64,000 nt of DNA, taken from contig OZ220699.1 of assembly GCA_965116565.1 (NCBI GenBank), positions 3,658,858-3,722,857 of the forward strand. The letters run 5' to 3'. Below the pieces are notes generated by a model, which did no database searches, was not told the DNA's origin, and saw only the letters and a program-made list of their open reading frames with translations. Of this stretch, positions 1 through 64,000 are shown one piece after another (positions within the stretch are counted from its first letter, which is position 1; each line of letters starts with the position of its first letter). This stretch comes from Dehalococcoidia bacterium. GTDB lineage: Bacteria > Chloroflexota > Dehalococcoidia > Lucifugimonadales > UBA3495. Both the position numbers and the translations under genes were made by a program.

Positions 1-206
1 TCGCTGTTCGGCATGCATCAGGGCTGCTCCTCTGGATCAGTGGCGGTGGAAGACCAGCCCAATCGTAACATAAGCATCGCCGTCCAAACGCGCTCAAACA
101 TCGGGCAGGCTTTCGAGCCGGTCTTCTTCGCGACCTTGATGATCACCATGATCGGCTTTGCGTTCGGCATCGATTACTCCCCGTTCACAGCGTCGCGCTT
201 TACCGG

Positions 207-674
207 ATGTTCCACCACAACACCCGGTTGGTACCTGCGGGTATGCTCGCGGGCGTGCTGGTGGAAGGATTCTCCACCAACATCACGAAGTCGTTCTTCA
301 TCACCGGTCGCCCGCGCGACTCCGGCGTCCGCCGCCTCCGGCAGAATAACCGCCACATGGCGGAGATATTCATGCCCAGCGGTCTGGAAAGGTACGGGGA
401 GGGTTGGAAACTATCGGTCAGGATCAGACTCATCCACGCCGAGGTCAGACACCTGCTGCGCAACTCCGACGATCGGGACATCGAGGCGTCCGGAATTCCG
501 GCCAGCGCCGCGCATCTTGCCTTCGACATCTCCGCGTTTTCGGCCCAACTGCTGAAGCACATGAAAGCCCTGGGCGCCGTCTGCAGCGACGAGGAACGCG
601 AAAGCTTCATGCAGGTGTGGCGCTATTCCGGGCACCTCATGGGAATACTCGACGGCATCCTGTTTAAGGATTAG
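207..674 (+). pseudogene. MpaB/DUF2236-family oxygenase-like ORF, apparently fragmented
   Basis: The frame-3 translation (..SVRIRLIHAEVRHLL.., ..FMQVWRYSGHLMGI..) matches my memory of the MpaB/DUF2236 fold. Protein-like sequence upstream lies in frame 1 (13..~200). Reading continues past in-frame TAG 672-674 and TAA 714-716. The 5' end may lie outside the window. Confidence 0.4.
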
Positions 675-1256
675 CCCCACGCGCTCCGGACCTTTGAAAT
701 CGGCAAGATTTGCTAACCGCCGGCCGGTTTGGAATCCATCGCCATGGCCAACGCTCCGGTCAATTCTGCGGCGCTGCTATCGGCGTATTGCCCTGGTTCC
801 GCATGCAGTCGAAGTATGACCGCCTGACAGGAAGAGTTTGGCCCAAACACTCCACGCACAGCAACCTCGCCCATTTCACCGACCTGTTCACCGCCTCCCA
901 ATACGACGAGGACGGCATCAGTTTCCGGCTACCGGACCACACCTACGCGGAACAATCCCACCAATACTGAGAGCGCGCGGTTACAGCCAAGCCGGAGCCC
1001 GGGTTGGGCTGGGCACCCCAGCCAACGCTAACGCCGTCAACACCCCGGCTGACCGTAGCGACCGCAGCAACTGCTCCTGGTGGCTACCTTGATCCGGAAG
1101 TTCGACGCGACCTGCCGCAGCACTTCCCACCAGGGCAGGCCGGTGCCGCGCAGGTTGCTGATCGACGCCCGCGGATTCGGGCGAGCATCATGGCTGTGAT
1201 GATGCCGGTCTTCGGGCTGCGGGTCGTGCTCGGTCATGATTGCCCACGGGCCTGTT

Positions 1257-2066
1257 TCAGGCACGGTTCACCGAAGCGCCGGCCGGGGCGTCGCCAAACA
1301 CGCCGAACGGATTGAGCGACCGGGGCGCGTCGTACACGTCCATGCGCTCGGTGCGCTTCAGCCAGCCCACGACCAGGTAGGTGAGCGGCGTGGCGATTAC
1401 CTCGTACACCGACTTGGCGACCCAGGCGCACACTGCCGCGTTGAACACCGGCAGCCACGATCCATCCGGGCCGATCCACAGACCGGAGAACCCGAAGGCG
1501 ATGGTGAAAAACAGTATCGAGTCGATGCCCTGACCCACCACCGTGGACGATATGGTCCGAAGCCACAGCATCCGGCCCTGCGTGCGGTTCTTCAGCACGA
1601 CCATCACCACCGCGTTCGTGAACTCGCCGACGATGTACGCCACGAACGAACCCAGGAGTATCCAGCCCGTCGCCCCGAGAATGGCCTCGTAGGCGTGTTC
1701 GCTGGGCAGGTTCGCCACCACGTTGCCGGCATCGTCGGCGATCGTAACCGGGTCATGCGACCAGAACACCGCGCCGGGAATGAGATCGCCCGCCCAGAAC
1801 AGGAACACCATCAGCAGGTTGCATACGAAACCCAGCCATATCACCCCGCGCGCGACGCGGAAACCATAAACCTCGGTGAGAATGTCGCTGATGATGTAAC
1901 CGATGGGGAAGCAGATGATGGCTGCGGACACGACGAACAGGTTGCTGCCAATGAAGTTGAACGGCAGTTCAAACAGCGACACCGGTTTGACGGCGATGAT
2001 GTTGCTGATCAGAAGCACCGTCACCGCCAGAGCGGCGATGATCACCAGTTTTCCTGAGAATTGCAT
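1257..2066 (-). CDS. yhhQ: queuosine-precursor transporter (YhhQ/VUT, DUF165 family)
   Basis: 269-aa polytopic membrane ORF. Motifs such as IAVKPVSLFELPF and GYIISDILTEVYG are typical of the YhhQ family as I remember it. Confidence 0.75.
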   Translation of the reverse strand: MQFSGKLVIIAALAVTVLLISNIIAVKPVSLFELPFNFIGSNLFVVSAAIICFPIGYIISDILTEVYGFRVARGVIWLGFVCNLLMVFLFWAGDLIPGAVFWSHDPVTIADDAGNVVANLPSEHAYEAILGATGWILLGSFVAYIVGEFTNAVVMVVLKNRTQGRMLWLRTISSTVVGQGIDSILFFTIAFGFSGLWIGPDGSWLPVFNAAVCAWVAKSVYEVIATPLTYLVVGWLKRTERMDVYDAPRSLNPFGVFGDAPAGASVNRA

Positions 2067-2106
2067 ATCTGGTTACACCTCATCCAGTTGTGGCCAAACT
2101 TCGGAT

Positions 2107-3447
2107 TCAGAGTAGCGGTAGGTATCGCGAGATCTCGTAATCGGTCACGGCGGAACTGTAGTCCTGCCATTCCTTCTTCTTGTTGCGAATCAGCGTTTGG
2201 TGCACGAAATCGCCCAGTGTTTCGCGCAGCAGAGCGCTTCCCTCGGCCAGCGCGATGGCCTCTCCAAGGTTCGTGGGGAGCCGGGAAATGCCGCGCGCCT
2301 GACGCTCGTCCTGGTCCATCCGAGACACGTCGGACGTCACGGGCGACGGCAGCGGATACTCCTCCTCAATCCCCTTCAAGCCGGCCGCCAGCAGCACGCT
2401 GAACGCCAGGTACGGATTGCACGCCGGATCGGGGGCGCGATACTCCACCCGCAGCGACGTATCATAGCCGGTCTTGTACGACGGCACCCTGATCAGATCC
2501 AGCCGGTTCGACATCGTCCACGAAACGTGGACCGGCGCCTCGTAACCGGGCACCAGCCGTTTGTAGGAGTTCACCCACTGGTTGGTGACCAGCGTTATCT
2601 CCGGGGAGTGCCGCAGCAATCCGGCGATGAAACGCTTTCCAGTTACGGACAGGTGCAGGTCGTCGTCGGTGTCATAAAATGCGTTGGAGTTGCCACGGAA
2701 CAGCGACTGGTGGGTGTGCATGCCGCTGCCGTTCTCCAGACGGAAGGGTTTGGGCATGAACGACGCGTACACCCCCTGCTGCTGCGCCAGTTCCTTGATC
2801 ACCAGACGCGCCGTCATCACGTTGTCCGCCATGGTGAGAGCGTCGGTGTACTGCAGGTCGATCTCATGCTGGCTGCGTGCGCCTTCGTGGTGGGAATACT
2901 TCACGGGTATGCCCATTTCCGCCAGGTTCAAAACTGTGTCCCGACGCAGATCCGCCGTCGGTCCGGTGGATAGCTGGTCATAGTATCCGTACGTGTCCAG
3001 CGGCTCCGGCGATTCGGGGTCGCGCAGGTAGAAGTACTCCAGCTCCGGCCCCACGTAGTAGATGTAGCCCAGACTCGCCAACCGTTCCAGGTTGCGCTTG
3101 AGCACCTGGCGGGGGTCGCCGATGAACGGCTCGCCGCGCGGCGTCCGGATGTCGCAGAAGATGCGCGCCACGGCGTTTTGCCGGGGCCGCCAGGGCAGCA
3201 GCGAAAAGGTGGTCGGATCGGGAAAAGCCCGTAAATCGCTCTCCTCATCCGTGGTGAAGCCGTCGATGGCTGCTCCGTCGAATCCCACCCCCAGCTCCAG
3301 CGCGTCCTCCAGGTCGTCCACCGTGATGGCGAAACCCTTCAGGTTGCCCAGGATATCCGTGAACCAGAGGCGCACGAACTTGACGTCAAAGTCGCGGGCG
3401 CTCCGCAGCACGTACTCGCGTTCCGCCGCGTGGTGGTCGGTCAGCAT
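2107..3447 (-). CDS. glutamine synthetase, type I (alpha-like, 446 aa)
   Basis: N-terminal beta-grasp (VKFVRLWFTDILG) and catalytic motifs GSGMHTHQSL, NSYKRLVPGYEAP and RVEYRAPDP. It has no NLY adenylylation-loop motif. Confidence 0.9.
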   Translation of the reverse strand: MLTDHHAAEREYVLRSARDFDVKFVRLWFTDILGNLKGFAITVDDLEDALELGVGFDGAAIDGFTTDEESDLRAFPDPTTFSLLPWRPRQNAVARIFCDIRTPRGEPFIGDPRQVLKRNLERLASLGYIYYVGPELEYFYLRDPESPEPLDTYGYYDQLSTGPTADLRRDTVLNLAEMGIPVKYSHHEGARSQHEIDLQYTDALTMADNVMTARLVIKELAQQQGVYASFMPKPFRLENGSGMHTHQSLFRGNSNAFYDTDDDLHLSVTGKRFIAGLLRHSPEITLVTNQWVNSYKRLVPGYEAPVHVSWTMSNRLDLIRVPSYKTGYDTSLRVEYRAPDPACNPYLAFSVLLAAGLKGIEEEYPLPSPVTSDVSRMDQDERQARGISRLPTNLGEAIALAEGSALLRETLGDFVHQTLIRNKKKEWQDYSSAVTDYEISRYLPLL

Positions 3448-3506
3448 TGATAATCTCCTGCTACTAAAAATCGGTCGTCAACGGTTGATTTGCACCAATA
3501 AGAGGC

Positions 3507-3647
3507 TTACCTCAATGGTTCGGGCACTTCACCGTTGAGCGCCATCAGGAACTCGTCGTCTGTCACGCCGAACCGTTGTACCATGCGCGATACCATACCC
3601 TGAGGAATCGTCCCCCTGTGTCTGGGAATGTGGGCAGTCAGGTCCAT
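3507..3647 (-). CDS. candidate 46-aa small ORF between the two GS genes
   Basis: ATG..TAA ORF found by hand (MDLTAHIPRHRGTIPQGMVSRMVQRFGVTDDEFLMALNGEVPEPLR). It is below the ORF-track cut-off, has no clear Shine-Dalgarno and no recognised family. Confidence 0.15.
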   Translation of the reverse strand: MDLTAHIPRHRGTIPQGMVSRMVQRFGVTDDEFLMALNGEVPEPLR

Positions 3648-3714
3648 TCATACTGTGCCATCGCCGCTACCTCAGGGTTTGCCGCGCCAGCGGGTCGAGT
3701 GCCTGTGCTACGCA

Positions 3715-3740
3715 TAGGGGCGAATGTTGATTCGCCCCTA
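3715..3740. repeat. REP-like hairpin TAGGGGCGAATGTTGATTCGCCCCTA (variant of the GGGGCGAAT..ATTCGCCCC family)
   Basis: Near-perfect palindrome directly downstream of the glnA stop. Close copies lie at 56666-56687 and 58398-58419. Confidence 0.7.
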
Positions 3741-3785
3741 CCTGGTTTTCTATCGCTGCCGTGTTCGGCAATTGTACCACCGGGG

Positions 3786-5210
<1,425 letters not shown>

Positions 5211-5270
5211 TTCTGGTTCCTCCTCATTTACTCATCCGCGGCCGGCTCCGGTCGCGCCGTTTGTTTTCAA

Positions 5271-6491
5271 TTACTGGGGCATGCCCTCGCCGTGCTGGGC
5301 GAGATCGACTCCGACCTCCTCTTCGGTGTCGTTCACGCGCAGTCCAATGGTGAACTTCAGCGCCAGCAGGATGATGCTGGACACCACGAACGACCAGGCG
5401 AATGCTGCTCCGATTCCGATCAACTGGTACAGCACCTGTTCCATCCGGCTGACGTCCGCGTCCAGCGCGCCGAACCCGATGCCTACGAACAGGCCGGTTG
5501 CCAGCGCTCCCCAAATTCCGCCGACGCCGTGTATCCCGAAAACGTCCAGGGAGTCGTCGATGCGGAAGCGGTGGATCAGCTCGACGGCGAGGAAGCACGC
5601 CGCTCCCGCGCCAGCGCCGATGATGATGGCCGGCATCACGCCCACGAATCCTGCCGCCGGCGTGATCGCCACCAGGCCGGCCACGGCTCCGGCCGCCGCG
5701 CCGCTGGCCGACGGGCGATGCGTTACGAACCAGGACACGAAGGACCAGGAAGACATCGCCGTCGCCGCCGCGATGTTCGTAACCACGAAGGCGTTGGCCG
5801 CGTCATAGGTTGAAAGGTTAAAGCTGCTGCCGGCGTTGAATCCGAACCAGCCGAACCACAGCAGTCCCGCGCCCAGCAGCACCAGCGGCACGTTGTGCGG
5901 GACAAACGGAATTGAACCGAACCCCGCGCGGCGGCCCACGATGAGCGCCGCCGCCAGCGCCGCCGTTCCGGATGCGATGTGCACCACCGTCCCGCCGGCG
6001 AAGTCCAGCGCGAACCCCGCCTCGCTCATGCCCAGCACGCTGCCCAAGTTGCCCAACCAGCCGCCGCCCCACACCCAGTGGCACAGCGGAGCGTAGACGA
6101 TGGACACCCACAGGGCGGCAAAGACCAGGTAGGACGAGAACTTGAACCGCTCGGCGAACCCGCCCGCGATCAGCGCAACGGTGATGATCGCGAACATGCC
6201 CTGGAACACCATGAAAGCCTGCTCATCGGGCAGCACGCCAATCATGCCAAACTTGGTCAGGTCGCCAACGAACCCCAGGGCTCCCACGCTGTTGCCGAAC
6301 GCCAGGCTGTAGCCCCACAGCACCCAAACGATGCTTACGACACCGATGGCCGCGACCGAGTGCATCATCGTGCCGATGACATTCTTGTGGCGTACCAGTC
6401 CTCCGTAGAACAGCGCCAACCCCGGGATCATGATGAACACCAGCGCCGACGAGATCAGGAAGGACAGTACTTCCAGATCGGTGAACTCCAT
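5271..6491 (-). CDS. amt: ammonium transporter (Amt family)
   Basis: Multi-TM ORF with MIPGLALFYGG, FAGGTVVHIASG and GIHGVGGIWG. I place the start at ATG 6491 (MEFTDLEV) because GAGGAG lies about 9 nt upstream. The track ORF extends to 6560. Confidence 0.9.
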   Translation of the reverse strand: MEFTDLEVLSFLISSALVFIMIPGLALFYGGLVRHKNVIGTMMHSVAAIGVVSIVWVLWGYSLAFGNSVGALGFVGDLTKFGMIGVLPDEQAFMVFQGMFAIITVALIAGGFAERFKFSSYLVFAALWVSIVYAPLCHWVWGGGWLGNLGSVLGMSEAGFALDFAGGTVVHIASGTAALAAALIVGRRAGFGSIPFVPHNVPLVLLGAGLLWFGWFGFNAGSSFNLSTYDAANAFVVTNIAAATAMSSWSFVSWFVTHRPSASGAAAGAVAGLVAITPAAGFVGVMPAIIIGAGAGAACFLAVELIHRFRIDDSLDVFGIHGVGGIWGALATGLFVGIGFGALDADVSRMEQVLYQLIGIGAAFAWSFVVSSIILLALKFTIGLRVNDTEEEVGVDLAQHGEGMPQ

Positions 6492-6641
6492 CTGTCTTGT
6501 CTCCTCACTCCCTTGTTTGCCCGTTTGCCTTTCCCGCCAGCTCCGCCGCAGCCCGCCCAAGGGCGTATAGCCGTGCTGTGGTCGGTGCGTTGAACGTGAA
6601 TTGAAAAGGCGCAGAGTGGCTTACGATCGTAGATTTTCAGT

Positions 6642-6679
6642 GTTACGTACGAATGACGGAAATGTTACAAACTTGTTAC
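6642..6679 (-). promoter_or_regulatory. four pentamers (GTTAC, ATGAC, GTTAC, GTTAC) at exact 11-bp phasing upstream of amt
   Basis: Pentamers start at 6642, 6653, 6664 and 6675. On the gene-sense strand they read GTAAC-n6-GTAAC-n6-GTCAT-n6-GTAAC. They lie 151-188 nt upstream of start 6491. Confidence 0.4.
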
Positions 6680-6816
6680 GCACCTACACGCTTCCGATTC
6701 TGCGGCGGTCGCAATCACAGCGATTCAGGCAAAAATCCCTTTGCAAAAACGGGAGCCGAGGGTGGCCACTACCCCCGACCCCCGCAGTGAGGAGAGGAAA
6801 ATCGTTGTTGAGTGGG

Positions 6817-8211
6817 TTAGCTGGTGGCTGCCGATTCGGGATAGGTCTGGATACCGTGTTCGGAGATGTCCAGGCCCGCGATCTCTTCCTCTTCGCTGAC
6901 GCGGACGCCCATGGTGAACTTCAGCAGGAAGAACAGGGCGAAGCCGGTAACCAGAGGCCAGACCACCACCGCGATGATGCTGAGGATCTGCGGCAGCAAC
7001 AGCGCCGCGTTTCCGCCTACCAGGCCCACGGTGCCCTCGGACCGCAGCCCGCCAGCCACGGCGGAGTCCGCGCCGCTGGCGAATATCGCGACGGCCAGCA
7101 GGCCCCACAGTCCGGTTACGCCGTGCACGCTGATCGCGCCCACCGGGTCGTCAACCTTCAGCACCTTCTCCACGAAGTTCACCGATCCCCACATGATGGG
7201 CGCGGCGATGGCGCCGATGACGACGGCGGCCCAGGGATCCACAAAGGCGACCGGCGCCGTGATTCCGACCAGTCCGGCCAGCGCGCCGTTACAGGTCAGC
7301 AGGATGTCTGCCTTGCCCTTGGTAATCAGCGAGATGTACAGCGCCACCACCGCGCCGGTCGCGCCGGCCAGCAGCGTGTTGACGGCGTTCAGGCCGATGT
7401 TGTCGCCGGTGTTGATGTTGAAGCCGAACCAGCCGAAGAACAGGATGAACGTGCCCACCACCACGAAGGGCGTGCTGTGGGCGGCCAATTCCTGCGGCAC
7501 ACCGTTGATGAACTTGCCGATGCGGGGTCCGACCACCCAGGCGCCGGCCAGGGCCACGAAACCGCCCACCGCGTGCACCACGCCGGAACCCGCGTAGTCC
7601 TGCGCGCCCATCGCGCCGAGGAATCCGTCGCCCCAGACCCAATGGCCGTAGATGGGGTAGATCAGCGCGGACACGATGAAGCTGTAGGCCAGGTAGGTCT
7701 GCAGCTTGGTGCGCTCTGCCATCGCGCCGGCCACGATGGTCGCGGCGGTGGCGGCGAACACCATCTGGAACATCCAGTCAACGTGGTTGCCTTCCACCAG
7801 GAAGAAGTTGCTGAGCCCGATGAACTGGCCGGCCGAGGTGCCGGTCATGAACGCGAAACCGAAGGCCCAGAAGCCCAGGGACGCGATGGCGAAGTCCATG
7901 AATGACTTGGTGAGGTAGTTGGTGGTGTTCTTGGAACGGATCAGGCCCGCGCCCAGAAACGCGAAACCGGCCTGCATGAAGAACACCAGCGCCGCCGCGA
8001 CGATCAGCACCACGTTGTCAACGTAGCCCGCCGATGCAACGTCATCGCCCTGCGCGAATGCGTTGTTGAAGGTCGCCAGCACACTGATCGCTACCAGGCC
8101 GACCGCCAACGCAAGGAGGGTGCGTCGCAACGAGAACGGGTACTCCTTGACCGCGGCAACGCCGTGGCTCAGGACGTTTTTACTTACTAATGATTTTGTG
8201 GCCGCAAGCAT
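6817..8211 (-). CDS. amt: ammonium transporter (Amt family) with N-terminal signal/anchor
   Basis: 464-aa multi-TM ORF with FFMQAGFAFLGAG, YAGSGVVHAVGG and SVHGVTGLWG. Confidence 0.9.
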   Translation of the reverse strand: MLAATKSLVSKNVLSHGVAAVKEYPFSLRRTLLALAVGLVAISVLATFNNAFAQGDDVASAGYVDNVVLIVAAALVFFMQAGFAFLGAGLIRSKNTTNYLTKSFMDFAIASLGFWAFGFAFMTGTSAGQFIGLSNFFLVEGNHVDWMFQMVFAATAATIVAGAMAERTKLQTYLAYSFIVSALIYPIYGHWVWGDGFLGAMGAQDYAGSGVVHAVGGFVALAGAWVVGPRIGKFINGVPQELAAHSTPFVVVGTFILFFGWFGFNINTGDNIGLNAVNTLLAGATGAVVALYISLITKGKADILLTCNGALAGLVGITAPVAFVDPWAAVVIGAIAAPIMWGSVNFVEKVLKVDDPVGAISVHGVTGLWGLLAVAIFASGADSAVAGGLRSEGTVGLVGGNAALLLPQILSIIAVVVWPLVTGFALFFLLKFTMGVRVSEEEEIAGLDISEHGIQTYPESAATS

Positions 8212-8317
8212 ACATTTGCCTCCATTTCACTATTGAGGCGTCGTCGCGCAGCGTTTGGCCTTGGCGCTGTGGGCGGCGTCCCGATTTTTGTGACCGACGT
8301 CATCGTAGGCGCGGCGT

Positions 8318-8377
8318 GTTAACCGCTGATTGCGGCGCAATTAACAATCTGTTGCCTATTGGTTAAATTTTTGTTTC
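8318..8377 (-). promoter_or_regulatory. 11-bp-phased GTTnn pentamer array upstream of second amt
   Basis: GTTAA 8318, ATTGC 8329, ATTAA 8340, GTTGC 8351, GTTAA 8362 and GTTTC 8373. The sense strand reads GAAAC/TTAAC/GCAAC. The array lies 107-166 nt upstream of start 8211. Confidence 0.35.
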
Positions 8378-8479
8378 ATTCAAAACGGGACGGTCCGGAG
8401 GTGTGAACGCCCAGGTGGTAGCCCTTACCCGTGCTATCCTGTCCATGATCAGCGGGCGCTCATCCCCGCCGGGATTCAT

Positions 8480-8893
8480 ATGATCGTGGACGACTTCCTT
8501 GACACCCTCAGAGACGCAATCGGTCAACTTGATCGAGGCGTAGTGGCGTATGCCACCGACCCTCACGCAGAATTCGTGCGTGATGCGCTGATCTCCCGTT
8601 TCACGTTCACTTTCGCCCAAACGGCAACAACGCTTGGACGCTACCTGGACATCGTCTATTGCCTGCCTGATGCTCGTACGCTATCGCCGCGACAGGCCAT
8701 CCGACATGCCGCCCGGCTCGGTTTGATCGACAACTGCGAGGCGTGGCTGCGTCACGTGGAGAATCGCAACCGAGTGGCCCATGCGTACCTGGAATCCCTG
8801 GCGATAATGGTCGCCAATGGGTCTGCCGCCTTCGCCGCCGATGCCAGGCCCCTCCTCAACGCCATGGAACGGGGAATCGCAGATGGCGGCTGA
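8480..8893 (+). CDS. HEPN-type nucleotidyltransferase substrate-binding protein (HI0074-like, HepT-like toxin)
   Basis: RDALISRFTFTF.. and the Rx4H motif RNRVAH match the HI0074 family as remembered. It overlaps the next gene by 11 nt. Confidence 0.7.
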   Translation: MIVDDFLDTLRDAIGQLDRGVVAYATDPHAEFVRDALISRFTFTFAQTATTLGRYLDIVYCLPDARTLSPRQAIRHAARLGLIDNCEAWLRHVENRNRVAHAYLESLAIMVANGSAAFAADARPLLNAMERGIADGG

Positions 8894-9200
8894 GGAGTCC
8901 CGCCACATCGACCTCTCGCCGGAGCACCGCTCCCAGGTGCTGGGCATCATCCGCCGTCGCCTGCCCGATGCCCGGATCTGGGTGTACGGCTCGCGCGCCA
9001 AGGGCCGCGCCCGTCGCTACAGCGACCTCGACCTCATGCTCGACCACTGCGGCGATCCCATTCCCGTCAGGATCATGGGCGACCTGGACGAAGACTTCGA
9101 CGAGTCCAACCTGCCCATCATCGTGGAACTGCACGATATTGCGCTCACCGACGCGCGATTCCTGGAGCGCGTGCGCAAGGATTTCCTGCTCCTCAACTGA
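8883..9200 (+). CDS. MNT-type nucleotidyltransferase (HI0073-like, MntA-like antitoxin)
   Basis: VYGSRAKGRARRYSDLDLML carries the GS..DxD NTase motif. Start chosen at ATG 8883 (MAAEESRH). Confidence 0.7.
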   Translation: MAAEESRHIDLSPEHRSQVLGIIRRRLPDARIWVYGSRAKGRARRYSDLDLMLDHCGDPIPVRIMGDLDEDFDESNLPIIVELHDIALTDARFLERVRKDFLLLN

Positions 9201-9282
9201 CCGCCCCGCCCGGCCGATCCATACCGTCGTGTATAATCGGCGTGCCTATCCTTTTTGAATAATCCCCCTCGCGAGGTGCATC

Positions 9283-10131
9283 ATGGCCGAATACGCGCAT
9301 CCCGAATCACTCGTTTCCACCCAATGGGTCGCCGACCACGGCTCAGGCGCCAACGTGCGTCTGGTCGAGGTCGACGTCGATACCTCCGCCTACGAACAGG
9401 GCCACATCGCCGGCGCAGTCACCTGGAACTGGCAGAGCCAACTGCAGCAGAACGTGGCCCGCGACATCGTGTCCCGCAGCGAGATGGAATCCCTGCTCAG
9501 CGGCAGCGGCATCTCGCCCGACACCACCATCATCCTGTACGGCGACAACAACAACTGGTTCGCCGCCTGGGCCTTCTGGCAGCTTCGCTACTACGGCCAC
9601 CAGGACGTGAAGCTCATGAACGGGGGCCGAGCGCTCTGGCTCGCCGAGAACCGGCCCGTCACCACTGACGTGCCGTCGTACTCCGCCTCCAGCTACAGCA
9701 TCACCACCGAGAACACCGACCTGCGCGCCCTGCGCGACTACGTGCTGCAGGCGGTGAACAGCAGCAGCCACGCCTTGGTGGACGTGCGCTCCCCCGACGA
9801 ATTCTCCGGCGCGCTCAACGCGCCGCCCAACCTGCCGCAGGAGGGCTCGCAGCGCAACGGCCACATCCCCGGCGCGGCCAACGTCCCCTGGGGCCAGGCG
9901 GTGAACGAGGACGGCACCTTCAAGTCCGCCGACGAGCTCAGCGCGCTGTATGGCGGCAGGGGAGTGGACGGCTCCCGGGAGACCATCGCCTACTGCCGCA
10001 TTGGCGAGCGTTCATCCCACACGTGGTTCGTGCTCAGTCAGCTTTTGGGCTACGACAACGTCCGCAACTACGACGGCTCGTGGACCGAGTGGGGCAGCAT
10101 AGTGGGCGCGCCCATCGAGCGCGACGTGTAA
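9283..10131 (+). CDS. thiosulfate/3-mercaptopyruvate sulfurtransferase (tandem rhodanese)
   Basis: 282 aa with the active-site loop CRIGERSSHTW and C-terminal YDGSWTEWG. Confidence 0.85.
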   Translation: MAEYAHPESLVSTQWVADHGSGANVRLVEVDVDTSAYEQGHIAGAVTWNWQSQLQQNVARDIVSRSEMESLLSGSGISPDTTIILYGDNNNWFAAWAFWQLRYYGHQDVKLMNGGRALWLAENRPVTTDVPSYSASSYSITTENTDLRALRDYVLQAVNSSSHALVDVRSPDEFSGALNAPPNLPQEGSQRNGHIPGAANVPWGQAVNEDGTFKSADELSALYGGRGVDGSRETIAYCRIGERSSHTWFVLSQLLGYDNVRNYDGSWTEWGSIVGAPIERDV

Positions 10132-10159
10132 CACCCGTTGCCGGATGACTATGTGAGTG

Positions 10160-10187
10160 GGGGCGGGTTTGAAACCCGCCCCTTTTT
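10160..10187 (+). terminator. rho-independent terminator built on REP hairpin GGGGCGGGTTTGAAACCCGCCCC
   Basis: 11-bp stem followed by TTTTT, 29 nt after the rhodanese stop. Confidence 0.6.
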
Positions 10188-10245
10188 GGTGCCCTAAGGG
10201 GACTGAGATTGCGTTGACCTTGCAGTCTGAACTGCTGAGGGTGCA

Positions 10246-11043
10246 TCAAAAGACGGTCTTAATTACCTTTGACACTCCCATCAACAGATCTTTGACCTGA
10301 TCTGCCGTTGGGTCTGATTCTTTGTCGTGGGCGCACATATTACGCACATCCCCCAACTGCTGAATTGACCGCCATTGAGAGGTATCGATGACATTTGCTT
10401 CTTTCAGAGCATTGTCGAAATCAGCCAGCGTGGGCATCCGCTTGCGAATCGTAATGGCGTGGGAGTCACATACCTCTTTAAGATGCCGTTCCAAAACTAC
10501 GCCTGCCATCGCTCCTGCAGCCCTCTCAAATCCATTCTTCGCAAGTTCTACGGCTGCTTCTAACTCTGAATCGAAGAGATCGGCTTGGGCCAATTGGCGA
10601 ATATCAAACAATGAACTCTGGAAGCGCACTTGTATCGCCTTCACTATGTTCAATTGTTGGCGGAAACGCGGAATAGCCGCGCTAGGTCCGACGACCGTAT
10701 TTCTGCCCCGCTTCCTGACAAGTCTGTCGAGGTAGTCCTCCATCGTGTAATTTTCGTATGTTATTTCCTTGCGCGATTTTGGCTTCTCGTAGTATCGGGT
10801 GAAGTCTGTCAGTCTGTCGGGCAGCAACTGTCTGACTAGAACTTTAGCCTCAGAGTACCAAGCCTGATATTCGTCCCTGAAAGATGGTAGCGATTGGATG
10901 TATTCGTCAATCTCGTCCCCCAACGATTCCTTAGCGGTTCGCGAAAACCTTTGAGGGTCGCATTCGTGCTAAATAGCATCGTGCAACTGATCACCCTTCC
11001 CGATTAGGGCATCTAGATCGTCCTTATATCGGTCTACGGTCAT
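10246..11043 (-). pseudogene. HEPN-domain protein (Rx4H = RNMCAH) interrupted by in-frame TAG
   Basis: The track ORF 10246..10923 starts at a TTG. The same frame continues upstream through TAG 10969-10971 to ATG 11043, which has GGGAG upstream (MTVDRYKDDLDALIGKGDQLHDAI*HECDPQRF..). GC is visibly lower. Confidence 0.6.
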
Positions 11044-11071
11044 TGTCCCAGTATCTCCCAAACCAACATTC

Positions 11072-11620
11072 TCACGATCTGGCCAACTCGTCGGCGTCCA
11101 TCAAGGCGTTCAAATCCGCCCACGTGAAGTAGGACAATTTCGCTCCCGTCGCCTTGTAGTTCACGCAGGCATCAACGTCTGCTGCCCTTATGTGGGGATA
11201 ACTTTGAAGAATATCTGATACCGTCCATGCTCCTCTCAACCGGTCGGTCACCAGCTCAACCGAGATGCGCGTGTTCACGATCACCGGCTTGCCGCCGCAT
11301 CTCCCCGGAACGCATTCGATGCGATCTCGCCAGTCGGCGACCTTTTCCGGTGTGGCTTTCTCGATTGTTGCGATCATGTCAGCCAAGCTGCGTTCCATTT
11401 CCGCTTCGTGGTAGCGTCGGCACGCCTCAACGTCTTCTTTCGTGATGTGCAGGTAGTTGCCGGTGATGGTTTCAACAGTATTGCCCCTCCCGAGCAGCTG
11501 GTTGACCAGCACCACGGCAATGCCCGTGCCTCTGATGGTGGGCTCGCCACCCAACACCGACGGGTCGCTCACGATCCGATCCTGCCAATCTGTCCCTTCA
11601 TTCTGATGCGGCGTGTCCAT
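11072..11620 (-). CDS. tandem DUF433 domain protein (two antitoxin-like DUF433 modules)
   Basis: Two copies of the DUF433 signature (DPSVLGGEPTIRGTGI.. and VPGRCGGKPVIVNTRI..). Start at ATG 11620 with GGAGG upstream. The longer track ORF is an antisense read-through. Confidence 0.65.
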   Translation of the reverse strand: MDTPHQNEGTDWQDRIVSDPSVLGGEPTIRGTGIAVVLVNQLLGRGNTVETITGNYLHITKEDVEACRRYHEAEMERSLADMIATIEKATPEKVADWRDRIECVPGRCGGKPVIVNTRISVELVTDRLRGAWTVSDILQSYPHIRAADVDACVNYKATGAKLSYFTWADLNALMDADELARS

Positions 11621-11765
11621 GATCGTTGCCTCCGTGCCGGCGGATGCGGTCCGTTCCCCATTGTACCGGATGCAATGGACAGCCCCGCGCTCCCCGGTGT
11701 AGATTGCCTGCCGTATCAATCCGCCTGCACCATCCCAGCCTGCACCATTCAAGGAGAGCGCTAAC

Positions 11766-12830
11766 ATGGCCGAATACAACCTGGCAGTCATCGCCGGCGA
11801 CGGCATCGGACCCGAGGTCATCGCGGAGGGCCGCAAGGTCCTCGACGCCGTGGCCGCCCAGACCGACGACCTCTCCTTCCGCTCCACCGAGTACCCCTGG
11901 GGCAGCGACTACTACCGAGAGACCGGCCGCATGATGCCCGAGGACGGCCTCGACCAGCTATCCGCCCATGACGCCATCCTGTTCGGCGCGGTGGGCGACC
12001 CCAACATCCCCGACCACATCACGTTGCAGGGTCTCCTGCTGCCCATGCGCCGCGCCTTCGACCAGGCCATCTGCGTGCGCCCGGCCGTACTGTTCCCCGG
12101 CGTCGAGTCGCCCATCGCCGGCAAGCAGGCCGGCGACGTGGACATGGTCATCTTCCGCGAGAACACCGAGGGCGAGTATGCCCCGGTCGGTGGCCGCCTC
12201 TACGCCGGCACACCCCATGAGACGGTGATCCAGAGCGGCGTGTTCACCCGGCGCGGCACCGAGCGCATCATCCGCGCCGCCTTCGAGTACAGCCTCCGGC
12301 GCGGCAGCAGGAACAAGGTGACGTCGGTCACCAAGTCCAACGCCCAGGCCTTCAGCATGGTGTTCTGGGACGAGGTGTTCGACGACGTTGCCGCCGACTA
12401 TCCCCAGGTGCAGACCGAGTCCCTGCTGGTGGACCGCGCCGCCATGGACCTGGTCCGCTGGCCCGAGGACTTCGATGTGATCGTCGCCTCCAACCTGTTT
12501 GCCGACATCCTGTCCGACATCGCCGCCGTGGTGACGGGCAGCATGGGCCTGGCCCCCAGCGCCAACATCAACCCCGAAAAGACCTCCCCGTCCATGTTCG
12601 AGCCCGTGCATGGAGCGGCTTTCGACATCACCGGCCAGAGCAAGGCCAACCCCCTGGCCACCATCTTCGCCGTGGCCATGCTCCTGGAGCACCTGGGCGA
12701 GACCGACGCCGCCGACCGGGTCAACGCCGCCGCCACGCGCGTCCTCAACGAGCGCATCGCCCTCACCGCCGACCTCGGCGGCAACGCCAGCACCCAGCAG
12801 GTGGGCGACGCGGTGGTCGGGCTGCTGTAG
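11766..12830 (+). CDS. isopropylmalate/isocitrate/tartrate dehydrogenase family oxidoreductase
   Basis: 354 aa. The N-terminal LAVIAGDGIGPEV and overall layout fit the beta-decarboxylating dehydrogenase family (tartrate/D-malate DH-like). Confidence 0.8.
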   Translation: MAEYNLAVIAGDGIGPEVIAEGRKVLDAVAAQTDDLSFRSTEYPWGSDYYRETGRMMPEDGLDQLSAHDAILFGAVGDPNIPDHITLQGLLLPMRRAFDQAICVRPAVLFPGVESPIAGKQAGDVDMVIFRENTEGEYAPVGGRLYAGTPHETVIQSGVFTRRGTERIIRAAFEYSLRRGSRNKVTSVTKSNAQAFSMVFWDEVFDDVAADYPQVQTESLLVDRAAMDLVRWPEDFDVIVASNLFADILSDIAAVVTGSMGLAPSANINPEKTSPSMFEPVHGAAFDITGQSKANPLATIFAVAMLLEHLGETDAADRVNAAATRVLNERIALTADLGGNASTQQVGDAVVGLL

Positions 12831-12966
12831 GAGCAGCCCGCCGCTCATCTTGAGCCTGGCGAAGGATGCGCATCAGCAGCCGCGTCTGGCGGCGCCGCGC
12901 CGGATGGCGCACCAATCGCTAGCGACAGTGGCTGTTCAGGGTTACGGTGACGGTCTAACACCAAAA

Positions 12967-12994
12967 CCGTCATACCGGCCTTGAGCCGGTATCC
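12967..12994 (-). repeat. REP-like hairpin CCGTCATACCGGCCTTGAGCCGGTATCC (family with 56699-56725 and 63766-63792)
   Basis: The reverse complement reads GGATACCGGCTCAAGGCCGGTATGACGG. It shares the GGATnCC..stem..ATGACG frame with the two other copies. Confidence 0.5.
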
Positions 12995-13170
12995 AGATAA
13001 TCCTTCCTCTGCTCACGTTCCCCGATCCCCGGACTGTACGCGTCTCCGCCAGCCCGCCGGTGAGGCATCCATAACAAGCAAACCCATCCACTCTGAACAG
13101 TTCCTAGCGACAACCAACCCTTGCCAGCGCGTAGCAACAGGCATTAGGGTACGGGCACTTCCGAACAGGG

Positions 13171-13845
13171 GTGCCCGTTTTGCTTTTTGACTACCCACAG
13201 GTCGAACAGGGATACCAGCCTATCAGCAGCGTTGGGGAAGGCAGTGACGGCGAGTTGATTGAAACCATGTTGGGATTCTATTCGTCGATTAGTCCTGAAC
13301 CCATCCTCGACGCCACTTACAACAGGGGGCGCTTCTGGAAAAATTCGACACGGGAAGTTGTGTCGATGGACATAGATCCCAAGTTCCAAACGATGATCGT
13401 TGGCGACAATCGGGTCATGGAAGGAGTTCCGGACGCTGCATTCGGGACGGTCATTTACGACCCGCCTCACGTTGGCCCGCAGGGTCGAGACAAGAGCAGC
13501 AAGAAATTTGACGAGGATTTTGGGGCGACGGTAGCGTGCGGAAAAGAGCATGACTGGAGCCTGAGCTATCTATATCCTCCATTCCTGGAACAGGCGAAAC
13601 GGGTTCTGAAACTGGAAGGGCTACTTCTCGCCAAGATTACCGATATGGTGAACAGCCACCGTTCAAAGTGGAGCCACTGCGATTTCTTGCGGATGGCGGA
13701 TGAGGCGGGATTCACCGTCTGCGACCTTATCATCAAGGTCCGAACGGGCCCGATGACCTCCACGAAATGGAACACCGCCCACCACGCGAGGAAACGGCAC
13801 TGCTTCTGGATAATTTGCCGCAACAGTACCAGGTGCGAGCGATAA
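13171..13845 (+). CDS. putative DNA amino-methyltransferase (DPPH motif)
   Basis: VIYDPPHVG resembles the (D/N/S)PP(Y/F/W/H) motif IV of N6A/N4C methyltransferases. It lies directly upstream of a restriction-enzyme gene and GC is lower. The GTG start is uncertain. Confidence 0.5.
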   Translation: MPVLLFDYPQVEQGYQPISSVGEGSDGELIETMLGFYSSISPEPILDATYNRGRFWKNSTREVVSMDIDPKFQTMIVGDNRVMEGVPDAAFGTVIYDPPHVGPQGRDKSSKKFDEDFGATVACGKEHDWSLSYLYPPFLEQAKRVLKLEGLLLAKITDMVNSHRSKWSHCDFLRMADEAGFTVCDLIIKVRTGPMTSTKWNTAHHARKRHCFWIICRNSTRCER

Positions 13846-13848
13846 TCG

Positions 13849-14568
13849 GTGCGAGACTACAACCCGCTCAGCGTGAACGAACTGGGCCGAAACGCAGCCC
13901 GGGCCTTGATGGAATACCCTGCCGACGCGCTGCCACCGAACGAAGCCTTCGTTGGCGCTGGAGTTTATACCCTGCACTACACCGGAACCTTTCCTTCGTA
14001 TGCTGACACCGGGCTTGATGTCCCCATCTATGTGGGAAAGGCCGACCCGCCGGGGCGAAGACAAGGACGGACGCAGTCGTCAACCACCGTTCTCCACCGC
14101 CGCCTGCAGGAACATGCAGACTCAACTGCGGCGGCGTCCAATCTGAACCTCACCGACTTTACCTGCCGGCGGCTCGTGCTTGATCCCGTTTGGATCGGAC
14201 TCACGGAGCAGATGCTGCTCGCGCAGTATCAACCACTTTGGAACGTGGTTGTCGATGGGTTTGGCAATCATGACCCGGGCGCCGGCCGCAGGAACCAGCG
14301 ACGGTCCCGATGGGACACCTTGCACCCGGGACGTGAATGGGCGTCCCGCCTTCGGGACAGGGGCGAGACCGCGGCTGATGTTATCGCCGCCATCGAAGCC
14401 CACAGGGAGTGCAGGCAAACCAGGCACATACGCTATATCGCTCCCACCCGCTCCGATACGTCCCGGGCCGCTGCCAGGTACACCGGGTTGGGGTTCAGCG
14501 CGTACTCGCGCCTGCTTCCGAGTATGCTAACATCATCCCATCCTGCCCGTACCCGGCACGCTCGCTGA
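13849..14568 (+). CDS. Eco29kI-family GIY-YIG restriction endonuclease
   Basis: GVYTLHY..PIYVGKA (GIY-YIG), plus GFGNHDPGAGR and WDTLHPGREWA, match my recollection of the Eco29kI family. Confidence 0.7.
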   Translation: MRDYNPLSVNELGRNAARALMEYPADALPPNEAFVGAGVYTLHYTGTFPSYADTGLDVPIYVGKADPPGRRQGRTQSSTTVLHRRLQEHADSTAAASNLNLTDFTCRRLVLDPVWIGLTEQMLLAQYQPLWNVVVDGFGNHDPGAGRRNQRRSRWDTLHPGREWASRLRDRGETAADVIAAIEAHRECRQTRHIRYIAPTRSDTSRAAARYTGLGFSAYSRLLPSMLTSSHPARTRHAR

Positions 14569-14584
14569 ACCCACGAGGTGCGCC

Positions 14585-15304
14585 ATGACCACTGCCAACA
14601 CTCAACCCGGCGCCGTCCCAAAGACGGCGCAGCCTTCGCCGCGCTATCGCCTGCCGGACCCGCCGGAACCCCATCCTGACGACATGACCAGCGCCAAACA
14701 CCTAGCCCTCACCGGCAACGCACACCACCTCATCCAACATTTTGGCAACCCTGACACTACTCTGGTCGCCGCCGAACGCTACATCGTGTTGGCCCCCCAT
14801 CCCGGACGGGACGCCATCCGGCGCAGTCCCGACCTGCTCATCGCCTTCAACGTTGACCCCCAGGCTTACGAGGATAGCAACGGGTATATCATCTCCGAGC
14901 AGAGCAAGCCGCCTGACTTCGTGCTGGAAGTGGCATCGCCGAGAACCGGCCACATTGACGTGGGGGAGAAGCGTGACGACTATGCGGCGTTGGGTATCCC
15001 GGAATACTGGCGCTTTGACGAAACGGAAACGGGCCAATACCACGGAGCGCGGCTGGCCGGGGACCGGCTGGAGAACGGCCAATACGTGCCCATTCCCATT
15101 GACGAGTTGGACGACGACGTATCGCAGGGATACAGCCCGGTACTGAACCTGCATCTGCGCTGGGAACGCGGACGGCTGGGCTGGCACGACCCGGCAACCG
15201 GCCGCCACATCCTCACCTACGAGGACCAGCGGGACCGCGCCGACCACGCCGAAGCTCGCGTTCGCGCCCTGGAAGCCGAACTGAACCGGTTGCGCAACCC
15301 CTAG
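14585..15304 (+). CDS. Uma2-family (DUF820) PD-(D/E)xK endonuclease-like protein
   Basis: PDLLIAF.., KPPDFVLEVASPRT and YAALGIPEYWRFD are typical of the Uma2 family. Confidence 0.75.
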   Translation: MTTANTQPGAVPKTAQPSPRYRLPDPPEPHPDDMTSAKHLALTGNAHHLIQHFGNPDTTLVAAERYIVLAPHPGRDAIRRSPDLLIAFNVDPQAYEDSNGYIISEQSKPPDFVLEVASPRTGHIDVGEKRDDYAALGIPEYWRFDETETGQYHGARLAGDRLENGQYVPIPIDELDDDVSQGYSPVLNLHLRWERGRLGWHDPATGRHILTYEDQRDRADHAEARVRALEAELNRLRNP

Positions 15305-15346
15305 CATCCGTCCCCGCGAACCAAATTTCGTTGATGGTAATCGCCA

Positions 15347-15801
15347 TCATTCCCCCTCCGTAGCTGCTGATCCATCCTCGTCTTCCAACCCGGCAATACG
15401 GCGGCGTTCGGCTTCCAGCAGCGCCTCAATATCCGGCGGCTCTTCGCCCGGCTCGACCTTCCTGAGTACCATAATCCCCGGCCGATCCTCAGTAGGGGGC
15501 TGGTAGGGCGGAAACGTCGTCCGCTTTTCGCCGCTGGGAGCCGGCCACTCCTGGCCTCCGTGGTAGTCGGGCATGCGCTCGCACACGGTGTCCAGCGCCC
15601 GCAGCCAGAAAGTGCGTTCCGCGTGCCAGGACTCGTGCATCGACCAGCCTTCCGCCGACTCGCACCGCCCCTGCTCGCACGACAGCAGCCCGCCCAGGCT
15701 CAGGTGCACGCCGTGCCAGTCCACCGACGCCGCGCCCCAGTCCGGCACCAGCCGGCCATCCTCAAAGTCATTCGCCGGATACGCGAGACACAGGCGGTGC
15801 C
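15347..15801 (-). pseudogene. C-terminal half of unknown gene split by IS256-family insertion
   Basis: The reading frame ..HRLCLAYPANDF.. continues the N-terminal half (17166-17741) exactly once the IS and one copy of the 8-bp duplication are removed. Confidence 0.75.
15794..15801. repeat. target-site duplication GCGGTGCC (copy 1)
   Basis: The identical 8-mer abuts the other IS end at 17166-17173. Confidence 0.8.
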
Positions 15802-17165
15802 GGTTACGTCCCGTCAATAGGTGTAATTGGCGTCATCCTTGTTGATGTTATTAGGCTGCGGCCTCCAGGATGTTGCTGGCCGGCAAGGTCTCGGCAGCAA
15901 GATCGTCGGTGAAGGTGAGATAGCGGCGGCCTTCGGCCCATTCGTCGTGCTGTTCGGCCAGTACGGCGCCCACCAGACGCCGGGTCGCTGCTCGGTTGGG
16001 GAAGATGCCCACCACGTCGGTACGCCGGCGGATTTCCTTGTTCAATCGCTCCAACGGGTTGTTGGACCAGAGTTTCTGCCAGTGGGACACTGGGAAGGCG
16101 GTGAAGGCCAGGACGTCGGGGATGGCGTCTTGCAGCATCTGGGCCGGCTGAGGGAAGTGTTCCTGCAGCTGAGCGATCACCCGATCGGCCTGGGCGTGGA
16201 CCTCTTCTGGGGAGAGCTGCTTGTAGATGGTACGCACCATGGTGGCCACGCCAGGTTGAGACCGCTTGGGCACCCTGCTCAGCAGGTTGGCCATGAAGTG
16301 GGTTCGACACCGCTGCCACGCCGCTCCGGCAAACACGGTGGCAATGGCGTTTTTCAGTCCCTGGTGGGCATCGGAGATGACCAACTCGACACCGCTGAGT
16401 CCCCTGGCGTTGAGCGAGCGCAGGAAAGACAGCCAGAACGCGCCGTCCTCGCTGGCGCCCACGTCCATGCCCAATACCTCCCGCTGACCCTGAGCGTTGA
16501 CACCGGTGGCCACCACCACGCTGACATTCACGATCCGCCCGCCCTCTCTGACCTTCTGGGTCAAAGCGTCCAGCCAAACGTACGGATAGGGACCACCATC
16601 CAGAGGCCGACCCAGAAAGATCTCCACCACCTGGTCCAGGTCCCGGCAGATGCGTGAGACCTGGCTTTTCGAAATGCCGTCGCAGCCCAGAGATTTGATC
16701 AGATCATCCACCCGCCTGGTGGACACCCCTTCCACGTAGGCCTGCTGTATAACACTCAGGAGTGCTTTCTCACTGCGTCGCCGGGGTTCCAACAAGCTGG
16801 GGAAATAGCTGCCTTCCCGGAGCTTCGGGATGCGCAACTCCATCGTCCCCACCCGGGTGTCCCAGTCTCGACTGCGGTAGCCGTTGCGGTGGGTAGTGCG
16901 CTCCGAGTTGCGTTCACCATGCTCAGCGCCGATCTGCGCCGATACCTCGGCATCCATGATCCCCTCCACCAGCACCTGCAGAGCTTCCCGCAGGAAGTCC
17001 ACATCACCGTCCATGCCGCGCTTGCGTAGTAGTTCCAAAAGGTCCATGCTGTTCTTGGCCATCGCGGTCCTCCCTCATCGGGTTTGTTGTTGTTCCGATA
17101 AGGATGACGCGGTGGCTCTCTTCTTGCCACCTAGTCCCTGTTACACCACCTTCAGGGACTCTACT
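15802..17165 (-). mobile_element. IS256-family insertion sequence (1364 bp)
   Basis: Single Mutator/IS256-type transposase ORF. The imperfect 29-bp terminal inverted repeats (15802-15830 and 17137-17165) match at 17/29 positions, including GTCCC and GGTGTAA. The element is flanked by an 8-bp direct repeat. Confidence 0.85.
15851..17062 (-). CDS. IS256-family (Mutator-type) transposase
   Basis: 403 aa with ..YRSRDWDTRVGTMELRIPKLREGSYFPSLLEPRRR.., GVSTRRVDDL, YPYVWLDA, ISDAHQGLKNAI and WQRCRTHF. Confidence 0.9.
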   Translation of the reverse strand: MAKNSMDLLELLRKRGMDGDVDFLREALQVLVEGIMDAEVSAQIGAEHGERNSERTTHRNGYRSRDWDTRVGTMELRIPKLREGSYFPSLLEPRRRSEKALLSVIQQAYVEGVSTRRVDDLIKSLGCDGISKSQVSRICRDLDQVVEIFLGRPLDGGPYPYVWLDALTQKVREGGRIVNVSVVVATGVNAQGQREVLGMDVGASEDGAFWLSFLRSLNARGLSGVELVISDAHQGLKNAIATVFAGAAWQRCRTHFMANLLSRVPKRSQPGVATMVRTIYKQLSPEEVHAQADRVIAQLQEHFPQPAQMLQDAIPDVLAFTAFPVSHWQKLWSNNPLERLNKEIRRRTDVVGIFPNRAATRRLVGAVLAEQHDEWAEGRRYLTFTDDLAAETLPASNILEAAA

Positions 17166-17173
17166 GCGGTGCC
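17166..17173. repeat. target-site duplication GCGGTGCC (copy 2)
   Basis: Identical to 15794-15801 and immediately outside the IS end. Confidence 0.8.
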
Positions 17174-17741
17174 AGTCCTCCGGCCCGTGAATCTCGTAGA
17201 TTTTCACGTCCGCCGGCATCCGCATCAGCCAGCATTGCAGCGGCCAGCTTTCCGGCCAGATGTCTCCCGTATGATTCTCGTAGGCAATGAGCATCGACGC
17301 AGAGTGTTCAAAGAGTGTCGTAGTGTACTGTGGGCCGAGCGGCTTCTGCGCGTAGCGTTCCCACCGTGAGGGGGGAGTGTTCGGCCGTTTCCATTGAGAC
17401 GGATCCGGAGTCTCACCGTCGTGCGGAATCCACACCTGCGTATCTAAATCGGGACCTTCGTACCACCAGGCCGTCCCCTCGTGCGCCAGCGTAGCCTCCA
17501 CCAGCGGCCGGATTACCGGCGCCAGCCCCAGCATCTCCGCCACCACCTGCTCGTGGTCCGGCAGCCACCGCTCAACCATGTCCACCGCCTCGGCGGCCAG
17601 CCGCAGGCTAACCGCCGGATCCGCCAGGTCCTCCGGCAGATACCCGCGTTCCCGAGCATCCGCGAAGAACGCGCAACCCATCGGCGACGCCAGAATATCC
17701 TCGGCCCGCTGCCGCAAATCGCTCACGCTGGCTACCCCCAT
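17166..17741 (-). pseudogene. N-terminal half of unknown gene split by IS256-family insertion
   Basis: The ORF from ATG 17741 reads ..KIYEIHGPEDWHR and then runs into IS sequence. It joins in frame to 15801 downward. Confidence 0.75.
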
Positions 17742-17834
17742 GCCCGGTCAGGTGTCCGATCGTTGGTCAATCTCGTAATCAATTATGCAACAGAAGTGTA
17801 ATCCACGGCGCCGACCAGTTGGTTACCGTGCCCC

Positions 17835-18219
17835 ATCCGACTCTGGTCACTCCATCCGCGTTACCTCGATGCCGGGGGCCTCAATGCCGGGGGCCTCGAC
17901 GCCCACTGGCGTGAGGGTTTGCTGGCGCAGAAAGTCCTCGCCAGAGACGCCCACAGCTACCGCACCCTATCTGCGCGCCGTGTGCGACGAGGCGGACCTA
18001 CGCGGCTACCGGTTCCGTCGAGCCAGGCTGCCCGCGCGCCAACCGGGCATCGCCCGTATCGAGGTTGCCGAGGACCAACTGAGGTACGAGTTGAGCCATC
18101 TCCTCGCCAAGCTCAAAGCGCGAGACCCAGGATGCCACGATCGGCTCCGCACGCCGAACCTGCCTGATCCTCACCCCTCATTCGTCGCTGTGCCCGGCCC
18201 CGTCGCGCCGTGGGAGCGA
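17835..18219 (+). pseudogene. decayed pyrimidine-dimer DNA glycosylase (DenV/Pyr_excise-like)
   Basis: Frame 3 reads RLWSLHPRYLDAGGL..WREGLLAQKVL. Frame 1 reads YLRAVCDEADLRGYRF..QLRYELSHLLAKLKARDP..PHPSFVAVPGPVAPWER. ATC replaces the expected ATG, there is an internal deletion and frameshift, and a 15-bp tandem duplication lies at 17869-17898. Confidence 0.55.
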
Positions 18220-18772
18220 CCCGATCCCGTGCGCCGGCAAGATCGGGGCGGCTGGCCGGCCGGCTCATTTCCCAATCACTGTTCCCTTCCGCACCACACG
18301 GTCGTGTGTCGCGCTACGTACTGCGATTACCGTAATGTATCGCAGCAACGTTATCCGTCTATCATATAGTATATGACTACGAAAATCATTAAAATATCTC
18401 TATACACGACACTAACACCATGCTATCGTTAGCCTCCAAAGGCGAAATCCGCCGAGAACCCGCCCGGTATGAACACGGCGGACTTCGGCGACGTGAAACA
18501 TCGGCGCCAGGAACGCAGGAAAACGCCGGGGGCCGTTCCCGGAGCGCTCGGATACGGTAAAGCGCGCTACCGGGAGCACGTGAAAGAGCACGGAGCGGCC
18601 GATCACAACGTATGGGTTGGGCAACCCGTTGCCGGAGCAACCGGGCCAAACGAGTCTCATCCGGAGCGCCTTCAATTATTCGCTCTCACGTCTTTATATC
18701 CGTCCTCTTTGCCAGACCTGTACCGCATATCGAAGGAATAAACGGACCCGTAGATTTCCGGAGGTGAGGTTT

Positions 18773-20647
18773 ATGATTCGTTACGAAGTTTTCAAGGGAA
18801 GCCTGGGCGCGCTGATTCTGGCCACGCTTGCCCTGGCGGTCATCGTGGCCTGCGGAGGCGCCGCTCCCGCGGAGGATGCGGGACAGGCCGCGCCCGCCGC
18901 GCCGCAGGCAGCCACCAACCAGCAGCAATCTCCCACGGAGCCCGCCCAGCAGGCCATGGCAGCAACGACCGCGCCCGCGCAGCAGGGACAACCTCAGGTC
19001 GCTCCCACGGCCATGCCGGCCGCCACCGATGCCGCGCCGCAGATGGCCATGCAACCGGCGGGAAAAATCACCATGGGACAGGAGGAGATCAACATCTTCA
19101 GCGGCCACCCGGCCCATTCGGTGAATCCGCAACTGTTCGTCATATCCACGGCCCCGGTGGTCGAGGGCCTGATGCAGTGGAACAGCAACCTGGTGGCGGA
19201 ACCCCTGCTGACCGAGTCCTGGAACATATCGGACGATTTCGCGACCTGGACCTTCAATCTCCGCAAGGGCGTGCAGTTTCACAAGGGATACGGTGAAATG
19301 ACCGCGGAGGACGTGGTGTATTCCTATTCCCATTGGATCACCAACACCAAGCACGCCCGGGCCAGCGCCCTCCAAAGGTTCTGGGACCACCCCGAGGGCA
19401 GCATCGAGATTGTGGACAGCCATACCCTGATGGTGGACACCGGCGAGCCCATGCCCGACGTGATCATGTCCGAGTTCCACCGGGTCCCCTCCGGGATCGC
19501 CAGCTGGGTGGTCAGCAAGAAGCAGTCGGATGAAATCGGGATCGAAGCTGCGGACAAGGACATCGCCGCCACCGGCCCGTGGGAAATCGTCGATCATCGC
19601 CCGGCCCAATTCTGGCGGATGAAGGCGGTCCAGAACCACTGGCGCAAAACTCCCAACTTCGCGGAGCTTGAATTCCAGGAAATCCCCGAGCAGTCCACCC
19701 GGCTGGCGGGATTCCAGACCGGTAATCTGGATACCTTCGTGATGGCATTCGACTCCATCCCCCTGGTTCAGGCGATGGAAGGGGCCAAGCTGTTGATAGT
19801 GCCCGACCAGGCGGCCGGTGAAATGCTGCTGCACTTCCACGGCGGGCTGTACTTCAACGTGGGCACCCCCGACCAGGAAGCCGCCTACGATCCGGACCTG
19901 CCCTGGGTTTCCTCCAACACGGAGATCGGCTCGCCGGAGTGGGAGCAGGCCAAGAAGGTGCGCCAGGCAATGGTGAAGGCCATCGACACCCAGACCATCG
20001 TGGAGACCCTGCTGCAGGGCTACGCCATGCGGTCGCCGGTGGGCGTGGGCGGCTACAGCTACTCGGCGCACCGGTTCCCGGACATCCCGATGCTGGAATA
20101 CGATCTGGAGGGAGCCAAGGCGCTGATGGCAGAGACCGGTTATGGTGAGGAAGGATTCAGCATCACGCTGGTGCCCGCCCTCCGCGGCGCTCCCGCCGAG
20201 GTGGAAGTGGCCGAGGCCATCGCCGTCATGTGGGAGGACATCGGCATCGACGTGAAGTTGCAGAATCTGCCCTACGGCACCTACCGGCCCACGGTCATCG
20301 GGCGGACCTTCAACGGCGCCACCAACCACGCGACTTCCCCGTCCAACACGCCGGCGCGGCTGTACAACGCCCTGCAGAACCGGGGCAGCTTCGTCAGGCA
20401 CACCCACCCCTTCCTGGACGACATCACGATCCGGGCTCAGAGCGCCGTCACCCTGGAGGACCGCACCAAGCTTGAGACCGAGACGGGAAAGTTCATGTAC
20501 GACGAGTCCATCTACGCCTCCCTGTACATGTGGAGCGCGGTGTGGGCGGTTGGTCCCAGGATCGATGACAAGGCGTGGGGCGAGAACCTGTTCTACGGCG
20601 ACATTCGCAACATCAACGGCTACGAGTGGATCGAGCCGCGGCGTTAG
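18773..20647 (+). CDS. ABC transporter substrate-binding lipoprotein, family 5 (peptide/nickel type)
   Basis: Start at ATG 18773 after GGAGGTGAGG. It has a signal peptide with the lipobox-like LAVIVAC, an A/P/Q-rich linker and then a typical SBP_bac_5-like body. No permease or ATPase genes are adjacent. Confidence 0.8.
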   Translation: MIRYEVFKGSLGALILATLALAVIVACGGAAPAEDAGQAAPAAPQAATNQQQSPTEPAQQAMAATTAPAQQGQPQVAPTAMPAATDAAPQMAMQPAGKITMGQEEINIFSGHPAHSVNPQLFVISTAPVVEGLMQWNSNLVAEPLLTESWNISDDFATWTFNLRKGVQFHKGYGEMTAEDVVYSYSHWITNTKHARASALQRFWDHPEGSIEIVDSHTLMVDTGEPMPDVIMSEFHRVPSGIASWVVSKKQSDEIGIEAADKDIAATGPWEIVDHRPAQFWRMKAVQNHWRKTPNFAELEFQEIPEQSTRLAGFQTGNLDTFVMAFDSIPLVQAMEGAKLLIVPDQAAGEMLLHFHGGLYFNVGTPDQEAAYDPDLPWVSSNTEIGSPEWEQAKKVRQAMVKAIDTQTIVETLLQGYAMRSPVGVGGYSYSAHRFPDIPMLEYDLEGAKALMAETGYGEEGFSITLVPALRGAPAEVEVAEAIAVMWEDIGIDVKLQNLPYGTYRPTVIGRTFNGATNHATSPSNTPARLYNALQNRGSFVRHTHPFLDDITIRAQSAVTLEDRTKLETETGKFMYDESIYASLYMWSAVWAVGPRIDDKAWGENLFYGDIRNINGYEWIEPRR

Positions 20648-21502
20648 GCGATCCTGACCCCAGACGCCGAAACCAATTCGGCTCCTGCCGGCCACGCGGG
20701 AGCGCACGGGCGCGGTTGCAACGTCGACCGCGCCCGTATTGTCACCGTTCCGACCGGCGATCGCCCACATTATCGGCGGCGGCCGGCTACGGAACGGACC
20801 AGACCATCGCGCACCACAGCCGACACCACGCGCATGCCCCAGAGCAATCGCACCTGGGATTGGGATGCCAATCGCTCCCGGGAAAACCGGAACGCAGAGG
20901 CCGCGGGAATAGCGATTGCCGGCACGCCGCATGGAGGAGCCATCAATGGCAATGCGATAGCCGGGAGGCGAGTTCGCGGTATGTGTGTTGGGTCTGAACG
21001 GTTTTTTGGGTTGGTGTTTCGTTAGGGTTTCTCCTTTTGGTGATGGGGATTTTTGGGTTTTCGGCGTCAGGTTGTGGTTCGGGTCGATGGTCCGCCAGTG
21101 GCGGCTAAACTCAGCACGGCCCAGGCTGGTTTGGATTGAGCAGAAAGCTATAGTCCTAGGCTTCCATGTCCTCGCGGTCAGCCGGCTAATGGAACCGGGG
21201 CAATGCGAACACGGCGCGGTGGTGACATCCGCGGGGTTCCGGGAGATCAGTCGGGGAATAAACCGACTCTCGGCCCCTTGGGAACCATATTCTGCTGTCG
21301 GTTACCCGACAAGCCGTTTTTTGACCCGAACCCTTGTTGACACCTCGCTATGTTTCCATGGTTTGGTGAACGCCGCTGCTAGCGATGCGGCGACCCCGCC
21401 CGGTTCTCGAGCGCCGGTTGGGGAACCTGACATAGGTAGGATAGAACGTGGGTACTGCGTGGGGCAACGGGCGGGTGTCACACCTTGAAAATTGTTTTTC
21501 AT

Positions 21503-21543
21503 GGATGTACAGGATGTACAGGATGTACAGGATGTACAGGATG
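21503..21543. repeat. 9-bp tandem repeat (GGATGTACA) x4.5
   Basis: Perfect copies at 21503, 21512, 21521 and 21530, then a partial GGATG. Confidence 0.9.
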
Positions 21544-21829
21544 GGGGTTTGGGATTCGTGAGGTTGGGTGGCAGGGAGGTTGGGCGAGCGGCCGGTCGCC
21601 CCTGCGACGGGTGGCGTTGGATGATTGGGCAGGGCGGGTTTGCAGGAGAACCCTGATTCTCTCGCCCCACAGGCGGATGTTCGGCCCGAAAGGGGCGGGG
21701 CCATTGTCATGGCGACGACGGTTGCCATGAGCGCGGTAAGGAGGAGCCAACAGTTGAAAATCGATGGCCCTGGCGCATACCCAAAAGCACTGGCGTACCG
21801 AATTAATATTCGGATATAATGAAGGCACT

Positions 21830-22519
21830 ATGACGATGGCCTGCATCATCATCAAGCACCTGCCCTGCCGGGTGGAAGCGGCCCGCCATTCAGTCCTGCG
21901 GCGTAACCCGCTGGTGGTTTACGACCCGCTCTCGCCGCTGCAGCGTGTAGTGGACGCCTCTCCCGGTTGGCGCATTCATCCCGACATGCCCTTGCGCACC
22001 GCTCTCACCCGCTGTCCCGAAGCCGTTGCGACTCCCGCCAACTCGGCCCTGTATGCACAGCGTTGGCGCGCCGTAATCGACCGTCTGCGCAACGTCCGGG
22101 ACGACGTCGATGACGCTGGGTTGGGCGCCGCCTACGTGGGCATCAGCGCCGGCGACCGTCCGTCCACTGACGAGCCGCGCCTGGTCGCCGATCTCATGCA
22201 ATGTATTCCCAGCGATTGGGAACCGCAGGTGGGCATCGCATCCGACCGTTTCGCCGCCCACTGCGCCGCCAGAGTCGCCCGGCCCGGCCATGCCCTGCGG
22301 GTGCCAGATGACCCGGAACCTCGTCGCCAATTCCTCGCGCCCCTGTCCGTCAACCTCCTGCCCGTGGACGTGCACATCCTCGCCGGCCTGCACGACCGGG
22401 GCATACACCGCCTGGGCCAACTCGACGACCTGTCCGCCGAAGGCCTGGAAGCAACGTTGATGGAACAGTCGGAGACGGCGCCGGAGCCGGGCCACGGCAA
22501 ATTGCCCCGCGCAGCATAA
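21830..22519 (+). CDS. Y-family DNA polymerase-like protein (ImuB-like, lacks catalytic acidic motif, C-terminally short)
   Basis: MACIIIKHLPCRVEAA..PLVV..VVDASPGW..MPLRTALTRCPEAV and ..FLAPLSVNLLP.. follow the Y-family N-terminal layout without the DxD residues. The ORF ends at about 230 aa, where homologues continue. Confidence 0.5.
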   Translation: MTMACIIIKHLPCRVEAARHSVLRRNPLVVYDPLSPLQRVVDASPGWRIHPDMPLRTALTRCPEAVATPANSALYAQRWRAVIDRLRNVRDDVDDAGLGAAYVGISAGDRPSTDEPRLVADLMQCIPSDWEPQVGIASDRFAAHCAARVARPGHALRVPDDPEPRRQFLAPLSVNLLPVDVHILAGLHDRGIHRLGQLDDLSAEGLEATLMEQSETAPEPGHGKLPRAA

Positions 22520-22662
22520 TTCCTGTTCATCTTGTCCATCGACGTCAGACCCGTCGTGGGCGGCAGCGTTTCTTGCGCCCCTCTACCGCGCTGGGTATGA
22601 TGCTGCCCATCGTTCGTCGCCCTACCTGAATCCCTCTCGGCGGCGATGCTGGAGGTTCCTCA

Positions 22663-23604
22663 ATGTCCGTGATGGTCACCGGCGGCACCGGGTTCATCGG
22701 CAACCGCATCATCCGCAAGCTGGTCGAACGCGGCGAGGACGTCGTCTGCTTCGACCTCGCTCCCCCGCGCGCCAACCTGCAGCCCCTGATGGACCGCATC
22801 TCCATCTATCGCGGCGACGTCACCCGCCTGGACCATCTGCTGGAAGCCGTCAACCGCCACGACGTTGACCGCATCATCCACATGGCCGCGCTGCTGCCGC
22901 CCGACACCGAGGACAGGCCCGCCACCGGCATGGCCGTCAACATCGACGGCTGCAACAACGTCTTTGAGGCCGCGCGCTGGGGCAACATCAAGCGCGTCAT
23001 CTATGCCAGCAGCATCGCCGTGTACGGCGTGCAGGACACTTTCGGCGACCGGCCTTTGATCGAGGACGACCTGCCCGCGCCCATCAACGTGTACGGCATG
23101 ACCAAGGCCGTCAACGACTTCGCTGCCGCCCGGTACCGTACTCTGCACGGGCTGGATATACGCGGCATCCGCATCTGCACCGTCTTCGGACACGGCCGAG
23201 TAACCGGCATGACCGGGATGATCGGCGGCCTGATGATGTCCCTGCCCGCCATCGGCCAGCCCGTCAGCATGGACTTCGATCCCATGGAGGCGTCGCCCAT
23301 GATCCATGCCGAAGACGCCGCCGAGATCTTCGTGCGCGCCGCCCTGGCCGACAATCTGAACCATCACATCTACATCAGCGGCGGCGAACTGGCCACCATC
23401 GCCGACGTGGCCGACATCGTCCGTTCCTATATCCCCGACGCCAGCATCACCACCGGCAGCCGGCCCGTCCCCCACGTGTACCTGGTGGACAACAGCCGCA
23501 TGATGGCCGACCTCGGCTACGAGCTGCCGCCCCTGCGCATGCGCGTGCTTGACCACATCAACGACGCCCGCGCCGAGGCCGGCCTGGAGCCGATATCAGG
23601 CTAG
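22663..23604 (+). CDS. NAD-dependent epimerase/dehydratase (extended SDR)
   Basis: VMVTGGTGFIGNRI Rossmann motif in a 313-aa ORF. Confidence 0.85.
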   Translation: MSVMVTGGTGFIGNRIIRKLVERGEDVVCFDLAPPRANLQPLMDRISIYRGDVTRLDHLLEAVNRHDVDRIIHMAALLPPDTEDRPATGMAVNIDGCNNVFEAARWGNIKRVIYASSIAVYGVQDTFGDRPLIEDDLPAPINVYGMTKAVNDFAAARYRTLHGLDIRGIRICTVFGHGRVTGMTGMIGGLMMSLPAIGQPVSMDFDPMEASPMIHAEDAAEIFVRAALADNLNHHIYISGGELATIADVADIVRSYIPDASITTGSRPVPHVYLVDNSRMMADLGYELPPLRMRVLDHINDARAEAGLEPISG

Positions 23605-23638
23605 ACCGGACTTGATACAATGTGCTCACGTGATAACC

Positions 23639-24238
23639 ATGAGCAAGCCAGAACTCAACACGGCGCAAAACGAGCAGATCGTCGCCCTGGGCCAACGACA
23701 CAAGGTGCGCCGGCTAACCTGGCTTCATGAACCCGTCCGCAGCGGTCCGGATGCCGGAACCGAGGCGATGCTGATCGAGTTCAACCCCGCGGACGTGCCC
23801 TCGCTGTCGGCGCTGGCAGCCATGGAGGAGGAAATCGGCGGCATCCTGGGGCGCAAAATCGACCTGCACCTGTACCTGCGGGAGATGTACCTGGGCTACG
23901 GGCCCGGCGAGGACGGCATCGTGTACGACCGGGCCGACCACTTGGATATCCCAATGCCCAGGGAGAAGATCGCCGAGTTCTGCAAGCGCAAGAAAATCCG
24001 GTGGCTGGCAAAACTACCGTACCCCAGCCGCGAATCCGTCAACAGTTACGCCGACATTAGATTTCTTGCCGAGTTCGAGCCCGGCGTCAAAGTAGGCTGG
24101 GACATATTCACGATGGGAGATGAGCTGGGCAAGGTGCTTGGCTGCCTGGCCAGCATCGACAGGGCGGGACCAAGAGACTCCGATTGGATTGCCGAGTTGA
24201 AAAAAACCGCTCAAGTGCAATATGAGCGACCGCACTGA
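23639..24238 (+). CDS. tandem degenerate MNT-like (nucleotidyltransferase-fold) protein, putative HepT antitoxin
   Basis: Two MNT-like halves. Half 1 reads WLHEPVRSG..TEAMLIEF..LGRKIDLH. Half 2 reads LAKLPYPSRES..ADIRFLAEF. The GS and DxD catalytic positions are replaced in both. It overlaps the hepT start by 17 nt. Confidence 0.6.
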   Translation: MSKPELNTAQNEQIVALGQRHKVRRLTWLHEPVRSGPDAGTEAMLIEFNPADVPSLSALAAMEEEIGGILGRKIDLHLYLREMYLGYGPGEDGIVYDRADHLDIPMPREKIAEFCKRKKIRWLAKLPYPSRESVNSYADIRFLAEFEPGVKVGWDIFTMGDELGKVLGCLASIDRAGPRDSDWIAELKKTAQVQYERPH

Positions 24239-24581
24239 TGCGGAGCGTATCGGCGACATGGTGCGGCACGCCAACGAAGCCATGGCCGTACTGGGCGATG
24301 CCGAATTTGCGGAGTTCTGCGACAACCGCCAGATGCAGCTGGTAATCTTTTATTTGGTAACGGTGGTCGGCGAGGCCGCCAGCAAGTGCGATCCCGATAC
24401 TTTGCGACACTACCCGGGGATTCTTTGGCACCAGGTCAGGGGCGCCAGAAACCACCTGGTGCATGACTACTACAAAATAAACCTTGGCACCGTGTATGAG
24501 ATAGTGATGGAGCATCTGCCCATTCTCATCGCCGCACTACAATCCCCTACCCACAACCACCCAGGAGGACAACCATCATGA
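24222..24581 (+). CDS. hepT: DUF86/HepT HEPN toxin
   Basis: 119 aa with the Rx4H motif RNHLVHDY near the C-terminus, downstream of an MNT-like gene. Confidence 0.75.
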   Translation: MSDRTDAERIGDMVRHANEAMAVLGDAEFAEFCDNRQMQLVIFYLVTVVGEAASKCDPDTLRHYPGILWHQVRGARNHLVHDYYKINLGTVYEIVMEHLPILIAALQSPTHNHPGGQPS

Positions 24582-25519
24582 GCGTTGCCATCGGCTACGT
24601 CCCCGGCGCATTCGGACAGGGAGGCGACGACCCCAACTTCCTCCGCACCCTGGTGGAACTGGGCGACCGGTACGAATACGACTCCATCTGGCTCAGCGAC
24701 CGCATCTGCAGCGACCGGTTCAGTCTGGAGCCCATGGTTGCCCTGTCACTGGTGGCCGGCTACTCCGACCGCCTCAAGTTCGGCACCAGCGTGCTGGCCC
24801 TGCCTCTGCGCAACCCCGTGGTGCTGGCCAAGCAGGTCGCCACGCTGGACTGGCTCTCCCAGGGCCGGTTCTTCCCCGCCGTCGGCCTGGGCCAGGAAGA
24901 TCCCGACGAGTACGAGGCCTGCGGCGTGCCCAAGGCCGACCGCGCCCGCCGCACCGACGAGGCCATCGCCCTGATGCGCCGTCTCTGGGAGGAGGAAGAC
25001 GTCACCCACGAGGGCGATTTCTTCACCACCCATAACGTATCCGTCACGCCGCGCACCTTCCTCAAGCCCTCGCCTCCGGTGTGGATCGGCGGGCGCAGTC
25101 CCGCCGCCGCCCGGCGGGTCGGACGCGTTGGGGATGGCTGGCTTGTCTCCAGCGCCACGCCGGAGGAGGTCCGCTCCGGCCGGGAAATCGTATTCGAGAC
25201 CGCCCAGCAGTACGACCGTGAAATCGAGGAGGACCACGTCGGCGTGCTCATCGGCTACTACATTTGCGACGACCAAGCAGACGGCGAGGCCAGGTCCGAG
25301 CAGTTCGTGACCCGCCAGCGACCCGACGCCCACTTCACCGAGTACTCCGCCGTCGGCACCTCCGAGCAGATCGGCGACTTCATCCAGGAGTACATCGACG
25401 CCGGCGGCTTCAAGTTCGTCATCCGCCCGCTGTGCGCCGGCACTGAGTCAATGGAGCAGCTGGAACAGGCCGGCGAGGAAATCCTGCCCCGATTCCACGG
25501 CCCGCTGGGCAGCAAGTAG
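24578..25519 (+). CDS. LLM-class (luciferase-like) F420/flavin-dependent oxidoreductase
   Basis: ..YDSIWLSDR.., KFGTSVLALPLRNPVVLAKQVATLD and ..GRFFPAVGLG are typical of the LLM family. Confidence 0.8.
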   Translation: MSVAIGYVPGAFGQGGDDPNFLRTLVELGDRYEYDSIWLSDRICSDRFSLEPMVALSLVAGYSDRLKFGTSVLALPLRNPVVLAKQVATLDWLSQGRFFPAVGLGQEDPDEYEACGVPKADRARRTDEAIALMRRLWEEEDVTHEGDFFTTHNVSVTPRTFLKPSPPVWIGGRSPAAARRVGRVGDGWLVSSATPEEVRSGREIVFETAQQYDREIEEDHVGVLIGYYICDDQADGEARSEQFVTRQRPDAHFTEYSAVGTSEQIGDFIQEYIDAGGFKFVIRPLCAGTESMEQLEQAGEEILPRFHGPLGSK

Positions 25520-25540
25520 AGAATCCCGGGAGGCCGCGCC

Positions 25541-26140
25541 ATGACCACCTCCAAGCCCAAACTCCGCACCGGGACCAGCATGTCCCTCGATGAATTCCTC
25601 GGCCTCGGCGAAACCGACGAGCGGCTGGAGTTGTTTGACGGCGTCCTTTACCTGATGAGTACACCTACCAAAGACCACCAGTTTTTGATGCGTTGGATTG
25701 CCCGGCACTTTGACGACCACATCGATGCCTTTGAAAGTCCGCCAGCGGAAATTCATTTGGATATAACCACCATCCTATCCCCGGAACTTCAGCGTGCAGT
25801 GGAACCGGACATCGTAGTGATTCTCGCTGGCCGCAACGATATCGGCGGCGTCCGCCACGTAGAAGGCGTCCCTAACATCGTGGTGGAAATCCTGTCTTCC
25901 GACCGCAACCACGATTTGGTGTTCAAGCGACGGATTTACGCCGAGGCCGGGGTTCGCGAGTACTGGATATTCGACCCGGTCAACGACACCGTCCTGCCGC
26001 TGGAACTGCAGGACGGCGAGTACGCCGAGCGTCCGACCCTCACTGCCGCAGACACGCTTACCACGCCGCTGCTGCCCGGCCTGTCCATCCCTCTGGCCGA
26101 CATCTTCCAACACCGTCGCCGCCCGCCTAAGGACGAGTAA
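25541..26140 (+). CDS. Uma2-family endonuclease-like protein (tandem copy 1)
   Basis: ..VEPDIVVI.., PNIVVEILSSDRNHD and YAEAGVREYWIFDP. Confidence 0.8.
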   Translation: MTTSKPKLRTGTSMSLDEFLGLGETDERLELFDGVLYLMSTPTKDHQFLMRWIARHFDDHIDAFESPPAEIHLDITTILSPELQRAVEPDIVVILAGRNDIGGVRHVEGVPNIVVEILSSDRNHDLVFKRRIYAEAGVREYWIFDPVNDTVLPLELQDGEYAERPTLTAADTLTTPLLPGLSIPLADIFQHRRRPPKDE

Positions 26141-26159
26141 GTTCGCCGGAGGCCGTGCC

Positions 26160-26765
26160 ATGACCACCTCCAAACCCAAACTTCGCACCGGGACCCGCAT
26201 GTCCGTCGACGAGTTCCTGAACTTGCCGGAAATCGACGAATACCGCTGGCTGGAACTCGACGACGGGGAACTCTACTTTATGCCCAGACCCAGGCGTGGC
26301 CACCAATTCCTTGCACTTCGACTGACGACGCAATTTGACAATCATCTGGACAGCTTCGACGAGCCGCCGGCAGAGGTGTACACCGAGTTGGTTGTCATCA
26401 TATCGCGAGAATCGGGTCGAATCCTGATTCCCGACCTGTCCATTTTCCTGCGAACGCCTGGGGACGATACCGACATCAGCGCCGCCGGAAATATCCCCGA
26501 CATCATCATCGAAATCCTCTCCACCGACCGCAACCGCGACCTCGTTCGCAAACGCCAGATCTACGCCGAGGCCGGCGTCCGCGAGTACTGGATCTTCGAC
26601 CCCCAGAACGACACCGTGCTGCCCCTGGGACTGCACGACGGCGAATACATCGAGAGCCCAGCCCTCACCTCGGACGATACCCTCACCACCCCGCTGCTGC
26701 CCGGCCTGTCCATCCCCCTGGCCGACATCTTCCATCACCGCCGGCGCCCGCCTCGGGATGAATAA
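26160..26765 (+). CDS. Uma2-family endonuclease-like protein (tandem copy 2)
   Basis: Paralogue of 25541-26140 with the same N-terminus (MTTSKPKLRTGT), the same RBS context, and C-terminal LTTPLLPGLSIPLADIF. Confidence 0.8.
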   Translation: MTTSKPKLRTGTRMSVDEFLNLPEIDEYRWLELDDGELYFMPRPRRGHQFLALRLTTQFDNHLDSFDEPPAEVYTELVVIISRESGRILIPDLSIFLRTPGDDTDISAAGNIPDIIIEILSTDRNRDLVRKRQIYAEAGVREYWIFDPQNDTVLPLGLHDGEYIESPALTSDDTLTTPLLPGLSIPLADIFHHRRRPPRDE

Positions 26766-26856
26766 CCCGCTGGGTTGCCCCGGCTATCCGGGCATACTAT
26801 GATTGCCCGGTCGTTAAATCTCAAAACGTTATCCTGTTGAAAGGAGCAGCCTCCAA

Positions 26857-27828
26857 ATGAAAGCAGCCCAGCTCGTCGCCCCCAAGCGTTGGGAATTCAC
26901 CGAAATTGACACGCCGGCGCCTGTTGACGGCCAGGTCCTGATCAAGATGGAGTCGGTCAGCGTCTGCGGCTCCGACATCCGCCACACCTACGGCCCCGTC
27001 CTCGACGAGTCGGAATACCCCATGGCTCCCTGTAAGGGCGCTCACGAGCTCGCCGGCGTCATCGTCGACAGCAAGACCGACGAGTTCCAGGAAGGCCAGC
27101 GCGTCATCGTGATTCCCTACCCCGGCACCGGCGGACTCTGCGATTACGTGCTTTCGGAACCGGGCCGCATGGCGCTCCTCCCCGAATACGGAGGACTCGA
27201 CGAGTGGGTCATGTGTCAACCGCCCGGCACCGTCCTCTATTCGTGCCGCCAGATGGGCAGCCCCCTCCAGCAGAACATCCTCATTTTCGGCCAGGGCAGC
27301 ATCGGCCTCAGCTTCACCATGATCCTGTCCCGCATGGGCGCACGCAACGTCATCGTCGTTGACCCGCTGGACTACCGCCTCGAGAAGTCCAAGCAGATGG
27401 GTTCCACTCATCGAATCAACCCCGACAAGCAGGACGTCCACGAAGCGGTCATGGAGATCACCAGGGGCGCCGGCCCCGACGTTTGCGTCGAAGCTGCCGG
27501 CTACCCCGACTCGCTGAACGAGTGCTTCCGCCACGTCCGCCAGTTCGGCCAGGTCATCATCTTCGGCATACAGACCGACCACATGGTGCCCATCGAGCAC
27601 AACCTCTGGATGGACAAGCAGCCGCGCATCATTCCCACCACCGGCGCGCGCAGCGGCGACCCCATCAGCCAGATCCAGGACATGGTAGACCTGCGCGACC
27701 GCGGCTGGGCTGATCCCGCCGAACTGATCACCCACCGCGTCGGCTTCTCCGACATCCAGCAAGCCTACGACATGTACGAGCAGCGCGACGATAACATCAT
27801 CAAGGTGGTCATGGACATCAACACCTAG
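26857..27828 (+). CDS. zinc-dependent alcohol/polyol dehydrogenase (MDR family)
   Basis: ..SVSVCGSDIRHTYG.. plus a GQGSIGL Rossmann motif in 323 aa. Confidence 0.8.
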   Translation: MKAAQLVAPKRWEFTEIDTPAPVDGQVLIKMESVSVCGSDIRHTYGPVLDESEYPMAPCKGAHELAGVIVDSKTDEFQEGQRVIVIPYPGTGGLCDYVLSEPGRMALLPEYGGLDEWVMCQPPGTVLYSCRQMGSPLQQNILIFGQGSIGLSFTMILSRMGARNVIVVDPLDYRLEKSKQMGSTHRINPDKQDVHEAVMEITRGAGPDVCVEAAGYPDSLNECFRHVRQFGQVIIFGIQTDHMVPIEHNLWMDKQPRIIPTTGARSGDPISQIQDMVDLRDRGWADPAELITHRVGFSDIQQAYDMYEQRDDNIIKVVMDINT

Positions 27829-27904
27829 GCCACCACCGGCGTGGCGTGATGCCACGCACAACACGGGGGCGGATCCGGATCCGTCCCCCGTCATATATTT
27901 TGGT

Positions 27905-28957
27905 TTGACTTCTACCCCGTCAATCACGGCCCTCACGCCAGGCGGACGGGTCCGGCTGGCCCGGGAGAACCTGTGCCTGGCGATGGCGATGTACGCGGCA
28001 TCCCACCGGGGCCTGATCACCGCCACTCTCCTCCCCAACCGCGCGGAAGTCAGCCGCGAAAGCGGGCAGGCGCCAGATTCCAGCCTCCCGTTGGAGGTAA
28101 CGGACTATCGGTCCCTGTTGCGCACCACCGGAAACCAGGTCCGCGGCGCTTTCGCCCTTCTGGCGATGCAAACGCAGCGCGAGGCCGAAACCGTGTTCGG
28201 CTCCGTTTCACACCTGCCTCCACGGGCCGCCGACCAACCGGAAGTCGAACTCTGGAATGCCCGCGCCGCCACATACCTGATCGCCCAGAGCGTCGCGCTA
28301 GACCTCATGGCCCCCACCTGGCGCATACCTCCCGAGTTCCGCCAGTCCTACGCCATTCCCGGTCTGGACTTCATCCTGGACGCATCCTCTCTGCATGGTG
28401 AGGAGATCCGTTGGGGACACTTCGGCAGTCTGGCGCGCTATCTCGACCTGTCCCTGTTCGTTTCGTACTGCCTCGACGACATCGACATCGCGGTCGCGTC
28501 GGAGGCGGCGTCGGGCAACTATGGACTGCTGGGGCTCCTCGCGGAGCGCATATCCCATGAAATCCCGTCGGCAAGTCCGATCAGCGACGCGCGCGGCTAC
28601 GGCAGCGGGTCCGGCCGGCTCCGCCCGACCGGGTCGTTGGACGAAACCATCGACACCGACGCCCCCGCCGGATGGATTGCCCCGGACGGCCCGCCCGAAC
28701 CGCGCATCACCGTCGCGTCCCAGGCCACCGAAATGGGCCCCATCGACGACTTTGTCGCCAACGCCTGCTCCACCGGGGAGCGGGCGATGAATCTCGCGGG
28801 CGACCTGTACACGTCATACGCCAACTGGTGCCTGGACAACGGGTACCTCGCCCACAGCCAGCGCAAGTTCGGCCTCGAATTGCGTGCCCGCGGTTTCGAG
28901 CGCAAAAGACGCGGCAAGGGCAAGCACTGGTGGGTCGGAGTGGAATCCCGGGTTTGA
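27905..28957 (+). CDS. hypothetical protein with phage/plasmid primase C-terminal-like domain
   Basis: The C-terminal IDDFVANAC..LYTSYANWCLDNGY..SQRKFGLELRARGFERKR.GKGKHWWVGV resembles the C-terminal DNA-binding region of P4/D5-type primases. The N-terminal 260 aa is unrecognised and the TTG start is uncertain. Confidence 0.4.
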   Translation: MTSTPSITALTPGGRVRLARENLCLAMAMYAASHRGLITATLLPNRAEVSRESGQAPDSSLPLEVTDYRSLLRTTGNQVRGAFALLAMQTQREAETVFGSVSHLPPRAADQPEVELWNARAATYLIAQSVALDLMAPTWRIPPEFRQSYAIPGLDFILDASSLHGEEIRWGHFGSLARYLDLSLFVSYCLDDIDIAVASEAASGNYGLLGLLAERISHEIPSASPISDARGYGSGSGRLRPTGSLDETIDTDAPAGWIAPDGPPEPRITVASQATEMGPIDDFVANACSTGERAMNLAGDLYTSYANWCLDNGYLAHSQRKFGLELRARGFERKRRGKGKHWWVGVESRV

Positions 28958-29001
28958 CCGGCTGTCCAACGGTCGAAAAACACATCGGCCAACGTCTCTG
29001 G

Positions 29002-29023
29002 AATGTTACACAGACGTAACATT
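29002..29023 (+). promoter_or_regulatory. palindrome AATGTTAC-ACAGAC-GTAACATT upstream of small peptide gene
   Basis: 8-bp arms with a 6-bp spacer, 87 nt upstream of ATG 29110. A diverged copy at 29341-29360 lies upstream of the paralogous peptide gene. Confidence 0.45.
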
Positions 29024-29109
29024 GGCGCAAAACCCGTGAAACACGGAGCGACGATAATTGTCTCATCGAAACGGGCAGACCTGCCCAAACCGAATGGAGA
29101 CAGACTGAA

Positions 29110-29259
29110 ATGCTTGCCATAGCCGCCGGCGCCGCCTTTGTTGGATTGTTCGCTCTCTGGGTCATCGTGCCCCGGTTCGTCCTGCGCCGACACAACAACG
29201 AGTCCACCCCTATGGCAACCCAGCCTCAGGAAGAATTTGCACCGCAGGCCGCTGACTAG
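29110..29259 (+). CDS. 49-aa single-TM peptide (unannotated in ORF track)
   Basis: MLAIAAGAAFVGLFALWVIVPRFVLRRHNNESTPMATQPQEEFAPQAAD. GGAGA lies 8 nt upstream, a terminator follows, and a paralogue lies 330 bp downstream. Confidence 0.55.
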   Translation: MLAIAAGAAFVGLFALWVIVPRFVLRRHNNESTPMATQPQEEFAPQAAD

Positions 29260-29282
29260 CCGCCTAATCTCCTCACTAGCTT

Positions 29283-29316
29283 AGGGCTCGGGGATAACCT
29301 GGGCCCTTTTTGTTTT
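29283..29316 (+). terminator. rho-independent terminator
   Basis: AGGGCTCGGG-GATAA-CCTGGGCCCT stem (with G-U pairs) followed by TTTTTGTTTT. Confidence 0.5.
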
Positions 29317-29439
29317 CCATTGATCGAATCTCTGATCACGGTTACACAGGCGTTACATTGCCGCAAAACGGGCGCAACAAATTACGGACATACTGCCCCC
29401 ACTAATCAATCAACCTGATTCAGAGGGAGACAGACTGAC

Positions 29440-29601
29440 ATGCTTGCCATTGCCGCCGGCGCCGCTTTCGTAGGACTCTTCGCGCTCTGGGTGCTCGTTC
29501 CCAAGTACTTCATCCGGCGCAAGGAGAACGAAAACACCGTCGTCGCGCCGATGCGACACGAGGATGCGGCCGCGCAACCGACGCCATCGCCCGCTGACTA
29601 G
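29440..29601 (+). CDS. 53-aa single-TM peptide, paralogue of 29110-29259
   Basis: MLAIAAGAAFVGLFALWVLVPKYFIRRKENENTVVAPMRHEDAAAQPTPSPAD. It has the same GGAGACAGACTGA-ATG context. Confidence 0.55.
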   Translation: MLAIAAGAAFVGLFALWVLVPKYFIRRKENENTVVAPMRHEDAAAQPTPSPAD

Positions 29602-29627
29602 CTCGAACTCTTCATATCACGGATCAA

Positions 29628-29657
29628 CCCGGGGAGCGCGCGTTCCCCGGGTTTTTT
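29628..29657 (+). terminator. rho-independent terminator
   Basis: CCCGGGGA-gcgcgcgt-TCCCCGGG followed by TTTTTT. Confidence 0.7.
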
Positions 29658-29952
29658 GTTGTTGGCGCATGGTGACAATCTGCCCTGGCCCACAGGGTAC
29701 AGGCGCCTCATAATGACGCCACTGTGTTACGTGACCGCTGGTCAATCACAGCTACCGGCCCATGCGTACCCAGTTTGTTGGTGGTGGATGGGGAAGAGGT
29801 TGTCGGGTGGGTCGGGGTTGGCGGGGCAGATTTCGTAGCCCGTTGGTCTTCCTGCAATTCACCAAAATGCGGAGCCACCGATACACTCGGCGGCCCGCTG
29901 TCGAGTGCGCGCGTGTTCCGTTAATGGACAATGCCCGGCGAGCCCCGAAGCT

Positions 29953-30855
29953 TTACGGGACCCTGATCGTTAGCGTGCCGGATCCGGCCAGATAGCCGTT
30001 CACGTAGGACCAGAGGGCCAGCGTTTCCTCACCGTCGCTATCGTCGATGGCCTCAATGGTCATCGCGGCTCGTTGGGCATCCCCGACCTTCGACCCGACT
30101 ATGTACACCCGGGCGCCGTCGTGGTGGATGTTGCGCGTGAACGGCCGGTCGGGCAGGATGTCGCAGCAGCCGTCCCTGACGATGATGTCGTCCGCATCAC
30201 CGGTGCTTTCCACGAGGCCGACGTGCAGCGTCACGCCGATCTGCCGCTCTGCGTCCACCGTCACGTCCGGATTGGTCTGGAGGACCTGCAAAGTCGTTGA
30301 TCCGCCTTCGTCAACGGCGTTCGTCCAGGTAACTTCCCACCTGGGAGCGTTGGGATCCGGCACGGTTACCCAGACACGACCCTCGCTGCTCAGAGTTCCG
30401 TCGGAGATGGTGTAGTGGAAGCTGTCCCGACCGATGAACCCATCGTTGGGCGTGTACTCGACCAAATTGTCCGATAGAATCGTGGCCTGCCCGTGTCCTG
30501 GCTGGGTAATCGCGCTCACCGACAGGTTTGCCCGGTCGCCAACAAGATACACGTCGTTGATCAGCACGGCTATTGTAGTGCTCGACTCCGTCAGCCGCAT
30601 CAGAACGGCATCTGTGCGAGCGATGATCTGACTATGGCTGCTTTCATCGGGGCCGACCGGCGATCCTCCCTGGAATGTGTTCTCGATGCGGGCGCCTTCC
30701 AACCCGGTCGGGCCGGGATTTGATTCGTCCTCGGTTGCCATGAGAAGTTCGGACACGCCCTGCGCTTCACCTGGAAGCAGCCAGAGCAACGCCCCCAGGA
30801 CAAGAAGCGCCAGCATGCTTGCGGCGCCGATTTTGATCGAAATGTTTCTGTTCAT
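29953..30855 (-). CDS. secreted protein with cadherin/Ig-like repeat
   Basis: Start at ATG 30855 after AAGGAG. It has a signal peptide (..LLWLLPGEAQG). ..ITQPGHGQATILSDNLVEYTPNDGFIGRDSFHYTISDG.. resembles cadherin-like/Big repeats. Confidence 0.5.
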   Translation of the reverse strand: MNRNISIKIGAASMLALLVLGALLWLLPGEAQGVSELLMATEDESNPGPTGLEGARIENTFQGGSPVGPDESSHSQIIARTDAVLMRLTESSTTIAVLINDVYLVGDRANLSVSAITQPGHGQATILSDNLVEYTPNDGFIGRDSFHYTISDGTLSSEGRVWVTVPDPNAPRWEVTWTNAVDEGGSTTLQVLQTNPDVTVDAERQIGVTLHVGLVESTGDADDIIVRDGCCDILPDRPFTRNIHHDGARVYIVGSKVGDAQRAAMTIEAIDDSDGEETLALWSYVNGYLAGSGTLTIRVP

Positions 30856-30972
30856 AAAATCTGCTCCTTTGGGTCGTATGGAACCCGGTGTTGTATATCG
30901 GCAGGAATTACCCGACCCCAAGCGCGCGCAGGGCGGCGGGTTTGCCTGTCATGTTCAATTACGATAGAGCTG

Positions 30973-31332
30973 ATGGCACGGATGTTTGACCCGAGTGTCC
31001 ACCGAAACGTCCGCAGCGGCGGGATATCAATGATGACCCGGGCAACCCACCTCATTCGCCAGGGGCGGACTACGCTCTTCGCGATGACAAACTGGGTACG
31101 CGTGAGCAGCCACCGGCTCATGAACTCGAGAACCCGTTTGTATATAATGGCTTTCGCCGCCTACACCAGCGCCCTGCTGGTGGCGGCGGTATTCGCGTGG
31201 GTGGCGCTGCAATACAGCATGGCGGCCGGCGTGGCCCAATTGGCAGTCGCCCTCAGCGGCAACGAGATAGGAGGTTTCGCTTTGTTGCTTGGAATCCTGC
31301 GCGACGACCGCGCCCAAAAAGCCGAAGAGTAA
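30973..31332 (+). CDS. hypothetical membrane protein (start uncertain); same frame continues past TAA into a coiled-coil segment to 31551
   Basis: Two hydrophobic segments (AYTSALLVAAVFAWVAL and GGFALLLGIL). After TAA 31330-31332 the same frame reads ATKAQQETNKFRQEVEELRLHAEQQRQRAERAEAELERL.. up to TGA 31549-31551. Confidence 0.3.
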   Translation: MARMFDPSVHRNVRSGGISMMTRATHLIRQGRTTLFAMTNWVRVSSHRLMNSRTRLYIMAFAAYTSALLVAAVFAWVALQYSMAAGVAQLAVALSGNEIGGFALLLGILRDDRAQKAEE

Positions 31333-31557
31333 GCCACAAAAGCGCAACAGGAAACCAACAAGTTTCGGCAGGAAGTGGAGGAACTCCGATTGCATGCTGA
31401 GCAGCAACGCCAACGCGCCGAACGCGCCGAGGCCGAGTTGGAACGACTCCGCTCCGCGCGGGAGGAGGAATTCGCCGCCCGGCTCCGCCGTCTCGAAACC
31501 GCCGCCGGCCTCATACCACCCGACGCGTCCGACGACGCCACGGAGATCTGAACCCGC

Positions 31558-33564
31558 ATGCCAAAAACCATCGTAGGAATTGATGTCGGTGGCACGTTCA
31601 CCGACATTGCCATCCTGGAGGACGGACGCCTTTCCGTTCACAAGCTCCCCTCGACGCCCGCCGATCCGTCCCAGGGCATCACCCGTGGCATCAGCGAGAC
31701 CGACGTTGATACCGCCGCCACCGATTTCATCCACGGCAGCACCGTCGCCACCAACGCCCTCCTGGAGGGCAAGGGCGGGCGCACCGCCCTCGTCACCACC
31801 CTGGGGTTCGAGGACGTGCTGGAAATCGGACGCCAGAACCGCGCCGACCTGTATGACCTGTCCATGGAGCGGCCCACGCCGCTTTCCCCCTGGCAGCTAC
31901 GCTTCGGCCTCCCCGAGCGCATCGACTACACCGGCGCCATCCTCGACGACCTCACGCCCGAATCCGTGGACGCGCTGCTGTCCCTGCTGGCTGAGGCAGA
32001 GGTCGATGGCATCGCCGTGTCCTTCCTCTTCTCCTTCTTGAACCCAATCCACGAGGAGACCCTGGCGCGGCGTCTCTCCGAGTTGCCCAACCAGCCATTC
32101 ATCTCCATCTCCTCGAAAATCCTGCCCGAGTTCCGGGAGTACGAACGCACCAGCACCGTCGTCGTCAACTCCTATGTCGGCCCCGTGATGGCCCGCTACC
32201 TCACCCAACTGGAATCCGTTTTGGGTCGCGGCCTGCGCATCATGCAGTCTTCCGGCGGCAGCATCACCGCCAGCCTCGCCGCCGAGCAGCCCGTGCGCAC
32301 CATCCTCAGCGGTCCCGCCGGCGGAGTCGTGGGCGCCTTCTACACCGGTGTCCAGGCTGGCTACCCCGACATCATCACCCTGGACATGGGAGGCACCTCC
32401 ACCGACGTTTCCCTCTGCCCCGGCCGCATCAAGGAAACCACCGCCGCCAACCTGGGCGGTTACCCCGTAAGCGTCCCCATGATTGAGATCCACACCGTCG
32501 GAGCCGGCGGCGGATCCATCGCTCGCGTGGACGCCGGCGGCGCGCTGGTCGTGGGCCCCCAGTCCGCCGGCGCAGACCCCGGCCCGGCCTGCTATGGCCG
32601 CGGCGACCGCATCACCGTCACCGACGCCAACCTGACCCTCGGCCGCCTGCGTCCCGACGGTTTCCTGGGCGGCCGCATGACCCTCGACCTCCAGCGCTCC
32701 CAGACGTTGCTGTCCGACCTGGCGGACGGTGTCGGAGCGTCCGCCACCGAAACGGCCCTGGGCATAATCCGGGTCGTCAACTCCAACATGGAGCGCGCCA
32801 TCCGCGCCATCTCCCTGGAACGCGGCTACGACCCCCGCGAGTTCACGCTGATCCCCTTCGGCGGCGCTGGCCCGATGCATGCCTGCGAACTGGCCGCCGA
32901 GTTGGGCATCCCCCGCGTGCTGGTGCCCGGGCATCCGGGCATCCTGTCCGCCCTGGGCGTCGCCATCGCCGACGTGGTCAAGGACTACTCGCGCACCGTG
33001 ATGCTGCGGGGCGAGGACCTTGACCAGGCTCGCCTCGATACCGAGTTCCGAGGCATGGAGCAGCTGGCCCGCGCCGAACTGCTCGACGAATCCCTGCCCG
33101 CCGACGACATGACGCCACGCCGTTTCCTGGACGTGCGATATGTGGGCCAGTCCTTCGAGCTGACGGTGGATTGCCCATCTCTGGACGCCCCCGGCAACCT
33201 CACCGACTACATATCGGCAGACTTCTACGGAGCCCACCTGCAGCGGTTCGGTTACGCCGACCGCGACCTGCCCATCGAGGTGGTCAACCTCCGCCTGAAA
33301 TTGGAATTAGCCGTGGACAAGCCGACGTTGGAACCGGCCGCGTCCCAGGGGGCCAACTCATCCGCCGCCGCCATCGGTTCGGCCGAGGTCGTTTTCGCCA
33401 GCGGTCCCGTGAACACCACCCTCTACGACCGCGACCAACTGCAAACGGGCAACCGCATCGCCGGACCCGCCCTCCTGCTCCAACTCGACACCACCATCGT
33501 CGTCCCGCCCGGCTGGAACGGCGAAATCGACCCCTACGGCAACCTGATTCTGGAGCCCGCCTAA
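31558..33564 (+). CDS. hyuA: hydantoinase/oxoprolinase A subunit (HyuA family)
   Basis: 668 aa with the N-terminal IVGIDVGGTFTDIA ATPase motif and typical Hydantoinase_A layout. Confidence 0.85.
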   Translation: MPKTIVGIDVGGTFTDIAILEDGRLSVHKLPSTPADPSQGITRGISETDVDTAATDFIHGSTVATNALLEGKGGRTALVTTLGFEDVLEIGRQNRADLYDLSMERPTPLSPWQLRFGLPERIDYTGAILDDLTPESVDALLSLLAEAEVDGIAVSFLFSFLNPIHEETLARRLSELPNQPFISISSKILPEFREYERTSTVVVNSYVGPVMARYLTQLESVLGRGLRIMQSSGGSITASLAAEQPVRTILSGPAGGVVGAFYTGVQAGYPDIITLDMGGTSTDVSLCPGRIKETTAANLGGYPVSVPMIEIHTVGAGGGSIARVDAGGALVVGPQSAGADPGPACYGRGDRITVTDANLTLGRLRPDGFLGGRMTLDLQRSQTLLSDLADGVGASATETALGIIRVVNSNMERAIRAISLERGYDPREFTLIPFGGAGPMHACELAAELGIPRVLVPGHPGILSALGVAIADVVKDYSRTVMLRGEDLDQARLDTEFRGMEQLARAELLDESLPADDMTPRRFLDVRYVGQSFELTVDCPSLDAPGNLTDYISADFYGAHLQRFGYADRDLPIEVVNLRLKLELAVDKPTLEPAASQGANSSAAAIGSAEVVFASGPVNTTLYDRDQLQTGNRIAGPALLLQLDTTIVVPPGWNGEIDPYGNLILEPA

Positions 33565-33917
33565 ACGCTCTCCAACAACCGAATGAAGTCTGCTATCTGG
33601 CTTTTCCCATGGCGAATCATGCGTTCGTCGGGTGGACCGCCGTAAAATCGAGAGTGAAACCAGTTAGCCGACGTATAGTAGGTGTACAGAATTGGCGGAG
33701 CGCCCTCGTCATCAACCAGACGCATCACCACTTCCTCCAGATCCCGGTGTGAGCCGTGGGCCCATCCTCGGCTCTCGGCGACGGCCTTGATCGCATGTGC
33801 AGCCGCTCCCCATACCTTGTTGCCGGCCTCTTCCAACTCACCCCGTGCCACCTCATCATCCACCAATTCCAGAAAATGCCAGCTACGCTCGGCGTGGTAT
33901 TCAACGGCCGTTGTCAT
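33561..33917 (-). CDS. PaREP1/HEPN-like small helical protein
   Basis: ..GELEEAGNKVWGAAAHAIKAVAESRGWAHGSHRDL.. matches the EK.WGA..A.K..A..RGW.H.SH pattern shared with 46884-47399. Confidence 0.45.
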   Translation of the reverse strand: MTTAVEYHAERSWHFLELVDDEVARGELEEAGNKVWGAAAHAIKAVAESRGWAHGSHRDLEEVVMRLVDDEGAPPILYTYYTSANWFHSRFYGGPPDERMIRHGKSQIADFIRLLESV

Positions 33918-34016
33918 CGTTTCCCTCGTTCAACAATGTAGGATCAATGTAACACGGCGTCTGCCCCACTGCAAAATCATTCACACCTTTTGCACAATAT
34001 ACGGATAATCTCAGTT

Positions 34017-34826
34017 ATGACCACTAACATCTCCCGCCTCTCCGTCCTAGCCTGCTTCGCCCACCCCGATGATGAGGGGTTTGCGTCCGGCGGACTTCTC
34101 GCCAAACTCGCCGGCGGCGGCGCCCGCGTAACCCTGGTCTGCGCCACCAACGGCGACATCGGCGAGATCAGCGATCCGTCCCTCGCCACTCCCGAGAACC
34201 TCTGGCAGGTCCGCAAGCAGGAGCTGCGCAACGCCATGGCCATCACCGGCGTCAGCGACCTGCGCTTCCTCGACTACCGCGACAGCGGCATGGTCGGCTG
34301 GGACGACAACAATCACCGCAACGCATACTGCAACGCCGACGATGACCATGTGATCGGCCTGCTCGCCGGCATCATCGCCGAGACCAATCCTCACGTCGTG
34401 CTCACCCACGACCCCAGCGGCGGCTATGGCCACCCCGACCACAAGACCATGTCAGATCACGCCACCGCCGCCGTGCAGCGCGCCTCCGACCCCGACGGCT
34501 TCACGCCTCTGCTCTACTACGTCTGCTTCCCGCGCGGCGTCTTCCAGCGCTGGTGGCAGGAGATGCTGGACCGGGGCATCGAGCCGCCCTTCGCCGTGGA
34601 TGCCATCGACTCGCTGGGCACCCCCGACGACGAGGTGACCACCACCGTGGACGTGTCAGCGTACGTAGACACCAAAATCGCGTCCCTGAAATGTCACCGC
34701 ACCCAGATCAGCGACGACGGCCCCTTCTTTCAACTCCCCCAGGACATCATGGCCGGCCTCATGGGCACCGAATACTACCAACTGGCCGCACCTTCCGGCG
34801 CGACGGATTTGCTGGCTGGGTTATGA
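34017..34826 (+). CDS. PIG-L/LmbE-family deacetylase
   Basis: VLACFAHPDDEGF and ..HPDH.. metal-binding motifs. Confidence 0.8.
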   Translation: MTTNISRLSVLACFAHPDDEGFASGGLLAKLAGGGARVTLVCATNGDIGEISDPSLATPENLWQVRKQELRNAMAITGVSDLRFLDYRDSGMVGWDDNNHRNAYCNADDDHVIGLLAGIIAETNPHVVLTHDPSGGYGHPDHKTMSDHATAAVQRASDPDGFTPLLYYVCFPRGVFQRWWQEMLDRGIEPPFAVDAIDSLGTPDDEVTTTVDVSAYVDTKIASLKCHRTQISDDGPFFQLPQDIMAGLMGTEYYQLAAPSGATDLLAGL

Positions 34827-34874
34827 TGCTGAAGGTACGTAGATCAAGTTTTAAGCGGGGAGTAGGAGGGCATC

Positions 34875-35294
34875 GTGACGCAAAAGCGCCAAACACACGA
34901 CGACTGGATCATCCTGCCCGGCACCACCATCGGAGGCGAAGTGGGTACTTTCAGGGTTGATTTCACCATCCGCAACCGCAACACCGGGCAATCCCGAGAC
35001 TTGAACGGCCTTGTGGATACCGGCGCGTCATACACCATCATTCCGACGCATATTCTGGACGAGTTGGGCATCGAACACGATGAAACGGAGTTGTTCAGCC
35101 TGGCGGATGGTTCCGTGCAGGAACTGGACATCGGACTAGCCGATATGGATTTGCAGGGACGTACCCGCACCGTGTACGTCGTCTTTGGCACCAGCCGCGA
35201 GAAAATACTCCTCGGCGCCATGGCCCTGGAATCTTTCGCCCTTGCCGCCGACGCCAAAAACCACCGCCTGATCCGCGCCGAGTTGACGATTTAG
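34875..35294 (+). CDS. retropepsin-like aspartic protease
   Basis: LVDTGAS active-site motif, about 139 aa, GTG start after GGAGTAGGAGG. Confidence 0.65.
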   Translation: MTQKRQTHDDWIILPGTTIGGEVGTFRVDFTIRNRNTGQSRDLNGLVDTGASYTIIPTHILDELGIEHDETELFSLADGSVQELDIGLADMDLQGRTRTVYVVFGTSREKILLGAMALESFALAADAKNHRLIRAELTI

Positions 35295-35341
35295 CGACCA
35301 CCCTTTCACGCACCGGATACCGAACGAGGACCACACTCACC

Positions 35342-36961
35342 ATGCCCGTTGACGCGATCAGCCTCGAAGTTTTCAAGAACATGTTCATCTCCGTTTCCGA
35401 GGAGATGGGCGTGGCTCTCCAGCGCACCAGCTACTCCACCAACATGAAGGAGCGCCAGGACTTCTCCTGCGCCCTCTTCAATCCCGCGGCCGAAATGGTC
35501 GCCCAGGCCGCCCACCAGCCGGTCCACCTGGGAGCCATGCCGGCCTCCGTGCAGGCCGCCCTCCAGACCTTCCCCGACGGCCTCGCGCCCGGCGACATCA
35601 TCATCCTCAACGACCCCTACCTCGGCGGCTCCCACCTGCCCGACATCACCCTCGTCGCCCCCGCCTACACACGTCCTTTGACAGATCACACCGACGACGG
35701 CCAGGAACTCATCGGCTACGTCAGCAACCGCGGCCATCACTCCGACGTCGGCGGCATGGCCCCCGGCTCCATGCCCCTGTCCACCGAGCTATACCAGGAG
35801 GGGATGATCATTCCGCCCCTCAAGCTTGCGGACGCCGGCCGTATCAACCAGGAGCTGATCGCCCTCATCTGCCGCAACTCCCGCACCCCCGATGACCGCC
35901 AGGGCGACCTCGCCGCCCAGATCGCCTCCATCCGCGTCGGCGACATCCGCCTCACCGAGATCGCACAGCGCTACGGCCTCGCCGAAACCCACGAGCACAT
36001 GGCCGCGCTGCTCGACTACTCCGAGCGCCTCACCCGCCGCCGCATCACCGAGATACCCGACGGCACCTACCGCGTAACCGACTACATGGACGACGACGGC
36101 CAGACCGATGAGCCGGTCGCCATCAGCGTCGCCGTAACCGTCGCCGGCGACCGCCTCACCATCGACTTCACCGGCACCGCCGACCACCGGCCCGGCTGCA
36201 TCAACGCCCCCCGCGCCGTCACCGTCTCCGCCAGCCTATACGTCGTCCGCTGCGTCGTCGGCGACGAGGCCCCCGCCAACCAGGGCTGTCTGCGTCCCGT
36301 CGAGGTCATCACCCCGCGGGGCAGTCTGGTCGATCCCCTGCCCCAGCGCGGCGTCGCCGGCGGCAACGTGGAGACCTCCCAGCGCATCACCGACGTCCTG
36401 CTGGCCGCCATGAGCCAGGCCATGCCCGACAAGATTCCCGCGTCGTCCCAGGGCACCATGAACAACATGATCGTCGGCGGCCACGACATCTCCCGAGACA
36501 AGCCCTACGTGTACTACGAGACCATCGGCGGCGGCATGGGCGCGCGCCCCGACAAGGACGGCATCTCCGGCATCCACACCCACATGACCAACACCATGAA
36601 CACGCCGGTTGAAGCGCTGGAGTTCGCGTTCCCATTGCGCCTGCGCCGCTACGCCCTGCGCCGCGGATCCGGCGGCGACGGCCTGCACCGGGGCGGCGAT
36701 GGCCTAATCCGCGACGTCGAGTTCCTCAGCCCTGCCCGCGTCACCGTCCTGTCCGAGCGTCGCCGCTACGCGCCCCCCGGCTACCACGGCGGACACCACG
36801 GCCACCACGGCGAAAACGTCCTGCTCAAGGGCGGCTACGAAGAGGTCCACCTGGCCGGCAAGGAAACCCTGGACGTGGAGGCCGGCGACATCCTCAGCAT
36901 CCGCACTCCCGGCGGCGGCGGCTGGGGCGCTCCCACCGGCGACCACGACCACCACCATTAA
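35342..36961 (+). CDS. hyuB: hydantoinase/oxoprolinase B subunit (HyuB family)
   Basis: 539 aa. The N-terminal DAISLEVFKNMFISVSEEMG and overall Hydantoinase_B layout fit the family. Confidence 0.85.
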   Translation: MPVDAISLEVFKNMFISVSEEMGVALQRTSYSTNMKERQDFSCALFNPAAEMVAQAAHQPVHLGAMPASVQAALQTFPDGLAPGDIIILNDPYLGGSHLPDITLVAPAYTRPLTDHTDDGQELIGYVSNRGHHSDVGGMAPGSMPLSTELYQEGMIIPPLKLADAGRINQELIALICRNSRTPDDRQGDLAAQIASIRVGDIRLTEIAQRYGLAETHEHMAALLDYSERLTRRRITEIPDGTYRVTDYMDDDGQTDEPVAISVAVTVAGDRLTIDFTGTADHRPGCINAPRAVTVSASLYVVRCVVGDEAPANQGCLRPVEVITPRGSLVDPLPQRGVAGGNVETSQRITDVLLAAMSQAMPDKIPASSQGTMNNMIVGGHDISRDKPYVYYETIGGGMGARPDKDGISGIHTHMTNTMNTPVEALEFAFPLRLRRYALRRGSGGDGLHRGGDGLIRDVEFLSPARVTVLSERRRYAPPGYHGGHHGHHGENVLLKGGYEEVHLAGKETLDVEAGDILSIRTPGGGGWGAPTGDHDHHH

Positions 36962-37067
36962 TCTCATGGTCTGCGCGGCCCCGCCTCTCATCGTGAGCAA
37001 GGCTGTACCAACCGCCGCCGCGTAGGGGCGAGTAAACATTCGTCGGTCGCGCGAAACCCCAACCGTA

Positions 37068-37091
37068 CGGGCGGGTTTGAAACCCGCCCCG
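37068..37091. repeat. REP hairpin CGGGCGGGTTTGAAACCCGCCCCG
   Basis: Same core as the 10160-10182 hairpin, but without a T-run here. Confidence 0.7.
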
Positions 37092-37145
37092 CGTTATGCT
37101 CCCGCAACGCGCAATCCCATCGCGATTTTCGAAGCGTCGGACCGA

Positions 37146-37613
37146 TCAGTTCCCGGCGGCGGACGACGCGGGCTCAAGTTCAATCTCCTTTAGTGGCGGC
37201 TCCAGCAAGACTACGTAGGTGGCATCGAAGGACCGCCCGAGCATCAAATGTGCAGCCCATGTGTACACGTGCGTTGCGCTGCCATCGGCGGCGGGCAATT
37301 GTGTGATCGGGAACTCGGGGTCGGCGGCGGCGGATGGCCGGAGTGCGCCCACGGGATTGTCGCTCAGGTTCCCCATTCCGAGTTCCCCGTGGTGGAACTG
37401 CGCCGTCCGCGGGTCGCCCCCGCCGCGCGCCGTCCAGGCCGCGCTGTCGTCCAACGTCCCGGAATGCGCTTCGCCGGTCTGCAACCCGGGTGAAACCCAC
37501 GTGATTATGCCCAGGATCATCGCAATCAAGAATATGGTTGCGGTTATTGAGATTGTCTGGGCCCTATCGCGCCCCGGATTCGTTCCTCGTGCTCTATTAT
37601 GGTTCGGTGACAT
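37146..37613 (-). CDS. hypothetical membrane-anchored protein
   Basis: Start placed at ATG 37613 after GGAGGAGG. One TM segment (ITATIFLIAMILGIITWV). No recognised family. Confidence 0.45.
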   Translation of the reverse strand: MSPNHNRARGTNPGRDRAQTISITATIFLIAMILGIITWVSPGLQTGEAHSGTLDDSAAWTARGGGDPRTAQFHHGELGMGNLSDNPVGALRPSAAADPEFPITQLPAADGSATHVYTWAAHLMLGRSFDATYVVLLEPPLKEIELEPASSAAGN

Positions 37614-37701
37614 GACCTCCTCCATCTGCTGCGGGTCGACGGAAAGCCTCCGACTCGCATTGAAATTCTTATATCGGATAATCATTATTGATACATACAA
37701 T

Positions 37702-37730
37702 ATATTACGGCCCATCGGCGCTGTCGTCAA
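37702..37730 (-). promoter_or_regulatory. sigma70-like promoter TTGACG-17-TAATAT
   Basis: Read on the minus strand, with exact 17-nt spacing, 89 nt upstream of ATG 37613. Confidence 0.45.
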
Positions 37731-37920
37731 TCAACTCGCTCCAATCGCCCGAACGCACGCTCACCAGTGCTCCGATCCAAATCGAACGCCATCCCGCTCA
37801 TCCCGTCCATACCGTCCATCCGTGCAAACTAAAACCGGCGACACCTCGCCGTTGCCCTTGCTTGGCTGACCTCGCTATCCTGTATTCATCTAGATAAAAC
37901 GCGCGTTAGCAACCCGATCA

Positions 37921-38221
37921 AGAGAGGCAGGACCCAAGCATCGACGGCCAACCCCGTCAGTAAAAATCGCAACCGGCCCAGGTGGCAACCGCCGCTCAAA
38001 GACCTCACTCCTCACCGGCATGAGCCCCACTGGTGTCCCCGGGACTGTCCGAGCCCGCGCGCAGGTGTGCACCAAGCGCACTGAGTACACGGAAAAGTAG
38101 GTCAAATAGTTGCGTGCCCAACCCGGCCGTACGCTGACAACGATGCGCAGATCCTGCCTCTCGCCCAATCATCCCGAAACCCAATCGACGAAACCCGAAG
38201 GAGAAACCCCACCGAAACACC
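37921..38221 (-). repeat. 301-bp repeat unit, copy 1 (inverted relative to 59664-59964)
   Basis: A hand alignment of its reverse complement to 59664-59964 gives 297/301 identities. Confidence 0.95.
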
Positions 38222-38435
38222 AAACCCAACGAACCGAAAAACCCTCTCCCATCAAAGGAGAGGGTTGGGATGGGGGTGAAAACACCGCCAAACCAGCCCC
38301 TTCCCGATGACCCGTAAACCGCAAAACGAGGGTACGGGGTCCAAAGCTGCCCCGTGCCTGGTCCCGGATCTCTGGCAGATCCGCCAGCGGAGTTTTCATG
38401 ATTCTCCCCTTCAGGCCAAAAAGGGGATTTCTCGG

Positions 38436-38464
38436 TTGCGCGCGCCCCGGCCCTGCGCCATAAT
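38436..38464 (+). promoter_or_regulatory. sigma70-like promoter TTGCGC-17-CATAAT
   Basis: Exact 17-nt spacer, 58 nt upstream of ATG 38522, which is preceded by GGGAGG. Confidence 0.35.
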
Positions 38465-38521
38465 ACGGCCACCAGGGACGCCGGGCTGGCCCGCTGTCTG
38501 CCCACACGGGAGGTACATCTC

Positions 38522-39475
38522 ATGCCACAAGCAGGGATCCCATCGGAACAGGATGTGTTGGGCTGGTTCGACAGCCTGTCCAACTGGGGCCGCTGGGGCG
38601 ACGATGACGAGCTTGGCACCCCCAACCTGATTACGCCCGAGAAAACCAGGGCCGCCCTGGCCACCGTCGAGGAAGGCCATTGCGTGTCACTCTCCCGGGA
38701 CATCACATGGGATCCCGCCGTCGACGTGCCGGCCCCGCCCGTCCATTACATGATTGAGAGCGGCGAGGGCTGGGCCACCGGCGACAAGGTCTCCAACCGC
38801 CCTTCCGCCGTGGCCATGGACTACATCGGCATGATATTCCACGGCGTTTCCGTGACCCACGTCGATAGCCTCGCCCACTTTTTCTGGAACGGCAAAACCT
38901 ACAACGGCAAACCCGCCCACATGGTCTCCACCAGCCTCGGCGCGACCGTCTGCTCCGTGGAACAGGCCCACAAGGGATTCATCACCCGCGGCGTGCTGGT
39001 CGACGTCCCGTTCGTTCGCGGGATCGATTGGGTGGAACGTGGTGAAGGCGTCATGCCCGACGATATCCTCGCCGCCGAGGAACGGTGCGGGTTCCGCATC
39101 GAACCGGGCGACGTCCTCCTCGTGCGCACCGGCCAGTTGCACCGCCGCAACGTCGAGGGGCCCGTGCCGCGCGAGGCCGGGTCCACCGCCTGCCAGGCCG
39201 CCTGCCTGCCCCTCTTCAGGGAACGCGACATCGCGGTGCTCGGCTCCGACACCGGCAACGACGTCAGCCCTCCCCAGTATCCCGGACAGTTGACCAATCC
39301 CATTCATCAGGTTTCCATCACGGCTATGGGCCTGTGGATCCTCGACAACGCCAACCTCGAAGAGGTCGCCGAGGCATGCCGGGAACGGAACCGCTGGACC
39401 TTCATGGTCAGCATCAACCCCCTGCGCATGCAGAACACCACAGGCTCCCCCGTCAACCCGGTGGCGGTGTTTTAG
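38522..39475 (+). CDS. cyclase-family protein (kynurenine-formamidase-like)
   Basis: ..GTPNLITPEK.. and ..FHGVSVTHVDSLAHFFWNGK.. are typical of the putative cyclase family. Confidence 0.7.
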   Translation: MPQAGIPSEQDVLGWFDSLSNWGRWGDDDELGTPNLITPEKTRAALATVEEGHCVSLSRDITWDPAVDVPAPPVHYMIESGEGWATGDKVSNRPSAVAMDYIGMIFHGVSVTHVDSLAHFFWNGKTYNGKPAHMVSTSLGATVCSVEQAHKGFITRGVLVDVPFVRGIDWVERGEGVMPDDILAAEERCGFRIEPGDVLLVRTGQLHRRNVEGPVPREAGSTACQAACLPLFRERDIAVLGSDTGNDVSPPQYPGQLTNPIHQVSITAMGLWILDNANLEEVAEACRERNRWTFMVSINPLRMQNTTGSPVNPVAVF

Positions 39476-39599
39476 GTCATAGTCGCCCGTCCGCGCGCCG
39501 ATTTCCTGCGTAGTACGGGAATCCGGTAAGCGCTTTCGTTAGCGCGGGCCTTGACATCAACACGTTTAAGTTCAATCATTCGTAGCTGGAGGTGCTGGT

Positions 39600-39821
39600 A
39601 TGGCTGAATCCGCCGAATCCAACGTTTCCGCCGGATCCACTGTTTCCATGGAGGACTTCAGGGCCCTGGTGCGCATAGCGGGCCTGCCCCTGGACGACGC
39701 GGAACTCGAGGAACTTCTGCCGCTCTACCAGTTTCTCAGGCAGCGCGTTGAAATGCTCCACGAGGCTGATCTGCCCCTGGGCAGTCAGGCCATGACTTTC
39801 CCCGCCGACTGGGGCCGTTAG
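39600..39821 (+). CDS. GatC/AtzG-like small protein
   Basis: 73 aa. ..FRALVRIAGLPLDDAELEELLPLYQFLRQRVEMLHEADL.. follows the GatC pattern. It lies directly upstream of an amidase-signature enzyme. Confidence 0.55.
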   Translation: MAESAESNVSAGSTVSMEDFRALVRIAGLPLDDAELEELLPLYQFLRQRVEMLHEADLPLGSQAMTFPADWGR

Positions 39822-39852
39822 GGTCTCACCCCCTCCATTCGAGGAGATTTGC

Positions 39853-41256
39853 ATGGCCGTGCCCAGCGAGTTGCACTACTTGACGATAGGCGAAGCGGCG
39901 CCGCTGATCGCCTCCGGGGAACTTTCTCCGGTGGAACTCACGCGCGCGTACTTGGCCCGCATTGACTCTATCGATGGGCAACTCGATTCCTTCGTTACCC
40001 TCACGTCGGAGTTGGCTCTATCCCAGGCCCGGCAGGCCGAGTCCGAAATACGGGCCGGCCGGTACCGTGGACCCCTCCACGGCATCCCCATCGCCCTCAA
40101 GGACCTCTACGACACCGCCGGCATCAGGACCACCGCCATGTCGCGCGTGACTCCGGACCGGGTGCCCGACGAGGACGCCACCACCGTCGCCAAGCTTTAC
40201 GAGGCCGGCGCCGTGCTCCTCGGCAAGCTGGCGATGCACGAGTTCGCCCTCGGCGGACCCGATTTCACCAGCCTGTTCCCGCCGGCGCGAAACCCGTGGA
40301 ACACCGCCCACATGCCCGGAGGCAGTAGCAGCGGTTCCGGCGCGGCGGTGGCCGCCGGCCTCTGCATGGGAGCGCTGGGTTCCGACACCGGCGGCAGCAT
40401 CAGGGGCCCTGCTTCGATGTGCGGCATCGCCGGGATCAAGCCCACGTTTGGGCGGGTCAGCAACTTCGGCGTCGTACCCCTTTCCTGGTCCCAGGACCAC
40501 TGCGGCCCGATGACCTGGACCGTGGAGGACTGCGCCATCATGCTCCAGGCCATCGCCGGGCATGACCCCAGGGATCCCACCACGGCCGACGTCCCGGTGC
40601 CCGACTACCTGGCCGCGCTCCGCGACGGCGTGCGCGGACTCACCGTAGGGGTGCCCCGGGAGTATTTCTATGAGGAAGCTCCGGGTGTGGACGTCCAGGT
40701 GATCGAGGCCGCCGAGCGCGGTTTGGAAACCCTGTCCGAGCTCGGCGCCGAAATCCGGGACGTGGAAATCCCCCACATCAAGTACGCCCAGACCGCCAAC
40801 CAGGTCATCATGATGTCCGAGGCCTACTCGTTCCATGAGGCCAACCTCAAAACCCGCCGCCAGGATTACGGCAACCTGGTCCGCAACCGTTTCCTGTTGG
40901 GCGGGCTGCTCTCCGCGTCCGACTACAACCAGGCTATGCGTATGCGTCGCGTCATCAAGGACGAAATGGCCGAAGCCCTGCGCCAGGCCGACGTGCTGGT
41001 AACCCCCACCTACGCATCTCCTGCGCCGCAGATCGAAGGGTACGCCGGCGCCACCACTCTCACACAGCCCAGCTTCACCGGACCGTTCAACGTGTCCGGG
41101 CTGCCGGCGGTTTCAACCCCCAGCGGGTTGTCCGACGCCGGGTTGCCCGTGGGACTGCAGATAGTGGGCCGGCCGTTCGACGAAGCCACGGCGTTGCGCG
41201 TGGCCCACGCCTACGAACAGGCCACTCGTTTCATCGACCGGAGGCCGCCCCTGTAA
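39853..41256 (+). CDS. amidase-signature (GatA-like) amidase
   Basis: 467 aa with GGSSSGSGAAVAAG and GSDTGGSIRGPA. Confidence 0.9.
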   Translation: MAVPSELHYLTIGEAAPLIASGELSPVELTRAYLARIDSIDGQLDSFVTLTSELALSQARQAESEIRAGRYRGPLHGIPIALKDLYDTAGIRTTAMSRVTPDRVPDEDATTVAKLYEAGAVLLGKLAMHEFALGGPDFTSLFPPARNPWNTAHMPGGSSSGSGAAVAAGLCMGALGSDTGGSIRGPASMCGIAGIKPTFGRVSNFGVVPLSWSQDHCGPMTWTVEDCAIMLQAIAGHDPRDPTTADVPVPDYLAALRDGVRGLTVGVPREYFYEEAPGVDVQVIEAAERGLETLSELGAEIRDVEIPHIKYAQTANQVIMMSEAYSFHEANLKTRRQDYGNLVRNRFLLGGLLSASDYNQAMRMRRVIKDEMAEALRQADVLVTPTYASPAPQIEGYAGATTLTQPSFTGPFNVSGLPAVSTPSGLSDAGLPVGLQIVGRPFDEATALRVAHAYEQATRFIDRRPPL

Positions 41257-41308
41257 GGACCGCTTAGGATTTTTCACAAAATCCGTACCAATCGCCAAGG
41301 CATAGTCA

Positions 41309-41337
41309 TTGACATAGTGCCGGCGCTAAGGTATTAC
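41309..41337 (+). promoter_or_regulatory. sigma70-like promoter TTGACA-17-TATTAC
   Basis: Consensus -35 box with an exact 17-nt spacer, 50 nt upstream of ATG 41387. Confidence 0.5.
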
Positions 41338-41386
41338 TCACTGCGGGTTGCAATAGGGGCCCGCAAACTATCGGAGGATTCGTTTT

Positions 41387-41542
41387 ATGACCACGCAAGT
41401 CCAGATTTTCTGCGTCAAGTGTAAGGAGAAGACCGACTCGTCAGACGTCCAGGGCGTTACCATGAAAAACGGTCGGCCGGCCACTCAGGCCATCTGCACA
41501 GTCTGCGGAACCAAGAAATTCCGTATCGGCGCCATGCCCTAG
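41387..41542 (+). CDS. 51-aa zinc-ribbon protein (DUF5679-like), absent from ORF track
   Basis: MTTQVQIFCVKCKEKTDSSDVQGVTMKNGRPATQAICTVCGTKKFRIGAMP has two CxxC pairs and GGAGG 8 nt upstream. Confidence 0.65.
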   Translation: MTTQVQIFCVKCKEKTDSSDVQGVTMKNGRPATQAICTVCGTKKFRIGAMP

Positions 41543-41792
41543 CCGACGCGTGAGGGTTCTCGGCTCTGGTTGCGAGTTTCCTCGACGACTCGCACAGTGG
41601 CCGGGCGTGCTCACAGTGAGAGCCGGATAACAAGAACGACTGCCATACAAGAATATGGGTGCCGTCAAACATCGCCCATCAACATCGATTTTCGCATACT
41701 CTGCCAGGGCCCACCCCATTTTCTCATGACCTGCTGAGCGAAAACGCCCGAGTCGTGGCGGGGTAACCGACCCTCCCGCCAACGGAAAACCT

Positions 41793-41824
41793 GGAGCGCT
41801 CCCAAGGGAGCGCTCCACTCTTTT
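41793..41824. terminator. bidirectional terminator hairpin GGAGCGCTCCC-AA-GGGAGCGCTCC
   Basis: 11-bp perfect stem with a T-run on the plus side and TTTTCC on the minus side. It lies between convergent genes. Confidence 0.6.
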
Positions 41825-41852
41825 GCGTCAACGCCCAGGCGCCGTGCGACCT

Positions 41853-43262
41853 CTAACCCGCCAGCCACCTGAGCACTCGACCGGTAAATCCGCGCGTCAG
41901 CCCGTCCAGGTATGCGTCCCACGCCACCTGCTGATTGCCCGTGCCCAGCGACGGGTACGCCTGCATCGCCCTGGCGACGTCAGCCATTTTCAAACCATGC
42001 TGCCCCGCGATCGCCCATCCCTGCAGAGTCTCCGCCGAGTTGCGTCCCACCACGGTCGCGCCCAGCACCGTCCCGTTGTCCCGGTACACCACCTTGATGA
42101 ACCCCTCGGTGCTGCCATCCGTTACCGCCCGGTCAACGGAACCCATCGGCAATGTGGACACCCGGACTTTCCCGGCGAAACGCTCCCGCGCCTGCGCCTC
42201 GGTGTAACCCACATGGGCCACCTCGGGGTCGGTGAAAGTGGCCCACGGAGGATGGGCCGGCCGCGCCCTGGAACGGCCCGGCAGCAGCATGTTGCGCACC
42301 GCCATCGCGCCCTGGTAACCGGCGTAATGGGTGAACTGGAACCCGCCCGCGCAATCCCCGGCCGCATAGATGTTCCTGGCGCCGGTCCGCAAGTGGTTGT
42401 CCACAGTTATGCCAGCCCTTGAGTACAGCACTCCGGCGGCCTCCAGGCCCATCCCGTCAACATTCGCCCGCCGACCCACCGCCACCAGCAACCCGTCCCC
42501 GACTATTTCGTCACCGGCCGCGGTCACCGAGATAGCGCCCGACTCGCCCGAACGTACTGATTCCACCGGCGCTCCCAGCCGCAGATCGACACCGTCCCGC
42601 CGCAGCGCATCCGCGACCATTTGGGCCGCCTCCGCCTCGTCGTTGGGCAGGATCCGGTCCAGCGCCTCCAGCAGCGTCACCTGCGATCCCAGGCGTTGGC
42701 ACGCCTGCGCCAGTTCACACCCTATCGGCCCGCCACCGACGACAATCAAGCGTTCCGGCAAGGATTCCTGCTGCCAGAAATTCTCGTAGGTCAGGCAAGG
42801 GGTTTCGGCAAGGCCTGGAATCGGCGGTACGAATGGAGAAGCCCCGGTACAGATGAGGAAGTGTTTGGCAGTAATTCGCCCCCCATCGACGGCTACGGTA
42901 TGGGGATCCTCAAACCGCGCTTTACCTTCGATCACGTCGATGCCCTCGGCCCGCAGCGCGTCCGGCGACTCGGCGGCGTATATCTGCTCAACAACGCTGC
43001 GTATGCGGTCCATCACCGCTGCGAAATCCACCTCCGGCTCCCCGGCGTGGATACCCAACTCTCCGCCGGTACGGATGGTGTGGGCCACTCTGGCGGCGTG
43101 CAGCAGCGCCTTGCTCGGCACACACCCCGTCCAGGTGCAGTCGCCGCCCACCCGGTTGGCCTCAATGAGCGCAACACGCCTCTCCAACCGGGCCGCAAAG
43201 CGCGCCGCCGTCAGTCCAGCCGACCCGGCCCCGATGATCGCAAGATCGTAGTCCGTAGCCAT
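41853..43262 (-). CDS. class I pyridine nucleotide-disulfide oxidoreductase (dihydrolipoyl dehydrogenase/MerA-core-like)
   Basis: DLAIIGAGSAGL plus the redox-active GGDCTWTGCVPSK motif, 469 aa. Confidence 0.8.
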   Translation of the reverse strand: MATDYDLAIIGAGSAGLTAARFAARLERRVALIEANRVGGDCTWTGCVPSKALLHAARVAHTIRTGGELGIHAGEPEVDFAAVMDRIRSVVEQIYAAESPDALRAEGIDVIEGKARFEDPHTVAVDGGRITAKHFLICTGASPFVPPIPGLAETPCLTYENFWQQESLPERLIVVGGGPIGCELAQACQRLGSQVTLLEALDRILPNDEAEAAQMVADALRRDGVDLRLGAPVESVRSGESGAISVTAAGDEIVGDGLLVAVGRRANVDGMGLEAAGVLYSRAGITVDNHLRTGARNIYAAGDCAGGFQFTHYAGYQGAMAVRNMLLPGRSRARPAHPPWATFTDPEVAHVGYTEAQARERFAGKVRVSTLPMGSVDRAVTDGSTEGFIKVVYRDNGTVLGATVVGRNSAETLQGWAIAGQHGLKMADVARAMQAYPSLGTGNQQVAWDAYLDGLTRGFTGRVLRWLAG

Positions 43263-43467
43263 GATTCGGGGAAATCTCCCAAAAAGGGCCGTGTATGTGT
43301 CAAGCCCGCGGAAAAAAGATGCGTCTCCCGCGTGCAGGAGTTCGGGAGTCGTTGCAGAAAGCTATCGTTGCGATCGTCTGGGAATCGGGTTATGAGTGCC
43401 GCGCAGGTGCATACGTCGCGGAAATGGATTTTGCGGCATTGCCCGCTTGAACCCATTATAAGGGAAT

Positions 43468-44970
43468 CTACCGCGGCCCCTTGATCTGGTCGGGCAGCCA
43501 CAGCGCCAGATCAGGAAAAACGATGATCAGCCCGATCACAATGGCCATGCACGCCATGAAGGGCAGCACCCCGATGTACACGTCGTTGATGGTGCCCGTT
43601 TCCGCTCTTTGGCCGGTCTCTGCGACCTCCTGCCTCGCCACGTCGTGACGGGCTCCCTGCAGGACGTACAGGCTGAGACCCTGCGGCGGGCTGATCTGCG
43701 CCGCCTCCAGCAGGATGATCATGATGATCCCGAACCACAGCAGGTCCACCTCCGCCGCCCGCAGCACCGGCGATATGATGGGCAGCGTCGTCAGCATCAT
43801 GGAATAGGCCTCCATGAATGTTCCCAGCAACAGGTAGAACACCACCAGGAACAGCACCAACTGCACCGTGCTCAGGTTGAAGCTGGCGACCCACTCCGCC
43901 ATGGTGACCGATATCCGCAGGTACGCAAACGCGAACTGCAGCGTGAACGCCGCCATCAGGATGAACAGGATCATCGCCGAGGAACGCGCCGCCGACACAC
44001 ACGCCTCCATCGTCATTTTCACGATGAACCGGCAGTAGTTGCGGAAGTGCTCGCCGTTGAACCGGTATTCCTCCCGCCAGCTTTCCAGCGTCCTCCGCAC
44101 CTCGGGCGATATCTGCGCCGCGATCCCCAGGCTCAGCACAAATTCTGCGATGTTTCCTGCGAACAATCTCACGAAGTTGTAGATGATCGCCAGCGCCAGC
44201 GCTCCGGTCACTCCAAATCCGGCCGCCTCTGATGGAGTCGCCCACCCGAAATAAATGCTGCCCAGCACGATGAAAATCAGCGCCAGCACCGGCACCATCA
44301 GCACGGTGAACAGCAGCCGCTCGACCCAACCCTCCCAACTCCAGAACCGCGCCCCGGTTTGCCTCGGCGCAACGGCCGGCCAGATCACCGACGCAACCCC
44401 GATCATCAGCATGAACACGCCGGCCAGCAGTATCCCCGGGATGAAACCCGCGAGGAACAGTCTGCCAATCGACTCGCCAACCGTCAGGCCATACAGCACC
44501 AGCAGGATGCTGGGCGGAATCAGGATGCCCAGCGTGCCGCCGGCCGCCAGCGAGCCCACCACCAATCGTTCCTGGTAGCCCTGTGCCCGGAATGACGGCA
44601 GCGCGACCCTGCTGACGGTGGCCGCCGTGGCGATGCTGGACCCCGCGCACGCCGCGAACACCGCGCAACTGGCGATGTTGGTGTGCATCAGCCCGCCCGG
44701 TATGAAGTCCACCCAGCGGGACAGCGCGCGATACATCAGGTTGGCAAACCCGCCCCGCAGTACGATTTCACCCATCAATATAAAGAGCGGGATCGCCACC
44801 AGGTTTACGTTGGTGTTGGTTTCCCACGCCCGGTTCCCCATGATGTTCCACACCGGGTTGTCGGAGAAAACTTGCAGCAGGATCAGCGCCAGCGATCCCA
44901 ACGCGCCGGCCACGTACAGGCCCGCGAAGAACATGGCACCCATGAGGATGAATGCGATGGAGATCAGCAT
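43468..44970 (-). CDS. TRAP transporter large permease (DctM family)
   Basis: 500-aa polytopic ORF with ..AIPLFILMGEI.. and GGLMHTNIASCAVFAACAGSS. No DctQ or DctP is adjacent. Confidence 0.75.
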   Translation of the reverse strand: MLISIAFILMGAMFFAGLYVAGALGSLALILLQVFSDNPVWNIMGNRAWETNTNVNLVAIPLFILMGEIVLRGGFANLMYRALSRWVDFIPGGLMHTNIASCAVFAACAGSSIATAATVSRVALPSFRAQGYQERLVVGSLAAGGTLGILIPPSILLVLYGLTVGESIGRLFLAGFIPGILLAGVFMLMIGVASVIWPAVAPRQTGARFWSWEGWVERLLFTVLMVPVLALIFIVLGSIYFGWATPSEAAGFGVTGALALAIIYNFVRLFAGNIAEFVLSLGIAAQISPEVRRTLESWREEYRFNGEHFRNYCRFIVKMTMEACVSAARSSAMILFILMAAFTLQFAFAYLRISVTMAEWVASFNLSTVQLVLFLVVFYLLLGTFMEAYSMMLTTLPIISPVLRAAEVDLLWFGIIMIILLEAAQISPPQGLSLYVLQGARHDVARQEVAETGQRAETGTINDVYIGVLPFMACMAIVIGLIIVFPDLALWLPDQIKGPR

Positions 44971-45010
44971 TGGTCAACTGAGGTTTGATGGGACCTGGAT
45001 TGGTCGGCAC

Positions 45011-45062
45011 ACAAAAACCCCGTCGCCTGGTCCACGCAAGCCTCCGGCTAGCGGCGACGGGG
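45011..45062 (-). terminator. possible terminator (CCCCGTCGCC..GGCGACGGGG stem, T-run on minus strand)
   Basis: 10-bp stem with a 25-nt loop, followed on the minus strand by TTTTTGT, downstream of gene 45163-45522. Confidence 0.3.
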
Positions 45063-45162
45063 TAAGTAGCCCGCGCATAATAGCCGACACGGTGACCGGT
45101 GTCCATAAACTCCCCACCTCACGCGCACGCGTACCCGTACCCACATTGGGGAATGGTCATGG

Positions 45163-45522
45163 CTATGGGGCTGGGCAAGGCAGATCCCAGCGGAGCAAGG
45201 CGCGGTAGCGGTCGCGGCTGGCCCAGGGGAGGAGTTTGCAGACGATGGATTCGGGGTCGGGAATATCGCCCTGACGTCGAGCGACGTCCAGGTAGCGGCG
45301 GAGTCGGATAAAGGCGCTCAGGAGAAAGCCGGCGTTGGCGATGCGCTGGATGACTTCGGCCGGCTCAGGAGGTTCGGCGGGAGTCCAATCGTCGGCGACG
45401 GCCTCGGCGATGCGGCGGAGTTTGATGATGGCGAGCTCTGGGGCGAATCTGCGTTTGAGGGCCTTGATCATACGGCGGAGTTGCGAGAGGGTCATGGGGT
45501 TGCCTCCCGAGGGAGCAAGCAT
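45163..45522 (-). CDS. hypothetical protein
   Basis: 119-aa ORF (or 110 aa from MTLSQL at 45495). Helical and R-rich, with no family recognised. Confidence 0.35.
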   Translation of the reverse strand: MLAPSGGNPMTLSQLRRMIKALKRRFAPELAIIKLRRIAEAVADDWTPAEPPEPAEVIQRIANAGFLLSAFIRLRRYLDVARRQGDIPDPESIVCKLLPWASRDRYRALLRWDLPCPAP

Positions 45523-46047
45523 CGGGATCGGGGGATGGTGGCGCCCCGCATCAAGTACGGGGTGACCCCGTGTCGGGCAAGGGAAGGCTGTTATTTTGCG
45601 GAAATCCCGCTCATTTCCGTTCGGTTGAGCAGGGCGGGTGGCGGGGGGCGCGATGGGGGCGGCGAGGGCGGTTTTGAGCGGGATTTCGGTGGTTTTGGCG
45701 GGCTGGCGGGAGGATTTGGGGGAAGATGTTCAGGATGGCTCGCGACGGTCAGAATTGTGATTACCGAGATCAGAGGATTTTCAGGATTGAGTTTGTCCGG
45801 TGATTTGGATTGGGGCGATTGGACAGTTAGATGGCAAGGAAGAGCGGAGAGCAGGAGCAAGGTGGAGATGTCAGGAGATAGACGGTTGGGGGCACGCTGG
45901 CAGCGGTCGGACAGATCCGGATTCCGGCGGCTCCCATCGCAAGGTGGGCACGGGTGAGACTCTCCACAGGGCGACCGATTACATTCTTTGACATGAGTCC
46001 CGGCATGCATGACACCTGGATTACGACCGTCGGACCGACAATTTTCA

Positions 46048-46070
46048 GGGGCAGGTTTGATACCTGCCCC
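46048..46070. repeat. REP hairpin variant GGGGCAGGTTTGATACCTGCCCC
   Basis: Same architecture as GGGGCGGGTTTGAAACCCGCCCC, with paired stem substitutions (C-G to A-T). Confidence 0.6.
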
Positions 46071-46143
46071 CACGAAGCAAACGGAATCGTTCTACGAGTC
46101 AGGGTTTCTCTACCTCAACCCTCCTTGCGCTCGTTGGGAAGAG

Positions 46144-46488
46144 TTACTTGCCGTCGTCGATGCTGACGGTGATGATCGCGTTGGCGATGAGAGTGCCGTC
46201 GCTGCCGTCCTCGTTGAGCAGTTGAAGGCCGCCTACCACCACGTCGACGTTCGCGCGCCCGTGGGGCAGCGAGTCTGCCACCTCGTCGGCGTTCACCTTG
46301 TCGGGTTCGGGCGCGCCGATGGTCACGTTGACCGTCATGTCATCGGCGGTCGCACCGACCAGGCGGGTGAAACCAAGGCTGCTGTGGTGAATGGCATCGA
46401 AGACGGCCCGCTTGGCCGCCAAGGTGTAGTCGAGGCCATGGACGTCCACGCCCATGCCCATCTCGGTTACGCAACGCACGAGAGCCAT
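46144..46488 (-). CDS. Lin0512-family conserved hypothetical protein
   Basis: ..EMGMGVDVHGLDYTLAAKRAVFDAIHHSSL.. matches my memory of the Lin0512_fam signature (E.GMG.D.HG.d.T.AA.RA..dAI). Confidence 0.55.
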   Translation of the reverse strand: MALVRCVTEMGMGVDVHGLDYTLAAKRAVFDAIHHSSLGFTRLVGATADDMTVNVTIGAPEPDKVNADEVADSLPHGRANVDVVVGGLQLLNEDGSDGTLIANAIITVSIDDGK

Positions 46489-46600
46489 GCTGAAACCTCC
46501 TGTGTATCGGGGAGTTGGCTGCGGCCATTTAACGGCAGCGGCAACGGCAAGTCAAGCGAGTATGCTATAATGCCGCCACCCAACGGACAGGACTAAAATC

Positions 46601-46819
46601 ATGCAGTGCCAAATGTGCGGCAAGGCCGGCATGACCGGCAACAACGTCAGCCACTCCAACCGCAGGACCAAGACCCGGTGGAAGGCCAACGTACATAAGC
46701 AGACGCTCTCCATCAACGGCAAGCCCACCCGCGTCAAGATCTGCTCCCGCTGCCTGCGGACGATGTACAAGCCGCCGCGGGGCCCCAAGGCCAGGGCGAG
46801 AGCCGCGGCAACGACCTAG
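46601..46819 (+). CDS. rpmB: 50S ribosomal protein L28
   Basis: CQMCGKAGMTGNNVSHSNRRTKTRWKANVH is the L28 signature. Confidence 0.9.
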   Translation: MQCQMCGKAGMTGNNVSHSNRRTKTRWKANVHKQTLSINGKPTRVKICSRCLRTMYKPPRGPKARARAAATT

Positions 46820-46883
46820 CCTGCGTTGGCCCGCCCTCGGCGGGTCATCACAACCTTAACGGCTGGACCAGGGCGAGGTCGGC

Positions 46884-47399
46884 ATGACCACCGTACCCGA
46901 TTTGCCACCGCCCGGCGTGCAGAGCGACGAGGACCGTCGCCAGATGAGCCGTATTTTCATAGCCCACGCCCGCGAAGAACTGGCGAAAGGCAGCCGGCTG
47001 CAGGCTGGCGAAAAGGCGTGGGGCGCAGTGGTGCACCCGTTCAAAGTCATTGCGGAGCAGCGGGGCTGGCCGCACGAGTCGCACCAGGACGTTTACAACG
47101 TCTCCAGCCAGATCGCGCTCGAATACGGCTTTGACCATGACCAAAGCCTGGCCCTGTCGGACGCCTACCGGGTCGGCCACCAGAACTTTTACGAAAATTA
47201 TCACCACGCGGAAACGCTGGCCGATATGATCGATCGAGTTGAGGGCTTGTTGCCGTACCTGATTCAGCTCACGACCACGCCGCCGCGTCCGTTCACCATC
47301 ACCAGCAACACCCAGTTGCGGCGGCTGCGGCGGCTCACCCGCGACGACAGTCTGGAGATTGGCGACACATCTCCGGCAGGTTTTTCCAAGAAACACTAG
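46884..47399 (+). CDS. PaREP1/HEPN-like helical protein
   Basis: ..LQAGEKAWGAVVHPFKVIAEQRGWPHESHQDV.. is paralogous to 33561-33917. The start may be ATG 46944. Confidence 0.45.
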   Translation: MTTVPDLPPPGVQSDEDRRQMSRIFIAHAREELAKGSRLQAGEKAWGAVVHPFKVIAEQRGWPHESHQDVYNVSSQIALEYGFDHDQSLALSDAYRVGHQNFYENYHHAETLADMIDRVEGLLPYLIQLTTTPPRPFTITSNTQLRRLRRLTRDDSLEIGDTSPAGFSKKH

Positions 47400-48091
47400 C
47401 CGCCGGGCGTCAACCCCACCACGCTCTGTCGCAACGTCGCCATTGCCTCGGCAACCGACTGTTCGCGGTTGAAGATGGCAGTCCCGGCCACGAGTATTCC
47501 CGCGCCGGCCGAAACCGAATCGCGGGCCGTATCATCGGCTTTGACGCCGCCGTCAACTTCCAGCTGAGTCCCGTACCCGTTCTCCTGGATGATTCCGTAG
47601 AGGCGACGCAGCTTTCCCAAGGCCGAAGGGATGAACGACTGTCCGCCGAAACCCGGGTTCACGGTCATCACCAGCACGATGTCCAGGTCCGGCAGCACCT
47701 CCTCCACCGCCGCGATGGGCGTGGCGGGGTTGATGGCAACGCCAACCTGGCATCCCTGTTCTTTGACGAGGCCGATGGTGCGGTGCAGGTGGGGACAGGC
47801 TTCGGCGTGCACCAGCACCTGGTCGGTGCTGCCCTTGACCAGGCCGGGCAGCAGGCGGTCCGGTTCGTGGACCATCAGGTGCAGGTTGAGCGGCAGGTCG
47901 GTGGCGGTACGGATGGCATCCACGACCACCTCGCCGAAGGAGATGTTGGGTACGAAACGGCCGTCCATTATGTCCACGTGGATCAGGTCGGCGCCGGCCT
48001 CGTCCGCGTCTTTGACCTGCCGGGCCAAGCGGCCGAAATCCGCCGCCAGCACTGAGGGCGCGACCTGCACGTGGGCAGCCGTGGTCGTCAT
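47396..48091 (-). CDS. rpe: ribulose-phosphate 3-epimerase
   Basis: APSVLAADFGRL, HVDIMDGRFVPN and MTVNPGFGGQSF. Confidence 0.92.
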   Translation of the reverse strand: MTTTAAHVQVAPSVLAADFGRLARQVKDADEAGADLIHVDIMDGRFVPNISFGEVVVDAIRTATDLPLNLHLMVHEPDRLLPGLVKGSTDQVLVHAEACPHLHRTIGLVKEQGCQVGVAINPATPIAAVEEVLPDLDIVLVMTVNPGFGGQSFIPSALGKLRRLYGIIQENGYGTQLEVDGGVKADDTARDSVSAGAGILVAGTAIFNREQSVAEAMATLRQSVVGLTPGG

Positions 48092-49434
48092 ATCGCGCTG
48101 GCCTCCCGCAGAATCTTTTTGGCTCGGGCGAGGCCGTCGGCGACGCGGTTGGGCGCGGTCCCGCCGGGATTGTCGCGAGCGGCCACCGAGGCTGCGGCGG
48201 TGATGGCATACACGTCAGCGTCGAAGTGAGGTGAGAAACCCCGGTACTCGTCCAGGGGCAGGTCCGAAAGTGACTTGCCCTCCGCCTCGCAGTGCTGGCA
48301 CAGCCGCCGCATCACGCCGTGAGCCTCCCGAAACGGTACGCCCTTACCCACCAGGTAGTCGGCCAGATCCGTCGCCAGCATATAGCTCTCGCCCGCCAGC
48401 GACTCGACTCGGTCGGCATTGAGGGTCATTCCCGGCAGCATATCGGCGAACACGCGGAGGGTGGACAGCAGTGTGTCCACGGTGTCGAAGAAGCCCTCCT
48501 TGTCTTCCTGCAAATCGCGGTTGTAGGTGAGGGGCAGGCCCTTGAGCACGGTCAGGATTCCCATCAGGCTGCCGTACACCCGGCCCGTTTTGCCGCGGGC
48601 GATCTCGGCGAAGTCGGGGTTGCGCTTCTGGGGCATGATGCTGCTGCCGGTGGTGAACTCGTCGGCAAGGCGCACGAAGTCGAACTCGCGGCTGGACCAG
48701 ATGACGATCTCCTCGGACAGTCGGGATACGTGCATCATGGTGATGGCTGCTGCTCCGTGGAACTCGGCCAGAAAATCGCGGTCGGCCACGGCATCCATGC
48801 TGTTGGGGCTGATCTCGCCGAACTCAAGGGATTCGGCCACCGCGTGGCGGTCCGTGGGATAGGGGACGCCGGCCAACGCCCCGCTCCCCAGAGGCAGAAC
48901 GTCCATCCGGGCGGCGCAGTCGGTGAACCGCCCGATGTCCCGCTGAAACATCTCGAAATAGGCCAGCATGTGATGGGCGAACAGCACAGGTTGGGCCCGC
49001 TGCAGGTGAGTGTAACCGGGCATCACCACGCCGGCGTGCCGCTCCGCCAATCCGGTCAACGCCCGCTGAACGTCGCGCAACGCGGAGTTGACGTCGGCGA
49101 TGGCCTGGCGGGTGTACAGCCGCATGTCCAGGGCGATCTGGTCGTTGCGAGACCGCCCGGTGTGCAGGCGCCCCGCCGCCGGCCCGATCAGGTCGGTAAG
49201 CCGGCGCTCGATGTTCATGTGCAGGTCCTCGAGAGCCGGATCCCACGGGAACTCCCCGCGTTCGATCTCGTCCTGCACCTGGCCCAGGCCCGCGATGATG
49301 CTATCGGCGTCATCCCGCGTGATGATGCCCTGCTTGGCCAGCATGGCGGCGTGGGCCCTGGAGCCGGCGATGTCCTGGCGATACAGGCGCCGGTCATAGT
49401 GGATGGAAACGGTGTAGTCGCTGTGGTCGGTCAT
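48088..49434 (-). CDS. argH: argininosuccinate lyase
   Basis: ..RLHTGRSRNDQIALDMRLY.. and GSSIMPQKRNPD (fumarate-lyase signature). 4-nt overlap with rpe. Confidence 0.92.
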   Translation of the reverse strand: MTDHSDYTVSIHYDRRLYRQDIAGSRAHAAMLAKQGIITRDDADSIIAGLGQVQDEIERGEFPWDPALEDLHMNIERRLTDLIGPAAGRLHTGRSRNDQIALDMRLYTRQAIADVNSALRDVQRALTGLAERHAGVVMPGYTHLQRAQPVLFAHHMLAYFEMFQRDIGRFTDCAARMDVLPLGSGALAGVPYPTDRHAVAESLEFGEISPNSMDAVADRDFLAEFHGAAAITMMHVSRLSEEIVIWSSREFDFVRLADEFTTGSSIMPQKRNPDFAEIARGKTGRVYGSLMGILTVLKGLPLTYNRDLQEDKEGFFDTVDTLLSTLRVFADMLPGMTLNADRVESLAGESYMLATDLADYLVGKGVPFREAHGVMRRLCQHCEAEGKSLSDLPLDEYRGFSPHFDADVYAITAAASVAARDNPGGTAPNRVADGLARAKKILREASAI

Positions 49435-49446
49435 GGGCGGCTCTCA

Positions 49447-49469
49447 CCCTCTCACATCAAGGGAGAGGG
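49447..49469. repeat. REP hairpin CCCTCTC-ACATCAAGG-GAGAGGG
   Basis: Related to CCCTCTCC-CATCAAA-GGAGAGGG at 38242-38264. Confidence 0.5.
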
Positions 49470-49473
49470 GACG

Positions 49474-50289
49474 TCAGGCATCGAGGTAGGCGAAGCTGGC
49501 GGCCAGGTTGTCGAACACGTCGTCCGCCGACGGGATCTCCATCACGGCGGGGCCATCGTAGGCCTTGCCTTCCAGGATGCGACGCATCGCGTGGCAGTCC
49601 AGGTCGCCGTCGTCAACGCTACCGATGGCGACGCCGTCGCGGGCCTGTTTGAAGTGGACGATCTTGATGTAGTCGGCGGGCAGGTTCGCCAGTTCGTCCA
49701 GCGGGCTGCTGTCGGGATGGCGGCGCAACTGGTTGGCGGGATCGGGGCACAGGCCGAGGTATTGGCCCTCATCATCAGTCAGTTGGGCGCGGGCTTCCTG
49801 TACCAGCAGGGCCATGGATCGCAGCGGTTGGCCGGAGTTTTCCATGGAGAATATGACGCCCTGGCGTGCTGCCTCCCTCACCAGCGGCACGATGCGCGCG
49901 GCGGGTTCGGCAACGTCGGCCGGGGATTCCCACGGAGTGTCGGATGCGCCGGGATCGACGGTGCGCAGGTGGGGGTTTCCGCCGCCCACCAGGCGCGCTG
50001 CCTCAAGCTGGGACTGGTACAGCCCGCCCTGGGCATCAATGTCGGTGGTGATGCAGGGCAGGGCAACGGCCAGGTCAAAGGTGAGGTCCGGGAAACGGAC
50101 CACCACGTCGGCCAGCGTTTCAAGGTTGGGCCGCCAGGCGTTGCCCTCGCCGGACTCGGCAGTGGCGAGGCAGGTCTGTCTCAATTCGACGTGGCGCGCG
50201 CCTCGCGATTGCGCCTCCGCGATCAGGTCGCCCAGATCGGAGTCGTCAAGCTGGTTGCGCCAGGAGTTGGTTATCGCACCGTAGATCAT
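49474..50289 (-). CDS. sugar phosphate isomerase/epimerase (xylose isomerase-like TIM barrel)
   Basis: About 271 aa with the general AP-endonuclease-2/TIM-barrel pattern. Start at ATG 50289 after AGGAGG. Confidence 0.6.
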   Translation of the reverse strand: MIYGAITNSWRNQLDDSDLGDLIAEAQSRGARHVELRQTCLATAESGEGNAWRPNLETLADVVVRFPDLTFDLAVALPCITTDIDAQGGLYQSQLEAARLVGGGNPHLRTVDPGASDTPWESPADVAEPAARIVPLVREAARQGVIFSMENSGQPLRSMALLVQEARAQLTDDEGQYLGLCPDPANQLRRHPDSSPLDELANLPADYIKIVHFKQARDGVAIGSVDDGDLDCHAMRRILEGKAYDGPAVMEIPSADDVFDNLAASFAYLDA

Positions 50290-50455
50290 GGTAGCCCTCC
50301 TCATTTCCAGGCTCCGTCGCGTCGGCGAAAACTATACCGCATTTGGGCCCGCGATGGACAGGATGCCAGGCGGCATGAAGATGACGGTGCCAACCCTGCC
50401 GGCGGGAACGCCTATGCTAGAATTGGCACAAACCAACGATACAGGAGGCCTCAGG

Positions 50456-50815
50456 ATGGCCGAGCTATACAGCGAACGATGCACCGCCTGCCGGCGCGAT
50501 TCGCCGCACGTTACCGACGAAGAAATCGCCGTGCTGCACCCCTCAGTGATCGACTGGGCGTTGATTGATGAGTCGGGCATTCCCAAGCTGGACCGGCAGT
50601 TCAAGTTCCGCAACTTCGTGCAGGCCCTGGATTTCACCAACGCGCTGGGCGAGCTGGCGGAGTCCGAAGGGCATCACCCGCGCCTGACCACCGAGTGGGG
50701 TCGCGTCAGCGTGACCTGGTGGACGCACAAAATCCGCAACCTGCACCGCAATGACTTCATCATGGCGGCGAAGACGGATCAGATATACGCCGAGCACGCA
50801 CCGGCGGAGGGGTAG
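50456..50815 (+). CDS. phhB: pterin-4a-carbinolamine dehydratase
   Basis: ..FKFRNFVQALDFTNALGELAESEGHHPRLTTEWGRVSVTWWTH.. is the PCD signature. Start at ATG 50456 after AGGAGG. Confidence 0.85.
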   Translation: MAELYSERCTACRRDSPHVTDEEIAVLHPSVIDWALIDESGIPKLDRQFKFRNFVQALDFTNALGELAESEGHHPRLTTEWGRVSVTWWTHKIRNLHRNDFIMAAKTDQIYAEHAPAEG

Positions 50816-50821
50816 CAATTG

Positions 50822-51143
50822 ATGTATGCCGTTCCTGACATACCTGCCGCACCTAGAGAAAAGATGAACCGAGTTTTCGCCACCTAACCGGAGTTGATGG
50901 CGGTAACGCTGTACGGCTCCCGCGCCACTGGCTAGGCGAAACCGCGCTCCGACTTCGACTTGGCCACCCACGGCATCACCGATCACTACCGGCCGGGTCG
51001 GCCGGCGTTGGATTTGGAGGATCTGAACATCCCGCAGAAGTGCGACGTGCAGGCGTGCGAAAGCATGAACCAACGGTCGCTGCAACGGCATATTGACGAG
51101 GTGGGTATCGAGATTTACCGGAGGAAGGAAGGATACAAGACGG
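50822..51143 (+). pseudogene. MNT-type nucleotidyltransferase with two in-frame stops
   Basis: One frame reads MYAVPDIPAAPREKMNRVFAT*PELMAVTLYGSRATG*AKPRSDFDLATHG..DLEDLNIPQKCDV..GIEIYRR. The stops are TAA 50885-50887 and TAG 50933-50935. The TAG sits where GSRArGeA normally has Glu. Confidence 0.65.
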
Positions 51144-51623
51144 ATGGACTTGAACACGCGGAAGGAACGGTTTTCACTGGCATATATCAACGCCGTGGCA
51201 ACTTATGCAAACTGCGAGGTAATGGAGCCGAAGGTTGACCGAGGTAGCGTGGATGGCTTTCTAGTGGGACCGGCCCGAGGGCGTGACCTAATCAGATTCC
51301 AAGCCAAGGCCACTGAACGGAATGTAGTACGAGGCAACCAACTGCATTTTCCGCTACCGGTGCGCGATTACAACCATATGCGCAACGCCGACGCTCCTTT
51401 CGTGCTGATTGTGGTTCGGTTGCCGGACGATGAGAGTCAATGGTTGACGCAAACCGATAATGAGCTTTGCCTGCGCTATTGCGGTTATTGGCTTTCACTG
51501 GCAGATTATCCATCGACCGCTAACACTGCCACTGTGACGGTTCACATTCCATTGGCAAATATTTTCAGTAGTTCTCGACTCACCGAATTGATCGTCCAAG
51601 CGGCAAGAGGAGAACAATTATGA
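51144..51623 (+). CDS. DUF4365-like PD-(D/E)xK nuclease-fold protein
   Basis: ..ERFSLAYINAVA..VDRGSVDGFL..IRFQAKAT..PFVLIVV.. follows the DUF4365 pattern (D.G.DG / Q.K). Start placed at ATG 51144. GC is lower. Confidence 0.6.
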   Translation: MDLNTRKERFSLAYINAVATYANCEVMEPKVDRGSVDGFLVGPARGRDLIRFQAKATERNVVRGNQLHFPLPVRDYNHMRNADAPFVLIVVRLPDDESQWLTQTDNELCLRYCGYWLSLADYPSTANTATVTVHIPLANIFSSSRLTELIVQAARGEQL

Positions 51624-52447
51624 AGGTGCAAATACGAGACCATGAGGCGCTGGAGTCATTAACCGCTGCCGGCTTGCGGGAATATCTGGAAGCAAATGGC
51701 TGGTCTTACGCTGGACACTGGGGAGAGCGCCCTATCGTCATATACAGCAAGGAGCAAGATGCTCGGAAGTGGGAGATACTGGTCCCACTCCGAGATACCG
51801 CCAGTGACTACGCCGAGATGCTGGGTTTGGCAGTTACCACTCTGGCCGAGGCTGAAGATAGGTCTCAGTTGGACGTGTTTGGCGACCTGACCAACTGGAG
51901 CATCGACCGGGCACCACCGACCAATCACGGAGAGACAAAGAAAGCACCCAACATCTGGCGCGTTGGCGCTGAGAAAGGCAAGTACACCGAACATTTCGTG
52001 GCCGGCGGATATGCGGCGGCTGGCTGGATACGAGGCGTCGACCTGACCGAGGTCAAGGAGAAAGAAGAATTTAAACGGCTTTTTCGGAAAGAGAATTCCT
52101 CCGCCACGCCCGCTCAGGTTAATGGTAACGCAGCGCAAATCCGTCGCTTTATAGTGGAAATCAAGCCCGGAGATTACATCATCACGCCAACAACGACGTA
52201 CAACTTGCTACGATATGGCCGCGTCAAATCCGGCGTTTACTACAAGGCCGAGCCCGACGACGGCTGTCCGTTCCCGCACCGTCGCCAGGTCGATTGGGCC
52301 AAGCGACCTCTGAATAGCCAGGAATTCCCCCAAAAACTCTACAATGCGATGAAATTTCCTCAATTGACAGTGTACTCGGTTCGTCATCGGGAACAGTTCC
52401 TAGCGGCGGTCGTCGAGTCACTGTGGCTAAACGCTCGTTGGCTGTGA
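51620..52447 (+). CDS. two-domain hypothetical protein (unknown N-domain + module resembling N-termini of McrB/Mrr-type restriction proteins)
   Basis: The ATGA overlap with the upstream stop suggests translational coupling. The C-terminal half (IWRVGAEKGKYTEHFVAGGYAAAGW..IRRFIVEIKPGDYIITP..YGRVKSGVYY..PHRRQVDW) resembles an unnamed module I recall from restriction ATPases and nucleases. Confidence 0.5.
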   Translation: MKVQIRDHEALESLTAAGLREYLEANGWSYAGHWGERPIVIYSKEQDARKWEILVPLRDTASDYAEMLGLAVTTLAEAEDRSQLDVFGDLTNWSIDRAPPTNHGETKKAPNIWRVGAEKGKYTEHFVAGGYAAAGWIRGVDLTEVKEKEEFKRLFRKENSSATPAQVNGNAAQIRRFIVEIKPGDYIITPTTTYNLLRYGRVKSGVYYKAEPDDGCPFPHRRQVDWAKRPLNSQEFPQKLYNAMKFPQLTVYSVRHREQFLAAVVESLWLNARWL

Positions 52448-52497
52448 ACCAGTTGACCAGCTCATCAAACACTCGTTTTGAACAGGAGCCACCACCA

Positions 52498-53520
52498 ATG
52501 AGAGTTGTTTATTCACTGAGATCGCGGGAGTTTGACGGCGTGGCCGCCGAGGCGGCGTGGGCAGAATCGGCGGGTTATGACGGCGTTTCAACCAATGAAA
52601 CGGCGCACGATTCGTTCCTGCCCCTGGCGGTGGCCGCCACGTCCACCAGCCGGGTCACGCTGGAAACCCACGTTGCCATCGCCTTCCCGCGATCGCCCAT
52701 GGTGGTGGCATACACCGCACGCGACCTGCAGGACGGCAGCGGCGGACGGTTCCGGCTGGGGCTTGGCACCCAGGTCAAGGGGCACATTGAGCGGCGGTTT
52801 TCCACCCGGTGGACCGGCTCGGCGGGGTCGAGGCTGCGCGAGTACGTGCAGTCGCTGCGCGCGATCTGGAACTGCTGGGAAACTGGCAGCAACCTGGAAT
52901 ACCAGGGCGACTTCTACCAGTTCTCGTTGATGACACCGTTCTTCAGCCCCGGCCCCAGCGAGTACAACCCGCCCGAGGTGTACACCGCAGCGGTGAACGG
53001 GTACAACTGCCTGGTGGCCGGAGAGGTCAGCGACGGCCTGATGCTGCACAGCCTGACCTCACCCGAGTACATCCGGCAGGTGGTTCAGCCCAACGTGGCC
53101 GAGGGCGCGCGGCGGGCCGGACGCAACCCGGAGGACGTGAACATCGTGGGCGGCGGGTTCATCGTGACCGGGCCGAACCGGGAGGCCATCCGGCAGCAGG
53201 CAGAGGAAACCCGCCGCCGCATATCCTTCTACTCCTCCACTCGGACGTACTTCCCGGTGCTGGAGTGCCACGGCTTCGAGGATATCGGCACGGAACTGCA
53301 CCGGCTGTCCCGCGAAGGCAAGTGGGACGAGATGCCCGGCCTGGTGCCGGACGAGATGCTGAACGCCTTTGCCACCATCGGCGAATATGACGAGATCGCC
53401 GGCAAGTTCCGGGAAAAGTACGGCGACCTGGTGGACGAAATGCACTTCTCGTTTGATGCGCCCACGGACGCCGAACAGGCCCAACTGCAACGCATCGTGC
53501 GGGACCTCCAGGAACTGTAG
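52498..53520 (+). CDS. LLM-class F420-dependent oxidoreductase
   Basis: ..AESAGYDGVSTNETAHDSFLPLA.., ..VAIAFPRSPMVVAYTARDL.. and RFRLGLGTQV. Start at ATG 52498 after AGGAG. Confidence 0.8.
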   Translation: MRVVYSLRSREFDGVAAEAAWAESAGYDGVSTNETAHDSFLPLAVAATSTSRVTLETHVAIAFPRSPMVVAYTARDLQDGSGGRFRLGLGTQVKGHIERRFSTRWTGSAGSRLREYVQSLRAIWNCWETGSNLEYQGDFYQFSLMTPFFSPGPSEYNPPEVYTAAVNGYNCLVAGEVSDGLMLHSLTSPEYIRQVVQPNVAEGARRAGRNPEDVNIVGGGFIVTGPNREAIRQQAEETRRRISFYSSTRTYFPVLECHGFEDIGTELHRLSREGKWDEMPGLVPDEMLNAFATIGEYDEIAGKFREKYGDLVDEMHFSFDAPTDAEQAQLQRIVRDLQEL

Positions 53521-53529
53521 CAACGAAAG

Positions 53530-54318
53530 TTGACTGAGGAATATCCATCTGAAATTGAACTTGACCCTCAGCGGTTCAAGCTGGGCAGCGAATCGGAACT
53601 CACCTACCGGCTGAAGTGGGAAGCCTGGGAGTGGCTGTACTGCGTGGCCCGCTGCCGTTGCATCGGGCTGGAGGTGCGGCTGCAAGGCCCGTGGGGGTCG
53701 GTGATTGACGTGGTGGGCGTCGGCCCGGCCAACACGATCTACGTGATGGAGGTCAAGGTGTCCCGGTCGGATTTCGCGCGGGACAACCACACCGACGCTG
53801 ACCTTGCCCGCCTGCGCAAGCGGGCCGATTCATTGGCGCGACGAATCGAGCTGGCGGATGCGCCATCATACCGGACGTCTGCTGGCGACCTGGACCGGTT
53901 GCTGCAAGAACAGGAACGACTGCGCGAACGACTGGCTACCGTATCCACCAAGTTCCACGACCCGCGGTTTTTGAGTATCGCCGACTATCACTACATCATG
54001 GCGCCCCGGGGCGTCGTGCTGGCCGAAATGCTGGCCGGCGGATGGGGTCTGCTGGAGCAGGGTCCGCGAGAGGTCGTGGCAGCGCCCACCAAGCACATAC
54101 GGAAGAACGGTGGCATCATGTCCAACGTGCTGCGGTCGGTGGCGCGGGCCAACTCAACGGCTATGATGCGGGCGCACGGGGTACGGTTCGGGAGCGACGG
54201 GGCTGTTTTTCCGCGCCCCGGTGACGAGCGCTTTCCCGCGTACGTGCGGGGCGAACAGGCGACAAACAGGACCGCAACGGCAATCACGGAGGATAAGCAT
54301 GGCTGCCATCAAGATTGA
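53530..54318 (+). CDS. MmcB-like PD-(D/E)xK nuclease-fold protein
   Basis: ..SVIDVVGVGPANTIYVMEVKVSRSDFARD.. and ..ADYHYIMAP..GWGLL.. resemble the MmcB/DUF1052 layout with an inserted coiled-coil. TTG start. Confidence 0.4.
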   Translation: MTEEYPSEIELDPQRFKLGSESELTYRLKWEAWEWLYCVARCRCIGLEVRLQGPWGSVIDVVGVGPANTIYVMEVKVSRSDFARDNHTDADLARLRKRADSLARRIELADAPSYRTSAGDLDRLLQEQERLRERLATVSTKFHDPRFLSIADYHYIMAPRGVVLAEMLAGGWGLLEQGPREVVAAPTKHIRKNGGIMSNVLRSVARANSTAMMRAHGVRFGSDGAVFPRPGDERFPAYVRGEQATNRTATAITEDKHGCHQD

Positions 54319-54904
54319 TCCTGGGCAAACGGCGCTCCTGATCCAGGACATGCAGAACGAGTTGATCAAGGGCGGCGCGATGCCGGTGCAGCCGTACTCG
54401 GGCGAGGAGATCATTGCCAACAGCGTTCGATTGCTGGAAAAGGCCCGCGCCGTCGGCATGCCGGTGATCTACGTGGTGGTGAACCGCCGGCCGGATCGTC
54501 GGGACGCGCCGCGGCCGCCCTTCGGGGCGCCGGCCAGCGCGTCGGACGCAGGACCACGCCTCACGGCCGGTACGCACGATGCGGAGGTGGTATCCGAGCT
54601 TGCGCCGGATCCCGAGGACCCGGTTGTTATCAAGCACACGACCAGCCCATTCAACACCACTGACATCGAGGTGTACCTGCGCCGGTTCGGCATCACCACG
54701 CTGGTCCTGACGGGCTATTCCACCACGGGCGTAGTGGAGGGATCGCTGCGCGACGCCAAGGACAAGGACTACGACTGCATCGTGGTGCGGGACTGCTGCG
54801 CGGGCGGCACGTCCACCGAGCACGACGTGTGCATGGACATCATCTTCCCGCGCATGGCGTGGGTGGCGACGGCGGACGAGGTTATTGGGGCGATTGAGGA
54901 GTAG
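54299..54904 (+). CDS. isochorismatase-family cysteine hydrolase
   Basis: ..TALLIQDMQNE.. and ..LVLTGYSTTGVVEGSLRDA... Start at ATG 54299 after GGAGG. Confidence 0.75.
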   Translation: MAAIKIDPGQTALLIQDMQNELIKGGAMPVQPYSGEEIIANSVRLLEKARAVGMPVIYVVVNRRPDRRDAPRPPFGAPASASDAGPRLTAGTHDAEVVSELAPDPEDPVVIKHTTSPFNTTDIEVYLRRFGITTLVLTGYSTTGVVEGSLRDAKDKDYDCIVVRDCCAGGTSTEHDVCMDIIFPRMAWVATADEVIGAIEE

Positions 54905-54928
54905 GCGGTCGGTACGAACCGGATTCGA

Positions 54929-55780
54929 TCATTCAGGACGTAAATCTCGGTCGACCAGTTTGTGCCAGTGCACCATCCCACGGTCGATGGTGTCCTGGAT
55001 TTCGTTCACGTTCTGGATGCTGGCGATGGCCGGATGGGCCGGATGGCCGGTGAAGCGGGTCAGGAGGCCGGCATTCCGGATGGCGCGACGGGTATCGCGC
55101 TCATCGGCGGTATACGATATCTCCATAGCGATGTACTGTGTCTCACCGTTTGTGTCGGTGGCTTCGATGACCAGATCGGCGCTGCGGAAACTAAGAATAT
55201 CGCCATCGGCAATTCCGGAAGTGTCGGCAGACGTTGTCATGCTGACGAGGTCGCCGTATGACAGCGTGCGCACCATCCGGAAACCCATCACGATGGCCAC
55301 TCCATCTGCCTGCCTGATGGTTTCGTCGCGGGCGTGGAACCCTTTGACGGTACCCAAGTCATCTCGAATCGTGCGGACATCGTTTTTGAGTTGCCCCACA
55401 TCCTCCTTCAGCTGTGCCACATCTTCACGAATCTCTCGGACATCCGATTCCAGGCGATCCGTACGCCCGCTGGCTTCTTCGTTGAACTGGCGCTGATCCT
55501 GATTGAACCGGCGTTGTTCCTCGTTGATCTGGCGCTGATCCTCGCTGAACCGACGTTGTTCTTCGTTGAACTGGCGCTGATCCTCATTGAACCGGCGTTG
55601 TTCTTCGTTGAACTGTTCGGTATCGGCCATGAACTGCTCAGTGGTCGCCGCGAAGCGATCGAAGCGCGCGGGCAAGTTCATCAGTTCCTCGGTGAGGATC
55701 TCGCGCCGAACTTCCGCTTTCCACTCCGGCCGCTCACGCAGCACGCGGAGTATGTCATCGCTGGTATGGATGATTACCAT
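54929..55780 (-). CDS. coiled-coil repeat protein with nuclease-like C-terminal domain
   Basis: Seven 7-aa repeats (EEQRRFN/EDQRQFN). The C-terminal ..ADLVIEATD..YIAMEISYT.. loosely resembles a PD-(D/E)xK core. Confidence 0.5.
   Translation of the reverse strand: MVIIHTSDDILRVLRERPEWKAEVRREILTEELMNLPARFDRFAATTEQFMADTEQFNEEQRRFNEDQRQFNEEQRRFSEDQRQINEEQRRFNQDQRQFNEEASGRTDRLESDVREIREDVAQLKEDVGQLKNDVRTIRDDLGTVKGFHARDETIRQADGVAIVMGFRMVRTLSYGDLVSMTTSADTSGIADGDILSFRSADLVIEATDTNGETQYIAMEISYTADERDTRRAIRNAGLLTRFTGHPAHPAIASIQNVNEIQDTIDRGMVHWHKLVDRDLRPE
55478..55624. repeat. 21-nt tandem repeat x7 (alternating A/B units) inside CDS
   Basis: Units start at 55478, 55499, 55520, 55541, 55562, 55583 and 55604, for example TTCGTTGAACTGGCGCTGATC and CTGATTGAACCGGCGTTGTTC. 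Confidence 0.85.
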
Positions 55781-55821
55781 GTTGTCCCTACCGCACCATT
55801 ATACGCCAACCGCCCGCCGGA

Positions 55822-56634
55822 CTAGCGGTTCAGCAGCCACCATTCGTCGGAGCCGAGGTTGAACTCGATGCGGCGGAAGCCCTCAGCGTATGGGACTCCG
55901 CAGCGTTCGCCCTGGAGCCGTGAGCCCTCGGTCATGCGGTCCAACCGCTGGGAGCGGGTGCGGGCGCTGATCTGGGACTCATGCCGGCTGAGCGCCTCCG
56001 CCTTCATGAGTATGTGCTTCTCGGTTATGGAGATGAAGGTATCGGGTCGCTCGGAGCCCCAGAGCAGGGCCTCGCGCACCTGGTGGGGTTCCAGGCCCTC
56101 GTCGGTAATCTGCTCGGGGAAGTCCAGCCAGCTCCAGGCGTAGGAGAATGCGGCGTCGAGGGCGGCCTGGCCGCTGTGCCGGTGGTCGCGGTGGGTGTGG
56201 GAGGTGACGCGGTAGGGGTCGATGCCGAAGACCACCTCGGGTTTATGCTTGCGGATCTGGCGCACGACCTCCCCGCGGTACTCGTGGGTATCCTCAAGCT
56301 CGCCGTCGCCGTAGCGCAGGAACACCACCTCGGCGACGCCCAGCACGTTGGATGCGTTTTGCTGTTCGACCTCGCGGGTGGCGGCCAGAGACTCGGGGGT
56401 GAAGGACCGGTCGCCGGTGCCCTTGTTGCCGTTGGTGCACATGAGGATGACCACTTTTGTGCCGGACTCGGCGATCCACTTGGCCATGGTCGCGCCGCAA
56501 CCGCCCTCAGCGTCGTCAGGGTGGGGCGTGACCACCAGGGCGCAGCGCGGAGCCTGATCCATCACGCGGGGTTCGGGAGCGTATTCCTGGTTGGGGTAGC
56601 CCCATCCGTCGATACCGTGGGGTCGGCTGGTCAT
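55822..56634 (-). CDS. PIG-L/LmbE-family deacetylase
   Basis: LVVTPHPDDAEGG and ..HRDHRH.. motifs. Confidence 0.8.
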   Translation of the reverse strand: MTSRPHGIDGWGYPNQEYAPEPRVMDQAPRCALVVTPHPDDAEGGCGATMAKWIAESGTKVVILMCTNGNKGTGDRSFTPESLAATREVEQQNASNVLGVAEVVFLRYGDGELEDTHEYRGEVVRQIRKHKPEVVFGIDPYRVTSHTHRDHRHSGQAALDAAFSYAWSWLDFPEQITDEGLEPHQVREALLWGSERPDTFISITEKHILMKAEALSRHESQISARTRSQRLDRMTEGSRLQGERCGVPYAEGFRRIEFNLGSDEWWLLNR

Positions 56635-56665
56635 GTTGGTTCTCCGTCGTACGTTGCAATGGGTA

Positions 56666-56687
56666 GGGGCGAATGATTATTCGCCCC
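56666..56687. repeat. REP hairpin GGGGCGAATGATTATTCGCCCC
   Basis: Identical 22-mer at 58398-58419, with a variant at 3715-3740. Confidence 0.8.
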
Positions 56688-56698
56688 CGTTGGATGCT

Positions 56699-56725
56699 GG
56701 ATTCCCGCTTTCGCGCGGGATGACG
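56699..56725 (+). repeat. REP-like hairpin GGATTCCCGCTTTCGCGCGGGATGACG
   Basis: Family with 63766-63792 and 12967-12994 (inverted). Confidence 0.6.
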
Positions 56726-56762
56726 ATCCTGCCACAAGCTCAGGATGATCGGCGACGTGGAG

Positions 56763-58181
56763 CTATCCGCCCATGTGGAATACGACCATCTTGAGTTCGG
56801 TCATTTCCTCGATGGCGTAGGCGGGACCCTCCTTGCCCATGCCGCTGTCCTTGAGCCCACCGTAGGGCATGACGTCGGCGCGCCACTGGGGCGATGAGTT
56901 AATGTGCAGGTTGCCGGAGTGGACTTCCTGCGCGAACTTCATGGCCCAGTCCACGTTCTGGGTAAAGATGCCGGCGGAGAGGCCGAACCGGGTGTCGTTG
57001 GCCTTGGCGATGGCGTCGTCAATGTCGTCGAAGGCGCTGACGGCGACGGCGGGCCCGAAGAGTTCCTCACGGGAGATGAGCATGTCTGGGCTGGCGTCGG
57101 CGACGACGGTTGCGGTGTGCAGGGTGCCTTCACGTCCGCCGCCGGCGATGACGCGGGCGCCCTGGCCCACGGCCTCGGCGATCCAGCTTTCAACGCGCTC
57201 GGCGTCGGTCTGGCGGATCATGGGGCCCATCTTGACGTCCTCGTCGAAGGGGTTGCCGACGCTGAACTCCTGGGTGGGCTTGACCAAGGCATCGAGCAGG
57301 TCGGCGTAGATGGTGCGGGCGGCGAAGACGCGCTGGGTGGAGATGCAGACCTGGCCGGCGTTGGCAAAACCGCTGGCCACGGTGGCGGCGGCGACCTTCT
57401 CGATGTCGGCGTCGGACATGATGATGAGCGGGCTGTTGGAGCCCAGTTCCATGGTGACCTTCTTGATGCCGGCGTTGCGGCAGATCTGGTCGCCCACTTC
57501 CATGCTGCCGGTGAAGGTGATCTTGCGGACATCGGGCGAGCCGGTGATGGCGTCGCCGATCTCGGCGCCGGAGCCGGTGATGGTCTGGATGGCTTCCTCG
57601 GGCAGGCCGGCTTCAAGCAGGATCTCGGTGAGCTTGAGGGCGGACAACGGGGTGTCGCCGGCGGGCTTGAGGATCACGGCGTTGCCAGCGGCGAGGGCGG
57701 GCCCCACCTTGTGGCAGACGAGGTTCAGCGGGAAGTTGAAGGGCGCGATGGCAGCCACGATGCCCACGGGCACGCGGATGGTGAACCCGAACTGGCTGAC
57801 GACGCCGGGAGCCGCATCCAGCGGCACGGTCTCGCCGTGCAGGCGCTTGGCCTCTTCGGCGGAGAGGGTGATGGTCTGGATGGCGCGCTGCACTTCGCCC
57901 CGGCCCTCGGCGATGACCTTACCCTCCTCGCGGGTGATGGTCTCGGCGAGGTCGTCGGCCCGTTCGTCCATGAGGTCGGCGGCGCGCTTGAGGATGGTGT
58001 AGCGGCGGTGGGCCGGCAGCTTGGCCATCACGGCGGCGCCGCGGACGGCGCTGGCGATGGCGGCCTCAACGTCGGCGGCGGTGCCGCGGGGCACGGTGTC
58101 GAACGCGCTCTGGTCGAAGGGATTGATGACGGGCATCTTGGCATCACGGTCAACCCACTGGCCGCAAATGTACATCTTCAT
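56763..58181 (-). CDS. NAD(P)-dependent aldehyde dehydrogenase
   Basis: 472 aa from ATG 58181, after AAGGAGA. It carries ..VTMELGSNSP.. and ..FANAGQVCIST.. (catalytic Glu and Cys motifs). Confidence 0.88.
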   Translation of the reverse strand: MKMYICGQWVDRDAKMPVINPFDQSAFDTVPRGTAADVEAAIASAVRGAAVMAKLPAHRRYTILKRAADLMDERADDLAETITREEGKVIAEGRGEVQRAIQTITLSAEEAKRLHGETVPLDAAPGVVSQFGFTIRVPVGIVAAIAPFNFPLNLVCHKVGPALAAGNAVILKPAGDTPLSALKLTEILLEAGLPEEAIQTITGSGAEIGDAITGSPDVRKITFTGSMEVGDQICRNAGIKKVTMELGSNSPLIIMSDADIEKVAAATVASGFANAGQVCISTQRVFAARTIYADLLDALVKPTQEFSVGNPFDEDVKMGPMIRQTDAERVESWIAEAVGQGARVIAGGGREGTLHTATVVADASPDMLISREELFGPAVAVSAFDDIDDAIAKANDTRFGLSAGIFTQNVDWAMKFAQEVHSGNLHINSSPQWRADVMPYGGLKDSGMGKEGPAYAIEEMTELKMVVFHMGG

Positions 58182-58397
58182 CGTGGGGGTCTCCTTGAGT
58201 GGATTCCGGAACGGACCGGAGGGTACATGACGGCGAAAAGGCGTCATGCGGCGAAGATTGTACTACGGGAAACGAGTTGCGACCAAATGGGAGACCGGTC
58301 GGCCCGGCTGCGTCGGTGTCAACGGGCATCTCGCATCGATGCGCACGGCGCATCGGATGCGCAGATTCATGCACGGACCGGGTTGTCAATTGAAAGC

Positions 58398-58419
58398 GGG
58401 GCGAATGATTATTCGCCCC
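58398..58419. repeat. REP hairpin GGGGCGAATGATTATTCGCCCC
   Basis: Identical to 56666-56687. Confidence 0.8.
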
Positions 58420-58476
58420 GACGAAAGTATCCCGGCAACGCGGCGTGCGACGATGGGGCAGCGTGGCCGCACGGGG

Positions 58477-59304
58477 TCATTTGGCGAGGATGCAGTAGTG
58501 GTACAAGCCGGCCAGGGGCGCCAAGGCCTCGGCGAATTTTGGTGCGTGGAGAGCGCCGATTTCTTCCATGCCGCCCGACTGGATAAGTTGGAGCGGAGTA
58601 TTGCGCTCGAATGCCGTGGGGTCGTCAAAGCCGGTGGTGAAGGGCGTGAACTGTCTGTAGAAATAGTCGAAAGCGGCGGTAACGCTGCCGACCCCGCTGG
58701 ATCCATGAATCACGCTCGTCGACATGTAGTCGAAGGCGATGGTGAAGGCGGGCAGGTGGGTTGCCAGTTGACCCAGGAATTCGAAGATCAGGTCCTGAGG
58801 CAAGTACATGGTGTTGCCTTCCCAGATGAACAGGGAGGGTGAATCCGGGTCGAAGCCGGCTTCCAGCAATTTCTCGGGCAGGTTGACGTCCAGGTAGTCG
58901 CAGGGGACGGCGGGCCAGAGTTGGAGTCCGTGGCGTTCCAGAGTCTCGCGTTTGTACCGGATGACTGCCGGTTGGTCAACATCGAAGAAGGTCACGTCGT
59001 CGGTTCGGAAGATGGCGGGACGGGTATCGAAGCCGGAGCCCACGGATACGATCTGTTGCGTGCCCTTCGCAATGGATGATTTCACCAGTTCCCGAAAGAA
59101 CAGCAGGCGGCAACGGATCAGGTCATCGAATTCGGGGCAGACTTCGGCAAATCGCTGGGCGGCAGGCCTGATCTCATCGGGGACGAACCACTGGGCGAAG
59201 GGGTCGTCAAACAGGGAGTCAGGCCGATTGCGCTCGGCGTCGCGGAACCAGGCGATGAAGAAGGCGGTCTTGCCCACGTCGTTGATATCGATGGTGGTGG
59301 TCAT
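58477..59304 (-). CDS. class I SAM-dependent methyltransferase (leucine carboxyl/O-methyltransferase-like)
   Basis: ..TAFFIAWFRDAERNRPDSLFDDPFA.. and ..QIVSVGSGFDTR.. fit the LCM/TIGR00027-type family as remembered. Confidence 0.65.
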   Translation of the reverse strand: MTTTIDINDVGKTAFFIAWFRDAERNRPDSLFDDPFAQWFVPDEIRPAAQRFAEVCPEFDDLIRCRLLFFRELVKSSIAKGTQQIVSVGSGFDTRPAIFRTDDVTFFDVDQPAVIRYKRETLERHGLQLWPAVPCDYLDVNLPEKLLEAGFDPDSPSLFIWEGNTMYLPQDLIFEFLGQLATHLPAFTIAFDYMSTSVIHGSSGVGSVTAAFDYFYRQFTPFTTGFDDPTAFERNTPLQLIQSGGMEEIGALHAPKFAEALAPLAGLYHYCILAK

Positions 59305-59663
59305 GGTTATACCTCATTGGGATGTAGATGTATGGGACATGGAGTGGTATGACGCCATCCGGACAGATATCAGCCGGCTTCAAGGTTATGTTTAAATTAT
59401 AGCAATGAACGTCGTTCCGGAGGACATGGGTTGATCCTCCGGCGACGGTTGGGGATGGACTCATCATTGGACAGCCACCCGCATATGCGGACGTTCCGCA
59501 GGATGAGCGGTTGGGGTGATGGCGACGGACCGTTTTTGCGTCCACTCCGCAAGGTGTCGGTTGGTCGATGCGCGGTGGTGTTTGGGTTGGCTTGCTCCCT
59601 GGGGGTTTTGGCGATTGGTTTTTTGGATGATGGTTCGACAGGCTCACCATGAGCGGGGTGGTG

Positions 59664-59964
59664 GGTGTTTCGGTGGGGTTTCTCCTTCGGGTTTCGTCGA
59701 TTGGGTTTCGGGATAATTGGGCGAGAGGCAGGATCTGCGCATCGTTGTCAGCGTACGGCCGGGTTGGGCACGCAACTATTTGACCTACTTTTCCGTGTAC
59801 TCAGTGCGCTTGGTGCACACCTGCGCGCGGGCTCGGACAGTCCCGGGGACACCAGTGGGGCGAATGCCGGTGAGGAGTCAGGTCTTTGAGCGGCGGTTGC
59901 CACCTGGGCCGGTTGCGATTTTTACTGACGGGGTTGGCCGTCGATGCTTGGGTCCTGCCTCTCT
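59664..59964 (+). repeat. 301-bp repeat unit, copy 2
   Basis: 297/301 identical to the reverse complement of 37921-38221. It has a GT-rich 59-nt leader plus a core closed by an 11-bp stem (59723-59733 pairs with 59953-59963). Confidence 0.95.
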
Positions 59965-60271
59965 GAATTGGGGTATGGAGCACGTGCTTGATCTAGACAG
60001 TATTAGAATATACGTTCCGCAAGGGTGTGTCAAGGGGTCGCGGCGTCGGATTTTGCGTGGGGTTACAGGTACACGGATGCGCGGGTTGCAAATGCAGGTC
60101 GGGGATGCCAGACGCGGCAATCTTTCGATTCCATGGTCGGCTCCAGTCCGGAGGCTCACCCCTGGATTCACCGAAAGGCGACCCGGGGACGCGGCCGTCG
60201 ATGGAGCCAGGATCGGGAGATGCAACCAAGGGAGCGGCATCGACCGAGCGAAAGCGGCTCAGGCCGCAGGG

Positions 60272-60300
60272 TTGCAATTGGCGTTTTTGTTTCGTACAAT
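60272..60300 (+). promoter_or_regulatory. sigma70-like promoter TTGCAA-17-TACAAT
   Basis: Exact 17-nt spacer, 29 nt upstream of ATG 60329, which is preceded by AGGAGG. Confidence 0.5.
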
Positions 60301-60328
60301 CGTGCTGTATAGAACAGGAGGTCGACAA

Positions 60329-60571
60329 ATGATCAACGACGACACGATGTACGCGGATTCCCCGGCGCATGGCCTGCCATCCGATGCGGGGCGGATGATC
60401 GCCCGGTGGCGCGCATTGGGATGCCCTTACATTGAACTGGACGCGGGCGTGGTGGTCAGCAACCTGGAGCGTTGGCTGTACAATGATGCACCGCATTCCG
60501 GCGCGTGGCTGGCGCGAGTGCGCGAATATCTCTACATCGACACCTATGGGGTCGGTGCAATGGCGGCGTGA
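60329..60571 (+). CDS. 80-aa hypothetical protein
   Basis: ATG after AGGAGGTCGACAA. This is the protein-like tail (MINDDTMYADSPAHGL..) of the long track ORF 59717..60571, whose upstream part is repeat-derived. Confidence 0.4.
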   Translation: MINDDTMYADSPAHGLPSDAGRMIARWRALGCPYIELDAGVVVSNLERWLYNDAPHSGAWLARVREYLYIDTYGVGAMAA

Positions 60572-60578
60572 ACTGCAT

Positions 60579-61331
60579 ATGATCCTCCGGCTGTACAGCG
60601 ATCTGGCCCACCTGTGGCCCATCATCAGCCCGCCGGAGGAATACATGGTCGAGGCGCAGGAGTGGCTGGAGGTGATCCGCGCGCGGGTGGGGACCGGGCG
60701 AGATTCAGCGCCGGGTCTTCCGACACTGCTGGAACTGGGTTGCGGGGGAGGACACCTGCTGTCGCACCTGACCGAGCATTTCATCACCGAGGCGGTGGAT
60801 GTGTCGCCGCAGATGCTGGAGATTTCGCAACGACTCAATCCGCAGACGCTGCATCACGTGGGCGACATGCGCGACATCCGGCTGGGCCGGGAGTTTGACG
60901 TGGTGGCGATCCACGACGCCATCAATTACATGACCACCGAGGACGATTTGAGGGCTGCAATAGTGACGGCAGAAGTTCACCTGAACCCGGGTGGGCTGGT
61001 ATTGCTGGCGCCGGACTGCATCCGGGAGACGTTCACCGGGCCACGGGTGGTTGAATGGACGCGGGAGGCCGAGGACCGGTCGGTCACGTTCATCGAGTAC
61101 ATGGGCAAGCCACGGCCGGCATCGACCACCATCGAATCGGTTTTCGTGTTCGTGATCGACGAGGACGGAGAAATCAGGGTGGAAGTGGACCGGCACACCG
61201 GCGGGCTGTTTCCGACGGAGACCTGGCTGAACCTGCTGGATGCGGCCGGGCTGGACGCGGAGTACATCCAGACGAACGCCTACGAGGGCGGGTTCGGGGG
61301 GAATTTGTTCGTGGGGAGGAAGGCGACGTAA
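60579..61331 (+). CDS. class I SAM-dependent methyltransferase
   Basis: LLELGCGGGHLL motif I plus VVAIHDAINY. Start placed at ATG 60579. Confidence 0.7.
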   Translation: MILRLYSDLAHLWPIISPPEEYMVEAQEWLEVIRARVGTGRDSAPGLPTLLELGCGGGHLLSHLTEHFITEAVDVSPQMLEISQRLNPQTLHHVGDMRDIRLGREFDVVAIHDAINYMTTEDDLRAAIVTAEVHLNPGGLVLLAPDCIRETFTGPRVVEWTREAEDRSVTFIEYMGKPRPASTTIESVFVFVIDEDGEIRVEVDRHTGGLFPTETWLNLLDAAGLDAEYIQTNAYEGGFGGNLFVGRKAT

Positions 61332-61506
61332 GCCTGATCCAGGAACATAGCAGGAGCTTTCCACCTCGCGCAACGCGGGCCGCGTTGAATTGTTGACTTC
61401 GATTTAGCGCGCTGCTAGTTTCCGCCAACTCAGGATCACAACCCCTAAATTGGACCGCAACCCAATCATAGACTGCCAAGGTGTCTTGGGAAGGATTCGC
61501 ATCATT

Positions 61507-61806
61507 ATGGTACAAGCGCCCACGTGGAGAGTTGAACCAGAGCAGGTTTGGATTTCCTGTCAGGAGGTCAAAGCGGTAGAACCCAACAGAGAACTCCTAG
61601 TCCAATTTATAGCGGACGGAGCTTCTTACGTTGCCCTCGTTCCCGAACGGTTTGTCAATCAGGCTAACAAGTCTTTGCAGGGATTCATCATCGCCGATTG
61701 TGAGGGTGATCTGCTAGTCCAGCTGCCGGTAGAAACCTTTACCAGCGGGTCCAGGATCCTGGTGCGGGACGCAGAACAGAAAGACGTGCTGATGTACGAC
61801 CGCTAG
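61507..61806 (+). CDS. 99-aa hypothetical protein upstream of dcd
   Basis: ORF in a lower-GC patch, ending 10 nt before dcd. No family recognised and the start is uncertain (the track ORF starts at 61450). Confidence 0.35.
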   Translation: MVQAPTWRVEPEQVWISCQEVKAVEPNRELLVQFIADGASYVALVPERFVNQANKSLQGFIIADCEGDLLVQLPVETFTSGSRILVRDAEQKDVLMYDR

Positions 61807-61816
61807 GACTTGGAGA

Positions 61817-62365
61817 ATGATACTCAGCGACCGGGAAATCTGGATGGAAGTCGGAAGCAGCAGGCTAACTTTTTCTCCCGAACTGGAACCCAGCCAAGTC
61901 GGACCCTCTTCCATTGACCTACGCCTCGGGAATGAATTTACCGTTTTCAATCCCTCTCGCCCAGGACTGCATACGACTATCGACCTGGCGAGGCTTGAAA
62001 ATGTCGAAACGGTAGCCGAGAGTCTCGGCAATACTGTGACCCGAAATAATGGAGAACCTTTCCAACTTGACCCCGGGCTATTCGTTCTTGCATACACCCT
62101 GGAGTACATTACGATGCCCAACTATCTCGCGGCCAGGGTCGAGGGCCGAAGTTCGTTAGCTCGTTTGGGAATATCGGTTCATCAGACGGCCCCCACCGTT
62201 CATGCGACCTTTGAGGGTCAACTGCGATTGGAGATATCCCACAATGGGCCTTACCCTTGCCTCATATATCCTGAACAACGGATATGCCAACTGGTGATTG
62301 AGAGATTGGGAAGTCCCTCAACCGTAGATCTAGATAGCCTGTTTCAAAGGCAGAGGCAGGGCTGA
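61817..62365 (+). CDS. dcd: dCTP deaminase (dUTPase-fold Dcd)
   Basis: MILSDREI.., IDLRLGNEF, VEGRSSLARLGISVHQTA and LRLEISH align by eye with E. coli Dcd. Confidence 0.85.
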   Translation: MILSDREIWMEVGSSRLTFSPELEPSQVGPSSIDLRLGNEFTVFNPSRPGLHTTIDLARLENVETVAESLGNTVTRNNGEPFQLDPGLFVLAYTLEYITMPNYLAARVEGRSSLARLGISVHQTAPTVHATFEGQLRLEISHNGPYPCLIYPEQRICQLVIERLGSPSTVDLDSLFQRQRQG

Positions 62366-62386
62366 CAAAGGCGCAAGGGAACCTCT

Positions 62387-63637
62387 TTACTCGTCGTCGA
62401 GGCCGGGGACGGGGAAGCGGTTGCTGAGGTGGCGAACGTCGTCGCGGATTGCGGACATGGCGGCCTCGTCGCCGATGCTGCCGAGGGTGCGGACGATGAG
62501 CTTGGCGACCTGGCGGGTGTCATCCTGCATCATGCCCCGGCTGGTGATGGCGGGGGTGCCCAGACGGAGACCGGACGCGGTGCGCGGAGGCAGCTGGTCG
62601 TAGGGGATGGCGTTCTTGTTGGCGACGATGTCCACGGACTCGAGGGCGCGCTCGGCCTGGCGTCCGGTGATCCCCAGGGGCGTGAGGTCCACCAGCATCA
62701 GGTGGTTGTCGGTGCCGCCGGCGACGAGACGCACGCCGGCCTCGGAGAGTTCCTGGGCCATGACCTGGGCGTTGGCGACCACCTGGTGGGCGTAGCGGGC
62801 GAAATCGGGCTGGAGGGCTTCGCCGAAACAGACGGCCTTGGCGGCTATGACGTGCATGAACGGGCCGCCCTGCATGTAGGGGAACACGGCGAAGTCAACC
62901 TTGCGACCGAGCTCCTCCTCGGTGAGGATCATGCCGCCCCGGGGGCCGCGGAGGGTTTTCTGGGTGGTTGACGTTACGACCTGCGCGTGGGGGAAGGGCG
63001 ACGGGTGCGCGCCGCCGGCGATGAGGCCGGAGATGTGGGCCATGTCCACCATGAGCAACGCCCCCACTGAATCGGCGATGGCGCGGAAGCGGGGGAAGTC
63101 CAGAACGCGGGAATAGCTGCTGCAACCGGCGACGATGAGCTTGGGGTTGTGCTCCTTCGCCAGGCGTTCGACCTGGTCGTAGTCGATGGTCTCGGTTTCC
63201 TGATCGACGCCGTAGGGCACGAACTTGTAGAGGTTGCCGGAGAAGTTGACGCCGGCGCCGTGGGTGAGGTGGCCGCCCATGTCAAGCTGCATGCCGAGCA
63301 CGGTATCGCCGGGTTCGAGGACGGCGAAGTAGGCGGCCATGTTGGCCTGGGCGCCGCTGTGGGCCTGGACGTTGGCGTGATCCGCCCCGAATAGTTCCTT
63401 CGCCCGATCGATGGCGAGGGTTTCGACCACGTCGACGAACTCGCAGCCACCGTAGTATCGCCGACCCGGGTAGCCCTCAGCGTACTTGTTGTTCATCAGC
63501 TGCGCCTGGGCTTCGAGGACGGCCTTGCTGGCGTAGTTCTCGGAGGCGATCAGGACGATGGCATCGCGCTGGCGGCGGTTCTCGTTCTGGATGGCGGCGG
63601 CGACGGCGGGGTCAATACGGTCGAGCATGGCGGTCAT
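62387..63637 (-). CDS. glyA: serine hydroxymethyltransferase
   Basis: [15 protein letters not shown] and [16 protein letters not shown] (PLP-Lys motif with Q for the usual H), 416 aa. Confidence 0.93.
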
Positions 63638-63765
63638 TTGGGTGGCTCCTGATATGGGTGGTTAACGGTTGTGGCAGCGGCAAGATTTGCAGTTCTACGT
63701 GCCTCTGCGGTTTTCTGCGCGAGGTCAATCCGGCACGTCAACGCTCACAAATACAAAGACTTTCC

Positions 63766-63792
63766 GGATTCCTGCTTTCGCAGGAATGACGG
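63766..63792 (+). repeat. REP-like hairpin GGATTCCTGCTTTCGCAGGAATGACGG
   Basis: Family with 56699-56725 and 12967-12994. Confidence 0.6.
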
Positions 63793-63855
63793 AGTGAGTG
63801 CGGCAATGACGGGTGTGGGTGAGGCAATGACGGATGTGAGTGAGGCAATGACGGG
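63785..63855. repeat. 20/21-bp tandem repeat (AATGACGG-N-GTGAGTGAGGC) x3.4
   Basis: Units at 63785-63804, 63805-63825 and 63826-63846, then a partial 63847-63855. Confidence 0.8.
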
Positions 63856-64000
63856 CTGCGATAGTCGGGGATGGCCAAAGGTCAGGGAGTGGTTTGAAAG
63901 CCCCGACTGATGGGAAACACATCTATATGATAACAAATCGACGCAAACAAGCCCTTGGCGCTCAGAATTTGTAGAAGTGGTGGCGGATTTCAAAGTCGAC

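Follow-up and report, generated by a model that had tools for sequence, protein, structure and literature searches.

Two tandem cassettes with short open reading frames in the genome of a Dehalococcoidia bacterium raised the question of whether they contain genes, what controls them, and what their products do. The cassettes lie in the window, by which we mean the whole analyzed stretch of 64,000 nucleotides. A preliminary description, made from the sequence alone, had divided each cassette into an upstream box, a leader, a start region, and an ORF with its own terminator, and every one of these parts was found in its place (Table 1).

Two small membrane protein genes

The two ORFs, designated pepA and pepB, were separate genes, and each was equipped with an upstream box, a ribosome-binding site, and a terminator of its own. 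It was true that they were missing from the ORF track, as had been pointed out, but this absence resulted from a length cut-off, and public annotations do call the homologues, under the name "hypothetical protein". The N-terminal part of the pepA protein was a TM helix (MLAIAAGAAFVGLFALWVIVP), after which came the basic patch RFVLRRH, then a variable linker and, at the C-terminus, the conserved acidic stretch EEFAPQAAD. In the pepB protein, which had the same TM helix, the basic patch was KYFIRRK and the tail ended in PSPAD. A search of the genome found no further copy of either peptide, and profile searches with the peptides against Pfam, NCBIfam, PADLOC, and PDB gave nothing below E = 0.1.

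Over the first 27 codons, pepA and pepB differed at 15 codons, and 10 of the 15 differences were synonymous. Among 31 orthologues, dN/dS was 0.18 in the TM helix, 0.71 in the linker, and 0.15 in the C-terminal end (last 8 codons), with dS of approximately 0.8–1.0 where the ratio was 0.15–0.18. The synonymous bias that the preliminary description had proposed as a check of the reading frame was present in these conserved parts, and both pepA and pepB are under purifying selection. AlphaFold2 modeled the pepA protein as a helix of residues 2–31 with a disordered tail (pLDDT 88–96 across the first 20 residues). The predicted topology has the N-terminus outside, a single TM helix, and a basic juxtamembrane patch; the tail found in the genus, approximately 20 residues with the conserved acidic motif at its end, is predicted to be cytoplasmic. 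As had been described, pepA and pepB are a tandemly duplicated pair of real genes, each with a separate terminator, and both encode a small protein that spans the membrane once.

The peptide family was present in 35 of the 36 genomes of the genus, with B-type orthologues in at least 12. Shorter relatives of 27–35 aa were found in 52 of 201 genomes and 31 of 103 genera of the order, and also in other Chloroflexota classes. In most lineages the peptide was little more than the TM helix plus five basic residues, and the long acidic C-terminal tail was specific to the genus. Inheritance within the genus was vertical, at a conserved chromosomal site where the gene order ADH/unknown protein/peptide was kept despite differing downstream genes. 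The peptide family and the array described below are far older than the genus, and, judged from the homologous sequences, selection on the amino acid sequence of the TM helix extends over the phylum.

Table 1. Features of the two cassettes, the amt/glnA region, and the candidate regulator gene (window coordinates unless a genome position is indicated)
Feature	Position	Strand	Remarks
Cassette A array	29005..29043	+	Four hexamers, 11-nt phase, read from sequence
Cassette A hexamers	29005-29010, 29016-29021, 29027-29032, 29038-29043	+	GTTACA, GTAACA, GCAAAA, GAAACA
pepA predicted -10 hexamer	29053..29058	+	GATAAT; 9 nt past box 4
pepA predicted 5' UTR	29065..29109	+	~45 nt; holds conserved start region CATCGAAAC
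pepA leader hairpin	29073-29086	+	GGGC-N6-GCCC; small; cassette A only
pepA ribosome-binding site	29096-29099	+	GGAG
pepA	29110..29259	+	ORF, 49 aa
pepA intrinsic terminator	29283..29317	+	10-pair stem 29283-29307, then T-run TTTTTGTTTT
Cassette B array	29341..29379	+	Four hexamers, 11-nt phase
Cassette B hexamers	29341-29346, 29352-29357, 29363-29368, 29374-29379	+	GTTACA, GTTACA, GCAAAA, GCAACA
pepB predicted -10 hexamer	29389..29394	+	CATACT; 9 nt past box 4
pepB ribosome-binding site	29426..29429	+	GGAG; inside conserved GGAGACAGACTGA
pepB	29440..29601	+	ORF, 53 aa; paralogue of pepA
pepB intrinsic terminator	29626..29663	+	12-pair stem 29626-29653, then T-run TTTTTGTTGTT
Second glnA	2107-3447		Follows first glnA
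glnA	3786-5210		Follows amt2
amt2	5271..6491	-	Ammonium transporter; predicted co-regulated gene
amt2 array and -10 hexamer	6626..6679	-	GTAACA-N5-GTAACA-N5-GTCATT-N5-GTAACA, 9 nt, TACGAT; upstream of amt2
amt1	6817-8211		Precedes amt2
Candidate regulator	Genome position 1397671-1398396		Atypical OmpR-family

A hexamer array common to peptide, amt, and glnA genes

Upstream of both genes, four hexamers were arranged at an 11-nt phase, one helical turn from each to the next, with the consensus GTWACA-N5-GTWACA-N5-GCAAAA-N5-GnAACA. A gap of 9 nt separated the last of them from the predicted -10 hexamer, and this array was conserved in 47 orthologous upstream regions. In all 40 distinct orthologous leaders, the spacing from the fourth box to the -10 hexamer was invariant at 9 nt and the hexamer was always sATAmT. 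Neither a -35 match nor a TTGACA-like hexamer was found before pepA or pepB; the missing -35 at pepA is expected of an activator-dependent promoter. We predict that each gene has a promoter of this kind, with the array over the -35 region.

The upstream box had been described as a palindrome with 8-bp arms (AATGTTAC/GTAACATT). This palindrome is present in cassette A, but it is incidental, because the middle bases of the GTWAC boxes flip independently in orthologues, giving inverted, everted, or direct arrangements; the conserved unit is the set of four boxes. A palindromic or LexA operator was dropped on the same ground, the free flipping of the central base in boxes 1 and 2. An ECF-sigma promoter (AAC-N16-CGT) was likewise dropped, since that base flips and the invariant element is the 9-nt spacing to sATAmT. 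The span taken for a leader of approximately 70 nt includes boxes 3 and 4 and the -10 hexamer, which leaves a predicted 5' UTR of just ~45 nt. The hairpins ascribed to the cassette A leader came down to one small hairpin, and from the predicted start sites neither leader was more stable than its shuffled sequences (z = +0.12 for cassette A and +1.75 for cassette B); the centroid structure of the cassette B leader was unfolded.

The cassettes were no product of chance: the 29-nt box itself occurred just twice in the whole 3.87-Mb genome. The array occurred also upstream of amt2, which lies in the window together with amt1 and two glnA genes; at the amt and glnA genes, Pfam searches gave Ammonium_transp and Gln-synt matches with E values of 1e-111 to 1e-134. 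With the strict pattern GTWACA-N5-KTWACA-N16-GNAACA, three sites were found in the genome, namely those of amt2, pepA, and pepB, and a regular expression for the array matched four places in the genome and none in the controls. Across the order, the strict pattern gave 50 matches in 41 of 121 genomes, compared with none for the reversed-pattern control, and the genes downstream of the matches in 30 loci of the order were nearly all amt, glnA, or the peptide gene. The array followed by the 9-nt spacer and the -10 hexamer preceded all 38 peptide genes in 29 loci of the order and 49 of the 55 peptide genes within the genus (random-window control, 0/20,000), and, within the genus, the array was present upstream of amt at every one of the 29 loci whose sequence reaches that far. 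Two other scoring schemes performed poorly: a full-length 39-nt weight matrix was over-fitted and recovered the training sites and amt2 alone, and a best-3-of-4 hexamer score had a high background, with controls reaching 21. A site before an XRE-like gene at genome position 1105877 was rejected as probably an ordinary TTGACA/TACTAT promoter. The PhoP-type boxes of Bacillus subtilis, TTAACA repeats at an 11-bp phase, have a similar look; no pst or pho promoter was among the top motif matches here, all of which were at amt, glnA, or peptide genes. The array with its 9-nt spacer and -10 hexamer appears to provide a marker of near-zero background for nitrogen-regulated promoters of this group.

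The presence of the same array at amt2, and at amt, glnA, and peptide genes across the order, leads to the prediction that the peptides are co-induced with ammonium uptake and assimilation. Since the promoter control sites are common to an amt gene, the peptide most likely belongs to a nitrogen-starvation response, and we infer that pepA and pepB expression would be nitrogen-responsive.

Likeness to GlnR sites and a candidate regulator

Published GlnR boxes have the form gTnAc-n6-GaAAc-n6-GtnAC-n6-GAAAc, in which a2 is dispensable, and are occupied by four protomers around -35 (PMC10704036, PMC10235972). The consensus of the 47 orthologous promoters agreed with these boxes: both use 5-nt GTnAC/GnAAC boxes with 6-nt gaps in the order a1-b1-a2-b2, on one helix face and at approximately -35, and conservation is lowest at the third site (a2), in GlnR sites as in the Chloroflexota array. 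The targets are also alike, amt and glutamine synthetase genes here and amtB, glnA, and glnII in the actinobacterial GlnR regulons of Streptomyces, Mycobacterium, and Amycolatopsis. The two systems differ in host, Chloroflexota here and Actinobacteria for GlnR, and both binding and nitrogen response are predicted for the former. The regulon here, moreover, seems very small (four strong sites in the genome), and a mini membrane peptide is a highly constant member of it, whereas we found no report of such a member for actinobacterial GlnR regulons. A literature search found no paper describing GlnR in Chloroflexota.

The boxes may be bound by a GlnR-like orphan regulator of the OmpR family, for which a candidate gene was located in the genome (Table 1). 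The GlnR proteins of Mycobacterium tuberculosis and Saccharopolyspora erythraea (8HIH, 8HML) were among the three best PDB matches of its product, with E values of 2e-26 to 8e-25. A looser array, not significant alone, precedes the candidate gene, and a strict-relaxed array match faces the operon divergent from it. In G068, G074, G096, G104, and G148, a homologue of the regulator was the immediate neighbor of an amt, glnA, or peptide gene that carries the boxes, and in G041, G080, and G081 such a gene was within 1–4 kb of it. Orthologue mapping across the order is to be read in the light of OmpR-family paralogues that occur everywhere, from which E-values alone could not separate the candidate.

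In the mechanism we propose, four protomers of a GlnR-like regulator would bind head-to-tail on the array around -35 and recruit RNA polymerase, and under nitrogen limitation the regulator would switch on the peptide genes together with the genes for ammonium uptake and assimilation. The peptide would then enter the membrane and most likely act on or with Amt as an accessory or regulatory subunit, and the genus-specific acidic tail may give a cytoplasmic partner a place to dock.

Partner and function of the peptides

Outside the genus, amt lay at most 1.5 kb from the peptide gene in 28 of 29 loci (13 of 14 genera), typically in the order amt1-pep-glnA or pep-amt2, and glnA adjoined the peptide gene in ~10 of the 29. 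Single-promoter operons were found with the order box-pep-amt in G157 and box-pep-glnA in G073, and amt-pep pairs occurred in two other classes. Within the genus, the peptide genes were 9–24 kb from amt or unlinked; in the window, pepA and pepB are 23 kb from amt2 and the shared array is their only link to amt. PII genes were present in some of these clusters. Replacement of glnK by the peptide was ruled out, since PII is present in the genome and adjoins amt in some relatives. One genus member, G027, had the amt array and no detectable peptide, which indicates that Amt does not strictly need the peptide.

Comparative analysis establishes that pepA and pepB are genuine genes subject to selection, that their cis-element is common to amt and glnA, and that the neighborhood ties the peptide to amt. 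We consider it probable that pepA and pepB encode small membrane proteins under nitrogen control of the GlnR type, which probably work with Amt; the neighborhood suggests a physical or functional partnership of the peptide with Amt. A more specific proposal, which we put forward tentatively, is that Amt in Chloroflexota has in this peptide a dedicated subunit or regulator with a single membrane pass. The cytoplasmic tail of the peptide in the genus (..EDFAPQAAD) would recruit, or compete with, a nitrogen-signaling protein of the cytoplasm, for example GlnK or GS.

Several small proteins are linked to transporters, among them KdpF (29 aa, Kdp ATPase), AcrZ (49 aa, AcrB), SgrT (PtsG), and MgtS (31 aa), which is induced by PhoP and acts on MgtA and PitA. 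Members of this class are induced by the signal of the transporter, and the gene is often beside the transporter gene or in its operon. The family studied here is similar in having 27–53 aa, one TM helix, and a gene that is linked to, or shares an array with, a transporter gene; unlike that class, its interaction with Amt is putative, and it has no sequence similarity to any of the four in Pfam, NCBIfam, and PDB searches. We know of no single-TM subunit of Amt in bacteria and, to our knowledge, plugging by PII/GlnK is the only known control of bacterial Amt. In the archaeon Methanosarcina mazei, the 61-aa protein sP36 binds AmtB1 and GlnK1 and mediates the inhibition of ammonium transport (PMC10714827). 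As a small nitrogen-response protein that targets the ammonium transporter, it is a precedent for Amt control beyond PII; however, sP36 is soluble and reaches the membrane only after a nitrogen upshift (PMC10714827), whereas the peptides here are integral to the membrane and unrelated in sequence.

The peptides might instead be nitrogen-regulated with a target other than Amt, tethering or modulating GS or PII/GlnK, or feeding back on the regulator or a sensor. We regard this as unlikely, although the evidence for regulation is identical under both models. Adjacency would fit a glutamine synthetase, GlnK, or sensor partner equally well: glnA adjoins the gene in many loci and shares an operon with it in one, PII genes are found in some of the clusters, and the conserved end of the cytoplasmic tail in the genus suggests a cytoplasmic partner. 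Against this, amt was the most constant neighbor (28 of 29 loci, versus ~10 for glnA), and a membrane-embedded partner is the simplest for a nearly bare TM helix.

The preliminary description had likened the peptides to type I toxins, and stress-controlled toxic peptides do exist, such as the LexA-controlled TisB. In such a model, membrane-depolarizing peptides held by antisense RNA would be released in nitrogen starvation to slow growth. Like TisB, Hok, Ldr, Ibs, and Fst, the products are small (49 and 53 aa) and hydrophobic, with a charged tail, and are encoded in tandem copies as stand-alone units with their own promoters and terminators. Unlike for type I toxins, neither an antisense RNA gene nor a leader occluding the ribosome-binding site was detected: a search of both strands of 28500–30200 found no sigma-70-like site, leaving the opposite strand there with no promoter-like site, and the short predicted leaders were no more structured than shuffled sequences, that of cassette B being essentially unfolded. 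Rfam scans of 20000–40000 and 1–12000 gave sub-threshold chance matches only, including a suhB/mmgR match at the pepA terminator (E 0.37), and the PADLOC search was without a match. The family is vertically inherited and neither patchy nor on mobile DNA, occupying one chromosomal site in 35 of the 36 genus genomes and syntenic positions in nitrogen-assimilation clusters elsewhere; some copies are predicted to be co-transcribed ahead of amt or glnA, an arrangement that fits poorly with a toxin. The results do not support the toxin reading, which we regard as very improbable.

It is more doubtful still that the ORFs act in cis, as leader peptides or uORFs whose act of translation regulates neighboring nitrogen genes. 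In the two single-promoter operons the ORF does come after the array and before amt or glnA, but in the window a strong terminator follows each ORF and no downstream gene belongs to the unit, in most loci the ORF is downstream of amt1, and selection across the phylum acts on the amino acids of the TM helix. Scarcely credible is an origin of the cassettes as cargo or remnant of an integrated mobile element that arrived with the upstream 350-aa ORF, which weakly matches Pox_D5 (E 8e-4) and the P4 primase C-terminal domain (E 5e-4), given the conserved gene order in the genus with varied downstream genes, the finding of neither integrase nor tRNA, the merely modest GC dip at 29000–29500, and the far greater age of the family and array.

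Small membrane proteins are routinely left unannotated, and for few of them has a partner or signal been defined; the context of this peptide family is unusually clear. If the partnership of the peptide with Amt is true, it would be a new component of ammonium-transport control, and a dedicated Amt subunit or regulator would represent a layer of Amt control so far undescribed in bacteria. Together with the box arrays, it would mean that nitrogen assimilation in a second phylum, Chloroflexota, is governed by a GlnR switch of the actinobacterial type, and this extension would cover abundant uncultured lineages of marine and sponge-associated Chloroflexota.

Two tandem genes for small membrane peptides

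Within 28990–29657, two units of the same build were found head-to-tail, as the preliminary description had proposed, each with a box, a GGAG site, an ORF, and a terminator. In the whole 3.87-Mb genome, the 29-nt box core occurred only twice, in units A and B, and no third copy of the peptide was detected. The first 27 codons of pepA (unit A) and pepB (unit B) differed at 15 positions, 10 of which were synonymous. The dN/dS ratio, computed by segment from 31 distinct 49-aa orthologues (dS approximately 0.8–1.0), was 0.18 for codons 1–28 (TM helix and basic patch), 0.71 for codons 29–41 (linker), and 0.15 for codons 42–49 (C-terminal end, ..FAPQAAD), so that the reading frame was conserved with a synonymous bias. 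In a six-frame search, the peptide was present in 35 of the 36 other genomes of the genus, in one to three tandem copies each. These results showed that pepA and pepB are real genes. Their absence from the ORF track, rightly noted in the preliminary description, was an effect of a length cut-off; public gene callers do find homologues, since 95–282 clusters exist in a collection of 5.8 billion proteins, every named cluster being "hypothetical protein [Chloroflexota]". Pfam, NCBIfam, PADLOC, and PDB profiles gave no match to the peptides. AlphaFold2 with 30 homologues predicted a single helix at residues 2–31 ahead of a disordered tail; pLDDT was 88–96 for the first 20 residues. An N-out, C-in topology, predicted by the positive-inside rule, fits the basic patch after the helix.

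Features of the peptide units, the amt-glnA cluster, and the candidate regulator (window coordinates unless marked)
Feature	Position	Strand	Details
Unit A box	29005–29043	+	from the sequence
pepA ORF	29110–29259	+	49 aa; preceded by GGAGACAGACTGAA-ATG
Unit A terminator stem	29283–29307	+	followed by T-run
Unit B box	29341–29379	+	from the sequence
pepB ORF	29440–29601	+	53 aa; preceded by GGAGACAGACTGAC-ATG
Unit B terminator stem	29626–29653	+	followed by T-run
350-aa ORF	27905–28957	+	directly upstream of pepA
amt1	6817–8211	-	
Degenerate array	8302–8355	-	upstream of amt1; GCAACA / TTAATT / GCAATC / GTTAAC, then TACGAT
amt2	5271–6491	-	
amt2 leader	6492–6625	-	approximately 130 nt
amt2 array	6626–6679	-	GTAACA-N5-GTAACA-N5-GTCATT-N5-GTAACA, 9 nt, TACGAT
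glnA	3786–5210	-	
Second glnA	2107–3447	-	
Candidate regulator	genome 1397671–1398396	-	OmpR-family protein, atypical receiver domain

In the order, a family profile search revealed shorter relatives of 27–35 aa (consensus ME-x-ILGGVAF-x-GLF-x-LWVVLPSKLRKxR) in 52 of the 201 genomes sampled, or 31 of 103 genera, and they also turned up in other classes of the phylum; the long acidic tail was peculiar to this genus. In five genomes of the genus (loci L007, L009, L010, L014, and L018), a B-type gene lacking its own array or terminator followed the A-type gene after 40–90 nt as a bicistronic pair, so that the genus has two alternative arrangements, of which the window shows the two-cassette one. 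Another member of the genus, G027 (5.3 Mb, 95% complete), kept the amt array (L074) and gave no significant peptide match (best E 0.13), which may represent a natural loss useful for comparison. The 31-aa relatives at loci L157–L166 of another class of the phylum (MPLAVEAILGLVAFLGLFLMWAVVPAQIRKR) stood alone, with no GTAAC array and no amt within 1.6 kb; this lineage differs in how the family is regulated and in its genomic setting.

A four-site array shared with amt and glnA

Alignment of approximately 50 orthologous upstream regions defined the conserved unit as four hexamers at an exact spacing of 11 nt (GTWACA, GTWACA, GCAAAA, and G(T/A/C)AACA), followed by an invariant 9-nt spacer and the predicted -10 hexamer sATAmT (GATAAT in unit A, CATACT in unit B), with the start codon 45–56 nt further on. 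Because boxes 1 and 2 each switch their central base between A and T independently among orthologues, cassette A looks like an inverted repeat and others look like direct repeats; the palindrome described earlier thus occurs in cassette A by chance and is not the conserved element. The third box was the least conserved, and no -35-like hexamer was found in the peptide promoters. Such a layout, with four sites spaced by one helical turn and reaching position -22 or so of a promoter that lacks a -35 hexamer, is the classical design for OmpR/PhoB-family activators.

The strict pattern GTWACA-N5-KTWACA-N16-GNAACA matched the genome three times, at amt2, pepA, and pepB. Across the order, it gave 50 matches in 41 of 121 genomes (none for the reversed-pattern control), and in the 30 loci fetched the product of nearly every downstream gene was the peptide, an ammonium transporter, or a glutamine synthetase of type I or of a type II-like form. 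A relaxed regex found four sites in the genome with no control match; the fourth, besides the same three, neighboured the candidate regulator. The array with spacer and -10 was present at 38 of 38 peptide genes from 29 loci of the order and at 49 of 55 in the genus; its relaxed regex matched 0 of 20,000 random windows of the genome. Of the six genes without it, one had a degenerate array and five stood second in a bicistronic pair. Upstream of amt, the amt2-type array was kept in all 29 genus loci that included this region.

The degenerate array upstream of amt1 was not significant alone, as a looser regex gave equally many control matches. The amt2 leader contained a nested stem (CCGnCG ... 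GGCCATCCGC-loop-GCGG ... CGGCGG) conserved across the genus, with compensatory changes in 5 of 12 predicted pairs and no match in Rfam; the stem may act as an RNA element that regulates expression of the ammonium transporter.

Outside this genus, amt lay within 1.5 kb of the peptide gene in 28 of 29 loci and 13 of 14 genera, usually in the order amt1-pep(-pep)-glnA or pep-amt2. A single array served pep-amt2 in G157 and pep-glnA in G073, and in G449, of another class, the peptide gene began 30 nt after amt. In this genus the peptide genes are outside the amt cluster, 9–24 kb away or unlinked, with the array retained; upstream of them now lie a conserved Zn-ADH gene and a gene encoding a 312–350-aa protein of unknown function. 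In the window, this is the 350-aa ORF, whose end weakly resembles a P4/D5 primase C-terminus (E about 5e-4 to 8e-4) and whose 270 N-terminal residues are uncharacterized. Other members encode a 312–338-aa protein without a Pfam match in the same place, which marks the ORF as a conserved gene of the chromosome rather than a recent insertion.

A candidate GlnR-like regulator

Among all solved structures, the three best matches of the candidate regulator were 8HIG, 8HIH, and 8HML (E 2e-26 to 8e-25), with RegX3, MtrA, and PhoB ranking below. 8HIH and 8HML are GlnR of M. tuberculosis and S. erythraea, respectively (PMC10235972). Actinobacterial GlnR boxes read gTnAc-n6-GaAAc-n6-GtnAC-n6-GAAAc (a1-b1-a2-b2), with a dispensable a2 site and four protomers head-to-tail around -35 (PMC10704036, PMC10235972). 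The boxes found here have this sequence, and the third, the counterpart of a2, is likewise the least conserved. In G068, G074, G096, G104, and G148, a homologue of the candidate was encoded immediately next to a box-bearing amt, glnA, or peptide gene; in G041, G080, and G081, one was encoded within 1–4 kb of such a gene. Because paralogues abound, E-values do not decide orthology; for this reason we infer, rather than assign, a GlnR-like regulator of the arrays.

At its locus outside the window (G000:C1:1397671-1400025, L142), the candidate gene was oriented divergently to an operon whose first product, judged by eye, resembled a circularly permuted ATP-grasp protein. The 250-nt intergenic region carried arrays facing both ways: the relaxed-regex match faced the operon, and a looser array ending in CATAGT, not significant alone, lay upstream of the regulator gene. 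The regulator may thus control its own gene, and the operon may belong to the regulon as well.

Possible role of the peptides

Under nitrogen limitation, the GlnR-like regulator would occupy the four boxes and bring RNA polymerase to the promoters of pepA, pepB, and amt2. The short, unstructured pep mRNAs with strong GGAG sites would be translated and the peptides inserted into the membrane, where their most probable role would be as a subunit, accessory or regulatory, that works with Amt; the tail specific to this genus would add a cytoplasmic contact. The data show that the genes are real, that their cis-element is shared with amt and glnA, and that relatives place them near amt, whereas which regulator acts, the response to nitrogen, and the partner are inferred. 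As PII/GlnK is encoded in this genome and beside amt in some relatives, the peptide would add to GlnK and not replace it. That the peptides are nitrogen-regulated with another target, such as GS, GlnK, or a sensor, seems unlikely to us. That the peptides are type I toxins, a likeness raised in the preliminary description, is very improbable. An antisense RNA defines such systems. No sigma-70-like promoter was seen on the opposite strand in 28500–30200, the predicted pep leaders were short and folded no more stably than shuffled sequences (z = +0.12 and +1.75), and the phyletic and operon pattern was that of a housekeeping nitrogen-regulon member. Readings as leader peptides or mobile-element DNA are contradicted by the own terminators, protein-level selection, and family age.

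The precedents nearest in concept are small membrane proteins that accompany transporters, for example KdpF, MgtS, and AcrZ, and sP36 of M. mazei (PMC10714827). Our literature search found no paper on GlnR-type control in Chloroflexota or on a single-TM peptide linked to amt. New in the window are the long-tailed 49–53-aa variant, whose C-terminal motif is under selection, the pair of A and B paralogues, and peptide genes that lie physically apart from amt and keep the array.

Follow-up and report, generated by a model that had tools for sequence, protein, structure and literature searches.

Two inverted 301-bp repeats in the 64,000-nt stretch of DNA analysed here (the window) are probably paralogous copies of a structured non-coding RNA gene of about 300 nt or more, which has its own promoter and was copied once. 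As genome structure, the pair would be an ordinary inverted paralogous gene pair, and no inversion was observed. The gene itself is of greater interest, as an apparent structured RNA of ~300 nt with its own promoter that matches no Rfam family. If confirmed, it would stand for a new class of RNA, from a phylum that has received little study, and offer a test case for the copying of an RNA gene between promoter cassettes.

The inverted pair and the interval it encloses

The two inverted repeats are real, and chance cannot yield a repeat of such length and identity in 64 kb. An inverted-repeat search of the window reported this one inverted pair, with arms at 37913-38221 (copy 1) and 59664-59972 (copy 2) that are 309 nt long, 98% complementary and separated by 21,442 nt, the spacing given in the original prediction. 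The prediction had also counted 297 matches over 301 positions between 37921-38221 and the reverse complement of 59664-59964, with differences at 59715, 59862, 59863 and 59879; base-by-base comparison gave the same count and exactly these positions. The copy 2 mismatches at 59879, 59863, 59862 and 59715 correspond to positions 38006, 38022, 38023 and 38170 in copy 1. The arms are thus 98.7% identical, with a longest perfect run of 146 bp. Identity falls off abruptly at both ends of the tract; about 45 nt upstream of it have roughly 65% similarity between the copies, and the other flanks are unalignable.

The interval between the arms holds largely core genes, as had been claimed, including rpmB (46601-46819, plus strand), rpe (47396-48091, minus strand) and argH (48088-49434, minus strand). 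Some open reading frames in the 21.4 kb have no Pfam match, and parts of the interval vary between strains. The arrangement recurs in independent assemblies. A 45.8-kb contig from another ENA analysis, ERZ25072196 ctg189267, is collinear with the window from 36.2 to 64 kb and carries both copies in the same order, orientation, flanks and spacing. A third contig, L003, has copy 2 in the same context and follows the window across this site at about 96% identity, being collinear for more than 10 kb to either side. An orthologous copy 2 is present in L003 and L009, and each of the three assemblies covering this locus has the copy in place. Misassembly is a well-known risk with near-identical repeats and the window comes from a metagenome-derived contig of 3.87 Mb, so that one copy might have been a collapsed or mis-joined repeat or part of a chimeric contig, a concern already raised with the prediction. 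Against this, each copy has unique flanks, four fixed differences separate the two, and the independent contigs reproduce both copies with the same flanks and spacing (ERZ25072196) or copy 2 (L003). We regard an assembly artefact as exceedingly improbable.

With 98.7% identity over 301 bp and a perfect run of 146 bp, the arms could plausibly serve homologous recombination, and the inverted pair could in principle flip the 21-kb segment between them; RecA-dependent inversion of the 21.4-kb interval would be a possible by-product. The flipped form was not observed. No inversion isomer was seen in the window, in the second assembly spanning both copies or in the third contig across copy 2, and no inverted junction was found at copy 2 in L003 or L009, or at copy 1 in L008, all of which follow the window there. 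Two more distant relatives, L001 and L002, are uninformative on this point because they are collinear with the window only to the right of copy 1 and their left sides are unlike each other. The pair was also compared with site-specific invertons and shufflons: the repeats are 301 bp long rather than short, all three assemblies have one orientation, and no recombinase domain was detected in the scanned open reading frames of the interval, four of which have no Pfam hit.

A candidate RNA gene in each copy

Both copies are intergenic and each lies behind its own sigma-70-like promoter; the identity between them begins and ends exactly at the boundaries of the RNA unit. We infer the promoters, the transcript ends and the strand of the copies from sequence, and each copy would form its own transcription unit with a sigma-70-type promoter. 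For copy 1, on the plus strand, a regular-expression scan identified the promoter-like site TTGCCC-N18-TATCCT (37852..37881), a type also found at a third unit in the window, locus 3. The putative leader (37889..37920) contains TCTAGAT (37889-37895) and then the 10-nt palindrome AACGCGCGTT (37898-37907), which is also present in a diverged metagenomic relative, L012. The promoter and leader of copy 2 occupy 59965..60033 on the minus strand. Here the boxes TTGACA (60033-60028) and TATTCT (60010-60005) flank a 17-nt spacer, agree with the consensus at 10 of 12 positions and are conserved in L003 and L012; they precede TCTAGAT (59997-59991), at an offset identical to that in copy 1, and the palindrome AGCACGTGCT (59988-59979). 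Judged from the promoter position, a leader of roughly 45 nt with a 10-bp palindrome would precede the core. Promoter-like sites thus lie directly upstream of copy 1, copy 2 and the L012 element, and a loose promoter pattern, which was written after these three sites had been seen, had no further match on either strand of the window.

The core measures 242 nt in each copy and lies at 37921..38162 (plus strand) in copy 1 and, as placed by repeat search and base-by-base comparison, at 59723..59964 (minus strand) in copy 2. Its ends are predicted to pair in an 11-bp closing stem, P1, which in the consensus structure joins 37922-37932 to 38152-38162 of copy 1, followed by P2. The interior would consist of a conserved 5' hairpin (P3), an A-rich junction, a replaceable distal domain and a conserved 3' hairpin (P4), and the predicted fold is branched with a four-way-junction-like base. 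The core also contains the strain-hypervariable hairpin GGUGUGC-ACCAA-GCGCACU (38064..38082, plus strand). Compared with shuffled sequences, the copy 1 core has a fold z-score of -3.53 on the plus strand, and the opposite strand of the 309-nt unit scores -1.0; the L012 core scores -6.35, with its opposite strand nearly as good (-5.4). In these predictions the promoter-proximal strand has the better z-score and several G-U pairs in its favour.

Each core is followed by a 59-nt C/A-rich, G-poor tail, and the unit would end in this unstructured stretch of ~60 nt. Tail 1 of copy 1 (38163..38221, plus strand) ends in AAGGAGAAACCCCACCGAAACACC, is composed of 40% A, 42% C and 12% G, and has a minimum free energy of about -5 kcal/mol; that of copy 2 (59664..59722, minus strand) is the same except at position 59715. 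A 24-nt motif of the tail occurs three times in the window, against none expected. Downstream of copy 1, the hairpin CCCTCTCC-ATCAAA-GGAGAGGG (38240..38266) scores as a terminator on the minus strand only, with no U-run on the plus strand. Copy 2 is followed (59576..59663, minus strand) by a hairpin X, GCTCA-TGG-TGAGC, and then by a diverged tail 2 that is 76% identical to tail 1. L003 is without the 86 nt between both tails and has a hybrid tail 1/tail 2 junction; in L012, hairpin X precedes a single tail. The C-rich tail may serve as a Rho loading site, as a single-stranded interaction region or as both, and the RNA may act in trans. The related genome L001 encodes Rho.

A protein-coding reading of the unit was rejected, given indels of 1 and 2 nt between strains and an antisense 92-aa open reading frame without a Pfam family. 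Searches with known RNA families were also negative. No Rfam 15 family, out of 4,227 compared, hit the window at gathering thresholds, and at E<=10 three regions gave only weak chance matches, none overlapping the element in the window or in L012. An ARAGORN run for tRNA and tmRNA genes was also negative. The paired ends recall a retron msr-msd, and no reverse transcriptase domain was found in any Pfam-scanned neighbour. The neighbouring genes encode a cyclase, an amidase, an LCM methyltransferase, another methyltransferase and hypothetical proteins.

Both copies point at the next gene, 300-360 nt away, and their layout, with a C-rich unstructured stretch behind a large structured domain, recalls the expression platforms of Rho-dependent riboswitches. 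Each copy could therefore be imagined as a cis-regulatory leader, a riboswitch or attenuator with Rho acting at the tail, of the downstream cyclase or LCM methyltransferase gene. We consider this very improbable. The downstream genes are unrelated (the cyclase, the LCM methyltransferase and, in L012, an open reading frame read by eye as an M20-type peptidase), and each has its own promoter-like site between gene and element, which orthologs in relatives keep without the element; a 5' UTR of either the cyclase or the LCM gene was rejected on these grounds. Locus 3, of the same architecture, faces a convergent gene and runs into its 3' end. Moreover, a ligand-binding aptamer would not tolerate the swap of its whole distal domain, and no Rfam riboswitch hit was obtained at E<=10.

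The stand-alone RNA gene that we favour can be set beside two groups of known regulators. 6C RNA and RoxS/RsaE are C-rich regulatory small RNAs of Gram-positive or high-GC bacteria, 60-120 nt long with C-rich loops. Like them, the candidate would be a stand-alone, promoter-driven RNA whose exposed C-rich stretch could pair with G-rich ribosome-binding sites; unlike them, it is ~300 nt long with a base resembling a four-way junction, carries a long 3' tail rich in C and A, and matches no Rfam family. With 6S RNA and Ms1 it shares the appearance of an abundant, promoter-driven and structured RNA in which a long helix closes the molecule and an A-rich internal loop, GUAAAAAU, is conserved, and two paralogs per genome occur also in Bacillus (6S-1 and 6S-2). 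The predicted fold is however branched instead of rod-like, with a replaceable distal domain and a long 3' tail, and the 6S RNA model gave no hit at E<=10.

Proposed copying and selection, and the mobile-element alternative

We propose that, before the sampled strains split, ectopic recombination or gene conversion, in either direction, copied the 301-bp tract comprising core and tail 1 between the copy 2 locus and another promoter cassette, the one upstream of the cyclase gene, and that purifying selection on the RNA would then have kept the copies near-identical. Both copies are older than the split between the window strain and the ERZ25072196 strain. Two loop positions that distinguish copy 1 from copy 2 fall in a tetraloop, and the copy 1 state at both is common to the copy 1 ortholog of the second strain. 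The copies differ by 1.3% while neutral divergence is 4-6%, though both predate the split.

Constraint on the core is evident from L003, whose strain is ~4% diverged from that of the window. About 220 nt of core show no changes while adjacent intergenic DNA differs by 4-6%. Eight of the nine core substitutions between the window and L003, together with an indel, fall in the hairpin at 38064..38082, which keeps its pairing in L003 through one double and two single compatible changes; L008 has a third version of it. Covariation overall amounts to one double and a few single compatible changes, and the conserved base, being almost invariant, is silent on pairing, for or against. A small inversion as the origin of the hypervariable hairpin was checked by eye and not supported. 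A frozen bulk with one strain-variable hairpin and one member-variable domain is typical of a scaffold-plus-specificity-module pattern.

The original prediction had attributed the near-identity to recent spread or ongoing gene conversion. The sharp tract ends at the RNA unit and the absence of copy 1 upstream of the cyclase gene in two relatives that are ~85% identical in DNA agree with a copying event. Ongoing conversion is not required, because the core is mostly unchanged across ~4% divergence and purifying selection explains much of the near-identity; in a frozen core, selection alone could give the low divergence between copies.

Spread could also point to a non-autonomous mobile element, either MITE-like or some other selfish repeat, with an outward or internal promoter, the copies being recent insertions and P1/P2 the terminal inverted repeats. 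At the core ends, GAGAGGCAGGACCCAAGCATCG and GAGAGGCAGGATCTGCGCATCG (P1 plus P2) indeed make up an imperfect inverted repeat of 22 bp, and the core is flanked by direct repeats matching at seven of eight positions, CCCGATCA/CCCAATCA in copy 1 and CCCAATTC/CCCAATTA in copy 2. These lie in C/A-rich sequence where matches arise easily, however, and the right-hand one is inside the shared tail. The genomic contexts are unrelated at the two window sites and in L012, and the absence of copy 1 upstream of the cyclase gene in the two relatives would fit insertion as well. As in Correia, RUP and BOX elements and bacterial MITEs, the unit is intergenic, has complementary ends and a stable fold, and at 242-280 bp is of a fitting size; families with common ends and differing interiors also occur among MITEs. 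In contrast to such elements, the near-identical tract is asymmetric, extending 59 nt beyond the right terminal repeat and stopping exactly at the left one. A conserved promoter, common to copy 2 and L012, lies outside the complementary ends, as do leaders in which homologous TCTAGAT and the 10-nt palindrome occupy equal offsets, which would be unexpected for unrelated targets. Copies are very few, and strong purifying selection with a compensated hairpin change in a frozen core is unusual for a selfish repeat. Overall, we judge a mobile element unlikely.

No parent transposase is known, and a further possibility named with the prediction, the end of an insertion sequence next to a transposase, found no counterpart in the window, plasmids, phages or relatives. 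The only transposase in the window, an IS256/Mutator at 15851-17062, has no similarity to the unit, none lies next to the copies in L003, L008, L009 or L012, and blastn of the unit against 72,556 plasmids and 50,697 phage records was negative. Four sequence patterns had no match in IMG/VR.

For the copied RNA gene that we prefer, the closest precedents are the rrn operons and tufA/tufB in Salmonella, inverted paralogs that undergo concerted evolution and can invert the chromosome between them. The present pair likewise has two inverted gene copies with identity confined to the gene, diverged flanks, a tract long enough for RecA-dependent exchange and core genes between the copies. It differs in the kind of gene, here an unclassified RNA of ~300 nt, and in scale, with a tract of only 301 bp and an interval of only 21 kb; moreover, no inversion or conversion event was observed here, and most of the identity since the strain split could be due to purifying selection alone.

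A diverged relative and a third unit

The exact core 21-mer was absent from GTDB species representatives and JGI metagenomes, and the exact 21-mer of the tail motif was absent from GTDB species representatives. A degenerate tail scan of metagenomes returned 45 hits, about the chance estimate, with L012 as the sole real relative and the one diverged homolog found. By hand count, its promoter keeps 29 of 31 positions; the 5' module is 94% identical over 52 nt, the 3' module matches at 25 of 25 positions, and the tail motif is kept. Its distal domain of ~190 nt is unrelated to that of the repeat copies.

A broader and more tentative reading is that these loci belong to a hitherto undescribed family of modular Chloroflexota RNA genes whose tracts move between promoter cassettes by recombination, a recombining and possibly semi-mobile family with a diversifying recognition module. 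We see it as possible but less probable than a single copying event. Such a family would combine a near-invariant four-way-junction base (P1-P4 and the A-rich junction) behind a conserved promoter with a distal domain swapped wholesale between members and one hairpin rewritten between strains. Its conserved C/A-rich tail motif would be common even to the unrelated-looking RNA of locus 3.

Locus 3 (20990..21467, minus strand; z = -3.47) is a third unit of like architecture, with a promoter, a 10-bp closing stem around ~250 nt and a C/A-rich tail bearing the same 24-nt motif. Its core is not supported as a true homolog of the repeat core, the alignment score being reached by 58 of 300 shuffles. 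With the repeat it has in common only its promoter block, general architecture and tail motif; for the first of these, the block GACACC..GTTGCCC upstream of copy 1 resembles that of locus 3 with a score reached by one of 300 shuffles.

The inverted pair across assemblies

A repeat search within 36-62 kb returned a single inverted pair, 37913-38221 and 59664-59972 (309 nt, 98% complementary), and blastn against the whole window detected no additional full copy of the unit. Base-by-base comparison of copy 1 (37921-38221, +) with the reverse complement of copy 2 (59664-59964, -) gave 297/301 identities, reproducing the coordinates and all four mismatch positions of the original prediction (59879, 59863, 59862 and 59715). 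The perfect runs between the mismatches measure 85, 15, 146 and 51 bp, and identity is lost sharply at either end of the 301-bp tract. Either copy is intergenic and flanked by divergently oriented genes. The 21,442 nt between the arms contain, as predicted, rpmB (46601-46819, +), rpe (47396-48091, -) and argH (48088-49434, -), together with cyclase, amidase, DctM transporter and aldehyde dehydrogenase genes and several ORFs without a Pfam match. The GC skew changes sign near 45 kb at the cumulative-skew minimum (~44000-47000); genes on either side converge on this point and both copies are transcribed toward it. Positions 45520-46010 (-) form a C-rich stretch of 0.5 kb without coding sequence, and ORF 54929-55780 (-), which matches coiled-coil-like Pfam families only weakly, contains a 21-nt tandem repeat at 55475-55636 (at least six overlapping 57-nt copies).

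A 3.87-Mb contig is recorded as encoding the window's LCM methyltransferase and 155-aa protein. The 155-aa protein and a truncated form of the LCM protein are also encoded on a 45.8-kb contig of ENA ERZ25072196 (ctg189267_2x_l), which is judged error-prone because it has frameshifted genes. Record positions 34384-45799 (stretch L008) are collinear with window 36201-47204 including copy 1, positions 12314-32832 (stretch L009) are collinear with window 48707-64000 including copy 2, and these two marker genes share one record strand with the expected spacing. Another contig, L003 (ERZ24894577), aligns collinearly with window 49.4-64 kb, across copy 2, at ~96% identity. Since both copies were recovered on one independent contig and copy 2 on another, both are real, and an assembly artefact, raised originally as a possible refutation, is excluded. 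The original prediction also regarded the pair as a substrate for chromosomal inversion. Inverted paralogous pairs such as rrn operons and tufA/tufB can mediate inversion and undergo conversion. The window pair is likewise one of inverted paralogous genes, a familiar case of genome structure, but neither process was observed in it: the window, the ERZ25072196 contig and L003 (3/3 assemblies) all had a single orientation with no flipped arrangement. Inversion isomers may occur at low frequency.

Promoter, predicted fold and tail

Copy 2 is preceded by a promoter-like site (TTGACA-N17-TATTCT, -) matching 10/12 consensus positions, and copy 1 by TTGCCC-N18-TATCCT (+). A loose pattern spanning both forms, composed after inspecting the sites, has only three matches on the two strands of the window, namely copy 1, copy 2 and a third locus. 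Downstream of the -10 box and ahead of the repeat, each leader contains TCTAGAT, two bases and a perfect 10-nt palindrome, which is AACGCGCGTT in copy 1 (37898-37907) and AGCACGTGCT in copy 2 (59979-59988); the remaining leader is only ~65% alike. The two palindromes differ by symmetric changes, one set per half, and look like an operator or a small hairpin with compensated changes. Short tandem motifs of ~9-nt period (ATCCTGTAC four times, CCGTCCAT repeats, ATCCGTG, ATCCTGATA) immediately precede promoter-like sites of this lineage (window 21510-21545, 37795-37830, 60075-60095 and ~45770-45810 (-); 3517-3535 of the diverged metagenomic relative L012; 480-520 of the relative L002), and could be sites bound by one common regulator.

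Near-identity starts exactly at AGAGAGGCAGGA, which is predicted to pair with UCCUGCCUCUC, 230 nt downstream, as the 11-bp closing stem P1. Inside P1, the predicted fold runs through P2 (GCAUC/GAUGC), the P3 hairpin (GACGG-CCAACC-CCGUC), the A-rich strand AGUAAAAAUCGCA, a branched distal domain, the 3' hairpin P4 (GCGUGC...GUACGC, taken from the comparison of the window with L012) and the strand UGACAAC. The 245-nt core fold has a z-score of -3.53, with 0/200 shuffles as stable, and the 309-nt unit scores -2.7 on the promoter-proximal strand versus -1.0 on the opposite strand; this better score and several G-U pairs favour the former as the RNA strand. A 59-nt tail after P1 closes the identity tract. 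Tail and continuation (40% A, 42% C, 12% G, 6% U) are essentially without structure, and the window contains three occurrences of the final 24 nt of the tail, AAGGAGAAACCCNNNCGAAACACC, versus zero expected. In copy 2, tail 1 is followed by the small hairpin X and then by another tail, 76% identical to it. This unstructured tail 1, rich in C and poor in G, may serve as a loading site for Rho, as an exposed region for interactions, or as both; the related genome L001 has a Rho gene. The RNA has no match among 4,227 Rfam families and resembles known stand-alone structured RNAs in general terms only.

Selection on the RNA and independence from neighbouring genes

Window copy 2 was compared with its L003 orthologue. 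Divergence is 6.1% in the upstream intergenic region, 4.3% in promoter plus leader and 3.8% in the downstream intergenic region. The 242-nt core has nine substitutions and three gap columns. A 19-nt hairpin (38064-38082; 59803-59821 in copy 2) holds eight of these substitutions and one gap; the ninth substitution lies in the A-rich junction, together with a 2-nt insertion. The other ~220 nt show no change versus ~9-13 expected at the neighbouring rate. The hairpin is rewritten with its stem kept, from GGUGUGC/GCGCACU to GGCGCGCC/GGCGUGCU; the stem pairs differ by one double change (U-A to C-G) and two compatible single changes. The four differences between copies 1 and 2 comprise two in the tetraloop, one at a helix end and one in the tail. 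Sequence comparison thus demonstrates purifying selection on the RNA. Coding function is ruled out on both strands by 1-nt and 2-nt indels between strains; an antisense 92-aa ORF matched no Pfam family.

Each copy could be a cis-regulatory leader of the next gene, the cyclase gene beyond copy 1 or the LCM gene beyond copy 2. This is unlikely, as each of the two genes is preceded, between element and start codon, by an extended -10 promoter-like site of its own, these sites are kept in relatives whose orthologues lack the element, and the two genes are functionally unrelated. In L001 and L002 (DNA ~85% identical, cyclases 97% and 95% identical), unrelated sequence lies upstream of the cyclase promoter; in the relative L004 (LCM protein 79% identical), a different gene lies 324 nt upstream. 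The unit is shown to be independent, structured, conserved, promoter-linked and non-coding. Because the neighbours are inconsistent between copies, the RNA probably acts in trans.

P1 and P2 together form 22-bp imperfect terminal inverted repeats and 7/8 direct repeats flank the core, as in a MITE-like element. That reading is possible but less likely, given that the tract of identity is not symmetric, that the conserved promoter sits beyond the supposed terminal repeats, that the leaders of both copies are homologous and that substitutions follow the pattern of an RNA under selection. Nor was a transposase link found at the copies in the window, L003, L008, L009 and L012, which also speaks against the unit being an IS end; the window's IS256/Mutator-family transposase gene (15851-17062, -; Pfam PF00872, E = 6e-135) has no sequence similarity to the repeat.

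Similar units and probable history of the pair

A degenerate tail-motif scan of JGI metagenomes gave 45 matches, about the number estimated for chance, of which only L012 (MKWU01019600.1) is related. L012 has the copy-2 promoter TTGACACACCCT...GGAACGTATATTCTAATA (29/31 positions by manual count) and, at the same leader position (3123-3132), the copy-1 palindrome AACGCGCGTT. Its 5' module (P1, P2, P3 and A-rich strand) is 94% identical over 52 nt and its 3' module CCGGCCGUACGCUGACAACGAUGC 100% identical over 25 nt; P1 is extended to 14 bp, and hairpin X and the tail motif are also present. Between the modules are ~190 nt unalignable with the window's 130-nt distal domain. The L012 fold is nonetheless very stable, with a z-score of -6.35 (-5.4 on the opposite strand). 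In P4, a G-U pair of the window is an A-U pair in L012, and CAA is missing from the P4 loop in L012 and L008. The L012 neighbours, by eye a putative PIN/antitoxin pair and an M20-type peptidase, are unrelated to both window contexts. These shared and differing parts define a family in which a near-invariant base follows a promoter, the distal domain is swappable and the tail is C/A-rich. The hypervariable hairpin and swappable domain may be specificity modules on a fixed scaffold, and we tentatively propose a modular, recombining RNA gene family, a possibility that we hold at less than even.

Locus 3 (20990-21467, -) is another promoter-driven structured unit, with a predicted 10-bp closing stem around ~250 nt (z = -3.47) and a copy-1-like promoter block, and it shares the 24-nt tail motif. 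It converges on an SBP_bac_5 gene (18617-20647, +), running into that gene's 3' end, and homology of its core to the repeat is not demonstrable. The copy 1 promoter block (GACACC..CCGTTGCCC, TATCCT) and tail continuation resemble locus 3, not copy 2; the promoter-block score was reached by 1/300 shuffles.

The copy-2 locus is conserved, being occupied in the window, L003 and L009. The window and L008 have copy 1, which L001 and L002 lack. The tetraloop has GA in both copy-1 orthologues and TC in window copy 2 and L003; the window alone has the remaining two differences. From these occupancy, promoter-block and tetraloop patterns, we infer that a single event copied exactly core and tail 1 between two promoter cassettes, in either direction, before the sampled strains split. 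The copies differ by 1.3% despite predating the 4-6% strain divergence, so their similarity is maintained either by purifying selection or by further conversion. The original proposal of recent spread or ongoing conversion is partly supported, by the one early copying event; ongoing conversion was not observed and is not needed, since purifying selection could account for much of the identity.

The tails themselves recombine (59576-59722 versus L003 9680-9740 versus L009 9270-9420). The window and L009 have the tail 1-X-tail 2 tandem, and L003 has a single hybrid tail from which 86 nt are missing, spanning the 3' portion of tail 1, hairpin X and the 5' portion of tail 2; this tail 1/tail 2 hybrid junction indicates deletion between tandem tails. 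Tail 1 of L009 resembles such a hybrid, on an error-prone contig. Beside copy 2 is a strain-specific gene swap (window 61323-62385 versus L003 6778-7566): L003 has a TIR-domain gene (DUF1883/TIR) at the position of the dCTP deaminase gene of the window and L009.

What the first reader, a model, noticed from the sequence alone, without database searches (positions are those of the whole stretch)
51144..52447. Candidate undescribed two-gene nuclease/sensor cassette (DUF4365 + two-domain partner) in a low-GC patch
A DUF4365-type PD-(D/E)xK-fold protein (160 aa) is translationally coupled to a 275-aa protein through an ATGA overlap at 51620-51623. The partner's N-terminal ~100 aa (..LREYLEANGWSY..EILVPLRDTASDYAEMLGLAVTTLAEAEDRS..) is unknown to me. 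Its C-terminal ~170 aa resembles the module found at the N-termini of McrB/Mrr-like restriction proteins (WRxxAG..GW, ..RF..E(I/M)KPGD, ..PHRRxVxW). The patch is visibly AT-richer than its flanks. It sits between a dead toxin-antitoxin gene and an LLM oxidoreductase, and has no methyltransferase partner. This looks like a compact, possibly modification-dependent, defence module that I cannot match to a named system.
Basis: partly seen in the sequence, partly recalled or inferred. Interest (0 to 1): 0.7.

Follow-up and report, generated by a model that had tools for sequence, protein, structure and literature searches.

The report
Split nuclease plus modified-base reader cassette
Two overlapping genes encode a small DNA-cutting enzyme and a partner that carries a "modified-base reader" domain; it is a stripped-down, previously uncharacterised variant of an untested candidate anti-virus system, sitting in a fast-changing spot of a Dehalococcoidia chromosome.

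Summary
Gene A (51144-51623) is a stand-alone DUF4365/DREN-type PD-(D/E)xK nuclease with an intact D..QxK motif. Gene B (51620-52447) overlaps it by ATGA. The patch is about 10 GC points below its flanks (GC3 0.53-0.62 against 0.83-0.85).

The cassette is catalogued, but only as an untested candidate. A matches PADLOC candidate PDC-M02A over its full length. B is a chimera. Its first ~97 residues are the N-terminal domain shared by all PDC-M02B partners. Its residues ~110-275 are DUF8426, the N-terminal half of the single-gene candidate PDC-S02, without that protein's Mrr_cat nuclease.

The DUF8426 model matches only YTH domains among its 50 best PDB fold hits. Elsewhere DUF8426 is fused to McrB-type AAA_5, GmrSD_N and Mrr_cat.

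In sister Dehalococcoidia genomes the same Pterin_4a-LLM site carries every combination: A with long B, A with short B, B without A, PDC-S02 alone, and A with PDC-S11-type partners.

A and the N-domain co-diverge (r=0.95), whereas the reader domain is shuffled (r=0.27). Both genes are under purifying selection (dN/dS 0.04 and 0.26).

Best reading: a split, modification-dependent, type-IV-like nuclease. Function is inferred, not shown. It is a new variant of a known kind.

The parts
51144..51623 (+). Gene A: stand-alone DUF4365 / DREN-type PD-(D/E)xK nuclease, 159 aa. Conserved E8, D32, D37, Q53, K55.
   Evidence: Pfam DUF4365 E 5e-16. PADLOC PDC-M02A E 2.9e-45 over 1-158 of a 165-position profile. 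D32, D37, G38, Q53 and K55 are invariant in 34 homologues. The equivalent D41/Q60/K62 are catalytic in NbaSPARDA DREN (PMC12205087), and Q62/K64 in TmuRE (PMC10810196). dN/dS 0.043 against L001.
51620..51623 (+). ATGA start/stop overlap coupling A and B
   Evidence: Read directly in the sequence. An ATGA or GTGA overlap is conserved in L001, L002, L004, L014, L016, L019 and L020.
51620..51910 (+). Gene B residues 1-97: conserved N-terminal domain shared by all PDC-M02B-type partners (proposed adaptor to A). Helix-helix, three strands, two helices.
   Evidence: PADLOC PDC-M02B profiles match residues 1-96 only (E 4e-22, positions 1-95 of 380). The same domain heads partners with five different C-terminal modules. 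The AF2 model has pLDDT 87 and no significant PDB fold match. Its identity to sister loci tracks that of A (r=0.95).
51911..51946 (+). Gene B residues 98-109: low-confidence linker between the two domains
   Evidence: pLDDT below 50 for residues 98-106 in the AF2 model. This stretch is variable in alignment A1.
51947..52447 (+). Gene B residues 110-275: DUF8426 (PF28530), a YTH/PUA-like predicted modified-base reader. The Mrr_cat nuclease present in long homologues is absent.
   Evidence: Precomputed Pfam PF28530/DUF8426. PADLOC PDC-S02 E 2.2e-46 over positions 3-159 of 324. All 50 best Foldseek PDB hits are YTH domains (best E 8e-4, prob 1.0). Fusions to AAA_5, GmrSD_N and Mrr_cat occur elsewhere. 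W113, G120, G135, F177, G184, D185, P190, G200, D214, P217, R221, W226 and F260 are invariant. dN/dS 0.27 against L001.
50822..51130 (+). Context, not part of the system: MNT (Polbeta nucleotidyltransferase) pseudogene. It is the remnant of a HEPN/MNT pair that is intact at the same hotspot in sister genomes.
   Evidence: tblastn with the L002 MNT gives 70% identity over 103 aa with two in-frame stops; the HEPN partner is not found here. HEPN and MNT are intact in L002, L017, L018 and L020.

Best explanation
The cassette is a two-subunit, modification-dependent (type-IV-restriction-like) nuclease. It is a derived variant of the untested PADLOC candidate family PDC-M02.

Shown:
- Gene A is a stand-alone DREN/DUF4365 PD-(D/E)xK nuclease with an intact catalytic motif.
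- Gene B has two domains joined by a flexible linker. The first is the ~97-aa N-terminal domain found in every PDC-M02B-type partner. The second is DUF8426, a YTH/PUA-like fold that other proteins place in front of McrB-type GTPases, GmrSD and Mrr_cat nucleases.
- In this lineage the ancestral B was a complete PDC-S02 protein (DUF8426 + Mrr_cat) fused behind the N-domain. In the window the Mrr_cat part has been cleanly deleted, so A is the only nuclease.

Inferred:
- The N-domain holds A in a stoichiometric complex; translational coupling and co-divergence point that way.
- DUF8426 binds a modified base on incoming (phage or plasmid) nucleic acid.
- Several A-B units binding close together on densely modified DNA bring the otherwise monomeric, inactive DREN domains together, as in SPARDA where tetramerisation switches the nuclease on.
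- The nucleic acid is then cut, either locally or as collateral damage.
For: Identity of A. Catalytic-motif equivalence with tested DUF4365 nucleases.

Chimeric nature of B. Long homologues consist of the N-domain plus a complete PDC-S02 (1-323 of 324).

Reader fold: AF2 pLDDT 87, and all 50 top PDB fold hits are YTH domains.

Domain company of DUF8426: of 20 long proteins scanned, 11 carry AAA_5, 2 GmrSD_N, 2 Mrr_cat, 3 DUF900, 1 HEPN_Swt1 and 1 NERD-kinase. [quoted passage not shown]

Pairing: every intact A examined (11 distinct loci, two of them reached from A) is followed by a partner with the N-domain, with a start/stop overlap in those checked. Thirty-one contig lengths are shared between the A and B hit lists.

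Co-divergence: identity to the window correlates between A and the N-domain (r=0.95, n=9) but not between A and DUF8426 (r=0.27, n=7).

Selection: dN/dS is 0.043 (A) and 0.26 (B) at dS of about 0.45-0.6, equal to the flanks. The short form with the same C-terminal end (..LWxxARW(L)) persists down to 58% identity.

Reciprocal loss of the two nucleases across sister loci is consistent with redundancy: Mrr_cat is lost with A kept in the window, L001, L004, L005 and L019; A is lost with Mrr_cat kept in L018 and L008; both are kept in L002 and L007.

Defence-like behaviour of the site: presence/absence and module polymorphism, low GC, neighbouring HEPN/MNT.
Against: - No experiment exists for PDC-M02. 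The one published test of a PDC-S02 representative in E. coli B gave no protection against T4, T5 or T7 (10.1101/2024.09.26.614923).
- The YTH match is at fold level only (TM about 0.5, about 10% identity). No sequence-level link to any solved reader was found, and the aromatic cage was not checked in 3D.
- The N-domain has no significant structural relative, and its binding to A is inferred, not shown.
- The locus decays often in sister genomes: A is a pseudogene or remnant in L013 and L018, frameshifted in L006, and absent in L017. The window copy could be on the same path.
- B's dN/dS is 3-6 times that of the flanking genes.
- The cassette sits among housekeeping genes, not in a recognisable defence island.
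Confidence: 0.55

Rival explanations
1. Decaying remnant. The cassette is the wreck of a larger system (A plus N-domain-DUF8426-Mrr_cat). The loss of Mrr_cat inactivated it, and it persists only because too little time has passed.
For: Mrr_cat is cleanly deleted relative to the 429-aa homologues. Other short forms keep linker remnants or internal deletions (P0017, P0041, P0037, P0024). Sister loci show A pseudogenes or remnants (L013, L018), a frameshifted A (L006), and complete loss (L017). A dead MNT gene lies directly upstream.
Against: Both ORFs are intact and the catalytic residues invariant. dN/dS is 0.043 for A and 0.26 for B at dS of about 0.5. The short form with an identical C-terminal end is conserved down to 58% identity, and A is present wherever it could be checked: the window, L001 and L005 directly, and P0006, P0011 and P0014 by shared contig length.
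Confidence: 0.15
2. RNA-directed or abortive version. DUF8426 reads a modified RNA (a phage transcript, tRNA, or m6A RNA, as eukaryotic YTH domains do). The DREN nuclease, which cuts both DNA and RNA in SPARDA, then degrades nucleic acids non-specifically, causing dormancy or death rather than restriction.
For: Every top fold hit is an RNA m6A reader. DREN is a collateral 'DNA and RNA effector nuclease' that kills or arrests the cell (PMC12205087). DUF8426 is also fused to HEPN_Swt1, an RNase-type domain, and to non-nuclease effectors (DUF900 hydrolase, NERD-kinase).
Against: Most DUF8426 fusions are to DNA-restriction modules: AAA_5/McrB-type, GmrSD_N and Mrr_cat. The only prokaryotic YTH-like domain cited here as tested for binding, in an archaeal McrB homologue, binds m6A DNA (PMC7641849).
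Confidence: 0.15
3. Toxin-antitoxin-like logic. A is a constitutively toxic nuclease, the N-domain of B is its inhibitor, and the C-terminal sensor releases A when triggered.
For: The two genes are small, overlapping and translationally coupled. A DUF4365 toxin domain is lethal in E. coli (EAT16, PMC11297309). Loci with B but no A exist (L017, L018), whereas no intact A without a partner was seen. The N-domain is weakly HicA/dsRBD-like.
Against: The isolated DREN domain is monomeric and inactive in SPARDA. Only two loci were found by starting from A, so 'A never alone' is weakly sampled. The HicA-like match is not significant (E 0.35).
Confidence: 0.1
4. Housekeeping nucleic-acid processing (repair or modified-base surveillance) that belongs to the conserved ASL / AP-endonuclease-2 / pterin dehydratase / LLM neighbourhood.
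For: The cassette occupies the same chromosomal position in many Dehalococcoidia genomes, and between the window and L001 its dS matches that of the flanks.
Against: The site is polymorphic for presence, for partner type and for gene decay. GC3 is 20-30 points below the flanks. Module identities are mosaic relative to the flanks. Both proteins match only defence-candidate models. A also occurs at unrelated sites with other partners (L016, L021).
Confidence: 0.03

Closest known systems
PADLOC phage-defence candidate PDC-M02 (A = DUF4365, B = ~380-aa partner); Payne et al. bioRxiv 10.1101/2024.01.29.577857
   Same: A is a full-length PDC-M02A match. B starts with the same ~95-aa N-domain. The gene order, strand and start/stop overlap are the same.
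   Different: B lacks the ~280-aa canonical PDC-M02B C-terminal region and carries DUF8426 instead; only 95 of 380 profile positions match. PDC-M02 itself is an untested guilt-by-embedding prediction.
PADLOC candidate PDC-S02 (single protein: DUF8426 + Mrr_cat, ~320 aa)
   Same: B residues 111-266 match positions 3-159 of the PDC-S02 profile at E 2.2e-46. A stand-alone PDC-S02 occupies the same chromosomal site in L008.
   Different: The Mrr_cat nuclease half is absent. An N-terminal adaptor domain and a separate DUF4365 nuclease are present instead. One PDC-S02 representative gave no protection against T4, T5 or T7 in E. coli B.
Type IV modification-dependent restriction enzymes built from a PUA-superfamily reader plus a nuclease (EVE-HNH VcaM4I/TspA15I; YTH-like McrB N-terminal domain of Thermococcus gammatolerans; Mrr; GmrSD)
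   Same: A PUA/YTH-like reader is combined with a PD-(D/E)xK nuclease and no methyltransferase.
   Different: Reader and nuclease are on separate polypeptides, joined (by inference) through a dedicated adaptor domain. The nuclease is DUF4365/DREN rather than HNH, Mrr_cat or McrC, and there is no NTPase motor. The modification recognised is unknown.
SPARDA (short prokaryotic Argonaute with DREN/DUF4365-APAZ)
   Same: The same nuclease family with the same D..QxK catalytic motif. It offers a precedent for activation by sensor-driven oligomerisation.
   Different: There is no APAZ domain and no Argonaute. A is a 159-aa stand-alone protein. The sensor is a predicted modified-base reader, not a guide-RNA-loaded pAgo.

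Membership tests
PDC-M02 (PADLOC candidate) | Protein A matches a PDC-M02A (DUF4365) model over its full length | tested here: met
   PDLC04297 E 2.9e-45, residues 1-158 on profile positions 1-164 of 165
PDC-M02 (PADLOC candidate) | Protein B matches a PDC-M02B model over its full length (~380 aa) | tested here: not met
   Only residues 1-96 match, on profile positions 1-95 of 380 (E 4e-22). By contrast, canonical P0092 matches positions 1-375 of 380.
PDC-M02 (PADLOC candidate) | A and B adjacent on the same strand, A first | tested here: met
   ATGA overlap at 51620-51623; the same arrangement in 11 loci
PDC-S02 (PADLOC candidate) | N-terminal DUF8426 domain | tested here: met
   PDLC04806 E 2.2e-46, profile positions 3-159 of 324; PF28530 in the precomputed annotation
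PDC-S02 (PADLOC candidate) | C-terminal Mrr_cat nuclease in the same polypeptide | tested here: not met
   No Mrr_cat hit in B. B ends at residue 275, 50 nt before the LLM gene. Long homologues have Mrr_cat at about 288-405.
Type IV modification-dependent restriction | A domain that recognises a modified base (PUA superfamily: SRA/EVE/YTH/ASCH, or wH) | tested here: inconclusive
   Fold level: all 50 best PDB hits are YTH domains, E down to 8e-4, TM about 0.5. No sequence-level link to a solved reader. The binding pocket was not examined.
Type IV modification-dependent restriction | An associated endonuclease with intact catalytic residues | tested here: met
   A carries invariant D37, Q53 and K55, which correspond to mutationally tested residues in DUF4365 nucleases
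Type IV modification-dependent restriction | No cognate methyltransferase | tested here: met
   No methyltransferase family among the genes called within about 5 kb in the syntenic loci. The immediate neighbours in the window are pterin-4a dehydratase and LLM; the rest of the window's ORFs were not scanned.
Type IV modification-dependent restriction | Cleavage that depends on substrate modification | not testable with these tools
   Needs biochemistry or phage/plasmid challenge
SPARDA (short pAgo + DREN-APAZ) | DREN/DUF4365 nuclease domain | tested here: met
   Pfam DUF4365 E 5e-16
SPARDA (short pAgo + DREN-APAZ) | APAZ domain fused to the nuclease, and a short Argonaute (MID-PIWI) partner | tested here: not met
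   A is 159 aa and is covered end to end by DUF4365. B has no Argonaute or APAZ hit in Pfam or PADLOC. The only pAgo-related hit is to A's nuclease part: Aga_REase, E 4.7e-4.
McrBC | AAA+ GTPase McrB and nuclease McrC | tested here: not met
   No AAA_5 or McrC hit in A, B or their neighbours. AAA_5 occurs only in other DUF8426 proteins.

The most novel reading that the evidence does not exclude
The DREN nuclease and the ~97-aa N-domain form a portable 'effector plus docking domain' pair. This pair can be bolted onto otherwise autonomous single-gene defence proteins (complete PDC-S02, complete PDC-S11) or onto other sensor modules (TPR repeats, the canonical M02B C-region). Once docked, the captured protein's own nuclease becomes dispensable. 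The window would then show the end state: a pure reader subunit (YTH-like DUF8426) driving a trans-acting DREN nuclease, which is switched on by clustering on densely modified nucleic acid. This would be a new organisational principle for type-IV-like immunity, and it would extend the SPARDA oligomerisation switch to a non-Argonaute sensor.
Probability: 0.3. Interest if true: 0.7.

Novelty: new variant of a known kind. Interest (0 to 1): 0.5.

Why it matters
If it works as proposed, several things would follow.
- It would be the first functional assignment for the widespread but untested PDC-M02 and PDC-S02 candidates.
- The DREN/DUF4365 nuclease would be shown to be deployed outside Argonaute systems, through a dedicated docking domain.
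- It would be a natural example of effector exchange, with one sensor and two alternative nucleases lost reciprocally. That would help explain how modular defence genes evolve.
- A small modified-base reader that drives a trans-acting, possibly collateral, nuclease could also be useful as a tool for detecting DNA or RNA modifications.
- The conserved Pterin_4a-LLM site in Dehalococcoidia is a ready-made natural experiment in defence-gene turnover in an uncultured, ecologically important lineage.

Tried and rejected
- NCBIfam gave nothing for A, B or their relatives.
- Sequence searches against all PDB chains gave nothing significant. This covered A alone, the A profile (best EcoRV at E 0.84, with the catalytic residues in register but not significant), and the B profiles. 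The link to SPARDA structures therefore rests on Pfam DUF4365 and the literature, not on a direct PDB match.
- The fold search with the N-domain alone gave no significant match (best E 0.18). A HicA/dsRBD-like alpha-beta3-alpha resemblance is only a hint.
The lineage is inferred from the titles of sister loci (Dehalococcoidia MAGs).
The repeat found only 8 loci, so genome-wide co-occurrence statistics were not possible.
- The DUF8426 profile search picked up some N-domain and Mrr_cat columns (348 profile positions), so the total of 5620 hits overstates the DUF8426 family.
- The promoter/terminator scan found nothing above shuffled expectation near the cassette.
- Rfam found nothing in the whole window.
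- I considered that minus-strand ORFs inside the region (51659-52138, 51292-51513) might be the real genes. I rejected this because they have no homologues, whereas the plus-strand ORFs have conserved homologues under purifying selection.
- An A-B complex prediction and a 3D check of an aromatic cage were not possible with the tools at hand.
Full report
**1. The observation.** Gene A runs 51144-51623 (+, 159 aa). A longer TTG-initiated ORF exists, but 34 homologues all begin MDLNTRKERFSLAY, which fixes the ATG at 51144. Gene B runs 51620-52447 (+, 275 aa) and overlaps A by ATGA.

- A is Pfam DUF4365 (E 5e-16). B has no hit in the local Pfam copy.
- GC drops to 0.51-0.55 across 51000-52400, against 0.61-0.69 in the flanks.
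- At third codon positions the contrast is larger: 0.53 (A) and 0.62 (B) against 0.83-0.85 in the flanking pterin dehydratase and LLM genes.
- Upstream, 50822-51130 is a dead MNT nucleotidyltransferase gene. It is 70% identical in protein to an intact MNT at the same site in a sister genome, has two in-frame stops, and its HEPN partner is deleted.
- Downstream lies a luciferase-like monooxygenase (E 6e-58).

**2. What the proteins are.** The PADLOC library gives the key result.

- A matches candidate PDC-M02A end to end (E 2.9e-45).
- B is a chimera. Residues 1-96 match only the first 95 of about 380 positions of the PDC-M02B profiles (E 4e-22). Residues 111-266 match positions 3-159 of 324 of the single-gene candidate PDC-S02 (E 2.2e-46).
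- The precomputed Pfam annotation of B's homologues names the C-terminal half PF28530/DUF8426.
- Homologues of about 429 aa consist of the N-domain followed by a complete PDC-S02, that is DUF8426 plus an Mrr_cat nuclease.
- Proteins of about 320 aa are PDC-S02 alone.

The PDC systems are 145 untested predictions obtained by 'guilt by embedding' (10.1101/2024.01.29.577857). The only test of a PDC-S02 that I found was negative against T4, T5 and T7 in E. coli B (10.1101/2024.09.26.614923). NCBIfam has no model for either protein.

**3. The nuclease.** D32, D37, G38, Q53 and K55 are invariant in 34 homologues of A, and E8 is nearly so. DUF4365 is the DREN nuclease of SPARDA short-Argonaute systems.

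- In NbaSPARDA the catalytic residues are D41, Q60 and K62. The isolated domain is monomeric and inactive, and it becomes a collateral DNase/RNase only when filament formation forces it into tetramers (PMC12205087).
- In TmuRE the Q62A/K64A double mutant was made as the catalytically inactive control; the residues were predicted from a sequence alignment (PMC10810196).
- In the eCIS toxin EAT16 the DxGxD...QxK residues are needed for toxicity (PMC11297309).

A therefore has an intact active site of a nuclease type known to need assembly for activation. No direct sequence match to a solved structure was obtained.

**4. The partner.** The AlphaFold2 model of B, built on a 110-sequence alignment, has mean pLDDT 87. 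It shows two domains separated by a disordered linker at residues 98-106.

- Against the PDB, all 50 best hits are YTH domains, the m6A readers YTHDF1-3, YTHDC1, MRB1 and Pho92. The best E is 8e-4, probability 1.0, and TM is about 0.5 normalised by target length.
- A profile search of DUF8426 against 1.84 billion representative proteins found mostly PDC-S02-like proteins of about 320 aa and stand-alone domains of 155-200 aa.
- Of 20 longer hits scanned with Pfam, 11 carry AAA_5 (the McrB-type family), 2 GmrSD_N, 2 Mrr_cat, 3 a DUF900 hydrolase, 1 HEPN_Swt1 and 1 NERD plus protein kinase.
- This is the company kept by modified-base readers of type IV restriction enzymes. [quoted passage not shown] Lutz et al. 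list PUA-superfamily fusions to Mrr-like catalytic domains (PMC6765204).

The N-domain modelled alone (pLDDT 87; helix-helix, three strands, two helices) has no significant structural relative. The best hits are weak HicA/dsRBD-like matches with E above 0.18.

**5. Pairing and modularity.** Every intact A that I could inspect is followed by a partner that begins with the N-domain. In the eight loci whose junction was read, start and stop overlap: by 4 nt in seven and by 7 nt in L021.

- These loci are the window, L001, L002/3, L004, L005, L007, L014/15, L016, L019, L020 and L021. The last two were found by starting from A rather than from B.
- Thirty-one contig lengths are shared between the hit lists of A and B.
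- Behind the N-domain the partners carry at least five different C-terminal modules:
  - the canonical PDC-M02B region;
  - DUF8426 with or without Mrr_cat (that is, PDC-S02);
  - a complete PDC-S11 (a PD-(D/E)xK-like domain plus DUF4268);
  - half of PDC-S11 plus an HTH;
  - TPR repeats.
- Across sister loci, identity to the window's A correlates with identity to its N-domain (r=0.95, n=9) but not with identity to its DUF8426 domain (r=0.27, n=7).

A and the N-domain behave as one co-evolving unit, and the sensor part is exchanged independently. That is the basis for calling the N-domain an adaptor. The physical interaction itself is inferred.

**6. The locus in its lineage.** The sister loci come from Dehalococcoidia MAGs. 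In them the cassette always lies between the pterin-4a dehydratase gene and the LLM gene, in an otherwise collinear housekeeping neighbourhood. The site is polymorphic:

| State at the site | Loci |
|---|---|
| A + short B | window, L001, L004, L005, L019 |
| A + long B with Mrr_cat | L002/3, L007 |
| Long B with A reduced to a 40-aa remnant | L018 |
| Short B with no A | L017 |
| PDC-S02 alone | L008 |
| A + PDC-S11-type partner | L014 |
| A + N-domain, half PDC-S11 and C-terminal region | L020 |
| Same partner type as L020, A a pseudogene | L013 |
| Short B, frameshifted A | L006 |

- Additional cargo (HEPN/MNT, or DUF6978 + DUF1828) comes and goes upstream.
- Flanking proteins are 79-97% identical to the window's. 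By contrast A is 58-94%, the N-domain 57-88% and DUF8426 32-76%, in mosaic fashion. L004 has A at 86% but DUF8426 at 46%; L005 has A at 58% but DUF8426 at 68%.
- Synonymous divergence is saturated for those discordant modules while the flanks sit at dS of about 0.5-0.7. This indicates allele replacement by recombination.
- The low GC of A and B is shared by all sister loci.

**7. Is the window's copy alive?** Against the closest relative, L001, dS is 0.45-0.59 for the cassette and 0.51-0.66 for the flanks. The pair has therefore descended vertically since that split.

- dN/dS is 0.043 for A, 0.18 for the N-domain and 0.27 for DUF8426. The flanks range from 0.04 to 0.10.
- The short B ending in ..LWxxARW(L) is conserved down to 58% identity, with A present wherever it could be checked.
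- This argues for maintained function after loss of Mrr_cat.
- Either nuclease can be the one lost in different lineages, which fits the idea that A and Mrr_cat are redundant effectors for the same reader.
- The frequency of decay at this site keeps the 'remnant' rival alive, at about 0.15.

**8. Mechanism.** Shown: an intact DREN-type nuclease; a coupled partner with a conserved docking-type domain and a YTH-like domain of a family used by type IV restriction proteins; no methyltransferase nearby; purifying selection.

Inferred:
- The N-domain tethers A.
- DUF8426 binds a modified base on foreign nucleic acid.
- Clustering of A-B units brings DREN domains together and switches them on, by analogy with SPARDA.
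- The target, or nucleic acid in general, is then cut.

The following are all open:
- whether the substrate is DNA or RNA;
- whether the outcome is restriction or abortive infection;
- whether the N-domain activates A or restrains it.

They are listed as rivals.

**9. Comparison and novelty.** The cassette works like a type IV modification-dependent enzyme split into reader and nuclease subunits. It is not a member of McrBC (no GTPase or McrC) or of SPARDA (no APAZ or Argonaute). It meets the A-protein and adjacency criteria of PDC-M02 but fails the full-length B criterion.

I therefore file it as a new variant of a known kind. The family is catalogued but untested. The architecture here, a pure reader subunit plus a trans DREN nuclease, is not described in any paper I could find: the full-text search for DUF4365 returned 21 papers, and none of the 19 listed has a title or abstract about such a pair. 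Of these I read only four SPARDA or toxin papers and the integron preprint, which describes the single-gene Vibrio integron system 'Divona'.

**10. Verdict.** It is less 'undescribed' than claimed, but it has an informative evolutionary context: modular capture of whole defence proteins by a nuclease-adaptor pair, and reciprocal nuclease loss. Interest 0.5.

Noticed in passing
window 50822-51130 (+): MNT (Polbeta nucleotidyltransferase) pseudogene with two in-frame stops, 70% identical in protein to an intact MNT at the same site in L002. Its HEPN (NTase_sub_bind) partner is deleted here but intact in L002, L017, L018 and L020.
   Followed up: yes
window ~8681-9116 (+): Weak tblastn matches to both the HEPN (E 4e-4) and MNT (E 8e-4) proteins of L002, lying next to each other. 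This may be a second, intact HEPN/MNT pair elsewhere in the window.
   Followed up: no
window 53530-54318 (+): A 262-aa ORF directly after the LLM gene, conserved in most sister loci (61-84% identity, dN/dS 0.09-0.20) but with no Pfam, NCBIfam or PADLOC hit. It contains a 'D..EVKVSRSDF' stretch that resembles a PD-(D/E)xK motif; that resemblance is my reading and was not tested.
   Followed up: partly
window 54929-55780 (-): A 283-aa ORF with a run of near-identical repeats (EEQRRFNEDQRQFNEEQRRFSEDQRQINEEQRRFNQDQRQFNEE). It gives only weak coiled-coil-type PADLOC hits (JetC, LmuB and others, and C3a181 at E 1e-8). The local GC is low, about 0.57.
   Followed up: no
L004 4620-5520 and L019 3621-4531: A DUF6978 + DUF1828 gene pair sits between the pterin dehydratase gene and A in two sister genomes, in the position where others have HEPN/MNT. 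It is a second variable cargo at the same hotspot, of unknown function.
   Followed up: partly
L013 4681-5001; L018 4867-4986; L006 5523-5992; L017: Independent decay of gene A in sister genomes. L013 has a deletion and frameshift, L018 keeps only a 40-aa remnant, L006 has a single frameshift (possibly an assembly error), and L017 has lost A completely. In all four, B is retained.
   Followed up: yes
BFVD hits to the B model: Three phage proteins match the B model. A0A8S5NVT7 (336 aa, Myoviridae) matches at E 4e-10 and is probably a PDC-S02-like protein. A0A482MK90 (101 aa, Nodularia phage) matches at TM 0.81 over about 100 residues. Q6NE06 (381 aa, Leptospira phage LE1) aligns over 80 residues at rmsd 1.7. 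The 101-aa protein could be a stand-alone copy of one B domain, and so a possible decoy. I could not see which domain aligned.
   Followed up: no
P0062, P0289/P0305/P0335, P0299, P0327: DUF8426 is also fused to non-restriction modules: a PNPOx-like domain, a DUF900 alpha/beta hydrolase, HEPN_Swt1, and NERD plus a protein kinase. The reader domain therefore serves a wider set of effectors than nucleases.
   Followed up: partly
L001 1-1569, L004 53-1141, L013 53-1141: Two or three tandem 171-aa PaREP1-family genes lie a few kb upstream of the hotspot in several sister genomes.
   Followed up: no
window 1-64000: No Rfam family reaches its gathering score anywhere in the 64-kb window.
   Followed up: yes

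Follow-up and report, generated by a model that had tools for sequence, protein, structure and literature searches.

The 301-bp repeat at 59664–59964 of the window (the whole 64,000-nt stretch of DNA analyzed here, G000:C1:3658858-3722857, from a genome of 3.87 Mb with 62% G+C) is, on balance, probably a solo unit: it would carry, without the gene, the structured RNA that acts as leader or partner in a HEPN-like module. The module may resemble type III antitoxins, and its RNA part has been multiplied. Copies of the unit share a conserved architecture and a fold supported by covariation, the RNA is linked to genes of one protein family, and the RNA multiplies without the gene. Searches of Rfam 15, Pfam, NCBIfam, PADLOC, and PDB assigned no described family to either the RNA or the protein, and a full-text literature search found no published description of the pair.

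The structured core of the unit comprises 245 nt (59720–59964, minus strand; copy 1). A second copy lies in the window in inverted orientation. Its core (37921–38165, where the sense strand is the plus strand) is 98.8% identical to that of copy 1, and the unit around it (37913–38221) is 98% identical to the copy 1 unit. The preliminary description treated the unit as a two-copy repeat, but the genome contains 14 full copies of the core, with 90–99% identity and on both strands, as well as a divergent copy at G000:917676-917936 and a truncated 3′ piece at 159629–159669. At G000:159300-159630, an element copy is cut at core position 204 by a coding-looking stretch, possibly an IS helper gene, which may be an insertion into that copy. 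A coding reading of the unit itself was ruled out by frame-breaking indels. The open reading frame drawn across it, which had already been judged not protein-like, is not a gene because near-identical copies carry 1-, 2-, and 3-nt indels.

Alignment of the flanks of 77 copies from ~15 genomes revealed modules outside the core that are conserved in every species. Their order on the sense strand is a sigma-70 promoter, a palindrome, the core, a C/A-rich linker, and an AAAGGAG box with a conserved tail (AAGCCAACCGAAACACC or a close variant). From the order of linker and Shine–Dalgarno (SD) box in the family, it follows that the GT-rich segment previously taken for a 5′ leader is the antisense of the linker and SD box, which lie 3′ of the core. 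The promoter of copy 1 (60005–60033, minus strand) consists of a −35 box TTGACA (60033–60028), a 17-nt spacer, and a −10 box TATTCT (60010–60005), agrees with the sigma-70 consensus at 10 of 12 positions, and points leftwards into the core; it is the sole strong promoter owned by the unit and lies on the strand opposite the one on which the unit had been read. Copy 2 carries a second promoter type (37852–37881, plus strand), with TTGCCC at 37852–37857, an 18-nt spacer, and TATCCT at 37876–37881, which recurs in several species, each time joined to the core variant of its own genome. Over the family, TTG[AC]CN-N16-18-TANNNT ends 36–42 nt before the core in 103 of 135 distinct copies. The nearby plus-strand promoters noted earlier do exist as promoter-like sites (60272–60300, ~308 nt from copy 1, and 37730–37702, ~183 nt from copy 2) but are not part of the repeat and belong to neighboring genes.

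Between promoter and core, copy 1 contains the palindrome AGCACGTGCT (59979–59988, minus strand), at ~+15 to +25 of the predicted transcript, and copy 2 contains two palindromes on the plus strand, ATCTAGAT (37888–37895) and AACGCGCGTT (37898–37907). A perfect palindrome of at least 10 nt occupies this interval in 100 of 135 distinct copies, usually in the form AAAC-NNNN-GTTT with a center that is itself palindromic (AGCT, GTAC, GCGC, or ACGT), and in some copies it is replaced by a longer hairpin, ATCCGCC-CCAG-GGCGGAT. Across family copies, the 10–12-nt palindrome changes in sequence yet stays perfect down to the central four bases; a palindromic center is not something that a hairpin loop needs. 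The perfect palindrome may reflect an RNA dimerization site, an operator, or arm-to-arm DNA repair.

On the other side of the core, copy 1 has its C/A-rich linker at 59688–59719 and its SD-like box and tail at 59664–59687 (AAGGAG at 59687–59682, then the conserved tail AAACCCCACCGAAACACC), all on the minus strand, and the linker, AAGGAG (38198–38203), and tail of copy 2 span 38166–38221 on the plus strand. Of 133 copies, 98 have A[AG]GGAG no more than 160 nt beyond the core (median distance, 35 nt). The linker varies between copies in length and sequence and is always G/T-rich on the plus strand; in copy 1 it is the antisense of the GGGTTTC repeats. GGGTTTC indeed starts at 59676, 59689, and 59703, as reported, and the window contains four spaced GGGTTTC pairs, exclusively inside the two copies (chance expectation, 0.01). 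The suggestion that these repeats form a protein-binding array is not supported, however: the array is not conserved beyond a subset of this genome's copies, and what is conserved across the family at the site of the triplet is GGYTTTCTCCTTTGGGG, the antisense of AAAGGAG, and not the triplet itself. Of the proposed structured RNA or protein-binding module, the structured RNA is well supported by covariation, the GGGTTTC binding array lacks support, and the orientation is inverted. A separate repeat, the REP-like 25-mer GGTTCGACAGGCTCACCATGAGCGG (59632–59656), abuts the unit. This 25-mer occurs at >30 independent sites of the genome, frequently as tandem copies spaced 26–27, 73, and ~100 nt apart, and often adjoins the element tail; three tandem copies lie upstream of G000:3167381.

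The fold of the core was evaluated as 70 pairs in 11 helices on an alignment (A2) of 100 distinct copies in comparison with 500 shuffles. The fraction of pairing cells was 91.8%, compared to 86.2% in the shuffles, and 29 pairs had changed on both sides, compared to 23 expected. Collection of homologs for covariation, which the preliminary description had proposed, yielded 416 double-change cells in these 100 copies, compared to 151 expected. None of the 500 shuffles reached the observed pairing, both-side changes, or double-change cells, and slid controls paired at 33–38%. By these measures, the core is well supported as a structured RNA. Rfam 15 covariance models gave no relevant match at E ≤ 10 over 59000–60600 and, with the abiF motif included, no match at E ≤ 0.5 for three other leaders; the preliminary description had seen no RNase P, tmRNA, or SRP signature.

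In plus-strand coordinates of copy 1, helix P1 is the perfect 11-bp stem that had been reported at the ends of the core, GAGAGGCAGGA at 59723–59733 with TCCTGCCTCTC at 59953–59963. Helix P2 (59739–59744 with 59942–59947) is the clearest, occurring as GCAUCG/CGAUGC, GCUUCG/CGAAGC, ACUUCG/CGAAGU, GGAUCG/CGAUCC, and CCUUCG/CGAAGG. Helices A (59755–59760 with 59936–59941; ACGGCC/GGCCGU), B (59747–59751 with 59925–59929; GUCAG/CUGAC), and C (59771–59776 with 59912–59917; CGCAAC/GUUGCG) are invariant within the main family. Leaders of other subfamilies carry variants of all three: GCGGCC/GGCCGC for helix A; GUCGG/CCGAC, GUUAG/CUAAC, UUCAG/CUGAA, and GAUCAG/CUGAUC for helix B; and CGCU/AGCG and GCAGAA/UUCUGC for helix C. 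In 23 divergent leaders, 100% of the 248 cells of helices A and B pair and 4 of 11 pairs have changed on both sides, compared to 0.3 expected (a level reached in 0 of 500 shuffles); the A and B blocks were extracted via motif anchors, which favors their detection, but the compensatory variants were not selected for. The strands of these helices run in the order A5′-B5′...A3′-B3′ along the RNA. Because A and B cross and both covary, the comparison indicates a long-range H-type pseudoknot directly atop P2 and P1. Copies of the element from G017 and other genomes (e.g., L077, L098, and L099) have one to three units of a 15-nt mini-hairpin, CCGCCAGAGGCGGAC, inserted between P1 and P2, apparently another small repeat for which the P1/P2 junction is either a target or a tolerated site.

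Promoter, SD box, and gene all lie on the strand opposite that of the preliminary description (minus for copy 1, plus for copy 2), and this sense strand is quite probably transcribed, perhaps alongside an antisense RNA. Pair statistics alone do not fix the strand, because the G·U evidence runs both ways and canonical pairing is nearly equal: canonical cells make up 91.8% on the plus strand and 90.3% on the sense strand, with individual pairs split between strands. Both one-sided changes in helix A give G·U pairs on the sense strand, and at several positions of hairpin Hx and helix 10, A·C pairs on the plus strand are G·U on the sense strand. By contrast, helix P5 (CGUGU/GCGCG) and inner P1 have conserved G·U pairs on the plus strand only. 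The plus strand also folds more stably in all eight subfamilies (single-sequence MFE of −117 versus −97 kcal/mol), and a terminator-like hairpin lies on it ~70–85 nt beyond the copy 2 core. These last features would suit a small plus-strand RNA that is itself the functional product, antisense to the leader and regulating the HEPN-like mRNA in the manner of type I antitoxin RNAs. We consider such a product improbable, as no promoter-like site on the plus strand precedes the core in the window or in the family alignment, the G·U pairs of helix A, hairpin Hx, and helix 10 fall on the other strand, and the conserved promoter, SD box, and gene point the opposite way.

A protein gene follows the core in the same orientation in 14 of the 98 copies with enough flanking sequence, and the remainder (86%) are solos. 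The linked copy of this genome has its core at 2414571–2414817 and its gene at 2414955–2415467, and the divergent copy at 917676 is also gene-linked (protein encoded at 917006–917578). At gene-linked loci, the SD box is followed after 7–9 nt by an open reading frame of one and the same family, which starts 45–63 nt after the core. All genomes of the genus that were searched for the protein (31 of 31) encode it, with 1–18 copies each. We also counted upstream motifs at 30 protein loci from as many genomes, 29 of which had enough upstream sequence. GGCCGT-N(1-9)-CYGAC was found 85–240 nt upstream of the start codon at 26 of these 29 loci, 18 of which also had ACGGCC-N-GTCAG 150–300 nt further upstream; both motifs occur together in 0.23% of random 830-nt genome pieces. 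The linkage between RNA and protein gene is tight.

A genome usually has one or two gene-linked copies, and its solos share a sequence subfamily with one of its own linked leaders; for example, the 19 copies in G011 match the leader of the G011 gene (L239). Both window copies are solo units that have no protein gene. The window also contains a solo of a second leader subfamily (21040–21480, minus strand) with a TTGCCC-18-TATCCT promoter, ACGGCU...GUCGG and GGCCGU motifs, and the same AAAAGGAGAAACCC..CGAAACACC tail. This solo is a relative of the leader that precedes the HEPN-like paralog at G000:3066235, and the 3′ strand of its helix B looks degraded. Elsewhere in the genome, three ~1.37-kb units with 95–99% identity (G000:C1 around 2218231-2219598, 1538000-1539350, and 3408612-3410077) consist of a promoter, a ~550-nt leader, and a 242-aa HEPN-like paralog, with nothing else. 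These units extend from just upstream of the −35 box to just past the stop codon, and no inverted repeats or duplications were noticed at their ends on inspection.

The linked protein is about 190–240 aa long and, depending on the subfamily, starts with AUC, UUG, or AUG. In the element-linked subfamily, the start appears to be AUC from alignment of the N-termini (IGTV.HHQ versus MGT..HHQ). At G000:2414940-2414960 and at L037–L039, L043, L070, and L086, the reading frame apparently begins ..AAGGAGAAAnCGCC AUC GGA ACC.., aligned with the AUG of paralogs, which would be a rare non-canonical start. Searches with the protein sequence gave no match in Pfam, NCBIfam, PADLOC, or PDB. A collection of 5.8 billion clusters yielded the query and 58 homologs, all of them lacking both a functional name and a Pfam domain, and only 117 clusters (50% identity) matched among 1.84 billion representative proteins. 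An AlphaFold2 model calculated from 29 sequences (mean pLDDT 86) has five long helices in residues 3–121 and a less confident C-terminal part, which contains a conserved HP..C.GC motif (His/Cys). HEPN domains dominated the top Foldseek matches of this model in the PDB, but with E-values of only 0.03–1. The best match was AF_0298 (2hsb; target-normalized TM-score 0.77, rmsd 2.5 Å), and further HEPN matches were TM0613, TT1696, ST0689, and MNT-HEPN toxins (among them PDB entries 1o3u, 1ufb, and 1wol). The invariant residues of the protein are H5, H6, S10, H39, R55, R57, R107, and R110; the canonical HEPN motif Rx4-6H is absent from them, and the nearest arrangement, R35-x3-H39, does not fit it. 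We use the label HEPN-like because the Foldseek E-values are weak and there is no invariant Rx4-6H motif; the model weakly suggests a HEPN-like protein with a helical N-terminal domain.

By BLAST, 16 of the 24 genomes sampled from the genus contain the core (1–25 matches each, 71–93% identity), whereas it was detected in none of 16 other families of the order. A search of 300 other genomes of the class with a signature pattern gave three single matches, about the level of a reversed-pattern control. Within the genomes searched, the RNA family is confined to one genus. Records that contain a conserved 20-mer are uncultured Dehalococcoidia/Chloroflexota metagenome-assembled genomes, and some isolate names (SB0662 and MFD, for example) hint at sponge and soil samples. 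Cores within a genome are 95–99% identical and the flanking modules are much less alike; there are two old promoter types, each joined to the genome's own core variant. This pattern suggests either gene conversion limited to the core (concerted evolution) or lineage-specific bursts with module shuffling afterward.

The multiplication of the unit invites comparison with mobile DNA. MITEs and the Correia elements of Neisseria are multicopy intergenic units of 150–500 bp with terminal inverted repeats, a built-in promoter, and presence/absence differences between relatives, and the unit described here is likewise multicopy and intergenic, with inverted repeats, a promoter, and presence/absence between relatives. 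At the orthologous methyltransferase locus (58477–59304), for example, G000 and G022 carry the element but G061, G016, G018, and G060 do not; insertion edges are not readable at this locus because synteny breaks off and the intergenic sequence has diverged too far. In a MITE-like non-autonomous element, P1 (11–13 bp) would be the terminal inverted repeat, the palindromes would be DNA hairpins of transposition, the promoter would be incidental cargo, and the gene-linked copy would be a "master". Such an element would account for this locus being occupied in two genomes and empty in four, for 14–25 near-identical copies per genome at unrelated loci, and for one linked copy with many solos per genome, as in IS with MITEs. 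It would also account for the terminal inverted repeat (perfect over 11 bp, and ~13 bp in most copies) and for G·T and A·C mismatches that are about equal, as under selection on double-stranded inverted repeats. We nevertheless regard a MITE-like element as unlikely. No target-site duplication flanks the 14 copies, and the left flank is itself a conserved module. The promoter, palindrome, and SD box are conserved outside the inverted repeats, and outside them too lies the linked protein, whose predicted fold is HEPN-like and not that of a transposase, and for which no IS family gave a match. A genome search found no longer parent element, the ends occurring solely at 245-nt copies, and the crossing covarying helices amount to a pseudoknot, which would be senseless for a DNA hairpin. 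The unit shares with REP/BIME/REPIN sequences the character of an abundant intergenic palindromic repeat, and a genuine REP-like 25-mer adjoins it, but its core is ten times longer and folds into a complex set of helices, and the unit brings a promoter and SD box of its own.

The position of the copies relative to genes was considered as well. A co-oriented gene lies on the sense-downstream side of 13 of the 15 copies of this genome, and none of the copies lies between convergent genes, which would be consistent with a portable cis-regulatory leader, that is, a riboswitch- or thermosensor-like 5′ UTR with its own promoter controlling whichever gene follows. Candidate targets in the window would be the methyltransferase gene (59304–58477) and a cyclase gene starting at 38523. 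The downstream genes are functionally unrelated, however, and lie 170–800 nt away with promoter-like sites of their own, often beyond REP-like repeats, and the copies are 95–99% identical, unlike independently evolving riboswitches. A structured leader upstream of one gene class, as in riboswitches, is found for the HEPN-like genes, yet 86% of copies precede none of them. We judge control of arbitrary downstream genes to be very unlikely.

The known systems closest to the preferred reading, an RNA partner of a HEPN-like protein, are RNA antitoxins. In ToxIN-type type III systems, ToxI consists of tandem 34–36-nt RNA repeats that form a pseudoknotted RNA, ToxN is an endoribonuclease with a ToxN/Kid-like fold, and a terminator between RNA and toxin gene sets the ratio of the two. 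The module described here resembles ToxIN in its order of promoter, RNA, and protein gene, in its pseudoknotted RNA, and in RNA–protein co-evolution, seen here as subfamily matching per genome; it differs in that the protein is helical and HEPN-like. TRF found no tandem repeats in the core, and a weak 12-nt ×2 repeat was present in the linker only. No hairpin with a U-run was seen between RNA and reading frame in the linked copies, and the short distance from core to start codon leaves no room for a type III terminator. In the AbiF/RCd22 system of Clostridioides difficile, which is type III-like, the HEPN-family (Abi_2) toxin AbiF is neutralized by an upstream structured ncRNA (PMC12373285). 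As in that system, a structured RNA here lies directly upstream of, and co-oriented with, the gene of a small protein, in this case one with a predicted HEPN-like fold. The differences are that neither sequence nor covariance model relates the RNA to the abiF motif and no Abi_2 match was obtained for the protein, that a single pseudoknotted domain of ~245 nt stands in place of two short motifs, and that most copies are orphan RNAs with no accompanying gene.

In the scheme that we favor for the solo units, the minus-strand promoter of copy 1 would drive an RNA consisting of the palindrome or hairpin, the ~245-nt domain, an unstructured C/A-rich linker, and the SD box, with the domain closed by P1 and P2 and clamped by the A/B pseudoknot and helix C. 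In the complete unit, this RNA would be the 5′ leader of the HEPN-like protein gene. It might act as the cognate partner of the protein, whose binding would neutralize or autoregulate, as with type III and AbiF RNA antitoxins, and the P1/P2 stem might be where processing frees the RNA from the mRNA. By analogy with these systems, we infer that the RNA restrains its protein by binding, and the weak AUC and UUG starts would fit a product that needs to be kept scarce. The solo copies would then be orphan RNA genes whose transcripts work in trans on resident copies of the protein, or they might be mere hitch-hikers. A more far-reaching reading, which we consider unlikely, is that of a new selfish or defense module in which a HEPN-like effector is checked or guided by a large pseudoknotted RNA. 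The RNA gene, bearing its own promoter, would have become amplifiable independently of the protein, to 10–25 orphan copies per genome, kept matched to the protein by concerted evolution, as a mobile-like "antitoxin family" or a new form of RNA-dependent mobility.

Our results describe a structured RNA family of ~245 nt, absent from Rfam and tied to an uncharacterized protein family, in which seven helices covary and a long-range pseudoknot is supported. This RNA family accounts for a conspicuous "ORF-poor, hairpin-rich" intergenic class in these soil and sponge genomes. If the RNA neutralizes or guides a HEPN-like RNase, RNA-antitoxin biology of the type III/AbiF kind would extend to Chloroflexota. 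In that case, it would be the RNA partner and not the protein that multiplies, which would bear on the evolution of toxin–antitoxin systems, defense modules, and repeat elements.
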